A DNA stretch of 64,000 nt from Chiloscyllium plagiosum (Eukaryota): NCBI RefSeq assembly GCF_004010195.1, contig NC_057719.1, positions 85,916,056 to 85,980,055 on the forward strand, written 5' to 3'. Each line of letters opens with the position of its first letter. Within the stretch, counting starts at the first letter, position 1. Made by a program: the position numbers and the translations under genes. The notes beneath the pieces were generated by a model that worked only from the letters and a program-made list of their open reading frames with translations, was not told the origin of the DNA and searched no databases. Below are positions 1 to 64,000 of this stretch, one piece after another.

Positions 1-168
1 AATGCCTTGCCAGTAGCAGTGGTGGACTCTCCTTCATTATGGGCATTTAAACGTGCATTGGATAGGCATATGGAGGATAGTGGGCTAGTGTAGGTTAGGT
101 GGGCTTGGATCGGCGCAACATCGAGGGCCAAAGGGCCTGTACTGCGCTGTATTCTTCTATGTTCTATT
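1..168 (+). mobile_element. CR1-type LINE 3' end
   Basis: Ends in gggccaaagggcctgtactgcgctgtattcttctatgttctat, a CR1/HER1-like 3' tail with short terminal repeats. Confidence 0.7.
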
Positions 169-187
169 ACAGGGTCCCAACATTACA

Positions 188-325
188 GGGTGGCACGGTG
201 GCTCAGTGGTTAGCATTGCTGCCTCACAGCACCAGGGACCCAGGTTTGATTCCAGCCTCGGGTGACTGTCTGTGTGAAGTTTGCATGTTCTTCCCGTGTA
301 TGCATGGGTTGCTCCGGGTTCCTCT
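188..325 (+). mobile_element. HE1-type tRNA-derived SINE, 5' part
   Basis: Head gggtggcacggtggctcagtggttagc (A box) and ggtttgattcc (B box); matches other copies in the window. Confidence 0.85.
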
Positions 326-624
326 GGACATATGAATAGGAAGGGTTTAGAGGGAATGGTTCATTCTACATGAGACCAAGAAACAGATGGAAACAGTGGA
401 TATTACAAAGTATATGGACACTGACAATGTTTTGGCAACATTATTGAAGACCTGTGCTTCAGAACTTGCCATGTCCCTAGTCAAGTACAGTAAAACATTA
501 ACAATATGGAAAATTACCTGGGTATTTCTTGCACACAAAAAGCAGAACAGGTGCAAACCCGCCAATTACCACCCCATCAGTCTACTGTTGATTGTCAATA
601 AAATAGTGGAAGGTGTCATCAAGC

Positions 625-1432
625 CACCACAATCCCATGGCACCTTCCTCTGCAACCGCTGAAGGTGTAACACCTGCCCATTTACCTCTACCTTCCTTAA
701 TATCCAAGGTCCCCCAACATACATTCCAGTTGAAACAGCATTTTGCCTGCACTTCTCACAATCTAGTTTTTGGCATTCACTGCTCATAAATGTGGTCTCC
801 TCTACATTGGGGAAATGAAGTGTGGACCGTGTGACCATTTAACAAAACACTGATGTTCTACCCCAAAAATGAACTTGTACTTCAAGTTGCCTGCCACTTT
901 AACACAACACCCTGCTCCCTGGCCAACATTTCTTTCTCCGGCTTGCTGCAGTGCGCCAGTGAAAGAACAACACCTCATTTTCTGCTTGGGGACTTTACAG
1001 CCCTCTGGACTCAACATTGAGTTCAATAATTTTAGGGCCTGAACTCCCCCATATCCTAGCTCCCAATCCCACACACCAGGCCTTGTTCCCACATAGTCTG
1101 CCATCACACACTACCTATTTTTAGCCACTAACAGTCTCTATTAACAGCTACTCACTCTCCCAGCCAGATCGCTATCCACTTCTTTGTCTGTCCAATGTTC
1201 TTCTCTCTCTTTGGGCTGTATCTCCACCTATCATTTATTTCTTACCTCCTCCCCCACCCTATCTTCTGCATATAAACCAACATTTTCCTAGCTGCCATCA
1301 GTTCTGAGGAGAGGTCACCAGACCCAAAATGTTAACTTTGATTTCTCTTCAAAGATGCTGCCAGACCTGCTGAGTTTTTTCAGCAATTTCTGTTTTTTTC
1401 TTATTCACAGCATTCGCTGTTCTTTCAGCTTT
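625..1432 (+). mobile_element. Penelope-like element 3' fragment (degenerate GIY-YIG, 3' UTR, decayed hammerhead at ~1304-1333)
   Basis: Cys-rich linker, FACTS-x-NLV GIY-YIG start, ctgaggagaggtcaccagacccaaaatgttaac and gatgctgccagacctgctgag tail. Confidence 0.75.
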
Positions 1433-1697
1433 TACATGGGAATGTAGAGTTCAAATTAAAGTCAAGTCAGCCATGATGCAATTGAATGTAGACAAGCAGG
1501 GGGCTGGAAGGACAAAGCAAGCCAGGCAGCATCAGGAGGTGGAGAAGTTGACATTTCAGGGGTTACCCTTCTTGAATGTTGTTGAATGGCAGAACAGGCT
1601 TGAAGGGACAATTAGCCCATTCTTGTGCCTGCTTAATTTGTTTATATGTGACTGGAAGCCTGTGTCGAGTGGTGTACTACTGGGTCAGAGCTCGGTC

Positions 1698-1920
1698 ATA
1701 GAATTATAGAATCCCTACAGTGTGGAAACAGGCCATTTGGCCCAACAAGTCCACACCAACCCTCCGAAGAGTAACCCATCCACACCCATTCCACTACATT
1801 TACCCTGACTAATGCACCTAGCTTACACATCCCTGAACACTATGGGCAAGTTAGCATAACTAATTCAGCTAACCCACACGTCTTTGGATTGTGGGAAGAA
1901 ACAAGAGCACCCAGAGGAAG
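1698..1920 (-). mobile_element. HE1-type SINE, 3' part
   Basis: ccctacagtgtggaaacaggcc...cccaacaagtccacacc, as in 8743-9090 and 49432-49741. Confidence 0.8.
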
Positions 1921-1959
1921 AAACCAGTACATCGGTTGGCTGTTTTTTTTTTCAGTACA

Positions 1960-2810
1960 GTAATGATCTAGACATGAATGTAAATAGTTTGATCAGTACA
2001 TTCACAGATGACACCAAAATTGGTGATGTTGTAAATACTGAAAGGAAAGCCTAGGACTAGTACATTACAGATAGGCGGGTCTGATGGGCAGAACAGTGGA
2101 AAATGGGATGTAGGAATATTAGCTAAGTTTCTGGGTTAATAATGCAATGATATCACTGGGTCATCACATACCCCCAGAAGAGATTCATTATGAAGTTATC
2201 TGGACCAGAGCAATTCACCTATGAAGAGAGACTACATAGGTTAGTGTTGCTTTTTTCCTTAGAGAAGAAAAGTCTGGGGAGGATCAGATTGAAATGCACA
2301 TAGTTCTGAGTGGTATAGACAAGGCAGAAACATTCCCCCTTAGTAGAGAAATCAATAATTGGGAACATTGTTTTAAGGCAAGAAGCAGAAGATTTTAATT
2401 TGATTGTTTTTCTGATTTGAGTGAACGCTTTGTTTTTGCTTCAGAGAGTTGTCAGTATCTGGAACCTACTGCCTGAAAATGTAGTAGTGGCAGGAATCCA
2501 CAAAGTGTTTAAGGTATAGATGGTGACATCTTGAAAAATGTCCATATTATGGAGGAGGAGGTGCTGGATGTCTTGAAATGCATAAAAGTGGATAAATACC
2601 AGGACCTGATCAGGTGTAGCCTGGAACTCTGTGGGAAGCTAGGAAAATGATTTCTGGGCCCTTTGCTGAGATAATTGTATCATTGATAGTCACAGATGAT
2701 GTGCCAGAAGACTGGAGGTCAGCTAACGTGGTGCCACTTTAAGAAAGGTGGTAAGGAAAAGCCAGGGAACTATAGACCAGTGGGCCTGACATCAGTGATA
2801 GGCAAGTTTT
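1960..2810 (+). mobile_element. CR1 LINE ORF2 fragments (degenerate)
   Basis: ttcacagatgacaccaaaattggt (FADDTK-like); PGPD and WRxANVVP...KPGNYRPVxLTSV motifs. Confidence 0.7.
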
Positions 2811-2811
2811 T

Positions 2812-3103
2812 TTAGATTAGATTCTGTGCAGTATTGAAACAAGCCCTTCAGCCCAACAAGTCCACACCGACCCACAGAAGAGTAACCCACCCTACCCTAT
2901 ATGTACCCCGACTAATGCACCTAACACTACAGGCAATTTAGCATGGTCAATTCACCTGACCTGGACATCTTTGGACTGTGGGAGGAAACTCACACAGACA
3001 CGGGGAGAATGTGCAAACTCCACACAGACAGTCGCCCAAGGTGGGAGTCGAATCCGGTCCCTGACACTGTGAGGCAGTAGTGCTAACCACTGAGCCACTG
3101 TGC
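2812..3103 (-). mobile_element. HE1-type SINE
   Basis: Reverse-complement head (gtgctaaccactgagccactgtgc) and tail (ttagattagatt). Confidence 0.85.
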
Positions 3104-4735
3104 AGACATGATGGACTGAAGGGTTGTAAAAATTCCAAAACTCTAGCTCTATGACACCTACACTCCCCACCATCTACCTAACTTCCTGCCATCAAAGCCA
3201 ATTTTTCCTACTTATTCAGAACTTCCAAAAGGCTATATTGCTTACCTTATTAACTTATCACCTTTGTACTATACCCACTTGACAAGTAATTTCTTCCCAC
3301 TTGGCATGTGACCCTCACCTGGCACACTACCCACACCCTACTGGTACCATATCCAGCTGCCACCTCATCAGGCACCCTATAGATTGGGCATTCTATGGCC
3401 CCCAACATTTATCCCACCCACCTTGCCTGGCATCCTACCCTCAAGCCTCTAACATCACTCTTACCATGCCTACTTACAGCTACTGACAAAACAGCTGTCA
3501 GAATCTTTACATTTCAGAAAAAGGCAGTAAAAACGTTGATACAGAGTTTGTTAAACTTTGTGAAAGATCGTGATTTGTGTTCAGTGAAATTGGGGTTGTT
3601 CTGCAGGACTTGGATATTCAGTCGACTGAAGGCCAGGTTACAGTGTTTTGCACCTTCACCCTATGTGAATGATACTGTTGTACTTCGCCTAGAAATAAAT
3701 ACCAAGCTCAGTGTATACCATCTACAAGTAACACATCGAACTTCCATCCGGAGCATACATTGTGGGCGAGTATTATACAGAGCTTGCGATATTGCGCCAG
3801 CCATAGCAAATACATTTACCTCTTTCTCATTTCCGTTTGCAGGGTGGTATGTATGGATCCCAAGTTTGTAAAATAGCTCTTATCTCTGCTCTAGCATAAT
3901 TTCCGCCTACCGGTCTGCCTCTGCTCTTAACACTCTTCACGTTCATTCAGTTTTATGTTTCTTTTTCACCAAATGTCAGATGGACAGTGTCCACTACAGC
4001 TCGAAGTCGTGTTGCGGAGCCCCCAGATTGTGCAGGAATTCGGCTGTAGTCCCCTAAAATCCGCTTGGTTAATAGTCTGTCTTGTGATCTACGCTTATTC
4101 TCTCTTAAAAATAAGGAATCCTTATGGTGGGCATGTGTTTTGCTTAAGAGTAAAACACTCCTCTTGTCCACCAGGCGTTACTCTATCATGCTATTCCTAC
4201 TTGTTGACATTTGCAATATAAATCGATTGAAAGTTAGTGGGTGTCTATTTTCACTCCTTATGTTAAGTAATTTGATACCGCGATAGTTGATTCCTAGAGG
4301 CGCATAGATATTCTGTCTAACGAACAGCAACATTGCAATGAATTTATTATTTAACTGTCATCACCGATTTGCTCAACTTAATTGAAACACGTACTGCAGA
4401 GAGCCAATTCACTGATTTAATTGTAATCTATGCATCCATTTGTCAACTCAATCGTCAGCAACAGAAAAATAAATTGCACTTTTTGAATGACAACGGTATA
4501 ACATTGCAACGTAATGTTACCAAAGGGACTTCAACATTGCAATACCTTATCAAATTGAATCAGATTCATGCAGTGCTTTTTGTGGGATGGTACAGAAAAT
4601 AAATGATGCTGATTTTAACTTCCTAGAACAGTAAACTCTTTGGGAAATTAGCTTTCACAGGTTGGAATACCAATTAAGTAACTGTAGAATTTAATGCATA
4701 ATTGGTACACAATTGCAGAGTTTACATGCTCGTAG

Positions 4736-4815
4736 GATGCTGCCTGAACTGCTGTGCTCTTCCAGCACCACTGATCCAGAATCTGGTTTCCAGCATCTGC
4801 AGTCATTGTTTTTAC
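4736..4815 (+). mobile_element. Penelope-like element terminal fragment (young subfamily)
   Basis: Near-identical to 26696-26774 and to the reverse complement of 29284-29364 and 38255-38335. Confidence 0.8.
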
Positions 4816-5818
4816 CTCATAGAATGTAACTAGACTAGTGTGCACAGTTGGCAATATGATAAATATATGTTGCCCTCTTTATATAATTGATTTAGTTAGT
4901 TAGCCCGAAAACCTTGCACTTGTGTAGAAAAAAATAATCTTTTGCGGACAGCTGGAGTCTGAGATGCGCTCTCATGCCTTTCGAAGGAAGCGTTAGGTGA
5001 AAGCTTATCCTAGATACTAACTTTGAATCCTGGGAGAAGATCGCTGCACCTGACCTAACTAAACTGAAAAGGGTGCAGCCTCTTTAGAAAGTAAGTGCAG
5101 AGAGGAGCAGGGAGGAATGAAAGGAGAAGAAATTGCAGTTGCAAACCGACCTTAGCAGTCACTTATTTACCACTGGAACCCTGCCAAACACCCCAGAGAG
5201 GTAAACATGGTCATCGCCGCCTCAAAGGATGATCAAGATTAGCAGCGTGCCTCCCCCCCCCCCCCCTCCACTAAGATGAAGTAATATGCTCCCTCTACAG
5301 TTCATTTCACTTGATTTTGTACATTTCTTTCTACGATGATTTGGAGTGAAACAAGCGCAAATAACAACTTCTACTTCACCCGCAGTTTAACATCGAGATC
5401 TAGAGATAAAATTGACAAAACTAAGCAATTTCTTAAACACTTACATTTGTGAATCAATCCAATCTTTGCTAATTTGATTTGTCAGTCTAAAGCAATGTAC
5501 ATATATTAATTGAATTTACATATACAACAAAGTTAATATGCTTCACGATCCTTTTTATCTGTTTGTCACGTAAACAAAATCCATGCTATGCTAAAGAAAA
5601 CATTCTCAACATTAATTACCGAGATTTTTCTAAGGCAGGAACAGAAATGGTGGAAGGCCGATCCTGCCTGGTTTTATTTCATGACTGTCTCTGGACAGCA
5701 TTTAAAATTCAAACCTTCCTTTCAATGACTAATTTGTGTTTTAAAACCTGTAGCTATGATGTGCTTGATTTATTCCAGGCTATTGATGATGGTAACGGCA
5801 GCAATGTGCGGGCTTGTC

Positions 5819-6222
5819 CTATTTCTTACAGTCTAGTGAACCAAGTTTGGTCATTTTGTAGACAGCTATGTATTTAGTCTCTAATCTGTCCACAACCTGG
5901 CAGTTAAAATAGCCAGGGAGGGTCACTTCATGGAAAGAAAGAGATCCATTCCCACTTCGAAATTCGGAAGCCAGGTAAATCGTTGTTCGTTGGCTGCAGA
6001 GATGCCTCAGAGTGTCTACAAGTGCAGTGTAAGAAGATGAAGAATAGACAATATCCGACCCCAGGACGACATCGTAGTCGGTATTAAAGTTAATTAGGTC
6101 TTCACCCCAGGTCAGGGCACACACTTTTAAACGGTGCCTGCAGGCAAAAGGGACGTTAATGGAGATGTTGTTGTTTATTTGCCTCAGAATTGCTGGTTGG
6201 TCTGTCATGGTAACATTTCCAC
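5819..6222 (-). CDS. EEF1AKMT3: METTL21B/EEF1AKMT3-like methyltransferase copy A, coding exon 3
   Basis: Acceptor cttgttctcag|GT; encodes GNVTMTD...LTWG...YDVVLGSDIVY (DxxY)...TIYLAS...; stop at 5819; 404 nt; exons 171+112+404=687 nt in frame (228 aa). The symbol denotes the family, orthology not shown. Confidence 0.93.
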
Positions 6223-6609
6223 CTGAGAACAAGAACATACAAGGAGGGTTTATTCATAATATGCTCTTGATTCCATTTTGATCTCGCATTAGGTTCATCG
6301 AAACAAAATATAACCGCCTTCAAGGAACAATGTACGTCCATAAGAAGTTAGGAAGAGCAAGCTTTCTGACCCACTATTAAACTGATACTCAGACCACCTC
6401 TCCAGAAGCTACTGACAACAGTAATGTGAAAGCAATTGACACAAAGTATATATAATATTGAGCTATCGGGTACCCAGAAATTAGATTGATTTAAAATGAA
6501 GATTTTAAGACCACATTTGCTTTAAAGTATTTTAGTGCATGTTGATAGATGAGGAAATTCCAGCACTCGAATGTTTCAAACTTGAGGTCTTCAATAAGGT
6601 GTCGGTACT

Positions 6610-7825
6610 TAGAGTCATAGAGATGTATAGCATGGAAACAGACCCTTAGGTCCAACTCACCCATGCCAACCTAAATTAACCTAGAAAAATTTGTCAGCAC
6701 TTGGCCCATATCTCTCTAAACTTTTCCTATTCAAATAACCATCCAGATTTAAATTGCAATTATACCCGCCTCCACCATCTCCCTTGACAATTCATTCCAT
6801 ACACACACCACCCGCTGCGTGCCTCTCACCTTAAACCTATGCCCTCTAGTTCTGGACTTCCCCATCCTGTGGGGAAAAACCTTGACGATTTACCCTATTC
6901 CTCTCATGATATTATAAACCTCTATAAGGTCGCCCCTCAGCTTTCGTTGCTTCAGGGAAAACAGCCCTAGCCTATTCAGCCTCTATCTAATAGCTCAAAC
7001 CCTCCAGACTTGGCAACCTCCTTGTAAATATTTTCTGCATCTTTTCAAGTTTCACAACATCCTTCCAATAGAAGGGAGACCAGAATTGCATGTAATATTA
7101 CAAAAATGGCCTAACAAATGTCCTGAACAGCCATAATATGACCACGCAACTCTTATACTCAATGCTCTGACCAATAAAGGAAACCACACCAAATGCCTTC
7201 TTTACTATCCTATCTACCTCTGATTCATTTTTCATGGAACTATGAACCTGCACTCCAAGGTCGCTTTGTTCAGCAACACTCTCCAGGACCTTATAATTAA
7301 GTTTAAAAGTCCTGCTCTGATTTGCCTCACATTTATCTAAGTTAACATCCATCTGCCACTCCTGAGCCCATTTACCCAGCTGATCACAATCCCATTGTAC
7401 TCTGAGGTAATCTTCCTTACTGTTCACTACACTCCTAATTTTGGTGTCATCTGCAAACCTACTAGCTATACCTCCCATGTTCACATCCAAATCATTTACA
7501 TAAATAACAAAAAGCAGTGGACCCAGCACCAATCCTTGTGGCACACCACTGGTCACAGTCTGAAAAGCAACCCTTCACCTCTCACCTCTGTTTCTATCTT
7601 CCAGCAAGTTATGTATTCAAATGGTGAGTTGACCCTGTATTCCAAGTGACCTAACCTTACTAACCACAAGGAACCTTGTTGAATGCCTTACTGACATCCA
7701 AATGGATCACATCCACTACTCTGCCATTATCAATCCTCTTCATTACTTCAAAAAACTCAATCAAGTTTGTGAGACATGACTCCCCATGCACAAAGCTATG
7801 ATGACTATCCCTAATCAGTCCTTAA
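6610..7825 (-). mobile_element. CR1 LINE, RT domain plus 3' end
   Basis: ORF 7098-7556 TSGVPQGLVLGPLLFVIYVNDLD...FADDTKI; 3' tail ctctatgactct. Confidence 0.9.
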
Positions 7826-8742
7826 GTTGACACGGAGCTGGAACTGGATGAGATACATTGAAGGATACTGAAAAAAGTGAGAGTGCAAATTTCTGAGTCT
7901 TCCTGAAATTCATGGGCAGTGCCATTCATTCTGGATAATTGCAAATAAGAAAGAGAGAGCAAGAATTAACCAAGCAACTACAGGTCATTAAGTTTAAGTT
8001 CTAAACTGAGAAAATGATTAGAAATAATAAATTGAGATAGAATTAAAGACTTTGAGTTCAATTTGAGTTTGATTTATTGTTATCCCATGCCAAAGTACAG
8101 TGAAAAGTGTTATTTTGCATGCTATACGAGCAGATCATAATGTACAAAATGTATCAGGCTAGTAGAAGAGAGTATAGAATGCAATATTACAAACACAGAG
8201 AAGGTGCAGAGAGAAAGAGAGATCAACACTAAAATTTAAGCAGTCCATTCAAACATCTGACAACAGTGGGGAAGAAGCACTGGTCAAACTTTTATATCTT
8301 CTGCCCAATGGAAGAGGGTGGAAGAGAGTATAACTGGAGTGGTTTTATATTGGTTGCTTTCCAAGACAGCAGGCAAGTATAGATGGAGTCAATAGATGGA
8401 AGGCTGGCTTAAGTGATGAACTGGGCTGTATTCACGACTGTCTGTAGTTTCATGCACTCTTAGGAAGTGCAGTTGCCATATCACACTGTGATGCATCCAG
8501 ATAGGATACTCTCCATTGTGCGTCTATAAAAATTGGCAGGAGTCTTTGTGGATATGCCAAATTTCTTAGCTTCCTGAGGAAGTAGATGCATTGTTCTGCT
8601 TTCTTGACCATCATACTAATCGATGTAGCCTCAGAGTATCTACAAGTGCAGTATAAGAAGATGGGTGAGGTGGACCAGGACAGATTATTGATGGGTCATC
8701 ACTCCCAAAACTTGATACCCCAGACCATCTCTTCTTCAGCAT

Positions 8743-9090
8743 AATAGAATCCCTTCAGTGTGGAAATAGGCCATTTGGCCCAACATGTCCACACCGACCC
8801 TCCGAAGAGTAACCCACCTAGACCCATTCCCCTGACCTATTTCTCCACATTTACCACTGACTAATGCACCTAACCTACACATCCGTGAACACTATCGACA
8901 ATTTAGCATGGCCAACTCACCTAACCTGCGCATCTTTAGATTGCAGAAGGAAACCAGGGCACCCAAAGGAAACCCGTGCAGACACAGGGAGAACATGCAA
9001 ACTCCACACAGACAGTCGCCAAAGGCTGGAATCGAACCCGGGTCCCTGGCGCTGTGAGGCAGCAGTGCTAACCACTGAGCCACTGTGCCA
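8743..9090 (-). mobile_element. HE1-type SINE, full length
   Basis: Complete head (tggcacagtggctcagtggttagcactgctgcctcacagcgccagggacccgggttcgattcc) through tail. Confidence 0.9.
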
Positions 9091-9226
9091 CTCATCATTG
9101 ATGCAGACAGGGGCATGCACTCCACTCTACTTCCTGAAGTCAATGTCCAAATCCTTAATTTTGCTGATGTTTTTAAATCTATGCTGCTAATCATTCAATC
9201 TCTTTCCTGTACTCTGTCTCATCATT

Positions 9227-11170
9227 CAGTTCCAAACTTAACAGTCCCAACCTCCAACCTCCAACCTCATAGTCAGAGAACCTTGCACTGCTTGATTCTA
9301 TCTCCTACTGAAGGTTCACAAACCTGACTTCCCCAGTCAACCCATTGTCTCAGCCTCCTCCTGTCCCACTGAACCCATTTCTGCATACCTTGACCCATCC
9401 AGCCTGCCCCCCCTTAGTGTAGCAAATATCCACCTATGTTCAGGACACCACCCATGCCCTTCACTTCATCCAAGACTTTTGTTTCCTCAGCTCCCTACAC
9501 CGTATCTTCACCATGTAAATCCAGTTCCTGCACACATCTATCCACTGCGATGAAGGCCTCCAAGCCCTGCATTTCACCCTTTTGCACCATCACAATCAGT
9601 ACCCTTCCACTGACACCCTCATCTGCATGTCTAAACTGGTCCTCACCCTTAAGAACTTCTTCAAATCTTCCCATTTCCTCCAAACCAAACAGGCAGCCAT
9701 GGACACGTGCATCGTCCCCAGCTATGCCTGCCTCTTTTTCAGGTACATGGAACAGTCCATCTTCCACAGTTACACTGGTTCCACCCCCCACCTGTTCCTC
9801 TGCTACATCAATTGGTGCTACCATGTGTTCCCACAGGGACATTGAACAGTTCATCAACTTCACTAACATCTTTCACCCCGACCTCAAATTCACCTGGGCC
9901 ATCTCAGGCATGTCCCTCCCATTCCTGGACCACTCCATCTCCACCTCAAGTGACTGACTAACCATGGACATCTACTACAAACCCACCGACTCCCACAACT
10001 ACCTGCACTACACTTCCTCCCACCCGCCTCTTGTAAACATATCATCCCTTATTCCCAACTCCTCCGCTTCCTCTGCATCTGTTCCCAGGATGACCAATTC
10101 CATAATAGAAAATTGCAAATGGCCTCCTTCTTCAAAGACTGAAATTACCCCTCCCAAGTGGTTGATGATGCCCTCCAGTGCATCTCCTCCACTTCCCGCA
10201 CCTCTGCCCTTGAATATCACCCCTTCAAATGCAACAAGGACAGAACCCAACTCCCCCCCCCCACGTCCTTACCTTCCATCCCACCAACTTCCATATATAT
10301 TGCATCATCATCTGCCACTTCCGCCAGCTATAAACAGACCCCACCATTAGGGATATAATTCTCTCCCACCCCTATCGGCATCTTGGAGAGACCATTCCCT
10401 CCATGACTCCCTTGTCAGATCCACAACCCCCACCAGGCCACACTGCACACCCGGCACCTTCCCCTGCCAACACCAGAAGTGCAAAGCTTGCGCCCACACC
10501 TCCCCCTCACCTCTGTCCAAGGCGTCAAAGGATCCTTCCACATCCATCAGAGATTCACCTGCACTTCCACAAATGTCATCTACTGTATCCATTGCACCTG
10601 ATTGTGGTCTCCTCTACATCGGGGAGACAGGACGCCAACTTGTGGATGGTTTCAGAGAACACCTCTGGGACACCTGCACCAACCAACCCCACCACCCCAT
10701 GGATGAACACATAAGACCCCCTCCCACTCCATAAAGGACATGCAGGTCCTGGATCTCCTCCATCACTAAATCCTAACCACCTGACACCTGGAGGAAGAAC
10801 ACCTCATCTTCCACCTTGGAACCCTGCATCACACAAGATTAATGTGGATTTCACCAGTTTCCTCATTTCCCCTTCCCCCACCTTATCCCAGTCCCAAGCC
10901 TCCAACTCAGCACCACCCACTTGACCTGCCCATCATCTTTCCCAACTATCCATTCCACCCTCATCTTTGACCTATCACCTTTCCCCCCACGTTCATCTAC
11001 CTATTGCATCCTCAGCTACCTTTCCCCAGCTTTACGCCTCTCCCATTTATCTCTCAGTCCTCCTGGCCCACATGCCTCATTCCTGATGAACAGCTGATGC
11101 CCAAAATGTCAATTCTCCTGATCCTCGGATGCCGCCTGACCTGCTGTGCTTTTCCAGCACTACACTCTTG
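9227..11170 (+). mobile_element. Penelope-like retroelement (degenerate RT plus GIY-YIG), 5' truncated, 16-bp TSD
   Basis: QTKQAAM...PSYACLF, DIYYKPTDSHNYL, FTCTSTNVIYCI...LYIGETGR motifs; decayed hammerhead 11083-11110; direct repeat actctgtctcatcatt at 9211-9226 and 11171-11186. Confidence 0.9.
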
Positions 11171-12209
11171 ACTCTGTCTCATCATTGTTCTGACCTATAA
11201 TGGTGTCATCAACAAATGTGTAATGGGAGTTCAGGCAGACTTTGGTCACACACTCGTGAATGTTTAAGTAGTATAATAAGAGGCTGAATATGGAATCTTG
11301 CAGAGCAGTAGTGCTAAGGATTATCATGGAGGAGGTGTTGTTATGTCTTCTTACTGATTGCAATGTATGGGTCAGGAGGTCAAGGATCCAGTTACAGAAG
11401 GGGGAGCTGAGACCAAGGTCTCACAGTTCGGAGACGAGTTTGATTGAAATTATGGTGTTGAATGTATATCTGTAGTCAATAAGTAAGACCTGACATTGGT
11501 GTCATTGTTGTCTAAGTGTTCCATAGATGAGTGTAGGACCAGAGAGATGGCATCTGCCATTGACCTGTTGCAACGTTAGACAAATTACAAAAGATCAAGG
11601 TAATATAGGAGGCTAGAGTTGATGTGAACCATGACTAATCTCTCAAAGCACTTCATAATTATGGAGGTCAGTAATACTGGGCAGTAGTCATTGGGGTATG
11701 TTGCATGAATTTTCTTTGGCACTGGGATGATGGTGGTCTTCTTAAAGCAGGTAGGGACTTCAGCTCATAGTAAGGAGCATTTAAAGATGTTAGCAAATAC
11801 TCCCGCCAGCTAGTCCACATAATAGTCATATAGGTAAATCCAGATTAATGAAGGAGGGATGGATATATTAAGGGAAATTGTGATTAACTAAATTGTTTGA
11901 CTTTTTTGAGGAGGGAACAGGGAGGGTTGATGAGGGTCATACTGGCAATTGTGTGTGCACTGACTGTAAAAAATAATTTGATGCAGTGCAGTACACACTG
12001 TGAGAACTATGAACAGAATTAGAGCTGTGGAATGAAAGCAATAGTAGAAATGGAGGTACAGTATTGACTCAGTGATTTGAAAAATTCCTATAATTTTGCT
12101 AAAGACTTGTGTTGCAGAATCTATCACCACCAGCCCACCAACAGATCCACACCCCCCATCCCCCACACCCCCCCCCCCCCACACACACCAAGCCAAGCTG
12201 TTATTAGCT

Positions 12210-13550
12210 TGACAATATGCAAACATGCCCAGTAATACCTTTTACACAAAACAAAACCTGTGTCCAACCAATAATAGTCACTCCATTGGTCCACTTTCAA
12301 TCATCAGTAAAGCAATAATCTGCTTACTGATGCTAAACATGGGTTCTGTTAAGGCTACTTAGTTCCTAACCTCTTTACATCCTTCGTTCAATTGGACCAA
12401 ACTGCTGAATTCCAGAAGTGATTTGCACATAATTGCACTTGATATTAAGGCTACACATGATGGAATGTGGCATCAAGTATTTCTGGAAAAGCTGGAATCA
12501 ATAGGAATCCAGAGGAAAGCTTTTCTCCTGTTTTGAGTAATACCTGGTGTAACGGAAGATGATTCTGTTTGTTGAAGGACCACCATCTCAGTTCAAGGAT
12601 ATCTGTCAGATGTTCTTCAAGATTATGTCCTAGGTTTAACCTTCTACGGTTGATGGAACAATGATATTCCCTCTATCATAAGGTCAGAATTGGAGATGGC
12701 CACTGATGATTGCACAGTATTGAGCATCTGCAATACTGCATGACTCTGCAAAGACTGAAGAAGTTCATATCCAAAATCTTGCAAAATCTGGACAATATCC
12801 TGGCTTGGACTGACAAGTGGAAAGCAACATTTAAACCACAGAAGTGTCAGGCAATAACAATTTCCAACAAGAAAGAATCTAACCATCGCCCCTTGACAGT
12901 CAATGACATTACCAAATCTGAATCCTCTATCATCAACATCCTGAAGGATGCCTTTGACCAGAAAATGCATTGGATTAGCCATATAGGTACTGTGGGTACA
13001 AGAGCAGGTATCTTGCTGTGAGCAACTAACCTTATCAAAAGAGCCTGTGGTCTACCTACGAGACACAAGTTTGGAGTGTGATGGTATACTCCCAACTCCC
13101 AACTCCCATGAGGCTGGAATTGAATCTGAAGTATAGTTCCAACAACACTCAAGGAAGTTTGACACCATCCAGCATGAAACAGCCTACACAATTGGCACCA
13201 GACATCCAATCCCTACATTATTCAGTAGCATTAGTGGATACCAACCATAAGATGAACTACAGAAATTCATCAAAACCTTTTAAACTTCATCATAGATACC
13301 CACCGCTACTTCTGGCATTAAATACATGGAAGCATCACCACTTACAAGATCCCTCCAAACTCCTAACCACCCCATTTAAAATATCTCATCATTCCTTCAG
13401 TGTTGCTAGGTCAAAATCCAGGAATTCCCTTCCTTGTATCATTAGTCTATAGTGAATCAAGAAGGGAGCTTATCACCACTCTCTCTATGGCAATAAATAA
13501 TGGCCCAGCCAGGGATGGCTGCAACCCATGAATGAATAGACAAAAAAAAA
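12210..13550 (+). mobile_element. Old CR1-group LINE 3' fragment
   Basis: IALDIKA, DDCTV, AWTDKWKATFKPQKCQ; tail cccatgaatgaata plus poly(A). Confidence 0.7.
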
Positions 13551-14059
13551 TACACACAGGCAAGATCACATTCAGAATGCCCAAATGACAATTAAATTGC
13601 CAGTGTAAATCTTTCCTGGAATTAGCATCATTATATTCAGGTTTATCAGGATACTGTTGTCCAATTGTAGAATCTCATCTTGCATTGTGTGCTTTGTAAG
13701 CACGAGCTCATTGATAAATCTCAATATCTTGCTTGCAGTAAACAGTTGAATTGACATGGTGATTGATATGATCAACCAGTCATTGGGATGTATGACCTAC
13801 ATTATTGGGGATATTCTCCATTGTAAAGATTCTGCCAAATAGAGTTAACTTGCCAACCAGTCAGCACTCTCCTTTCAAGCAGTATAAATGTTGGTTCCAA
13901 CATGAATTTGCATTCTGATGCAATGCCTAGATGTATGCAAAACAAAATTTTGAACAAAATGTGTATTTTCATCAGCAATTCCCAAATATTTAATTGGAGG
14001 AACTCTCCACTCACGCAATGCTCAATTTATTTTTACATAAACAGCCTGGTAATTCTGCA

Positions 14060-15200
14060 GTGGTTAAGGAGCTAAGTGAAGTGGCGGTAAGGTGCAGTTG
14101 GGTGTCATCAGCATGCATGTACAAATTAATGCCATATTTTGGATAGTGTTAGTGAAGCTGTATGTCAATATAAAACAGAAGGAACTAAGAATAGACCCTC
14201 AGGGGACACCCAGGTTTATGCTGCAGGAACTGGAAGAAAACTCTTTGTAAATGATTAATGAAAATAAAATACTGTGTATGCTGCAAATCTGAAATCAAAA
14301 GAGGTTTGCTTGAGAAACCCAACTCATCTGGCAGCATCTGTGGAGAGAGAAACAGAGTGAATGTTTTGACTCCAGCATGATTTTTCTTTGAAGCTGAAGC
14401 AAGATGGGACAGTCATGGATATTGAGCTGCTGAAAGGATGCAGAGACAAGTGGAACATAGGGTTTGTGAAATGATAAAGGTCATTTAGAGATTACAATTG
14501 TAGGATAAAAGGCAAAAGGAGTGGTAATTGTTAGAGAGAAAACAAGGATTAGATCCATAGTAAGTGCCAGTAACATTTGTCTCCAGTTCCAAAGAACAGC
14601 TGAGACTTTTGGAATGTTACTGTCGTATTATTGTAACATGTATTCTGCCTACCACTGGATTGTTAAGAATCATAACAGGTAAGAGCAAGATGGAATGGTC
14701 AAGTGCATCAATTCTGATGACAGACCAAGAAGGACACAGAAGGATCTGCAGTCAATAATTTGTGGCTTTGATCAGAAAAATTTTGGCAATTGACAGTGGT
14801 GGAAGCTTAATAGGAGGGATTGAAACGTGGTAGTCATGAAAGATAGGTCTGAATTAGGGAGTCAAGAATGAGATACCAAATTTTGGGAGAGAAAAGGGAA
14901 ATTGACAAGGAGCTAAGGTTTTTCTTTTCTGTATCTGAGGAGAGAGATGAGGTTGACTGATGGAAAATAGGAGAAACTTACTAGCATTATTCTCTAACAT
15001 GGGAAGTGCTGAGTGAGTTTTGGTGATGTGCAGTTTAGTGGGAATTATGGTCAAGGAAGCAGGTGGTGGGTCTAATGACAAGCAAAACTGGGAGATGAAA
15101 TTAGGGTGAATATGGGAGGAACTAAAGATCACAATTCTAGGGAAGGGGCATCCTTATAGGACGCTTGACCTGGTAGGTCTGTGGACAAAAAGGACCTGGC
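14060..15200 (-). mobile_element. Degenerate L2-like LINE with embedded PLE end (~14260-14520)
   Basis: Reverse complement tacatgcatgctgatgacacccaactg (YMHADDTQL) and ggtgtcccctgagggtct (GVP-x-GS). Confidence 0.5.
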
Positions 15201-15621
15201 AGAGACCACTTATTGGATGGTATTGACCTTTGTGGAAAATGTAGACCTACATTCCTGGCACAACTTGATATAAATGAAAATGAAAGAGACAGGGCAAGGG
15301 ATATGATGCAGATGGTAAAGGAAGATAGGTTAAATCATTAGATGTTAGAAGAATAAGGATTGACTTCATGAAACATATCAAATTGCAATGGTTTGAGCAA
15401 GTAGGTGTGGAGAAACCTCCTGTCTGGGGAATGTAGAAGACGATTCACAATCTCAGAAGGAAGGGCTGATCATTTAGGCAGGATTACGCAGTTCATTGCA
15501 TGCTGAACTTTGAAATTCTGTATTCTAAAAAGTTGTAGTCTTTCAGTCATTGAGTTTATTCATGAAAGATCTGGGTTAGACAAATGATTGCATAGTACGG
15601 TCAGTAAGAGATATGGGGTTA

Positions 15622-16110
<489 letters not shown>

Positions 16111-16940
16111 TCATTGGTTGCAATAGCATTTCGATTATCTCTGAGTAGCACCTTAAGACTGCCCAAAGCGTCATGCAGCCGTTTGAGTTCATTTGACTTA
16201 CTGTCCATGTCAATTCGCGCAGGGCAAAATGTTTTAGAGCGACAACAGACACCTATTTCAGTCCTCTCCATTGAAGGAATCGGCAGACAGAGTGAAACGC
16301 ATAGAGTTGTGGGGCCTTACGTTCTCACTGGATGGCAGAACCGAACCTGACTTTAACGTTTACCGTGATGAGTGTCGATTACAATGCAGCGTTCCTCCGC
16401 GCTGTTACTCTAGATTGTATGACTATAGTCTCCAGTAGAGATTAACTCCACTAGCCTCTGACAGTTCTATCACCCAGCTATGGCTGACACTGCAATAAAT
16501 GAAAAGTATCAGAAATTCCGCCGTGCATTCACCAAACAAATAATTTTCAGTCCGGATACGTGTATTTAAAACTGCGGGGTGAACTCAATTCGAAAATATA
16601 ACACTCTCTGTAAATCGTATCTTCAAGGTAAGGCAGACAATTGGAACGTGCAACTCCTATTTATTCTATCATTTAAACCTCTGAATCCCATTTTAGTTTT
16701 GAAAAACGGATATGCTAGTATGTAAGAGGCATCGGTTACATTAATGCATTAAAATATGTGAAAGAAACACAATTCACATTTATAGAATGAACTACATGTA
16801 AATTATGCTTGACACCTGAAAAATGTTCAAAACTCATCTTCCTAAGATGTCAAATAATATGCAACTAAGAGTGGGGTTTTTTCGAAGTTAGTAAAATGCA
16901 GTTTCGCTTCCACTCCATTCTACTAACGCAGTTCACTCAC

Positions 16941-17111
16941 AGCCTCCCAGACATACGAGGAGACGCCCAATTCAGCGTCCATGAATCGAACGATCTTTAG
17001 ATTAAATCCGCAAAATTCGAAGTTGCTCCTGCGAATTGCAGCAGTCGGGGTGCGATTCTCACTCTCGCGAGCTTTGGAGCTACATTGCTCTCGACTCTGG
17101 GTCGCCGCCAT
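16941..17111 (-). CDS. EEF1AKMT3: Copy A coding exon 1
   Basis: Kozak aaacATGG; 57 codons ending FEFCGFNLKI...LGVSSYVWEA|gtgagt. Confidence 0.92.
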
Positions 17112-17206
17112 GTTTTGTTTTCTATTTGAACTCCTGAACCCGTACACAATGGTTTGCAATGAGGTTGACGCCGGCTACAGATTGGCAGCAATTGTTGGAA
17201 CTGGAA

Positions 17207-17259
17207 TTATATATCGAGCTATGAGGCGTCATGGCGCCTCAGATTGCGTCACAGCCAAT
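17207..17259 (-). promoter_or_regulatory. Copy A core promoter: TATATAA (17207-17213), C/EBP-ATF-like site (17243-17251), inverted CCAAT (17255-17259)
   Basis: Motifs read directly, about 100 bp upstream of the ATG; spacing shared with copies B and C. Confidence 0.6.
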
Positions 17260-19149
17260 GATGTGTCATCATTTCTCAAGCATTCGTACATAGCAGTTAA
17301 TTTTGCTAACAAGGATTTGAGTATCAGTAATGGTGGCCCCAACAACAAAGCACTATCTTAATGCACAGAGGATCGTGGAAAGTCGAACTTTCTTGCGTTT
17401 GCGTTGAATTATCAAAACAACTAGGCCCCAATGTCTCCATTGGTGAATTATCCGACTCCGCAAGATACCTCAGAAACAGAATATTGCGGTTGACGTCTGG
17501 TTCTAATTCTTGGAGCACAAAGTCTATTCTTAACGCAGTACTGAGGGAATACTGTTGTGCTCATAATGCTGTAACGTGATGGCCAAGTGGAAAGGCCTCT
17601 TGCCGCATGTGGACATTCACGGCCATTTTGAAGTTGTACTTGGGACCTAGCCTTGTGGTGTGGCCAATCGCTCCCACTCAATTACCACCGAAATCAGAAG
17701 ATCTGGCGGGTGCCTCTTGCTCGTTTGCTCCGAGCGAATTAGTCAGTCGTCTCCTGTATACTAACAAATATTGTTCTTCAAAATAATTAATTTGAAAATA
17801 CTTCAACGTTCAGTAATGGCTAAGGATCTATCTGCTCTTCCAAATGTAGGTGAATCCAAAAGCAATTTTCAAACAACCTCTTCCAAAAATCAAATGATCG
17901 ACTCTGAAATTCCTGAGAAGAATCATATCGAACTCGGAACGTTAACTCCCCTTCTCTCTCCATAGACGCTGCCAGAATGACAGAGTTTTCCAGCTTTATT
18001 TTTAACCGCAGATCTCCAACATCAGCGGTAATCTGATTTCATCCGTTTTTAACAAATTCTCTTGTTGCAGAAGCTGCATCCATGGTACCGTCCATGGTGA
18101 CTTGTCTATTCTCTTGCATTGATCGTGAAAACTTCAGTAGTAGTTCCAAACGCAGGACGGAGCTATCTCTTTTCCTGATGAGAAAGCCTCCCGGGAAACC
18201 TGGGCGCATTTTAAAAGGTTACTGACATCGTTATTTACTTAAGAAATTCCCAATGAAAAATTCTCCCTTAGATATTCGGAATGATAAGCAAATCTCCAAT
18301 CTTTCAAATGGTGCCCCTTTACCATTTTGGAGGGCAAAGCACGAAGGACAACACCAAGTCAATAAGGCACATATCCTCCCGGCTTACTGCTATATAATCA
18401 TCCATTGTCATTGGGCCAAAAACCCTGAACTAACTTCCGAACAGCAGCGCGGCTATACCTGAACTGAAATGAATGGCTCTGATCAGGACAGGAGCTCAAC
18501 ACATCCTACTCATTGAATATTATGAGCCACAACTAGTATTGTTCTTGTGAGACAACCTTGCCCTTCGTGAAATATTCACTTCACCATCCTGCGATCGTAA
18601 GTGATTTCACAATATTTGAATAACTAATAGAGCAGAGGATTGAGGGGCATAAAACTGATGTTCAGTTATCCCAATCGCCGTGAACGAAGTTTACAGCACA
18701 GTAAAGATAAGCATCCGTGTTTCAGAAGGGACCTAGGGGATAAGCGGCGACGCCGAGCCAATAGACAACAGTAACAAGTGGACTTCAGAATGTTAGATGA
18801 CGAAACACTGGGATATGTAAGGGCATGGAGAAGGTGGGCGGGGGCGGAGGGGAGAGGGGGAGAGAGACAAAGTGCCACAACGTGGCAACTATTGCATTTT
18901 CATATTGATGGAAAGCGTTTCATACGCAATTGAAAGGATATTGAATACATTGAAACACGGTGCTTTGCAGCTCAAAATTCCTTTAGAGTTAATTTTGAGC
19001 TACATTCCTTTCAGTGACGACATAACAAAACACCAAAATATGCGCCCTTGAATAAATTATTACATTTCATTACATTGTTTCCCGAAGTTTTTGCATCTAG
19101 GTTAATTTAACTGCTCCTCACTTTATTAATCCAGTGACGAAAAAATAAC

Positions 19150-19900
19150 TTATTTTTTTTTTAGATCCAGTGAGAAATGTCCTTTCAGATTTGGTGCAGT
19201 CGATCAGCAATGGTGCTCCTATGACAAGGTAGCGTCTTGGTGATATCAATTGAACCTGCCGTCCCCCATCTCGAGTACATTCTGTGTTGTAACCACCCTC
19301 AAAGTTTCTTAAATTTGGTGGACCATCTAATTTATCGCGAGGCAGGGACAGTTGGGGAGACAGGGGTGCAGGTGGTAGTTTGTAGACAGCAACTGGTTCC
19401 TTTACCCATGTTTGAAATGATATCACTAGACTTCCATGGGCTCCGAGTCAATGTTGAGAAACACCAAAGCAAGTCCATACTGATTATATGCCAGGACATA
19501 CCGAGGCTTTTGTCGGTGGTCTTGGGAACATTAGTTGTAAGCTTAAATTCTGTGAGCATTTCTATCAGGTTGCTGCTTTATTAGTCTGCAGGACCTCTGT
19601 CCCAATTTTGGCATTAGACCCTGGATTTTACTAAGAATCACTTTGCAGGGTCGATTGCTTTATGTGTGCAAATGTTCCTCTCAGTGTGTCGGTCAATGCC
19701 GGGTGGCCCTTCCACTTTGTTTTTGTAATTGCAGACCACTGGAATGGCTTTCTGTAACATTTCGGAGGACAGTTATGACTCAACCGCATATATCTGAAAT
19801 CGTATGTTGGCCAGATCAGGTAAAGACAGACCTTCAGAAGGACATTAGTGAGACTCACTCCTCTACTTCCTCCTCCACCAAGGTGTTGGGCAAACTCATC
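19150..19900 (-). mobile_element. Old CR1-group LINE endonuclease region
   Basis: ILTEFK...SMDLLWCFSTLTRSPW/QTTTC-like degenerate APE fragments. Confidence 0.45.
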
Positions 19901-21164
19901 CTAACACACAGCTCAGGTGTTGGCAAGTTGTGCAACATCCAGTGCACCAGCGCAATTCAAATGTCGTACTGGTGGATTGTACCAGATCTTTCAAAGCACT
20001 AGACTGTGAACTTCGGATGCACAAAGCCAGTTTGATTGCTGTCCTGTTGGAGACATAAGAGGTATTTAGTATTCCAGCGCCCGTGGTCCTCTCTTATTTC
20101 CTGCGTGTCAACCCCAACGTCACCCAACAACCATAACTGAAGGCTTTCTAATGGCCAAGACATTTGAAGCACTTGCGACTGTCTCAGTCTCATCATTGCA
20201 ATCACCAGAGAACGCAGTTTACCTTGCATAATATCACCTGGCATGTGCACTTCAGCAATATTGCAGAACGGCAATTTCTCAGCACCAGTTATTTGTCTAA
20301 TGCAAGAAATCATCCTTGCTCTTTCATCTCTTATGCTGCTTATTACATTTCAATGTTATGGTCCTCTTAGCAAATGTGGGAATATCAAACTTTTATCGGC
20401 AAAATAAACAAAATCGGGAGATATCAACGTAAATTCCCAGAGCTGTTCTTAAAAACGAGTTTAAGTAGACATCCCTAATGCTGATGGAGGCTGATCGTTA
20501 TTGCTAAGAAACATAATCAGTACAGCAATAGCCGTAACAACAGAAGAGACAAGGGCAGGGGTACATGATATCATGTTCCAGGCTGTTATACTACACAATG
20601 AGATAATAACTAACCTTATTCCCTGCTAAATCCACAAATCGCTTTACTTGCTTAGTGCCCAAAATGCAGTCAGTTTCAGTCTTGAATAGTAGAATCCATT
20701 GAGCCTCCTCTACCCTCTTGAGTAGAGAACTCCAAAGAATCAGGACACATCAAATCTCCTTATCGTTTAATCGGATACTGGGAAGATATTTTCTGTGTGG
20801 TGGGTGTTTAGGACCAGGGATTGCAATATTGAAAGAAGCAACTGCTATTTAAATCAAAGAATAGAAGAATTCCTACGTTCAAACAGTTGTGACCTCTGTA
20901 ATTTTCTTGTATAGATAACTGTGGGCGACCTGTTGTTCAGTATCAGGTCAGAAATCAACAAATCTTAGAATGCTAAGAAAATCCAAGGATTTGGGGGCAG
21001 TGTGAGAAATGACATGAGAAGCGTCTGAGGACTCTGGGACTGAACTCGATGGAGTTTAGAAGGATGAGGGATGATCTGATTGAAACTTGCAGGATACTGA
21101 ATAGTCTGGACAGAGCGGATGTTGGAAAGATGTTTCTATTTGCAGGAGAGATGAGCATCTGAGG

Positions 21165-21285
21165 TCTCTCCACCCTGGAGGCTCCCTGCCTCATTCTTGA
21201 TATAGGGCTTTTGCCCGAAGCATCGATTTTCCTGCTCCTTGGATGCTACCTGACCTCCTGTGCTTTTCCAGCACCACACTCTCGC
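21165..21285 (+). mobile_element. PLE terminal fragment with decayed hammerhead (21197-21224), inside a CR1 3' fragment
   Basis: ttgatatagggcttttgcccgaagcatc followed by gatgctacctgacc...tttccagcaccacactctc. Confidence 0.75.
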
Positions 21286-21639
21286 CTGATGTCACAACTT
21301 TTTAGACCTTTAGAGATAAGGAGAAATGTCTTTAGCTATAGAGCGGCGAATCTGTGGAATTCATTGCCACAGAAGGCTGTGAAACCAGGTCATTGAGATT
21401 ATTTAAAACAGAGATAGATAAGTTTTTGATAGCCAAGGGGATCAAAGATTTTTTTAATGCATTTGTGCGACTTGGAACTCACTGGTTGGCCAGTATTGAT
21501 AGCCCATCCCTATTTCCCTTGAGAAGATAGTGGTGAGCTGCTTTCTTGCATCGCTTCAGTCGCCTTGCTGTCGGTTGACCCACGATACCGGTAGAGAGGG
21601 AATTCCACGATTTTGACTCAACCGGCCATACTGTTTTAG

Positions 21640-22115
21640 GCATTGGTGTACATGAATCCAGGTTGGAGGATTTGAGTTATATGGGGAGGTTAGATAGGCT
21701 GTGGCTGTTTTCCCTGGAGCTTCGGAGACTGAGGTGTGGCCTTACAGAGGTTTACAAAATCATGAGTAGCACGGATAGAATAAATAGACAAGGTATTTTC
21801 CTTGGGATGGGGATGTCCAGAACTAGAGTGCATAGGTTTAGGGTGAGAAGGGAAAGATATAAAAGGGACCTAAGGGGCAACATTTTCACACAGGTTTTGA
21901 TGTATGTATGGAATGAGCTGGCAGAGGAAGTGGTGGAGGCTGATACAATACAGCATTTAAAAGGCATCGATATGGTTATGTGAATACGAAGGGTTTGGAG
22001 GGATATGGGCCAAGTGCTGACCAACGAGACTAGATTGGGTTAGGATATCTGGTAGGCATGGATGAGTTAAAAGTGTCTGTATCTGTGTTGTACATTTCTA
22101 TGATTCTATGACTCA
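21640..22115 (+). mobile_element. CR1 LINE 3' end
   Basis: LSYMGRLDRLWLFSLELRRLRCGLTEVYKIM; tail tctatgattctatgact. Confidence 0.85.
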
Positions 22116-23247
22116 GCTCTTTTTGTTTGTATAAAAAATTGTGTATCTATGTGTTACTGCAAAATAGATTAATTAGCACCGACTTGAATTCAGCTTCCCT
22201 GGATTTCAATGTTGACGGCCCCTTCTCGTGTATCATCCTCCATGCTGTAGTTAGTTGGTGAGAGGTCTTTGTGCCAAGCGGGTAAGAAGGTGATGCCAGA
22301 CGACTAGGTCAAAGAAGCTTGGATGGAGATCACAGAAGAAATCAGCACCCTTGGGACCTTCCAAAGTAGCTGAAAGCAGTGTATTAAAAGGCTGAGTGGT
22401 CCCTTGCGATAGGAAAGCGTAAGTATGGAGCAATTCTGTAGATGTAATTCCAATCATGATGTGTGGATGTGAAAAGTGTGGAAAATAGTTACACCAGGCC
22501 CAAATGCTAAAATAGACACACCATGTTGAATAGCACTGAGGAATTCTGAGCCAGGGCTCCTGGAAACGCAAGATCTGTTCATTTTAAATGCCATTAGAAA
22601 ATGGTTGCAGTAAGAATGGATATATTGGCTACCAGCGTGAACTGGTTACCCCTAAAATTTCATTACATTGCTGCTTTCCCTTAGGAGGGGAAACGAGGTC
22701 AAAAAGCCTATGGACAGAGAAAGGCCTGGAGGAGCATCTCAAATCTTGGCCATTTTCACTACCCTGAACGAGGGAACTCTACAGCTCAGGAGAAACTAAT
22801 GCTATGTGACTGTGGGTCATCAAGACACTGTCTGACAACCTCGGGTGATGAAAATATGGAGCCACAAGTGTCTCCTGCTAAGATTATGCTGAATTGGTGG
22901 GTCGAAATTGGGAAACGGAGACTGGAAGGGAGCATTGATGGAGTGATTTTGGTCGATGTCAGGAGAGGCATGAGAAATAGATGTTTAAAATCTAGGCATC
23001 ATTTGTTTGGGCATGTGTGTGTGTGGGGGGGGGGGGAGGAATGGGGACAGCAATTGTGTATCTCTGGACTAATTTCTCCAACAGATGAAAATAAGGGTGA
23101 ATTTTTCATCCGGAGATATTTAAGACCTAGACTGCAATTTATTTAAGATTGGAAGAAGACGATTCCTTGTAAACGTGCAACAGTCATCTAGACACTTATG
23201 TGACTGGGACTAGTTTGCAGGGCAACATAAAATTGGGTTCTGAGATG

Positions 23248-23567
23248 ATTAGATTCGATTCCCTACAACATAGAAACAGGCCCTTCAGCCCAACCTGTCC
23301 ACACCGACCCTCCGAAGCGTAACCCACCCAGATCAATTCCCCTACCCGACATTTACCCCGACTAAAGCACCTATCACTATGGGCAATTTAGCATGACCAA
23401 TTCACCTAAACTGCACACTTTCGGATTGTGGGAGGAAACCGGAGCACCCGGAGGAAAGCCACGCAGACACAGGGAGAATGTGCAAACTCCACACAGTCAG
23501 TCGCCCGAGGTGGGAAACGAGCGCAGGTCCCTGGTGCTGTGAGGCAGCAGTGCTAACCACTGAGCCA
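23248..23567 (-). mobile_element. HE1-type SINE
   Basis: Same head and tail as the other copies. Confidence 0.88.
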
Positions 23568-24182
23568 TGATATCGGGCAATTTAAGTAAAGAACGGCCAT
23601 AAACATGATAGTACGACTGACCTCTTTCTGCGTTGCAGGATTCGCTGACACATTGATATTTTTCGCGACAGCGAGCAAAAATCATTGTGTTTTATTTTGC
23701 ACTGAAAATACCTTTGGAAATTCCCCCGTTTTTCACGCGCATCAGCGGCTGCCACAAGGGTGGGAAAATTAGATGCACAGGCGAACAAATTACAACGTTG
23801 CAATTTTAATTCTTCCAGTTATTATCCACTAGCCTGCGTTGAAAGTAATATGCCTTCGCCAGAAGACAGTTTAGCCCGTGGCATACAATACATTTATTTC
23901 ATTTCATCTTTGCATTAATTTGTCACTCAGAAGTAGCACGACTGCGTTTTTCACAGTCACAATGAAACATATTGACAGGGTTCAACTTAACCATTCCCAA
24001 ATTCAATTCAGCACTAAAACCGTTCTGCGTCAGACGCAGGTGCTCTATGTATTCGACGCTTTGCAGTAGAATATATGACAAAGGTGCTCATTGTTTCCAA
24101 CTTATTATAAAGAACGAACAGGGAAAATGAGCCCCTAATCACGACCCCCAGCGTCAGTGTCTTTGAGCTAAAGTTTCCACAT

Positions 24183-24595
24183 TTACATTAGGAACCAGTC
24201 CTCAGGACCTCTTCCGATTTTGGTCATTTTGTACACAGTAATATCCTTGTCCGCTAACTTGTCAACAACCAAGCATTTAAAGTACACGGGTAAAAGCACG
24301 TCATGAAAAGATAGGGAGCCATTTCCTTTTCGGAATGCGGAAGCCAGGTAGATGATGGTATCTGGATGAGCGAGATAATGCAATGTTCTGATCAGTGAGG
24401 AGTACGAAGCTGAGCTGTAAACAAGATCCGAACCCAGAATGAAGTCATACTCGTTGGTAAATCTAATGTGGTCTTCACCCCAAATCAGGGGGCGGACATT
24501 TATACGGTGTCTACAGGCAGCAGGGATGTTGATGGCGATGTTGTGTTCTATCTGCTGCAGTGCGTTCGGCTGATCTGTAAAGGTAACATTTCCAC
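24183..24595 (-). CDS. EEF1AKMT3: METTL21B/EEF1AKMT3-like copy B, coding exon 3
   Basis: tcttcgtcttgtcag|GT; GNVTFTD...LIWG...YDFILGSDLVY...IYLAS; 413 nt; total 171+112+413=696 nt (231 aa). Confidence 0.93.
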
Positions 24596-24865
24596 CTGAC
24601 AAGACGAAGAGAGAAATTATTCATCCACGTTGAAGGTTGGCCCTGACAGCACACTACTATGCTATTTGATCACAGTACTCAGTGAGGTCCTGGTGAATTC
24701 CGGGATTCACTCACATTGAGTAATTGGAATCAGCATGGACCGAGACGCCCCTAACGCAAATGCTCAGACATTGATCTAAATAAGGAACACTTCAGCGCAA
24801 CGTAAATTCCGGTCGTTTAAATAAGGAAGTCTGATTTATTTTAAAGTGCGCGGGGAAGGAAGTTA

Positions 24866-26245
24866 ATCTCGTCCCTCCAATGTAGAGGAGACCACATCGG
24901 ATGCAAAGGATGCAGTAGATGATGTGTGTGGAAGTACAGATAAATTTCTGATGGATTTGGAAGGATCCTTTGGGGCCTTGGACAAACCTGAGGGGTGAAC
25001 CCAGGTTCTGCACTTCTTCCAATGGCATGGAGGAGAGGGTGAGTTGGTGGGTGGTGTGGACCTCACAAGTGTGCCAAGGAGGGAATGGTCCCTCTGAAAC
25101 GCAGATACAGGTGGGAAGGAAATATATCTCTGGTAGTAGGGCATGTTTGTAGGCAGCAGAAATGTGGACAATCATGCCATGTATCCAGAGGTTAGTGGGG
25201 TAGAAGGTGAGTGTGGGGGGGAGGCGGTTCTGTCCTTGTTCCAATTAGAGGGGTGGTGTTCAGGGGTAGAGGTGCAGGAAGTAGAAAAGATGCACTGGAG
25301 GGCTTTGTCGACGACGTGGGATGGGTAATTGTGGTCTTTGAAGAAGGAAGCCATCTGGGATATTCTACGGTGGAATTGGTCCTCCTGGGAGCAGATACGG
25401 TGGAGTTAGAGGAATTGGAAATAAGGGATAGCGGTTTTACAGGAGGCAGAGTGGAGGGGGGGGGGAGGTGTTGACTAGATAGCTGTGGGAGTCTGTGGGT
25501 TTGTAGTAGTTGTCCATGTTGAGTCAGTTGCCGGAAAAGGAGATATAGAGGTCTAGAAAGGGGAAGGAGGTGGCTGAGATGGTCCAGGTGAACTTGAAGT
25601 TGGGGTGAAAAGTGTTTGTGAAGTTGATGAACTGTTCAACTTCCTTGCGGGAACATGAGGTAGCGTCAATACAGTCATTGATGTAATGGAATAAAAGGTG
25701 GGGAATGATGCCAATGTAGCTGCAGAAGGTGGACTCGTTCCACATACCCGATGAAGAGGCAGGCATAGATGAGGCCCATGCGAGTGCACATGGCTATCCC
25801 TTTGGTTTGGAGGATGGGGGAGGACTGGAAGGAGATGTTGTTGGGAATGAGGACCAGTCCAGCCAGTCGAATGAGAGTGTCAGTGAAAGGGTACTGGCTG
25901 GGTCAGCGTGAGAGGAAGAAATATAGGGTTCAGAGGCCTTTGTCATGGTGGATAGATGTGTGCAGTTATTGGATGTTCATGGTGAAGATAAGGCATTGGG
26001 GGCTGCGGAAAGGAAGTGGAGGAGGTGGAGGGGGAGGGCGTGGCTGGTGTCCTGAACATAGGCTGGGAGTTGCTGTACTAAAGGGGACAGGATGCAGAGA
26101 TAAGTTCGGTGGGGGAGGAGTAGGCTGAGACAATGGGTCGACTGGGGTAGTCATGTTTGTGGATGTTGGGTAGGAGGTAGAATCAGGTGGTATGGGGTTC
26201 CCAGACAATGAGGTTGGAGAATGTGGGTTCCTGAAAGTCACCATT
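24866..26245 (-). mobile_element. Penelope-like element RT plus GIY-YIG fragment in copy B intron 2
   Basis: FICTSTHIIYCILCIRCGLLYIGGT; LFHYINDCI; EQFINFTNTFHPNFKFTW. Confidence 0.85.
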
Positions 26246-26629
26246 GACACTGTTTCTACCAGCTTTTCATGTGGTATATTGTGGAAAGGAAGTGAGGTAA
26301 ATGCTCCTAATATCTCTCGTGATTTTTGTCAATTATCCTAAACATGCGCGTTTTCGATAACAACCATTCGGAAGAATCAGCTCTCCCATTTTACTCTATC
26401 AAGACACGTGCATGATTTTAAAGATATTATTGGATCGAGTGAAGTTCACAGCTGTAAGAAAAACGGTGGCTGTTCATCTCATCTTTCTAAAGTTTGTCAT
26501 CTCTGATAATCCCACAATGCAATATCTAACATGAACATTAAAATAATTGGTTATCATCTGCACTGAGACTGAACGTCGCTCTGCTTTACCACTTAACTCC
26601 AATTTACAAGCTCAACGCGTTCGATGGCC

Positions 26630-26787
26630 CCAAACCACGACATTCTGGATCAGTGGTGCTGGAAGAGCACAGCAATTCAGGCAGCATCCGAGGACATGCT
26701 GCCTGAATTGCTGTGCTCTTCCAGCACCACTGATCCAGAATCTGGTTTCCAGCATCTGCAGTCATTGTTTTTACCAAACCACGACAT
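26630..26787. mobile_element. PLE-derived fold-back insertion: perfect 46-bp inverted repeat plus 33-nt tail, 14-bp TSD
   Basis: Arms 26642-26687 and 26696-26741, 8-nt loop; ccaaaccacgacat at 26630-26643 and 26774-26787. Confidence 0.9.
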
Positions 26788-27171
26788 AGTTACATCATAT
26801 CACTGATATTTGGATATTGTTTTGTATTCGACATCAATGTTGTTCCTCTGGTGTCACATGCAGTATATTACAAAGGCAGGAGTTTTCATCTTTGAAATGG
26901 TCAATGTTAAATATATAGAAGCGAGTGGGCAGGTTGTTAGAACGTACTGTGGATTTACTGTCACTCTGAAACTTGCCATAGGGTAGAGGAGGGGGGCGGG
27001 GTAGGAGGTTTTCCGCCTTTGAATGATCAACTACAGTGTTCTATTCTTTTTCATTGTCACCCTCCAACACACACAAGTGCGCCCGTACAGTCCTCCTAAC
27101 ACGCTTTCCCTCCTTCACAAAACTATTTTTATGTGGCCAGCATTCAACAAAATAGTAAAGGTCATCTGTTA

Positions 27172-27333
<162 letters not shown>

Positions 27334-27549
27334 TCACGCATTTGTAATTCACTGCTTACCCCAAATCAATATGGGTCATGAATGCGAGCGACTTCCTCTG
27401 GAGATAGGGGTACACTGGTAACAAATATTATCACCTGGCAACTTTTATCGAATCAGGACTAATCCGCTGACTTATGTGTCGCTTGCTGCAGCGCTGAGTC
27501 AGGAAATACATACTTTCCATTAATTGTGTCTTTTTAAAATTAAGTTTTT

Positions 27550-27650
27550 TTTTCCAATCAACTTGTTCAGAGATGTGCTTACACAACTCTGGAGCAGGTG
27601 GGACATGCACTCGGGCCTCCCGGTCCAGCGGTAGGGACACTATGTGCTGC
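27550..27650 (-). mobile_element. Short tRNA-derived SINE (second family)
   Basis: Similar to 58515-58630 and 60512-60622 (tagtgtccctacc...tcccacctgctccagag...ctctgaacaagttgatt). Confidence 0.6.
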
Positions 27651-27959
27651 TTAACCCAACCCCGTGAACGTTAGCTGGACGTCATGACACAACATGATGC
27701 CGTGGTGAAGGTAAAAGTGGATTTGTCATCAGTATCTTTGGATTCCGTATGTGTTTGGAACCGGGGTTTCCTTTTTAAATAGCTGCTCAAGGGAGGTCAC
27801 CAGAGGCTGATTGTAAGACAGCATGGGTCAGCAACTTCGGCAAGAAAAGAAAGCCGACACTTCTGAGCTCAAGTTATTTAACCAGTTCGAAAAGTCTAAC
27901 CTTTGCTGTGAGCAAGACTTGTCAAATGTCTGTGAGGAATTCATGCACAGGAGAGACAA

Positions 27960-28480
27960 TGCATTTGGGGTTGGCTTTTACCGGAGCTACGGGCGTTAGA
28001 CAGCAGGTTGGCGGGACAGCAAAATCCATTACTCCTCCCCATTTTGCGCCACTCAGGCGTTTCACAGTCCAGTTGGGGTCAAGGGCACCTGGGGTGAAAA
28101 TCCCACGATCTGCCACTGTCAGCCATCGTGAGGAAGGCAGGTCCTTTGGTCTCATTAAGAAGCTGAGCTGATGCAGGTAGAATCGAAAAGGGAATCCAAA
28201 TGGGAATGATGAAGAGAACGTGGTTGGAGATGGAGATCAAAAGCACGGTTGCGTTTCAATTATGCCCAAACGCCCCCCAACCCCACCCACCCCTGCCCGA
28301 CCTCTCCTGCCCCCAACTCTCCACCCTATCCATCTCCTTCCCTTTGCTATTTCAGCCATGGCCTTAGGGACGGTGCCCGGGTTACCCCGCAAGGACACGT
28401 GGTAATGTTTGCTGGCTATGGTCCCCACACTTAAGGTCCTCAATTGCCATGCCTCTTCCCGATCCGTATGTACCGGGGTG
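27960..28480. repeat. GC-richer interspersed repeat, possibly a non-autonomous DNA transposon remnant
   Basis: ggcgggacagcaaaatcc and cacttaaggtcctcaattg motifs resemble recalled shark repeats; no TIR or TSD verified. Confidence 0.3.
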
Positions 28481-28714
28481 GAGATAGGAGGCCGACAAAT
28501 TCCCTAGCTGCGACCATTCCTCCCTCGGACCCTGCACCCACCCAAATTCAACACGCCAAGGCACTGGATACCAGCAGACATTACAAATTGCTGAACTCTT
28601 TGTAAATCGAAAGTTTCTGAGCAATTGAAAAGTAGATGGCAAAGTCTTAAAATTAACTCGTACATCAGGGTGACAGACCGGCTTTTCTTGGATCTGACCA
28701 GTTAATGAACTTAC

Positions 28715-28885
28715 TGCGTCCCAGACATAAGCAGACACACCCAGGTTAGCGCTCGTGTTCCGAGCGACCTTTAAGCAGTAGCCACAGAACGCGAAATTGT
28801 TCTGATTCATGTAATAGATCGAGGGCTGAATCTTGTCCATGGTGTCGTCGTCGTTGGAATTCTGCGAGGAGCTAGCGGTGGTCAT
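28715..28885 (-). CDS. EEF1AKMT3: Copy B coding exon 1 (an in-frame upstream ATG at 28909 is an alternative start)
   Basis: 57 codons like copy A; FAFCGYCLKV...LGVSAYVWDA|gtaagt. Confidence 0.9.
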
Positions 28886-28965
28886 AGCTTCCAATCTACT
28901 TCCAAACATTTCCCAGCGGATGCTGGCGACTCTCTTCAAACGTCTGACTAGCACAGGGAACGAGC

Positions 28966-29021
28966 ATTTATATCACGCCCCATCCACTGCAAATCCGCCC
29001 CGTCCTTGGGATGTTCCCAAT
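28966..29021 (-). promoter_or_regulatory. Copy B core promoter: TATAAAT (28966-28972), GC box (~28995-29001), inverted CCAAT (29017-29021)
   Basis: Motifs read directly upstream of the ATG. Confidence 0.6.
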
Positions 29022-29283
29022 GTCCTCATAGACAATCCTGCGCAATTGCAGTTGCTAGTCAATGAAACATTCCGTCTATTTTGTACACCGCAAAAGAGTC
29101 GAGAATTAATTGATCCGATAATAAGCATTGTCGGGGTTTGAGGGACAACGGTGCTGCTAAGTTTGGCATAAAGGTAATATACTGCTTTGCGCTTCGAAAA
29201 AAACCTTTCTGTTCAACATTTAAGAATGTCATAATCGACAGAGTATTCATTGTGCACGGAAGTGGATTCTGTGCCCAGACTGT

Positions 29284-29598
29284 GTAAAAACAATGACTGC
29301 AGATGCTGGAAACCAGATTCTGGATTAGTGGTGCTGGAAGAGCACAGCAGTTCAGGCAGCATCCATGGAGCTTCGAAATCGACGTTTCGGGCAAAAGCCC
29401 TCCATCAGGAATAAAGGCAGTGAGCCTGGAGCATGGAGAGATAAGCTCGAGGAGGGTAGGGTGGGGAGAAAGTAGCATAGAGTACAATGGGTGAGTGGGG
29501 GAGGGGATGAAGGTGATAGGTCAGGGAGGAGAGGATGGAGTGGATAGGTGGAAAAGGAGCTGGGCAGGTAGGACAGGTACGGACAAGTCATGGGGACA
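29284..29598 (-). mobile_element. Young PLE 3' end with hammerhead motif (29381-29408)
   Basis: Reverse complement ctgatggagggcttttgcccgaaacgtc plus the terminal tail shared with 4736, 26696 and 38252. Confidence 0.85.
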
Positions 29599-30924
29599 AT
29601 CGGAACCCACCACCGAAGTTGGTCGGAAGTTGCATTACTCCGACTCAGCCGAAACGTCACGTCAACTTGACCGAGCCATTACTTCATATCAGTTCCAATT
29701 TTTCAATAACTCGCAAAGAACTAATATAATGGTATTCGTAACATTCACATAAGTTCGACTTATAGCCAATTGGAAAGCCGCATGAATACTTTAACATTGA
29801 ACCTTTGGGAATGGAGTGTGGAGGATAGTATGTTTATTAAAAACACATGGGATGCAACTAGATCTTTGTGATACATTTGGTCGCCACTTATTTGTAGTGG
29901 CCACATTGCATCATAACGTTTGCACCCATCTCTTAATATCTTATCGAGATGGTCATTCACAGCTCTCTGTAAATTCTACACTCACTGCCTCCCTCGAGAA
30001 ACAATCTCTTGCACTAGATAAATTCTATTTTAAACTTTTTAAAGCTATATCATCATGCTCTCCCTTCCCCATTTCAACCCCACAAGCATTTTGTGTATGT
30101 AGCTATTATGGATTCCATGACTCGATGAATCATATCGGTCTTGAAATTCAATTTTGCGTCCCTGATTATCTGTACGGCTGTTCGTTATGTCTTACTGCAT
30201 CTTTGTCAGACTGTTTCAAGTATCAAGCATTTTAAATGAGGACCTCCATTGCCCCTATGAAACAATAGTTTGGACACTCGTTATGGAAACCCTAAGAGAG
30301 TTTTAGAAGGTTTCTTTGGCAGCCGTACTTATATCGATATCTTCTGCCTTCTGATATGGGATGACTCCTATAAAGTGATTTAGGCGTGATCGTATCGACT
30401 CATGGCCGAAGAGCTCTATCTATAGTTAAAGTGTGTTCTCGATTTGGAAGTTAAACAAACGCAAATTGACTTTAATGTGAGCATTATTCCAATAAATAGA
30501 AAGAGGAATTGAGCATACTTTACTAGCCACCATGCTCTGGCATTCGGTAAGATCAAGGCTGAACTCTTACATTAAAATTCTCACCCCATTGATCTGCATA
30601 TTCCCTTGCTATTCCGAAGTGTATCAACCACACACTTCCATACGCATTGACATAGCTCCTCTGAACAAAGAGTTCCAATGATTCATGATGCTCTGATTCT
30701 CATCAAATTTCATGTAGTCCTACATGGTCCGCTCTTTACCTGAGATGGTGATCCTTAGATTGAGTCTCTGCTGCCATTAATCAGCACTTTTCTTGTCAAT
30801 TCCTCTGTCAATCGCATGTTACGACCGGTCCCATTTCCCGTTTCCAAACTCCAAAGAATATTTCTACTCAACTCATAAAGCAGACCTTTCATCCCAGGAT
30901 TCAAGATAGTTAATCTCCATTGCA

Positions 30925-31156
30925 ATTAGATTACTTAACGTGCGAAAACAGGCCCTTCGGCCCAACAAGTCCACACCGACCCTCCGAAGAGCAACCCACC
31001 AAGACCCATTCCCCTACATTTACCCTTGCACCTAACACTATGGGCAATTTAGCATGGCCAATTCACCTAACCTGCACATATTTGGAATGTGGGAAGAAAC
31101 CGGACCACCCGGAGTAAACCCACGCACACACGGGGAGAATGTGCAAACTCCACACA
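30925..31156 (-). mobile_element. HE1-type SINE (3' part; separate head fragment at ~31432-31480)
   Basis: Matches 49432-49741. Confidence 0.8.
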
Positions 31157-32807
31157 ATTCTTCTGAAGAAGCACCCTCTTCCTCATTTAAGGAGACTGCA
31201 AACGGACCGTGTTCTTGGGCTGCGGTATCTTTAAAATCCTACATAATAGACATTAGTTTTCAACATTCGTGCACTCCTACAATAAAGTTCTAAATATCAT
31301 TTTTCTCCCTAATTATTACATTTCCGTTATAAAGAATAATCTGTGCTCTGGGTGCACGAGTAACCAAATCCCTGTTAACACCAAACTTTACTAGTCTCAG
31401 ACTTTCTTAAAACTATTATTCTTCTTTCCGGGTCTTTGGCGCTGTGAGGCAGCAGTGCTAACCACTGTGACACTGTGCCCCTCAGCTATAGTTGCCAATT
31501 TTACATTGGCTGCTCGGACGATCAATCATTTTTGAAAAGTTGATGCTAAGGACTGTAAGTAATCCTGCTGTACCCTTCCCATATAATTATGCGCACAGGA
31601 ATAGATCTATAGGAATAGATCATATAGATTGTTTGGATACCTGAAACAATAGATCATAACCGGAATGACATAGATTTGAGCCTAGAATAATAGATATTAG
31701 CACTTTTAGTAAATGTTAAAAATAATAAATTCTAAGATGCTTCAATATAAGCGTCGGCACTAGGTAATGGTAACATTGCACGAACATAATTAAAACGGGA
31801 GCAGGAATGAACAAAATCGAAGAGATCAGTTCGTAACAAGTATCAGTTTGTTACTGCAACATATTTCACACACAAGTCATAGGACATCATAAATTGTAAC
31901 ATTATACATGCCAGAATAAAAGTCGTTTAATTAAAGTTAATGTTGCAATACATTTCTTCCTGGGTAAGAACAGAACAAAGTAAGCAACTCTCAGACCTTG
32001 AACAAAGTTTAAATTTGGTTACATTATTTGGCTGAGGCTTTCGTCTACGTAATCCTCTAACGACTCCACACTTCAGCACTCAATTGACGAACTTGACAAT
32101 AGTTCACGTACCACATTTTGGTATGGAGGATTGAAGTCCGGCCTGCAAGAAACGACAAGTCAGATATCTTCGAACATAAAAATCGGATGAAAAGTGGTTC
32201 ATGTGGCCATTGTAGCCTGCTCCAGAGAGGTAGATTTGCAATTGATTGGTGAGGGTGAGAATGAATATGGTTTCCTAACCACCCAAAACAGGCACAATTG
32301 GGAGATACGTCCTTAAGATTTGACCAGCATTTTAATCTCTTATCCAAAGTAATACCCATTCAAAGTGGTGTCTAGAATTGAAGAGCACTGATTCCTCGCC
32401 TGAGAAAGGACAGAAGCAGTTAGCTAAGATCTGATGCCATGAAGATCTAGAGCCTAGATTAAGATCTAGAATCAACGTGGATGTCTCCATCACGATTGTG
32501 TTGAATTCTGCTGCGACCTCTGGTGACGTAGCCTACTGGTGTTTCAGAGTACAGTAAGACTGCTGGAAATCCTGAAACATTGGCTATAAGTTATGGTTTG
32601 TTTTGCTGCACTGTGCGACAGCCAACCCAGTGTTGGCACAATATTCAGTGAAGTTCGTAAGCAGTACTTTGCTTAATGTAATAAATGGAGTGTGCTATCC
32701 AACTTTATTTCTTGCTCACATTTATGTAGTTTCTTTTCATATAATGGAGTTGTTCCTTGAGCATTTTAGCGGGCATTTAATGGTCGAATCAGTCAACGAC
32801 AACTTCC

Positions 32808-33195
32808 TAAGACCAGAAGAAATAGGAGTGGAGGCAAGGCCACTCGCCCTACAAGTCTACTCCGCCATTTAATCATGGCCTATGGGTGTTTCAATTCCAC
32901 TTACCCGCACTCTCCCCGTAACCCTTAATTCCTTGGGAGAGCAGGAATTTATCAATCTCTGCCTTGAAGACATCCAACATCCCGGCCTCCTCTGCGCTCC
33001 GTGGCAATGAATTCCACATGCCCACCACTCTCTGGCTGAAGAAATGTCTTCTCATTTCCGTTCTAAATTGACCCCCCTCTAATTTTAAGGCCAGGCCCAC
33101 GGGTTCTAATGTCCATACCTAACAGAAGCAATTTCCCAGCGTCCACCCTTTCTAAGCCATGCATTATCTTGTAAGTTTCTATTAGATCTCTCCAG
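32808..33195 (-). mobile_element. CR1 LINE 3' end
   Basis: GGQFRTEMRRHFFSQRVVGMWNSLP...FKAEIDKFL. Confidence 0.85.
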
Positions 33196-34229
33196 AATAA
33201 CCATTATCCCGTTTGCCATATTCACGTGAAGGTTATTTGTAATTTGTTCCTCAGAACAAAACTTCTTATTTCCCACGCTGTCAGGATGCATGTGGAGTCA
33301 GATAAGTCTCTGACATCAGTGAAATGTAACATTTTGACCTCGGTGAACCGAAAGATTCTTGTGACCTCTCTTGTGCTCCTTTCGTGCCTATCTATTAGAA
33401 GTTCGTTAATGTTTTGGGACGTCTAGTTCTTGCAAAACAACGGTTAATTAAGATCTCTACTGCACAGGAAATGTGATAAAGAAGTCAGTTTTGAAAGGAT
33501 ACCAATCTTCAACAAGTCTATAAATGATGTCAGTAGATTCAGTGAGTGAACTAAAATTTGGAAATGCAAAGTGCGGAAAAGTGCAAAATTGCCCATTTTG
33601 GTACAATTTTGTTATGGGGATAAATTGCAGAGCTCTAGGAATGGTGCTCTAGGCTGGCTGTCCTACTTAATGAATCCAAAAGATAAGATCTCAAGTGCAG
33701 GAAGTAACCAGGAAATCAAACAGGATTTTATTCTTCATCTTTGAATCTATTAAAATATGCTCAGATTTGCTCTCAACATTATGAGGTTAGCCCTCATCCT
33801 GCTTCAACAACTTATCGGGATTTCTCCTATCGTTCCCTACTACAAGTGTTATGATGTCAGTTGATGACATTCTTCAAGATCAGATCCCAGAATGAAAATT
33901 GGCTTGAGAGATTATGTTTATTAAAAGCCTTAAAATTTTCACATACGTATCATAAACTCAGCACATAAACATATTTCCATAAAACCATAGCTCTCTGTAG
34001 TCACTTATTTTCTGATAAATCTTGGATTTAAGCCTCTGATCCAGAAGGACTTTCAAATGTTTTTGTTTGAAGATAAACATTGACAGAAATTGCCTCTGTT
34101 CTGAAAACGAAATTCCAAGGATGATAATAATGTCTAAGAATAATACACTTTTCAACAAAAGAAACCTACACTGCTGTCTGACACCGCAGTGAATCTGCAC
34201 AACTACGGCCTTTGCTGCTTGAGTTCAAG

Positions 34230-36398
34230 TATCTCTGGACATCAGAGTGCATCTAAAAAAAATTAACTAACAGTGAAATTGACAGGTGACCTTGGAGGAA
34301 CTTGTGTGGGAGAGCTCACAGCTCTGGAGAAGCTAAGTGCATGCTTTTTACGTGTCACCTTACTGCAAATCTACAATTGTGAGTAGAGTGGGTTCTTTTT
34401 TGATTATATATTTTATTGAAATCTGTCTTGTGATTAAATTTAAAAAAATAAAAGGCATGGGTACTAAGTCAGTCTGGAACAGTGTATTTGAACAGTAAGG
34501 TGGTGCTATTTTCTGAGTCTGTAGATTGTTCAGGTGCAAAGATGGCCTTTCGTAGAGTGTTGTGCTCATCCTGTCAGATATGGGACATTATGGAGAGTTT
34601 CCATGTTGCTGATGATTATGTCTGCAGAAAGTGTGTTTGGTTGCGAATCCTATCAAATCACATAGCTTGTTTGGAGCAGCAGTTCGAGACAATCAGGAAT
34701 TTACAAGAGCTCGGGGATGTGATGAATGGCAGTTATATGAAGGTCGAAAAACCACAGATACAGTCAGGTGGGTTACCTCCAGGAAATGTAGGAGAGAGAG
34801 GTGGGTAATGGCTATCCCCATCTCAAAAAAGCATACTGTTTTGGACAATGTAGGGGGTGATGGACTGTCAGGGGAATGTAGCACAAACTGCCAGGCCTTG
34901 GTACCAAGGCTGACTCTAACGCAGTCAAGGGTACGTCAGGTTCTAAGCAATCGAATTGTGATAAGGGGACTCTCTAGTCAGAGGCACAGACAGATTTTCT
35001 GCAGCCAAGAGCGAGAAATCACAAAGGTGTGTTGCCTCCGTGGTGCCAGATCAAGGTATCTCAGAGAGGGTGCAGTATGTTCTCAAAAGGGCTAAGGACC
35101 AACAGATTGCACACATTAGAACTTATGGCATAGGAAGGGAAAAGGGTGAGCTTCTGAAGGAAGATTATAGGAATTCAGGGTGAAATTTAAAAAAGAGGTC
35201 TTCTAGGATATTAATATTTAGATTAATCCCAGTGCTACAAGCTAGTCAGAGTAGGGATAGGAGGCAAGAGCAGATGAATGTGTAGCTGAGGAGCTGGTGC
35301 AGGGGAGAAAGGTTCGCATTTTTGGATCATTGGAATCTCTTCTGGGGTAGCCTTTATAACCTTTATAAGAAGGATGGATTACACCTGAATTGGAAGTGGG
35401 CTCATTCGCTGGCAGAGAGATTTGCTGGAGCTGCTCATGAGGATTTAAACTAGTAAGGTGTGGGAGGCGGGGAGCTGGGGTGGGACCTAGAGAGACAGTG
35501 AGCAAAGCAATCGGACTGAGACTAGTACAGTTGAAAAAAGGTGCAACTCAAACACTGAGGGCAGACAGGAACAAGGTAAGACTGATAAATGAAACTGCAT
35601 TTATTTCAATGCAAGAGGCCGAATAGTGAAGGCAACTGAACTCAGGGCATGCTTACGAACATGGGATTTGGATATCAGACAATTGCAGAGATATGGACAG
35701 GAATGGCAGCTTAGTGTTGCAGAATAGAAATGCTATAGGAAACATAGAAGGGGGAGAAAGAGAGGTGGGGGTTCTAGGGGTTGGGAGGTGGTGTTTTTGA
35801 TAAGGGACAACATTACAGCTGAACTTAGGAAGGATATTCCTGGGAATACATCCAGGGAAATTATTTGGGTGGAATTGAGAAATAAAAAAGGGATGATCAC
35901 TTTACAGGGATTGTACTATAGACCCCCAAATAGTCAGAGGGAAATTGAGAAACAAATGTCTAAGGAGATCTCAGTTATCTGTAAGAATAATAGGGTGATT
36001 ATGGTAAGGTATTTTAACTTTCCAGACATAGACTTGGACTGTCATAATGTTAAAGGTTTAGGTTGAGAGGAATTTGTTAAGTGTGTACAAGAAAATTTTC
36101 TGATTCAATGTGTAGATGTACCCACTAGAGAAGGTGCAAAGCCTGACCTACTTTTGGGAAATAAGGCAGGGCAAGTGACTGAGGTGTCAGTGGGGGAGCA
36201 CTTTGGGGCGAGCGACCATAATTCCATTAGTTTTAAAATAGTGATAGAAAAGGATAAAGAGGATCTAAAAGTTAAAGTTCCAAACTGGAGGAAGGTCAAT
36301 TTTGACAGTATTAGGCAAGAACTTTAAAAGTTGATTGGGGGCAGATGTTTGCAGGTAAAGGAATGGCTGGCAAATAGGAAGTCTTCAAATATGAGGAT
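34230..36398 (+). mobile_element. CR1 LINE 5' half: 5' UTR, ORF1 (Cys finger plus esterase-like) and ORF2 APE endonuclease, degenerate
   Basis: MAFRRVLCSSCQIW...CRKC; IVIxDSLVRG; CIYFNARG; IWVELRNKKG...YYRPPNS; FNFPDID; SDH. Confidence 0.85.
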
Positions 36399-36399
36399 A

Positions 36400-37060
36400 T
36401 GACGTTAAAAGGTCCTCAGTGTCGTGTCCTGAGTCCAACCATCTTCAGCTGTTTCGTTTTGTGCTCTCCTCCATCCGAAGTTAAAAGCGGGATGTTGGCT
36501 GATGATTTCACAATATGCAATATCATTTGCACTTCCTTAGATGTTGAAGCAGCCTGCACTCATATGCAACAAGACCGAGCCAGAATCTTGGCTTCTCATG
36601 ATAAATGGCAATTAATATTTTTGTGTTACCTAAATGTGAGGTAATGAAAATCTCCAATGTAACCATTGCCCCTTGAAATTCAATGGCATTACCAACGGTG
36701 AATTCTCCATTGTCAACCTGGAAATCAACATTGACTGTAAAGTGTACTGGACCAGCCATATGTAAACTGCAGGTGCAAGAACCAATCAGAGACCAAGGCA
36801 ATTAATTACGTGTAGTTCGCCGCCTATCTTCCCAATTTCTATCCACTATCCAGGTAGACATGTCAGGAAGGGTCACCGGACCAGAAAAGTAAAGGTTGAC
36901 TTCACTTTCCAGTAACTTCTGTTTTTCATTCTGATTTACAGCATCCACAGTTCTTTCGATTTGTATTAGTACGTGTCCAGGAGTTCGATGGAATACTCTC
37001 CAGTCGCCTAGATGTGTGTAGGTCCAGCAGTTAGGGATGGACAATAAAATGCCGTCCGAG
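36400..37060 (+). mobile_element. Old CR1-group RT fragment with a decayed PLE end (~36860-36965)
   Basis: GPQCRVLSPTIFSCF...MLADD...DKWQ. Confidence 0.6.
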
Positions 37061-38236
37061 ACAATTATGCTCGTATTGTCTTGAGCAAGACAAAAGGAAT
37101 TACAGTGAAAAGGGCAAACCCGTTGCCTTTATCTCGCTTTGTAAACTCCACGAAATCACGATTAATTTCATCTACATCTTGGGCAATTACCTGAATCTGA
37201 ACTAGAATATCAACAGTGGGCGGTCTCCACTGTTGAGCATATAGATAACGCCATGTTGTAATTTCACTCTTAGTACTCTTGCTCATACGTTTTCCTTCAT
37301 AGTAATGAAGGGGTGAGGAATAGTTTGACCATGTGATTGCAGATTATTTGATTGCACTTCTGCTACTCTTGCATACCAACTCAGTTACATATGTTGACAA
37401 TGTCACATGGGATAGAACCCTTTGCCCTAATGTTTTCACACCAACTGCTGCAGTCTGTATTTCAGGACTTGTCCAAATCGGTCAACCATGGAACTAGCAA
37501 GCGCAGTTCTTTCTATGGGCGTGTTAGTTGATTATGTGATATTTCACAGGCTCCACATACTGACAGTGACACAGAACAAAACCAGGCATGGTGATAGAGA
37601 CATCGGCTGAAATGTTTGCCCGCTTTAAATATCTTCATGTTCATATCTCTCTTGGAGGATGGTGCTCAAAAGATTTTGCAGGCATGGATGCTGCTTCCAC
37701 GGTCAACAATTCGGAGGTGGAACCTACATCTGAGACCTTCCAGCTCGAACGCATAATCCCTCCCAGCTGAAACACTGGGGTTGCCTGACTGAAATGTATG
37801 AAGCTGTTACTATATCAACAGTTTGCTTGACGAGCGTGTGGAGCGGCCACCCCCACTTTGGGGTCTTTGTGAAAAAAGCTGTTTCAACAGGTATTTCCGG
37901 CATTGCTGAATAAATCGGAAGTTAGCAGTTCACAAACGCATTGCAAATTCGCAAAACGTTGGCTCACAGACTTGTCGCAATGAGTACCTGGAGCTTGGAT
38001 GTCCAACCAGGAGTAGCCTGTTTCATGCTCACGTGACTGAACGACGATTCGGTCTCATCACGCGCACTGCGGTTGGAGACAGCAGAGTCTTCATCTGCAT
38101 TCAGGAACTGAACCATTTCTCTCAATGGAGGCATGAACCTTGGTTTCAACGGAACCTCACAGTAGCCCCCTTATAATAAAATGAACTTTAGAGCAGTTGT
38201 TAGATTCTTATTTCATAAAGGAGCTATTACATGGAC

Positions 38237-38497
38237 ATCCTGCTCATCTAGGTGGTAAAAACAATGACTGCAGATGCTGGAAACCAGATTCTGGATCAGT
38301 GGTGCTGGAAGAGCACAGCAATTCAGGCAGCATCCGAAGACAGGCAAAATCGACGTTTCGGGCAAAAGCCCTTCATCAGGAATAAAATATTCCGGATGAA
38401 GGGCTTTTGCCCGAAACGTCGATTTTGCCTGTCTTCGGATGCTGCCTGAATTGCTGTGCTCTTCCAGCACCACTGATCCAGAATCCTGCTCATCTAG
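38237..38497. mobile_element. PLE-derived fold-back insertion: 98-bp inverted repeat (1 mismatch) plus 35-nt tail, up to 15-bp TSD
   Basis: Arms 38287-38384 and 38388-38485; atcctgctcatctag at 38237-38251 and 38483-38497. Confidence 0.92.
38352..38379 (-). ncRNA. Minimal type I hammerhead ribozyme motif (PLE-associated), intact core
   Basis: CUGAUGA-A-GGGC-UUUU-GCCC-GAAA-C-GUC; palindromic ACGU stem III as described for PLE hammerheads. Confidence 0.8.
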
Positions 38498-38870
38498 ACA
38501 ACCAAGAATGTTACCATTAGCCCAGTACTCTTTACTCCTGTTGCTACTTCCAGAACCTCACACCTTTCCGCATTAAACTCCATTTGCCACTTCTCAGCCC
38601 AGCTCTGCAGTTTATCTATATCCCTCTGTAACCTGCAACATCCTTCAGCACTATCCACAACTCCACCGACCTTAGTTTCATTCGCAAATTTACTAACCCA
38701 TCCTTCTACGCCTTCATGACACACAGCAGTGACCCCAAAACAGATCCTTGCGTACACCGCGAGTAACTGAACTCCAGGATGAACATTTCCCATCAACCAC
38801 CACCCTCAGGCTTCTTTCAGCTAGCCAATTTCTGATCCAAATCGCTAAATCACCCTCAATCCAATGAAAT
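38498..38870 (-). mobile_element. CR1 RT fragment
   Basis: VSKFANETKVGGVVDSAEGCCRLQRDIDKLQSWAEKWQMEFN. Confidence 0.85.
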
Positions 38871-40409
38871 CGCCCTCAATCTTAGAAAAAAAACTATTCT
38901 GCCAAGGTTTATATGACGTGTTATTTAGTGAAAGGATGGCTCAATATGATTCCTTTCGGGAGTAACAAAGATTTTAATAGCCAACACGACAGCCAAAACA
39001 TTTCCGACTATAGTGAATTCCACAAGCGATCTGGACTGATACGTGGGGAGAGTGAGACTGAGAAACTATTGTGTTTATGTCCTGAAGTTGGTGGATGAAA
39101 GAGTTTGTCAGGGAAAACATGGAGGTTTCATCAAAAATTCAAAACATGGATACGTTGTTAGATGAAATGTTGACGGCGCAGATTGTGCTGGTTGGACGTA
39201 ATGTGTCGGAAGAATGGCCAAACTTGCTCTGAGCGATCGATTGTTTTGTATTCCAGCATATATAGCGGTCAAACTGCCGCACCAGATTTCGAAACTTGGC
39301 CGGCTAATGGTATTGGATGTAGTTGAATCGAGATGGATTGCATTTTAAGGAAACCATTAGTAAAGCTCAAAATAGTCCTGAAGCAGGTAATTGAAGGTGG
39401 AATACAATTAATTTCGCTTCCAATTTAAGTGACCTTTCGGCTCAGGAGAAAAGCTCTGCTGCTTCAGCAAATCATTGCAGGCTCAAACTATAGCAGAACA
39501 GAGTTTAGAACAAAGCAATATTGCAGAGGAGAAGGGGTATTTGAAGGAATTGCTTTCTTCATCATAAGTCTCTTTTAGGTGTTAATGGATCCAATCGCAT
39601 TACTTAACATTGGGCCGCTAAGGTCTTCCCTGTTGCCTTCACTGTTTAATTTCCTGGATATTGGTAGGACATGAGGATGGAAAGAGGATGATGGTAATGG
39701 TTAGACTATAATGCCATGATTGGCTCAACGAAGACTAAGGACCTCTAATGGGCTCGAGAAGTGTTGCCTAAATATGACATTCAGCCTCAATCCGAAGTCT
39801 GGAGCCCATCGCACATCGCTGAGGATTCAAATGGCGGATTTCTAGAAGTGGATGAGCGACCATGATTAAAGCGCTGAGCTTCGAGGGTTACGAATCTAGC
39901 ATAAATTTGGAGAATTCCACCCATGCTTCGATATTATCCACAACCACTTCCAATTCTGCAAATTCAAATGAAAGATCACCAGTAACCCGTGATGGTCGGT
40001 GGTTGCCTCGGTGCATCCGCATATGTCATAGAAACTGCATTAGTCAGTTAAAGGAAATCCAGTCCCTCGATTTTTATACGTTTTTGGGATAGCATGCAAG
40101 TTATTTCTCTGTGCTAATTGATTTTGTTTTGCAACAGTTCTTCTCTCATTTGAAACATTGAAAACTGATCACCTCTGTAACTCATCTCGCCCATAACTGT
40201 TTCTGTGACTGGTTCCAGTGCTTAGTTCTTACGCACAATGAAATCAGAACATTGTAGTTTTATCTCGACTCAAGTTGGGTCACATAATATTATGCTGCAT
40301 GTCAAAATTTTAAAAAAGGGACCTTCCAGTTAATTGACACTTGGTGCCACACGAGCGTTTAGTTCTTTGTGTAGATTTGAAGATTTAAACGAAATTCCTT
40401 CCCGAACAT

Positions 40410-40910
40410 GGATGGAGAACCAGTTGACAAAAAGAAACAAAGAGTACGAATAACCGAGTCTTTTTGTTTCGAGTGGGATTCTCGAGTGTTTGGACCTTAG
40501 CTGTTCATAAGATACATGAACGATTTAGATGATTGAACTAAATATAACATCTCCAAATTTACAGAGGACACAGTGAACAGTGAACGGAGGCAGAGATGTT
40601 TCAGTGTGATTTGAACAAGTTGAGTGAGTGGGCAAATGCATGTTAGATGAAGTATAATTTGAATAATTGTGAGGGTATCCACTTCAGTAACAAAAACAGG
40701 AAGACAGATTATTATCTGAATTGCCATAGGTTAGGCAAAGGGGAGGGTGCAACGCGACTTGGGTGTCCTTGTACAGTAGTAGCTGAAGGTAAGCATGAAT
40801 GTGCAGCAGGCGGTGAAGAAGGGAAATGATAGGTTGGCTTTAAAACAGGAAGATTTGTGTACAGGAGTAGGGATGGCTTGCTGCAATTATATAAGGCGTT
40901 GGTGAAACCC
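40410..40910 (+). mobile_element. Degenerate CR1 RT fragment
   Basis: LFIRYMNDLD...ISKFTEDT; LLQLYKALV. Confidence 0.7.
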
Positions 40911-41146
40911 CGAAGGTTTAAATATTTTTCCTGCACTGTATTGCTTTCAAGGTTATGATCAGATACGCCAAGTTCATTTAGCAGCTTTTTGGAGGGTCAT
41001 GAGACGGTTTAAACCAAGTTCTCAGTGGTGGCCATTAACTCTTCCGCACAGATCCTATTCTTCACTCACTACACTCATTACAGTCCGTCCAATTTTATCT
41101 CTATCGGGCTATTTTATCTTAACAATCATATATCTTATCTTTACAG

Positions 41147-41257
41147 GAAATTGTTCTTTGAAAGTTCATTGAGAAGGAGAACATCCGGCTTTCCAGGAAG
41201 ACGGTGATTCAGTTGAAATCGGCACTGCAGTGACGGGGGCTTTAGCCACCCTACTTG
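41147..41257 (+). pseudogene. Inverted METTL21B-like pseudogene, exon 2 remnant
   Basis: ctttacag|GAA ATT GTT CTT TGA AAG TTC ATT GAG AAG GAG AAC...GCC ACC CTA CTT G|gtgagt; 111 nt; in-frame stop replaces Cys; 1-nt deletion in motif I. Confidence 0.85.
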
Positions 41258-42166
41258 GTGAGTGAGAGGTTGGAAACGCACAAGCCGCACCTTCCTGCCA
41301 CATCAAAAAGGAATATGGATGACAATGAACAGCCCTGTCCGTTTTAGGGTAGAGGATTATTAAATCCAGCAGAAAATATGGTTTCACTACGTTCTCTTGT
41401 CCTTGGTAAACATACATTGCGAATTCGTCAGTTGCAACGTTTTAGTTGTCACTGAAGTGAAAGTAAGCGGGACTAAAGAAGTATATCAAAGGCGCATCCT
41501 TCTGGATGGCAATTAGAAGCTTCATGGCATGCTGAGAGTCTAAAGCAGTATCTGGCGCACATATCCGTGTATGATAGATATTATAAATACACCGGGCAAG
41601 TGGAAGGGGATTAGAATCTTATTGTCTATAAATCCAATGCACAAGCTCAAAAAATTGGCATCAGGTGTGTAAATCACTACAACTGACATTAAAAAATGTA
41701 ACATCATTAATAATCTCATGGCGTTTCAAGGTGATGTGATCAGGCAGCGCTAACACTGAGGGTAACTGAAAGGTAGACAGGCTTTGAAAGGGACATTAAC
41801 CAGACAGAAAGGTTGAAGGTCGGAAATCTAGTTTGGAGGCCTGAACGAATCCTTGTCATTCCTATACAGGTGGAATCACTACAGATTCTCAAGAAAGCAG
41901 AGCTCTGGCTGTGGGGAAGGGGTACAACACGCTCATTATGAAGGACGCAACAAGTTCAGAATTCTCTTGCATAAGCCCTACCTAAACAGCACTCACCAAG
42001 GGAGCAGTTTAGAATACAACAATTCCGTACAATGCTCAAGACTGTGTAGAGAAAAGTTGGCAGATGGGTCACCTTTGAATTTAAGGCTCTTTTGCTACCA
42101 TGATCTCAATAAAGGGTCGATCATCAAGGGCAAACCAAAACATAATTGTTTTCTCCCTCTTATCAG

Positions 42167-42548
42167 ATGGAAATGTTGCCACGACAAATCAGTTAAGCGT
42201 CCTGGAACAAGTACAAAACAATGCCATAATTAACATTCCCGGGTGTGCAGACCACATGTACAAATCCACCGTTTGACACTGGGCAAGGGTCACACTAACT
42301 TTCTTCGGGATCATGACTTCATCCTTGCTTCGAACGGTGCGTCTTCCTTTCAATCCCACGCCAAGTTAATGCAGACATTGTGCAACCACTCAAACCAAGG
42401 CAATTTATTTTGCTGATGAATTGAAACTTTCGGATCAAAGCGATCTTTTCGACCAAAATCTGTATATTTTGATTGCAGCGTTGTTGACAGCATGGAGGAC
42501 ATGGAAATCTATGTATTCAAAATGGCCAAACGTGGGATGGCCTTCTAA
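42167..42548 (+). pseudogene. Inverted METTL21B-like pseudogene, exon 3 remnant
   Basis: ctcttatcag|; GNVATTNQLSVLEQVQNNAIINIP / CRPHVQIHRLTLG...HDFILASN / IYFA / YFDCSVVD...IYVFKMAK...TAA; about 3 frameshifts; DxxY lost. Confidence 0.85.
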
Positions 42549-44237
42549 CGTAAAGAACGCAATTTCCTGCCTCTACATTTGATATTATGGTTTCTGAGCT
42601 TCTCCGTTGTTGGCTTTACATTGAAGTTATACGTGATAACTAAGATTCGTTTTCTTAAATTAAGCTTAATTTATCGCTTCCTAATATGTCACATGATTTC
42701 TCTCTCGCCGATTATTTCTCTGCTATCGAGAAGTCACTTGATACCTTGGCAAATGACAAGGTCCAACTATCACAATTCGCTGGGAATCTGGTAATCATAG
42801 CAGGACCCACACACCGATCTTCAAGTTTCCTCCCAACATTATACATTAGGATATTCTTTACAATAAATATATAATTACTGAGCTGGCTTGAACAAAATAA
42901 CCAGCGGATGATGAGTCGATGATTGTGTTGAAATGTTCAACTCTTTTGCAATGTGTTGCGCCCTACCTACCCGCTTGTCTCTTTAATGATGTCTGAACGC
43001 TTCGTTTTGTGTGTGTTGAACATTAACATGGGCGGTCCGCGTTAGTGGTAGGAGGTAGAACGCAACCTTTGGCATTTGAAGTCCACCGAGTGCTGACGAA
43101 ATTAAATTATTAACTGAGTCATTCACTTTCGACATTGCATTCTCCTTTAGGAGTGAGATTAAGGGGAAAGGTTGACAGGGAGCCCAGAGGTTTAAGACCC
43201 AACAACTAACAGAAAACGAATTCGGTGTCCATAATATATTTTCGAGTAATTATGAATGGAGTTGCAGAAAATTGAATTTCGGTTTTCTCAATGACAAACA
43301 GTAATGCACATCGTCATTAATTGTGCGATTCCAATGCTCCAATATTCGCAAGCGTGTGCAAACACGCTACAATCTTTTCGGGCAGTTTTTTTCTTCGAAT
43401 GTGGGAGTACGCCAGTCAGTTTTAACGCCGTCAATATAGTAACTTAAACGTTGTTCCATTCGGCACACACACCTCAAGGCAACGATTTCGTCAGAAAGTC
43501 TTGATGTAAGAGATACCATTTAGTTATGATAGATTGTCCCTAGCAACAGAGAATGGGTCTCCTCATGAACCAGCATCAGACAGCCTCGACAAGCGACAAT
43601 CATATTAATTCCCTACTGTTTACGCAAAAGCTAATTTGAAACGGATGTGGGGTAGGGGCCAGCCAATTTTGTTTTAACATATATTATTGCGACAGGCCTG
43701 CTATTTCATCAGAACTTTAACTAAGGTAGCAACATCACAATGGCCGTATTAGAGAAGATAAGGCCCAGTTCACTGAGTGGATCCGTCTGCTTTTCTACAT
43801 TGCTCTACTTGCCATTTGCAGCATCACCTTCATGAGATGAATGGAATCATGAGCACGGCCCGTCCATAATTGTCGTTGGCAATGTTGTGGTGAACCAATG
43901 AAGCTAGCGTGGGAATGTGGCGGTGAGCCAATGCATCTCCTAACATGCTGTCGTCAGTGAGTTCCAGGATTTGTTAGCACAGTGACAATGAAGCAATCCT
44001 GGTCTACTTATAAGTATCGAGGGATCATATCTTATCCAATAATTATTTTACCTCAATAGTTACCCTACAGACTGTGATTTTCCGTGGGTTTTACTGCAGA
44101 TCCGTTCACTCCTCCGTAGCATTGGGGGAAATTGGTGATGGCTCTCACCACTTATTGCTATTCTCACTCTCATAGAAGACGTGCACAGCTCATCATACTC
44201 TTCTCCTACTAACGGTCAGAGCATGTGGCTGAGTACG

Positions 44238-44671
44238 GGACACGGTGGCTCAGTGGGGGCGGCACGGTGGCTCAGTGGTTAGCACTGCTGCCCTCCAGCG
44301 CTAGGGACCGGGTTTGATTCCAGCCTCAGGTGACGGAGTTTGTGTGGAGCTTGCACATTCTCCCCGTGTCTGTATGGGTTTACTCCGCGCGCTCCGGTTT
44401 CCTCCCACAATCCAAAGATATGCAGGTTAGGCAAAATGGCCGTGCTAAATTGCCCATAGTGTTCAGGGATGTGTAGTTTAGGTGCATTAGACAGGAGTAA
44501 ATTGTAGTGTGGTGCTGGAAAAACACAGCACGTCAGACAGCATCCGAGGAGCAGGAGAATCGACGTTGCGGGCATAAGACCTTCATCAGGAATTGGGAGT
44601 GGGTTGCCTTTCGGAAGGTCGGTATGTACTTGTAGGGCTGAAGGGCCTGTTTCCACACGTTAGGGATTCTT
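44238..44671 (+). mobile_element. HE1-type SINE with duplicated head and a nested antisense PLE fragment (~44505-44593)
   Basis: cacggtggctcagtgg at 44241 and 44263; hammerhead remnant 44562-44589 (minus). Confidence 0.8.
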
Positions 44672-45189
44672 AGCCCTACAGAATGATAGGGCGAGATAAA
44701 ATCAGTGTTTGCCTCTTGTTGGCTCTCTCAGCACTTGTTCCAAATAGACAGTCAGTGGAATAATTAGATTTTTATGACAATCCAGCAGTTCAGTGGTTCA
44801 AAGTTACTGAGACTAAATTCACAATTCAAATATATTAGCGAACTTTATATAATATATAAGTGGAAGCAGAAAATCGTCTTCAGCCCCCTAGTTCCCGGTC
44901 CACGATTCACAAAGAATCTGATTGATTTGATTGCCGCTTCTGTGGTGTATTTGTATAAGTATGGTGAACTGGAAATTTAAGCGCCCGATTACGCAATGGT
45001 GACGTCGCTTGGACACTTTTGGGCCGAGAAACTGCTTCGTCGAACTTTGCTGCCTATAGAATAAACAACTCCTTAATAAAGCACTTGCGGTTTAACATTT
45101 CGGCCTCTGTTCTTGTAAATTAGCTTCGACCTCACTTTCTTGTCTGCAACACCTGCAACCAATCTTACCCTTCCCATAACCCTAGATGG

Positions 45190-45640
45190 CTTGTCCAACT
45201 TGCCAGGATTGGAGGACTTGATGCATAGGAAGAGGCTGAAAGGCTGAGGCTGTTTTCCTGGAGCCTCGAATGCTGAGGGGTGACCTTATGGAGGTTTATA
45301 AAATCATGAGTGGCTTGGATAGGGTAAATAGACAAGGTCTTCTCCCTGGGATGGGGATTCCAGAACTAGAAGTCATAGGTTTATGGTGAGAGGGGACCTA
45401 AGTGGCAACTTTTTCACGAAGAGGGTGGTGTGTGTATGGAATGAACAACCAGAGGATGTGGTGGAGGCTGGTACAATTGCAGCATTTAAGAGGCATTTGG
45501 ATGGGTATATGAATAGGAAGGGTTTGGAGGGATATGGGCCGGGTGCTGGCAGGTGGGACGAAATGGGTTGGGATATCGGCATGGACGGGTTGGACCGAAC
45601 GGTCTGCTTCCATGCTGTACATCTCTATGACTCTATGATC
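45190..45640 (+). mobile_element. CR1 LINE 3' end
   Basis: GDLSGNFFTKRVVCVWNE...FKRHLDGYM; tail ctctatgactctatga. Confidence 0.85.
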
Positions 45641-47210
45641 CGACTTTACATTGCTCGTGGGCATGAAAAAAATTCCAAACATTAATAACCATCTGAGAAA
45701 AGAAATTACTTCTCATCTCCATCGCAAATTGAAGACACTTTATTGCTAAACAGCTCTTGGTTCCCCACAATTGGAAACATTCTCTCAACATTCCCTCAAC
45801 CAACTCCACTTAGAGTTCTCCACTTTAACAAATTCACTTCAAATTTTTCTAAAGTCCACCAGCATGCTCATTTTCTCATGATATAACTCAATCATCCCAG
45901 GAATCAACCTAACTAGTTTTCTCTGGACTCTATCCAATGCCAGTATATTGCTCTTTAAAAGATATTGTAAAGTTGGGATGTATAATCGATGGGGTCTCAC
46001 GAAAATCGTTTACATTCCCTTTGCAATAAAGGCCATATCCCAGTTAGCAACCTATTTCATCATCATGCCTGTTTGCTCTTTGGCTCATGTACAATGACAG
46101 CATGATCCTTTGGACCTAAGGCAGAGATCAAACACGGAATATGGTCTTCAGGCGAAGAATGTTAATTATATCAAATGGATTCCACGCCAGTGAGGAGTAG
46201 CTGTATGCCTTCTCTGAATAAAAATCGTAAAGCAGTAATTCAAAATATGCATTTCTACTCTAATCTCTGAAGTGCAGCATCGACTCCTCTAATTCTATGT
46301 TACTGCTAACAATGCTTTACGAATTGAACACGCTTCCCCGTTTCAGTGCAATGGCACAAGCGTGCAACTGAGTTGTCCAGTGGTGGCCCGCTGTTAAGAA
46401 TCATCAAACGCACTTAAAAAAAACTGTAAATAGGGTCGCGTTTTAATGAACTTGCATCTGTTTAGGTTTAGTATTATACAGTGCAGGAAATGGTCCACAT
46501 ATTGCAAAATCAAGCTTTAATTTGCAAATTTAGTCATTATTATTGTTCTGTCTATAGTTAATCGATTTGAACCTTTGTTTTTATTGCAACAAATGTAAAG
46601 CTGCCATTATTTAATCTGCACCACCTACTCCAATTAAGCTCTGGAACACATTCAAAGGTTATTATCTTTGTTGATGACTGTCAGTATAATTAACGCTCGT
46701 GGATGAGTTGAAGACCAGAATATGTCAACTATTTCCCATCTCTAAAATACTATTGAGTGTTTCTATCAAAGTCTAAATATATGCACTGCTCACGCATGAT
46801 GCCTGCTTGTCTTGTAATTTATTTCTGTCAACGAAAAATAAGCTCCTGCAGTTTTACTTTGTTTGTATCTCAGTTAATGGCACTTATTTGATGCAGCAAA
46901 AATGAGCACGGCCGCAACATAAAGCCCAAAACAAAATTATTTCAGTAAAAAAAAATGCCTTTGCAAAATTTCTCAGGTTCAGCTATGCAAAAAGAAGAAA
47001 CGACACCAAGGATTTTGCTTCCTGAAAAACATCTTTTTTCACTACAGAATGCGGATTCCAATCCTTAGCAGATTAAATTAGGAAGCTTCATTCCAGAACC
47101 GGATAGAACTTCAATTTCACCTTCACTCAGATAATTAAATTCTCACAAAGCTGTGAGTAGAGTACACAGTTTGTGGATTGCAACGTGAGGAAATAAATAT
47201 GCATCAGAAA

Positions 47211-47605
47211 TTAGTGCCCATGGCGCGGGTGTTTTCTAGTCACTTTGTAAATGCAATTACTTCCACTTGTATGAAGTATTTCGCTGTTAAACTGCTTGGG
47301 TAAGAGGTCCTCGTGAAAATTGATGGCTCCTTCTCTGGCCGCCATGTTAGAAGACATATAAACAATAGTTTTGTCCGTGGAGAGGTACAACAGTGTCTGC
47401 AAAAGACCAGGAAATTGCGAGGGGTTGTACACAATATCTGAACCCAGAATATAATCAAAGTCATTTGGAAAGTTGCACTGATCGTCACCCCAAGCTAGGG
47501 TCCGGATTGATGAACGGTGTCTGCTGCTGGCTGGAATGTTAGCTTGCACGTTGTATTCTATTTGGTTCAAAACATAGGATCTGTCCGTCAACGTGACATC
47601 TCCAC
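47211..47605 (-). CDS. EEF1AKMT3: METTL21B/EEF1AKMT3-like copy C, last coding exon
   Basis: ttgtttttaccag|GT; GDVTLTD...NVQANIP...LAWG...FDYILGSDIVY...LLPKQF; 395 nt; total 132+112+395=639 nt (212 aa). Confidence 0.93.
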
Positions 47606-48320
47606 CTGGTAAAAACAATGATGTCACATCATTATCTGAGCACTGCCTCATATTAAAAGGTATGTAATGCAGATTTCTCACTCAATGAATTGCAACACCG
47701 TTGGCTATGGGCTCCTAATGACTTTGAACCAAAAAGCCAGACAGAAGCTGCATGCACCTATTCTGTGTGTCATAGCTGCAACTTAAGCTTCAGAGGAAGA
47801 TCAAGTGTAATCAGATCTTTCCAAAATCATATCCCTAACAAGAAGAATCAATTCTTCTCGAAATCACTGTCCACTCGCCTTACATGCGAGTATCAGCGCG
47901 TTGGATAATTCATCCGTTTGTTTGACTTATCCCAGCATTTTATAATACGCTCAGCTTGTGAGCATTTCACCGCGTGTGTCAAAATATTAGACTACAGCGG
48001 TCTGCCATTGTAGGCTGCTCAACCCTCTCGACCCTAAAGAATAAAACGGACGAAGAACAGTACAGGGCGCGGGAACACGATTATTAGAACGTCCACGAGC
48101 CTTACTAGTATCAATTGTAAGATTGCTCCAAAGCCTTGAAATTGGATAACAAATTAGCTTTCCCTATTGAAATTAATACAGAAATTGCTGAAGACTCAAC
48201 AGGTCATGGCGCAAGTAATGGCAAAATTTCAAAACCTGAGGCTTTTGTCAGAGCCTTATACCAATATTTGCATGAATAACTAAAGAAACATCGCCAGTTT
48301 TATTTTGTTCCTGATATTTA

Positions 48321-48476
<156 letters not shown>

Positions 48477-49431
48477 TTAGCGCAAACGGATTTACACATG
48501 GATATTAATAGATTTGCAATGATCCAAACACATTGATGCCAATGGGTTGACAATCTTTGCAAATCAGTACAATAATGTGGGAATATCATCACAGCGCAAG
48601 TAAAAACAGTGGCACTCCTGGCCTTGTAGATTAGAGATATGGAAATCCTTTCCAAAACATGGCGCGGTTTTGACCGTGAAAACATACCACGTTAACTCAC
48701 GGTTCTGATGTCTCAGTCAAGCTGCCATCACTTTTATTGCTACCAAAGACATTCAGCTGAGTTCGGAACCTCATAATCCAGTGAGACCGCAAAGTCTAAA
48801 AACATCCGAATGGCATATGGCCCAGGAGATTCACGATAACAAAGCAGAGATTGTCAAAAGCCAAGCGTAACGTGCACAATTCTTTCAGAATTAGGGCGTT
48901 CTGTTTCGGTTCAGCCCCTGCTCTGTCTTCAAATTGTAACAGATCGAAAAGGCAAAAAAGGGAAGGAAAATTGAAGACGAGCTGCAGAAGAAATGGGAAG
49001 TCTATTTGGAGTCATCAATTTTGGAGCACATGATATTGGCGATAAAGGATTTTGCGGGGTGGGGGAGAGGTTATTCCTGTTACAGAAATTCCAGAAGTAT
49101 GGAACAAAGTAAAAAGACAGTATGACAGATTACATGAAGCAAGTGTTAATCGTTGCATAGGTAGCAGATCGAAAACTGATGCAAAATTCCCAATACCAAC
49201 CCCTTGGGAATTCCAATTCACACCTTCCCCGAGTCTAAGATAGCCATTAACCATTTTTTAGCTGATTTCCTATCACTCAATCAATTTCCTATCCATATTT
49301 CTACATTCAATGAACTGGGATAATTATGGGGGTTGATAGAAAGTTAAACTAGAAAGGAGAATGGCCGTGTGCAGATTGCATAGCCTGGAGAGGAAAGAAT
49401 TAGGAAATGAGATAAAAATCAGGTCAAGGTA

Positions 49432-49741
49432 AGATTAGATTACTTACAGTGTAGAAACAGGCCCTGCGGCCCAACAAGTCCACACCGCCCCGCCGAAACG
49501 CAACCCACCCATACCCCTACATTTACCCCTTACCTAACACTACGGGCAATTTAGCATGGCCAATTCACCTGACCTGCAGGTCTTTGGACTGTGGGAGGAA
49601 ACCGGAGCACCCGGAGGAAACCCACGCAGACACGGGGAGAATGTGCAAACTCCACACAGTCAGTCGCCTGAGGCTGGAATTGAACCCGGGTCTCTGGCGC
49701 TGTGAGGCAGCAGTGCTAACCACTGTGCCACCGTGCCGCCC
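49432..49741 (-). mobile_element. HE1-type SINE, young full-length copy
   Basis: Intact head ggcggcacggtggcacagtggttagc with CpGs retained. Confidence 0.9.
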
Positions 49742-50034
49742 ACAAATTGGGACAAGGATGCAGTAAATGTACATGGAATATTAACTTATCTCATAGAGGA
49801 ATAAGCTGTTAAAAATGAGAGTGCAGGAACAACTATAAATATAAGATTAAACTGCCTGTACGGCACTGCACACAGTATTCAAAGCACAATCGAGGAACTT
49901 GATGTAATAAGCTATAGTGACTAACTATATGTGGCAGCAATAATTCTATCATAAAATAAACTGTACTGGCAATTGTTTATGGAAGGTGGTGATGTAACCA
50001 CAAAGACAGGAGTGGAAGAAGTGTAGCGCAGACT

Positions 50035-50094
50035 ACAGTGTAGTGAAGACTAAAGAAATTACACAGTGTAGTGAAGACTAAAGAAATTACACAG
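50035..50094. repeat. 28-bp perfect tandem duplication
   Basis: acagtgtagtgaagactaaagaaattac x2. Confidence 0.9.
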
Positions 50095-50159
50095 CAAATT
50101 GAGGGTCAGAAGCAGAATCAGTATCGATGACAATAAAAGAGTTAAAGGTATCTTACTTC

Positions 50160-51560
50160 CTTAAAAAAAGTTTTTTTCACAGAACTTAGGTGTCACCGGC
50201 TGCTAGCATTTTTTGCCCATCCCATTTGCCTTCGAAAAGGTGATAAGCTGCCTTCTAGGACCGTTGCAGTCCTGGTGGTGCAGGTGGACCCATAGTTCTA
50301 GTAGGAAAAAAGTTCCAGGAATTTGAAACTGATACGGAAGAAATAGTGATAAATGTTCGGATGAGGCTTGTAGGAGAACTTGAGATCGTGTTTAGCTCCA
50401 TGCTGCCCTTGTATTTCTAGGTGGAAGCAGTCGTGGGTTTGGAAGGTGGTGTCAAAGCAACCTTGGTGAGTTGCTGCAGTGCATTGTGTTGGTGGCACAG
50501 TGTTTCATTGTTGGCCAGTGGTGGAAAGAGTAATGTTTAAGATAATGGATGAGGTGGCAATAAAGGTTTCTGCTTTGTTCTGGATGATGTTGAACTTTTA
50601 GAGTGCTGCTGGAACTGCGTTCATCCATGCAACTGGAAAGTTACCCATACCACTTTTGATTTGTAAATGATGAGAAGGCTTCAAAGAGCGAAGTTCAAGT
50701 TTCTGACCTATTTCAACCATAATAACTTCAATGATGTTGATAGTGGGAAATTCAATGATATTAATGCCATTAATTGTAAAGGGAAAATTATTAGATTCAC
50801 TTTTCTTGGAGCTGGTCATTACCTGGTACTTATTTAGTGTACACGTTACCTGTCACTTACCAGCACAAGTCTGAAAATTATCCAGGTTTTGTTCCATAGA
50901 CTTGAGGAGTCACGAATACTTTGGAATACTATCACATCACGAATGAACAATTCTTCTCCTGACCTTATGACGGAGGCACGCCTCAAGACAACCCCGCTGA
51001 CTATATTTGGGCAGAGGACATTGTTCTGAAGAACTCCTGGTGCCTTGTCCTAGGACTGAGATGACTTAGTTTTCAACAAACTGCAATCACCGTCCTTCAT
51101 GTTAGTAATTATGCTTACCAGTGGGAAATCATTCTCATTGACTGCAGACTTTTTCTACCTCCTTGACCTCATATTCGGTCAAATGCTACCTGGCTGTTGG
51201 AGTTGGTCAGTGTCACATCACCACATAGTTTGTTCTCCCTTCGTGATATTTGCACAAGACTATAACTTGATCAGGAGCTGAGTGGCACTGGCAAATTATT
51301 GTTTGATACGAAGCTCTTGATAGCACTAATGATGGTCCTTTCTATCACACTGTTGATAATCAAGAGTTGACTGATGGGACAGTAATTGGCCAGGTTGAAT
51401 CAGGCCCTTTCTTTGTGGCCAGAAATGGCCTTGGAAATTTTCTGCAATGCCTGGTAGATTGCTGTATTGTGGCTGTACTGAAACACCTTGGCTAGGAGAT
51501 GGAAGTTCTGGAGCACATGGCTTCATTAACACTCAGAATGTTGTCTGAACATAGGGCGAA
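50160..51560 (-). mobile_element. Old CR1-group LINE (same family as 12210-13550)
   Basis: KPCAPEL...PANYCPIS-like motifs, KKSESNNFPFTINGINI. Confidence 0.65.
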
Positions 51561-52469
51561 CTTGCCAAACATTTTGAATGGAAGACTACGTTTCAGATTT
51601 TCTCTTTTTGAGGGTGAGAGGAAGCAGAGACAAAGTTTCATAATGACAAAGTTTGACAGAACATTGAAAATTAACTTAAATTAGATAATTGCAAAACAAT
51701 AAATTGACAATATAAATAACTGAGTAATTAATGAGAATAACTATTAAAATGCCAAGAAGCAGAAACAGTTAATTAAAACTGGCCTTTTCAGGAAACAATC
51801 AAGATTGTGAGGAGATAGAATAGAGTCCTGATTATCAGGAAGGGGAGTGGGGGGATGCTGCGCCTAAGTTGTGAGTTGAATTTAATTAACACTACAGATA
51901 CCTCTAGCGACACACACTCCAAGACTGTCTCTCTGGAGTTCATATAAAAATGGAAGTTGCAAACAAGCGGGCTTTCAGTTCAGGTGTTTATTTTGTTCAC
52001 TCAGTACAAAGTTTTCAAACACACTCCACACCCCAGCCCCAATCCATCCTTCAAACGTAAAAACACTCACAATCCTTCATTTACCTTCTCTAACATACAC
52101 ACACCAGCTCACTCCATTTCCAGTCCTTTCTCTACAGATAGTCTCACACCCTACTCTCACTCCCCATTCGCCCACACTAGTTCTCCCTCATGCATTCACA
52201 CTCCCACTCCCTCATTATCTTCCCCCCACCCAAGCAGTCATGTATTTCTCCTTCCCATATAAATCCCCACTCCATCTGATTAACTCAGTCATCCCTGATG
52301 CACATACACATCGCTCGCATGCATCTTTACTCACCTTACCCTCAATCACTCATTGCATATTCCTTGGTCATTCGCTTGCACCACTCATTCACGTATTCCT
52401 TCTCACTTCATCCTCACTCATTCTACAATCCACTCACTCTACGCGACCTACTCATTCACTCACACCCCT

Positions 52470-53090
52470 CTCACTCGCGCGCGCGCACTCACGCACACAC
52501 ACACACAGACACACGCACAGACATACACAGACACACACACAGATACACGCGCGCGCACACACAGCTCCACACACAGAGATACACACCCGCGCGCGCCCAC
52601 ACACAGATACACACATGCGCGCACACACAGATCCACACACACCGATACACGCGCGCGCACACACAGATCCACACACACCGATACACGCGCGCGCACACAC
52701 AGATCCACACACACCGATACACGCGCGCGCACACACAGATCCACACACACCGATACACGCGCGCGCACACACAGATCCACACACACCGATACACGCGCGC
52801 GCACACACAGATCCACACACACCGATACACGCGCGCGCACACACAGATCCACACACACCGATACACGCGCGCGCACACACAGATCCACACACACCGATAC
52901 ACGCGCGCGCACACACAGATCCACACACACCGATACACGCGCGCGCACACACAGATCCACACACACCGATACACGCGCGCGCACACACAGATCCACACAC
53001 ACAGATACACTCGCGCGCGCACTCACACACACACACACACAGACCTACACAGACCCACACACACACACACACAAACAAGCGCGCGCGCAC
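52470..53090. repeat. 36-bp CA/CG-rich minisatellite (10 perfect units ~52621-53000) in a (CA)n/(CG)n field
   Basis: Unit acacacaccgatacacgcgcgcgcacacacagatcc. Confidence 0.95.
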
Positions 53091-53424
53091 CGTAATCCCC
53101 CTTCCTTAACTCTGACCCAGATCCATGCTGAACTCGGGAGCTCTCCGCGGAACAGTTCAGCACCTCAACTCGGGATCCTCTCGACTGCGTGCAACCTCAC
53201 CCTATCACTGAGAGGAATGCTGTCACCCCGGTTTCCCAAGGAGAGCGGCATTACCGCCATCGGTGGTGCTCAGGAAACGCAGGCAGGCAGCTTCGCGTAG
53301 CTCACTGCTGCCCTGAATCAGTGGCCACTTCTTTTTGGTTTGGTTGCAGTAAGGAATCGTTATGTGCTCAAACTGCCCTGTTTATCATTTCAAGTCTACT
53401 TAGATCATTAGCTTATGAAATAAG

Positions 53425-53555
53425 GAGAGAACGTGAGGACTGCGAGATGCTGGATATCAGAGTCAAAAATATGTGACGCTGGAAAAGCATAGCCGGTCAG
53501 GCAGCGTCCGAGGAGGAGGAGAATCTAAGTTTCGGACATAAGCCCTTCATTAGGG
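53425..53555 (-). mobile_element. PLE terminal fragment with decayed hammerhead (53526-53553)
   Basis: Reverse complement ctaatgaagggcttatgtccgaaactta. Confidence 0.7.
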
Positions 53556-53606
53556 CTCACGCCTTCGCTAGCACCCACTTTGTGAAGGTTCTAAAAAAAC
53601 TACCTT

Positions 53607-53820
53607 TAGATCTCTACAACAAGGAAGCAGGCCATTCAGCCCATATTGACCCTCAGAAACGCATCCCATCCAGACCAGTCCCCCATTCCCTATAACCGTG
53701 CATTGGCCATGGCTAATCCAGCTAGCCTGCGGCAGGAAACCCACACAGACAATCGTCCGCGGTTGGAATTGAACATGGATCCTTAGCACCGTGAGGCAGC
53801 AGTGCTAACCACTGAGCCCA
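53607..53820 (-). mobile_element. HE1-type SINE, internally deleted
   Basis: gaggcagcagtgctaaccactgagcc head; aggccattcagcccat tail. Confidence 0.7.
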
Positions 53821-55266
53821 CCTCATTGACCATTGCTGTTTTCAGTCATCCGTTCTGACACCTGGTGAGTGCCTTGATCTCATTTCTATTGATGAAAAGG
53901 TTTTAACCATATTTGGTCACTTTTCTGCATGGAAGCCGCTATTTAAATGTAACTTATTCTGTCCTTTAAAACTGCAAAGGTTTCAAGGAATCAAACACAA
54001 AAAAAACCCTTCGATCTGGATAGATTGCATCTCCATATCTCAAAGAAAGATAGGGAAGACAGGGCAAAGCATTATTACAAACAGAATGTTTAACCAGAAG
54101 ATGAGTAGCGTAAACTGGTTAACAAATTGGCATTTGATTAATGTGAGTTCTTTTCCAAAGAAGGAACGGGAACAAATGCAGAAGCTGTTGCTTAACATTG
54201 GATACGTGGTTAGAAAACTAATCTGGTCCCCGCCAATCAGGTGTGATATTAAAACAGCTTTAAAAAGTCAAAATGTAACAGAGTTCATAAATTCTTCTTC
54301 CTGAAAGAGAGAAAAGGAACTAAGGTAACGCAGTAGACCGAAGTGTCTATTGTTCACATACTCTAAATGGTTTAGAATGGAGAATCAGAATGTATGGTTA
54401 AAAATTTGTGGGATATGGCAAATTGTGGGTTACATTGTAAAGAAAGGAGACTTTTGAGACAGTACAGGGTGACTTAAATAAATTTCATACAATAGGAACG
54501 CAACTGTCAAATAATGTAGATGAGCGCCCGACAATGCATCTTGGAAGGAAGAATACAAATAGGGAAACTTTGTACTCCTTAAAGCAAGGTGGATAAATTG
54601 AGAGGTGTAAGGGTGCAGATGAACAAGTGATTCAAAATATCGATACAGCAGTCTAACAGAAAAATGCAAAGGACTCTAATGTTCATTCTTGGAGGAGGAT
54701 AGAATTGCGAAGAACAGAGGTCAGGGTAAAACATGTACAGAACTTTCGAGGACATTTGCTAGGCCTCCATGAATTTAATTCTACGTTAATAAAGGAGAAG
54801 GTTTTAAAAAGGATTTTCAGGGATTATATCAGAATGAAGAGGTCCAAACTGTCAAAAAAAGAATGATCGAGCTGGAAAAGAGCGAAGTGAGTGGGAACGG
54901 AATCTGCTCAAGCAGGCTTCGTCAGGATGTTCTCACTTGAAATGTATTATTTACACGACCAGAGCATCAAGAGAAAGCAGGTAAACCCGCGAGGAAGAAA
55001 AGAAGAGCCGATGTGTTCAGTGGGTGAGGACGAATGAATGACTTCTGGTCTGGGCCATAAACAATGGAATTGAATTGAATTTATTGTCACGTGTACCGAG
55101 CCACAGGGAAAAGTTTTGTCTTGCGAGCAATATAGGCAGAACCAGTGAATGGTCCTCCAAATGCTGTGCACATCCACGTCAAATCATCCAGCAAATTAGT
55201 TGCACACTGGTTAGGAAGTATGCTTTCAAATCCAAACATTGTGTTGCAATCGGCTGCTACACTTAC

Positions 55267-55398
55267 AGGTTCCCAGACAAAAGCCGAAACGCCTAGGTAC
55301 GCTCCTTTAAAGGTGGAGATCTTCAAACTGTGTTCACCAAAGTCATAGTTCTTCTCCTCCAATTCCAAAGGGGGGTTGCTTTCCGCCAAGCTACTCAT
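55267..55398 (-). CDS. EEF1AKMT3: Copy C first coding exon (exon probably extends as 5' UTR to an acceptor at 55493)
   Basis: agaATG; MSSLAESNPP...YDFGEHSLKISTFKGAYLGVSAFVWEP|gtaagt; 44 codons. Confidence 0.88.
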
Positions 55399-58300
55399 TC
55401 TTTCTGATTCTCAACGGATCTTCTGCGATTCCCACGCAGTTTCCTTCCGATCCTGACTGTTTCAGGTCTCCCTGCTCACTCCAAGTATTACCTCTGTTTC
55501 AAAGGGAAAAAAAACATGAACAAAACTTGCATGTGGAAACAGCAAACCATAGTTTTAAATCGCAGAAGAAAGCAAGAGATTCGTACTAAGACCTCTCAAA
55601 CTGAACATGGAGATGGCTACCGTGTAAGCCACCAGATTCATTATGAACTCAACATTGGCCTCGGGTCATAACAATGAGCAGGGTTAATTAAAATCGATGG
55701 CACAATTCAATGCCCGGGGCACTTAGTACGAAATGCAGTTTATTTGATTGACGGTCAATAAGCCGACTTGCAAATGGCTAAAGGGGAAGTAATCTGAGGG
55801 CCAAACAGCAGATGGAATCACAGAAAATAAGGAGCAGTGAGAGAACGAAAGTATGACTTTCAAGCAAGGGAAGGCCATTGGAATATTCAAAGAGACATCA
55901 ACATATTAAAATGACGGCAGAGAGTGGAGTCACAATATCAACTGGCTTTCTGTTATTATGTACGCCTCCCCAGAGCCTGCTACAAATGTTGTTTCTGCCA
56001 TTGAATTCTTCGAGGAAGGAACAAAAAATGGGATGAGTCAGTGTTCTACTACAGTGAAGCAGCGACTCCTAGGTGGCATTGCTCTTTAGAAATCTAAAAG
56101 CTGAGAGTTATCGGAAATGCGTAGGATTGGGACCTCACAGATTAACATTGGGGACAGCAGGGGCGCTGAATAAGCGCAGGATTCGCAGCTGACAGTGTTG
56201 ATACATAACGCAGGCCTGACGCCCCTCTTTAAGCGGTAGGACCCTGCCAAGTTAGACGCTTGCGTTGCTGAAAGACAGGTAGAATAGATTTTGCGACTTC
56301 CTATCCCCAAAAAATGAATTAACCAGCGAGTCTTTGGAACATGGAAAGCCAATATAATGTCTCAAGAGAACTTGGTTTCCTTTACGAAGATTTAATAATG
56401 CTTTTTTCTTAGTTGCTTTTGTTTTCTGTTTCTGGCGAATCTAAATGTTACTTTAAAGAGTGGTGAAAACTATTTATCTTGCATGCAAAAGTTCCATGTA
56501 CTCAATTTTCACATAAATAACGCCTAGAAAAATCCAGAACGAGGAAAATATATGTGACAATGGCGAGTAATGCGCCAGACGTATCTTCAAATACGTAGAA
56601 ATTCCGCCTTGTGGCAGAAAGGGGAAGCTACAAGTGTCATTAGGTGTCACAAAAGAATAATTCCCACGCAAAGAAAGGTCATCATAATTCAACGTGTGAT
56701 ATGCTTACTAGCTCTGAAAGGAGCTCTGAAGATCAATTTGACCATTCAAAAACGCTTTCCTTCCCTAATGCTGACAATTGTTTCGAGGTATTCATAAATT
56801 CTTTGGTAGTAAATTCAAACTTCTTTCCGTTTAGGGAGATGCACTTGTTTTGCCTATATACATCTACCAAGCATCTAATCCTCGTACCTCTAGCCCACCT
56901 GACTACCAGAAAATTTCCAAACTTGTAATTTATTAGCTGTAGCAATTCGCCACCCAAACATCTCTCTTACCGAAATTTGTCTAAATGCAGCACAAACCAG
57001 ACGCAACGTCTTAATTATTTCTCTGGAAAACAAAAGGGTAAATGAATCTAAACAGGTAGGCTAAACGAGGAAACTAGGTGCAGATAAACTATGATGATAG
57101 ACAGCGATGACACACACTTTACTGTTCTTATCAATAAAGAGGTAAGTATAAATATGAAGTTTTCCAGTCCCTGTAACATACTACAACTCGGGATTGACTA
57201 TTTAGAATGAACTTGGTTTGTAACAAATGCCTTGCTTCGGACTCGTCCATTTATTAACACTGGGATCAGTTACAGAACACAGAAAGGGTCAGTCATTTGA
57301 CTGTATTTAGCTCTCGACTTGCCCACAATTAAAGTCCTAGTCACAGTCATTATCATAATTTGAGAATATTATTCTGCCGTCATAACCCATACCCTGGCGC
57401 TGAGAGGTCGAGCCTTGAAGTCTGTTAATATTTTCAACTTTTACTGCCGCCGGTGAAAAGTTGCGGATTGTATCCTGTTCTTTATGCATAATGTTACGAG
57501 AGTAGTGGAGAATGTCAATGTTTCACGATCTGCCCTTTATCTAATAAAATGATAAAGCTACAAGTTTCCACTTGTATAAAAATACATGAGCTAAGCAGTG
57601 TAAACGCCATTAACGAGACACCACCTCACGTTATCAGTCATGTATTACACTCAGAGAGAAGCAACAAACATGATCGTTTACTTTAAAACTGAACGCGTCA
57701 ACTAAAGATTTTCTTTTGACATTAACTTTCCCTCCGAAAGTTTCTTGCCATTTTTCTATCTCCCAAAGATTCCTTCACTTCCTGGATAAAAACAGAAGTG
57801 CTGCCACGCTCGGAGATCAACTTGATGTCCCCGCGTAGTTCCTGCTTTCCCCCGAAGCAGGAGTTTTACTGCGGTCTTTCCACCAGCATCCCCTTCATCT
57901 TCCCTCCACTTAGGGTTCAGCACTTGATTATAAACGCCACAGTTCGAGCATGGACTCCATTACACTCTGACTAAATGCCCTGTCGTTAGAAATTCTATTT
58001 TTTCCTTACACCCCCTTTGCTTCTGGTCAATCACAATTTCCATTTCTCAGTCTCTTTTTCTATGTCGTCTGAACTCTTGGTTGGCACCCACCGACTGAGA
58101 TGTTTTCAGATCCAACTCCGACACCCTTATTAAAGAAAAGGCAAACATCTTGCCCGACTTCCAAACAAAACCTCGCTCGGAATCATTCAAACCTTTGGCA
58201 TTAAGCGTTTTTTGAGCTGTCCACGAAACAGACAAAACAAGGGCTCCTAGCCCTGACGTCGGCATGAATAATTGAAGTATCTAGTGAAGATAGGACAATT

Positions 58301-58514
58301 CCCATTATTCTCTGCCACTCCACGATTAAGTGAAGGGAAACTGCCATTTTATGGTCTTCGCACCCTAACTCTGAACTCATAGTTACATTTGGGAACTATT
58401 TGAACTGCCGCTACTTAAAGTGTTTTGGCAATTTTATAAGTGCAGAATTTTAAGGACCTTACTCATGGATCTAATCTATAACAAACTCAATATACACCAA
58501 CAGTTCAGCTATAT

Positions 58515-58630
58515 ATTTCCTAATCAACCTGTTCAGAGATGTTATTGCACATCTCAGGAGCAAACGCGGCATAGTCCCAAACCTCTGGTTCAGAGATCGG
58601 GGCACTACCACTGGGCTACAAGAGCCCCCA
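58515..58630 (-). mobile_element. Short tRNA-derived SINE (second family)
   Basis: Reverse complement gggctcttgtagcccagtggtagtgcccc...catctctgaacaggttgattagg. Confidence 0.6.
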
Positions 58631-58993
58631 AGCAGGAACTAGATGTGCTGATTGGCAATGTCCTCATCGATACGGTCATTTGCTTCGAATAAACCGAGCG
58701 GGATGTAGAGGTATGTTCATCGTAAAACAACTTTCGGTTCTCTCTAGCGTTGATAAGGTGACTTCTTATTAACCGGTCCCAAACACAAAAATCATTTAGG
58801 TGGTTGATTCCCCAGCTGTAACAATTCCTTTTCTCGCAGACAGGAAATCCGTGCTGATGATTATTCTAACAATAAGAGTAGTGGTGCAACTAACTGAAAT
58901 AATAATAGCACTGGTCATGATAAATGGTTAGCTTAATAAAATGATACAAGGATTGTTTAAATTAAGTCAGAAACAGCAACACATCAAACTCAC

Positions 58994-59127
58994 TTCAAGA
59001 TGCCTAACCGCACCTCAGTGATCGTTTCGCCTCTCTTTATTGCAGCCTCTCGTCCTTCACTAAATGACAAGATAGCACTGCAACTACCGCACTGTGCGCT
59101 TGCCTTTCCTTTTCGTCTGGCAGCAAT
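58994..59127 (-). other. Predicted non-coding first exon of copy C
   Basis: Starts about 29 nt below TATAAATA; donor aa|gtgagt at 58988-58993; matching acceptor ttttttccctttgaaacag|55493. Confidence 0.45.
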
Positions 59128-59148
59128 GCACATCATGGAGCCTGTCGC

Positions 59149-59267
59149 TATTTATAGGCTTAAAATGGCCAGGTTTTATCTCAAATTGTCATTGCTGGCC
59201 AATGAAGTAAAAAAAAAGCGTGAAGCTGGTGGAACGGTTTTGCATGTTTTCTTTTTCAGTGGGCGGG
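59149..59267 (-). promoter_or_regulatory. Candidate copy C promoter: TATAAATA (59149-59156), inverted CCAAT (59199-59203), GC box (59261-59267)
   Basis: Same TATA-CCAAT spacing as copies A and B. Confidence 0.55.
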
Positions 59268-60511
59268 ACTGAATTTATATTGCTCAACTAAATCCCGCGA
59301 AGCAATGTACAATTAAGTGAGCAAGTGATTAGTTCATTCTAATCGTAATAAAGTAGAACCTCTAGCTAGAGTTCATCCGTCCTCTGGCTTCCATCATTTC
59401 AGAAAAGTTGTCTCTCACTATTAAACCCGAGTTACATAAACTCTTTAATAAAAGCAAAATAATTGTAGTTGCTGCCCCGGCACTCATCTCAACCTGAAGA
59501 CTCCTACTTATACCCTTCTTATGTTATCTTTGTCCCCAGTTCATTGTTTTCTCCCGTTTTAAAGCAGAGAAGTTCCAGAAGACAATTGATGGAGGGGATC
59601 TCAACCACTGTTCCTCCGAGACTGGCAGAAGAGCCCGGAACCAGAAGATACAGATTTAGGGTGATTATCAGAAAAATTAGAGTAGACATGTTCCTTTTTA
59701 ACACTGTGAGCTATACTGATTAGGATGGTTCTAGCTGAAAGGCAGCAGATTTTTAAATAAGTTATTAGATAATTGGATAAATATTTTAACAGAGGAAAAG
59801 ACCATTGAGATAGGAAGAGAAGTGGCAGTGGGATCAATTGAGAGGCTCTACCAAGCAGGAAGGGCTGAATGATCTCGGTATTTGTTTTCTGAATGTTTTC
59901 TATATTAAGAAAACTCCTGTTGCCTTCAATACCCTCATTCGATGAACGAAAAAAATGAAATTATAAATCATGAACGATTCCTTTGTTTTTAGTTTCTTTT
60001 AAACACGCATACTGACCGTTTAGTGGCATCGGTTAGAAATAGTCAGCGCACTGCTCCACCAAACTACGCTACTTTGCAGCACAGCAAGTTAACGAACATT
60101 TGGATGAATGGAACATACGCTGAGCCGAGTCGCTCTCTATTCGCCATAATAGGTACTATATGTACTGAGTCAGCCTATGCATTTATTTATCTTTTTCGTA
60201 ATTGTTTTGATCATAATTGTTACCTTTCAGGCCTTATGCTTTAAGTAAAACAATGTGCAGATTTTGACACTTCAGCTTACCAAGGGATGCCCAAGTCTAC
60301 TTAACAAGACTTTAAATGAGTTCAGATGTAAATTAACTACCCAACTTAGATCAGCGGAGAATGCTATCATTGCATCTCCCGGTTATGCTATTTTTGCAGT
60401 TCAAAAAGCTCCTAAAACTGACTCGGCATCCTAAGTTGGGCCTTAATGTTCAATAGATTCGTGTAAGAGAGTATTGCACGGATGTGTAGCAATTGAATAC
60501 GGCACTGCTGT

Positions 60512-60622
60512 GAGAGGTCTTGAAACGAAGTGGTAGCGACCCTGCCTCTGAGCCAGGTGGCTCGAATTCAAGTCCCATCTGCTCCAGAGGTGTGTAATAA
60601 TATTAACAGGTTAATTAGAAAT
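60512..60622 (+). mobile_element. Short tRNA-derived SINE (second family)
   Basis: agtggtagcgaccctgcctctgagccag...ttcaagtcccatctgctccagaggtgtgtaataa...acaggttaattag. Confidence 0.6.
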
Positions 60623-61067
60623 CATTCATGTGGTACTTGTGCAACAATACAGACTAATGAAAGCACGGGCTTCCCCGTACCCTTGGGTCATCTCATTTGA
60701 TTTCATTACTGTAACTCATATATTTACTCGTTTTTTTCTTTCCGAAGGTTTGTAGAAATTGACTTTTGCTTGAAGTATTTGCTCTAGACCTGGCTCCAGT
60801 TTTACGTGCTCATCTGTTCTACCACATGGCATCCTTTAAAACTTAAGGTGTCTGCTTTACTGTGGTATTATTTCATTTTCGAGCGGTAGAAAGGAATCCG
60901 CGACTTCTCAACAGATAAGAGCAATCTCTAGGGATTCACATTGTTTATAGTCTGTGGAGTATTCGCATTTTTGTCATCCCGAGACTCTGTACTTTAAAAT
61001 AAACCATCTAAATGCAGACTGTTTAAAGTACAAGGTGAAATGGAACTCTCTGAATAATTTATTTAAA

Positions 61068-61368
61068 TATGTGTCTGTCAGTCTGCCTGTCTGTCTGCCT
61101 GTGCGCGTGTGTGTGCACCTGTATGTGTATACCATGTCTATGTCTGTGTGCGCGTTTGTGCCTGAGAATGTGTCTGTCAGTGTGTCTCTGTCAATGTGCA
61201 TGTGAGCGAGCGAATATATATGTGAGTGAGTCTGTGTGTGCTTGAGTTTGTATTTATGTCAGTGAGTATATGTGTATGAGTGAGTGTCTGTACGCATATG
61301 TGACTATCTGTGTCTCTATTTGCGTGTTTGTGTGTACATGTTTCTACGTATGTGTCAGTGTGTGTCAG
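61068..61368. repeat. Degenerate (GT)n-type microsatellite
   Basis: Imperfect gtgt/gtct/gtat alternation over about 300 bp. Confidence 0.8.
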
Positions 61369-61369
61369 C

Positions 61370-62450
61370 TGTTTAGGACTGAAATGAGGAGGAATTTATT
61401 CACTTCACTCAAAGGGTAAGATATCTGGAATTCGCTACCCCAGAGAGCTGTGTAAACTCACTCATTCCGTGGGATCAACTGATACATTTCTAGTTACTAA
61501 GGCCAGCAAAGGATATGGGGATAGCGGGAAAATGGTCCTGAGGTAAATGATCATTCCTCTAAAATAACAGAACAGGCTCCATGGGCTGAATAAGGCAATG
61601 AGACATAGAGCAGTGGTATATTTGACAAAATTACCAAGTTTTTCCTCACTCACATAGCCAGGCTGCATCCCTTTGTAGACTTTCTGTGTCATGCTCACCA
61701 CTTGCCTTCCCACTTATTGTTTGTGGCATTCATAAACTTAGTGATAGTACATTCACTTACTTAATCGAAGTCATACATGTACATGCAAAAAATTCTGACT
61801 CCAACACTGATACTTGTGACACTCAACTAGTTACAGTTTGCTATCCCGAAATTTCCCCCTGTATCCTATCCCTTTGTCTTGTATTAGTTAGCCAATTCTC
61901 TAACCGTGTTGAATAGATTACCCCAACATCATGGGCTCGTGTCCAATAAGTTAATCTCAAGTGCAGTACATTATAAAATTCTTTTTGGAAATTTAATCCA
62001 TTCCATCTACACGTATCCTGCTTGTTACCTGTTCAGAAAATTTTAATACATTTTTTCAGGCATGATTTTCCCTTCATGTAGCTATGCTGACCCCATTTTA
62101 CCATATTTTGCGATTCTAAATGCTCTGCTATTACATACTTCACAGACTCTAACACTTTCCCTAACGTCAGGTTTTAAGACAACTGGCCTGTGGATTCTTG
62201 CGTTCATCGTCCTTTCTTTGAAATAAGAGTCCTACATTAGTAGTTTTCCAATTCTCTGGGACTGTTTCAACATCCAACGACTCTTAGATCATTACTACCA
62301 AAGCACACATTTTCTCTGTAGCTACTTACTTTGTTTTACTGGGATACAACCCCCCAGGGACATTAACTCCATTAATTTCCCTAGTACATCTTCTGTAGTG
62401 ATAGTCATTGCACTTACTTCCACTCCCCTTTTTGCCCTGAGGGCAAAATG
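61370..62450. mobile_element. Degenerate CR1 fragments (plus-strand 3' end, then minus-strand RT pieces)
   Basis: FRTEMRRNLF...WNSLP; TTEDVLGKLMEL. Confidence 0.55.
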
Positions 62451-64000
62451 GCTTAGCCTTGTTTCGATGTTCCTAAATTGGAAGTTGGTTTTATCCAAAA
62501 TATGAGTTTTCATTCAGTATTAGCATACAGGTTACATTTACAATTTGATTAGTGATGGAATTGGATGAATTCAAAAAATCGTAAAACAGGCAATACCTCA
62601 GAGCGAGTAAGATTAATTTCATGGCTAATAACCACATTGTTTAGGATGGCTGATATTGTTTGATAGCCCAAAATGGCTTCCTTTTGTACGGTAGACATGC
62701 TGAGTGAAAAGAATGTGCGTTACGCAACCTCAGGACAAAGCGCTCAATGATTTAGGCGTGAAATTAGGAGAAACTCCTTCACTCAGAGAGTTACGAAATT
62801 TTATAGTTGTCCACCTCAGAAGATTGTGCATGTTCCAGAATCGAGTATTTCACGGCTGGGTTGAATGCATTTTTAATCTCTTGGGGAATGGAGAGGTACA
62901 AGGAATGACCAAACAAGTGGAGTTGAGGTAAAAGATCAATCAAGGTCCAGTTGTAAAGAGAACAGTCGACGCATGGAATAGTTGCTATTTCTTATTTCTT
63001 CTGTCAGAGTCGGGAGGGGGCTATAAAATGGGAGTTTCGGGGATTTGATTTGTCCTGAGGTTCACTTGTCACAGTATTTGAGGAAGGGACTAGGACACCG
63101 GTAGGGACCTGACCTAAGATATTTATCAATTATTTTTGTTATCTTAACACATTCTGAGCACTGGAAAGTCTTGTTATTCAAAAGGAGATGCCCCTGGCAG
63201 CACATATGGACGCTAAGAGTTATAGCTTTCATTACTCATCTGAGAGAGAGAGACTGGGCTACAGATTTGATGCCAGCAAGTAGATTTTCAAGATAGTGGA
63301 TAATGATACAGAGTGAAATAACCAACTACTTGTTTACAACTCGAGGTTTCAAGCTGATCCTAAGTAATAATCCCATCTGGGTTATACGGCGTCAGTTTTC
63401 TTATCAAATGAAGCGCCTTATCTGAAAAAAAAACAAAATGAAACTGGTGTTTTTCTTGCATGTTGAAAACATAATTGTTTCTTTGAATGGTTGTCATTTT
63501 TTGAATGACGCACAGCCATTGAACTTTTTTTTCATGCCGAGGTCACTTAGCACTGTTCTCGGGAAATGTTCTGTGTTCTTAGTACTAGTTGTTCGAGGTT
63601 CTGGCATTTCCAAAGTGCATGTGTTCACCTTGTTTCGGGTTTGTGAAGTTTTCACTTTTCATTTACCATCGTGTCTCCTGTAATATAAGCAACATCTGTG
63701 ATCATTTTGTCTTGTTCTACTGCACATCTCAGCTGTTATCAGTGGTTGTGAAATTTGGTAAAGTGTTCCGAAATGTTCCTAAATGACTAAGGTTTCATCC
63801 GGACAATGTAACAATGGCAAAAAAGTTATTAACAGTAAGCTGCTTCAGAGGAGAGTTGACTCCAAGAGATGGCTTGACGGGGGTGGGGGTGCGGGTGCTC
63901 CAAGGATATTGATGTGCTTTTCTGCAGTGCTTTGCCCCGTAATTGCTTCGGAAACTCATTTCATAATGTCTCAGCAAATTGGTCACTATCTGGCGCTTAG

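What the first reader, a model, noticed from the sequence alone, without database searches (positions are those of the whole stretch)
5819..55398. Tandem expansion of divergent METTL21B/EEF1AKMT3-like lysine methyltransferases (3 intact genes plus 1 pseudogene)
Seen: three complete GT-AG genes with a 112-nt exon 2, motif I (ELGSGTG), post-I (VTxTD), WG and DxxY (GSDIVY/GSDLVY). Known: human METTL21B is a single gene that methylates eEF1A Lys165, and features such as LCx[16 protein letters not shown] and TIYLAS fit METTL21B better than METTL21A. Inference: against the recalled human sequence, all copies lack the N-terminal FPREVGLFADSY segment, have Y/F instead of R before VW, and have different loops after DxxY. 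This suggests a shark-lineage birth-and-death family that may have new substrates, rather than the canonical ortholog.
Basis: partly seen in the sequence, partly recalled or inferred. Interest (0 to 1): 0.72.

Follow-up and report, generated by a model that had tools for sequence, protein, structure and literature searches.

The report
Ancient shark-and-ray protein-methyltransferase gene cluster
This shark stretch holds three intact genes and one dead copy from an old cluster of extra METTL21B-like protein-methylating enzymes shared by sharks, rays and chimaeras; they keep the catalytic core but have changed the loops predicted to grip the target, so they likely mark proteins other than the single known one.

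Summary
Observation confirmed: three intact minus-strand, three-exon METTL21B/EEF1AKMT3-like genes and one inverted, decayed copy. The window is the middle of a larger cluster of 9 genes plus the pseudogene in about 253 kb; the genome has at least 15 extra copies. The true ortholog lies on another contig, between TSFM-like and METTL1-like exons. The family is not shark-only or fast-churning: genes A and C have ray/skate orthologs, B spans both shark superorders, and a chimaera has its own extra copies. No bony-vertebrate extra copy was seen. All catalytic motifs are intact, and paralog dN/dS is 0.09-0.22. Of 80 sites conserved in true orthologs, 20 are lost in the extra copies, 15 of them in substrate-facing segments inferred from METTL21D, often re-fixed differently per orthogroup. 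Best reading: active lysine methyltransferases that likely have new substrates. No substrate or expression was shown. Public annotation already labels them 'EEF1AKMT3-like'; my literature searches found no paper on the expansion. This scan reported the same family earlier on another genome (e1-9973754).

The parts
55267..55398 (-). Gene A exon 1 (132 nt, ATG to the VW motif)
48344..48455 (-). Gene A exon 2 (112 nt, motif I)
47211..47605 (-). Gene A exon 3 (post-I, WG, DxxY, stop); PF10294 53 bits
39921..40042 (+). Pseudogene, weak exon 1 remnant (stop, frameshift, donor not intact)
   Evidence: tblastn E about 4 only
41147..41257 (+). Pseudogene exon 2 remnant (111 nt, in-frame stop and frameshift, AG/GT ends kept)
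42167..42548 (+). Pseudogene exon 3 remnant (frameshifts, stops, DxxY lost)
   Evidence: tblastn E 6e-13
28715..28885 (-). Gene B exon 1 (171 nt)
27177..27288 (-). Gene B exon 2 (112 nt)
24183..24595 (-). Gene B exon 3; PF10294 56 bits; whole protein identical to public model P0389
16941..17111 (-). Gene C exon 1 (171 nt)
15849..15960 (-). Gene C exon 2 (112 nt)
5819..6222 (-). Gene C exon 3; PF10294 62 bits
8628..8663 (-). 36-nt copy of part of gene C exon 3 (34 of 36 identical) inside C intron 2

Best explanation
The window holds three intact members and one dead member of an old METTL21B-derived gene cluster shared by sharks, rays and chimaeras, and each intact gene likely encodes an active SAM-dependent lysine methyltransferase that likely marks its own folded protein target rather than eEF1A Lys165. 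Shown: DNA-level duplication (same three exons, 112-nt exon 2), a separate canonical ortholog, conserved orthogroups, intact SAM-binding and DxxY/W catalytic motifs, and re-fixed residues in four or five surface segments. Inferred: SAM binds motif I/post-I/WG, the target lysine enters the W-DxxY pocket, and specificity is set by the N-terminal segment, the loop before the VW motif, the residues after DxxY, the beta5-helix loop and the last hairpin, as in METTL21D-p97. Changing these gave new targets, most likely abundant nucleotide-binding translation or chaperone proteins as for the other METTL21 enzymes, while the C43 ortholog keeps the eEF1A-K165 job.
For: Canonical ortholog present elsewhere, and Lys165 kept in 3 of 5 eEF1A-family genes, so 15 or more extra enzymes are not needed for that site. 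The extra copies form one branch (100/97) apart from canonical shark/ray (95/88) and bony rows (100/99) in a 46-row tree. Orthogroups: C with rays 100/100, B across shark superorders 100/99, A with a skate 97. Core identity to horn-shark orthologs is 78-86% against 87% for the canonical gene. NG86 dN/dS is 0.09-0.22 in 10 of 10 paralog pairs tried. Of 80 canonical-conserved sites, 20 are lost in extras, 15 of 26 in substrate-facing segments against 5 of 54 elsewhere (Fisher p 7e-6; 1e-4 without the N-terminus). Loops are about as conserved inside orthogroups as the rest of the domain (B 0.92 vs 0.89; A 0.87 vs 0.87; C 0.83 vs 0.85), with 10-15 fixed differences each. The METTL21D-p97 structure places the substrate among these same loops (PMC10339199 passages); 7BS KMTs are single-substrate and recognise 3D surfaces (PMC10238732 passages).
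Against: No substrate, activity or expression was shown. Segment borders were drawn after I had seen the site list (preceded), surface loops change more than cores in any case, and rows are not independent, so the p-value overstates the case. Several lost residues (Ala before the VW motif, Ala in motif I, Leu/Thr after DxxY) are shared with METTL21A, so they are not eEF1A-specific contacts. No METTL21B-eEF1A structure was seen among the PDB hits, so the interface is borrowed from METTL21D. dS is near saturation (1.0-2.5), so the dN/dS values are rough.
Confidence: 0.6

Rival explanations
1. Sub-functionalised eEF1A methyltransferases: the copies still target eEF1A-family proteins (Lys165 or nearby lysines), divided among tissues, stages, or the five eEF1A paralogs.
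For: The closest characterised relative acts only on eEF1A K165, and that region varies between paralogs (PMC5416902 passages). This genome has five eEF1A-family genes with K, K, K, A and R at that position. Core identity to the canonical gene is still 51-56%.
Against: The residues kept between shark and mammal orthologs in the presumed binding loops are replaced, and differently in A versus B/C; 15 or more enzymes against 5 possible targets.
Confidence: 0.25
2. Broadened or non-protein activity, or non-catalytic binding: the copies act as relaxed-specificity methyltransferases or SAM/protein binders, kept for dosage in a specific tissue.
For: Loss of the conserved N-terminal segment could loosen specificity (N-termini proposed as specificity elements, PMC5324768 passages); large clusters often reflect dosage (general knowledge).
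Against: The active-site Trp and the DxxY Tyr are each kept in 125 of 126 extra rows, and D/E in 126 of 126; orthogroup-specific fixed loops suggest specific partners rather than relaxation.
Confidence: 0.1
3. Nearly neutral duplicates preserved only by slow chondrichthyan genome evolution.
For: One copy has decayed, a neighbouring copy has a non-AG exon 2 acceptor in this assembly, and lineage-specific bursts occur.
Against: dN/dS about 0.2 at dS above 1, and open frames in orthologs across sharks and rays, whereas the real pseudogene shows a 1.67 substitutions/site branch and many stops.
Confidence: 0.04

Closest known systems
Human METTL21B / eEF1A-KMT3 (EEF1AKMT3; PDB 4QPN)
   Same: Best sequence and fold match (E 3.6e-53; Foldseek E 1.3e-23, rmsd 1.8 A, 47% identity); same Family 16 motifs. 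All copies share the three-exon plan of this genome's canonical ortholog.
   Different: Not at the TSFM/METTL1-linked locus; multi-copy; N-terminal P..LF segment absent; Ala-to-Ser before VW and in motif I; the loops after DxxY and after beta5 are rebuilt; substrate unknown.
METTL21A (HSPA-KMT), METTL21C, METTL21D (VCP-KMT)
   Same: Same fold and catalytic pocket; paralogs with a near-identical core but different substrates give the precedent for substrate switching.
   Different: More distant (E 1e-33, 8e-23, 7e-17); this genome has separate 21A-like (C7) and two more distant 21C/E-like (C6) loci.
Primate FAM86/eEF2-KMT expansion
   Same: A lineage-restricted multi-copy expansion of a Family 16 KMT (PMC10238732 passage).
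   Different: FAM86 copies arise from segmental duplication and are mostly pseudogenes; here most copies are intact, deeply diverged (46-63% within the window) and kept as orthogroups across sharks and rays.

Membership tests
Family 16 (MTF16) seven-beta-strand protein methyltransferases | PF10294 domain with motif I, post-I and 7BS fold | tested here: met
   model of the gene C ortholog P0013 has pLDDT 76.6 and matches 4QPN
Family 16 (MTF16) seven-beta-strand protein methyltransferases | [D/E]xx[Y/F] motif and the two conserved tryptophans | tested here: met
   3 of 3 window genes; W 125/126, second W 126/126, Y 125/126 of extra rows (definitions from PMC5324768 passages)
Family 16 (MTF16) seven-beta-strand protein methyltransferases | SAM-dependent methyl transfer to a protein residue | not testable with these tools
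   needs an in vitro assay
METTL21B subfamily (broad clade) | Groups with METTL21B, not 21A/C/D | tested here: met
   SH-aLRT 100 branch separates all METTL21B-like rows from the 21A-like outgroup
Canonical EEF1AKMT3 ortholog | Linked to TSFM and METTL1 (human linkage recalled; also named in the finding) | tested here: not met
   EF-Ts (C43:267.9 kb) and PF02390 (C43:363 kb) exons flank the C43 copy at 284-292 kb, not this C10 cluster
Canonical EEF1AKMT3 ortholog | Groups with bony-vertebrate METTL21B and keeps its conserved N-terminal and loop residues | tested here: not met
   (separate branch 100/97); 20 of 80 canonical-conserved sites lost
Canonical EEF1AKMT3 ortholog | Methylates eEF1A Lys165 | not testable with these tools
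   the target lysine exists in 3 of 5 eEF1A-family genes; activity untested

The most novel reading that the evidence does not exclude
Cartilaginous fishes own a private set of a dozen or more single-target lysine methyltransferases, each fixed on a different translation or chaperone protein since before sharks and rays split. This would be a lineage-specific methylation code on the proteostasis machinery, possibly tied to their urea/TMAO cell chemistry (speculation), and a natural series showing how 7BS enzymes switch substrate.
Probability: 0.2. Interest if true: 0.78.

Novelty: new variant of a known kind. Interest (0 to 1): 0.5.

Why it matters
Each human 7BS lysine methyltransferase has one substrate, and what sets that specificity is still unsettled (PMC10238732, PMC5324768 passages). 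A set of at least 15 paralogs with an invariant catalytic core and orthogroup-specific loops, next to an intact ancestral gene, is a ready-made series for testing which segments choose the target. It also predicts undescribed lysine methylations in cartilaginous fishes. The chemistry is probably ordinary; the surprise is the number, age and retention of the copies.

Tried and rejected
Expression: no RNA holder was listed for gene B exon 3. Run X1 covers introns and behaves as DNA. Age of the first duplication: AU tests rejected neither 'older than the jawed-vertebrate split and lost in bony vertebrates' (p 0.51) nor a monophyletic bony clade (p 0.61); the outgroup-rooted tree put the root among bony rows, a likely long-branch artefact. 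Four rows were dropped before the AU tests (two long chimaera rows, one long outgroup, one partial model). Placing the pseudogene (X at breaks) gave only 'B/C superclade', unresolved. Retrocopy origin rejected: all 15 models whose exon 2 was found with AG/GT ends have 112 nt, and introns are kept. Assembly artefact rejected: copies are 46-63% identical and B/C orthologs carry consecutive accessions in three other carpet sharks. Flank synteny: 150 of the 314 ORFs of 70 aa or more were scanned against Pfam; this gave a calpain EF-hand exon (closest calpain-3 type), a weak fibrinogen-C hit and transposon/ERV remnants, too little to place the locus. The canonical N-terminal segment is low-confidence in its own model too (residues 14-21 under pLDDT 50), so no structural role was shown. 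No complex prediction was run: no full-length eEF1A was available as an unaltered session sequence. Literature: searches (1 hit, unrelated; 12 hits, none on this by title or abstract; top 20 of 4,739, none holding the enzyme term; 0; 0); PMC8662637 has 0 occurrences of 'shark' or 'Chondrichth' in its main text. The supplement of the catshark atlas PMC11979771 could not be read and may hold tissue expression.
Full report
Observation. Six-frame motif scans and splice-site checks give three complete minus-strand genes (A 212 aa, B 231 aa, C 228 aa), each with GT-AG introns in phases 0 and 1 and a 112-nt exon 2. They are 46-63% identical. A fourth, decayed copy lies inverted on the plus strand at about 39.9-42.55 kb, with stops and frameshifts in exons 2 and 3 and a weak exon 1 remnant. 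All three exon-3 peptides pass the Pfam Methyltransf_16 cut-off.

Genomic setting. Searches of the own genome with B and A exon 3 returned 20 and 18 matches (lower bounds). Gene models built from fetched stretches give 9 genes plus the pseudogene within C10:85.749-86.001 Mb in mixed orientation, two more on C10 (86.78, 88.31 Mb), three on C13, one on C47 and one on C43. Thirteen of the 15 non-C43 models have three clean exons. One lacks a found exon 1 (assembly gaps nearby), and one has TG in place of AG at the exon 2 acceptor, though a 96%-identical public ortholog is whole. The C43 copy is the true ortholog: it keeps the N-terminal segment that aligns with human 4QPN (for its ortholog P0073), lies between an EF-Ts exon (267.9 kb) and METTL1-family exons (363 kb), and groups with all bony-vertebrate rows. 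The METTL21A-like (C7) and two more distant (C6) loci are separate.

Distribution and age. The profile search listed 120 of 337 hits; 119 carry shark, ray, skate or chimaera names and one is the lungfish canonical gene. Among the proteins listed, 15 from a sevengill shark and 11 from a horn shark share one chromosome-sized contig each. The HMMER search over 1.84 billion 50%-identity representatives (best 150 listed) put 19 unnamed rows in the METTL21B clade outside the canonical branch. Seventeen were looked up: 16 are chondrichthyan and 1 has no name. A lungfish query listed 120 of 348 hits, and the 22 bony rows taken into the tree all fell in the canonical branch. No bony-vertebrate extra copy was seen, within these listing limits. 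At least five different Callorhinchus proteins map to one 24-Mb scaffold. In the careful 46-row tree the extra copies form one branch (100/97), beside canonical shark/ray (95/88) and bony (100/99) branches, with chimaera rows inside the extras. C has ray and skate orthologs (100/100) and B spans galeomorph and squalomorph sharks (100/99). A groups with horn, white, smooth-hound and cat sharks and a skate (97). So A and C predate the shark-ray split, and the expansion likely began before the chimaera split (roughly 270-300 and about 410 million years; dates recalled, not from a call). Whether the first duplication predates the jawed-vertebrate split is unresolved.

Constraint. Core identity to horn-shark orthologs is 78% (A), 86% (B) and 85% (C), against 87% for the canonical gene. 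NG86 dN/dS between paralogs is 0.09-0.22 in 10 of 10 pairs, with dS near saturation. The pseudogene, by contrast, has a 1.67 branch. These are maintained genes. Direct expression evidence was not obtained.

What changed. In an alignment of 94 bony canonical, 9 chondrichthyan canonical and 126 extra rows, 80 sites are conserved in true orthologs; 44 are kept in at least 85% of extras, 16 are intermediate and 20 fall below 50%. The kept set holds motif I, post-I, both tryptophans and DxxY. The lost set (numbered on a mammalian row) is P17, L22, F23, Q44, V52, A53, L61, A84, L105, S132, L155, T158, K181, M182, E185, H186, T188, L204, N212 and N214. In METTL21D-p97 the substrate loop is held by the S2-H1 loop, motif II and the S7-H5 loop, with further contacts from the N-terminal part and last hairpin (PMC10339199 and PMC9942839, passages). 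Fifteen of 26 conserved sites in the equivalent segments are lost against 5 of 54 elsewhere. The segment borders were set after I saw the list and rows are related, so this is descriptive. Orthogroups fix their own residues there (11, 15 and 10 fixed differences for A, B, C), and the loops are no more variable inside orthogroups than the rest of the domain, which points to new constraint rather than relaxation. The model of the C ortholog matches 4QPN best; the loop before VW is low-confidence in both the paralog and canonical models, in line with a mobile substrate loop.

Mechanism. Shown: intact Family 16 catalytic machinery under purifying selection, beside an intact canonical gene and three eEF1A genes with Lys165. 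Inferred: active SAM-dependent lysine methylation (about 0.85) of folded protein targets, different from eEF1A K165 for at least some copies (about 0.65), most plausibly translation or chaperone proteins as for METTL21A-D (PMC10238732 passages). The main rival is division of labour over the five eEF1A-family proteins.

Known or new. METTL21B is described as vertebrate-limited, with mammal, reptile, amphibian and bony-fish examples (PMC5416902 passages). Automated annotation already names these genes 'EEF1A lysine methyltransferase 3-like'. Searches found no paper on the expansion, and the metazoan METTL survey does not mention sharks in its main text (PMC8662637, term search and passages). The library lacks most subscription papers. 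Papers were read as term-hit passages only, none in full.

Verdict. Real, old and maintained; members of the METTL21B clade but not the canonical ortholog; a new variant of a known kind with untested substrates. Interest 0.5.

Noticed in passing
window 8628-8663 (-): A 36-nt copy (34 of 36 identical) of gene C exon 3 sits in C intron 2 amid repeat-like DNA; possibly a templated repair or reverse-transcriptase template switch.
   Followed up: partly
G000:C10:86000018 region (L002/L003): The neighbouring A-like gene (70% identical to A in exon 3) has TG instead of AG at its exon 2 acceptor in this assembly, while a 96%-identical public ortholog is whole: recent splice loss, allele or sequencing error.
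   Followed up: partly
L041-L045 (C3, C20, C18, C27, C4): Five intron-containing eEF1A-family genes; position 165 is K, K, K, A, R. The C4 gene is divergent and may be a 42Sp50-like oocyte form (label recalled). A stop-ridden match at C27:14.08 Mb may be a processed pseudogene.
   Followed up: partly
L055:4782-5018 (-) and 586-825 (-), about C10:86.06 Mb: Calpain EF-hand exons (closest solved matches mu-like calpain and calpain-3) flank the cluster on the right.
   Followed up: partly
L048:4173-4568 (-); L058:3636-4572 (+); L049:1466-1708 (+): Left flank: a weak fibrinogen-C hit (below cut-off), endogenous-retrovirus integrase remnants and a hAT transposase remnant.
   Followed up: no
window 26642-26776, 4725-4823, 29284-29415, 38247-38485: A short, very high-copy palindromic element (97% self-complementary over 199 nt at 38287-38485), MITE-like; very high contig depth.
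   Followed up: no
P0082, P0089: Canonical METTL21B proteins of a sawshark and a devil ray are labelled 'elongation factor Ts isoform' in public annotation, suggesting merged or read-through models with neighbouring TSFM.
   Followed up: no
P0185, P0187: Kiwi and rhea proteins are named EEF1AKMT3, although PMC5416902 says the gene is absent in birds.
   Followed up: no
P0233, P0234, P0235, P0239, P0246, P0252: Unnamed long proteins with 2-6 tandem Family 16 domains among the representatives, outside the METTL21B clade.
   Followed up: no
G000:C6:1.39 and 1.43 Mb: Two neighbouring METTL21C/E-like genes (label by similarity level and recall).
   Followed up: no
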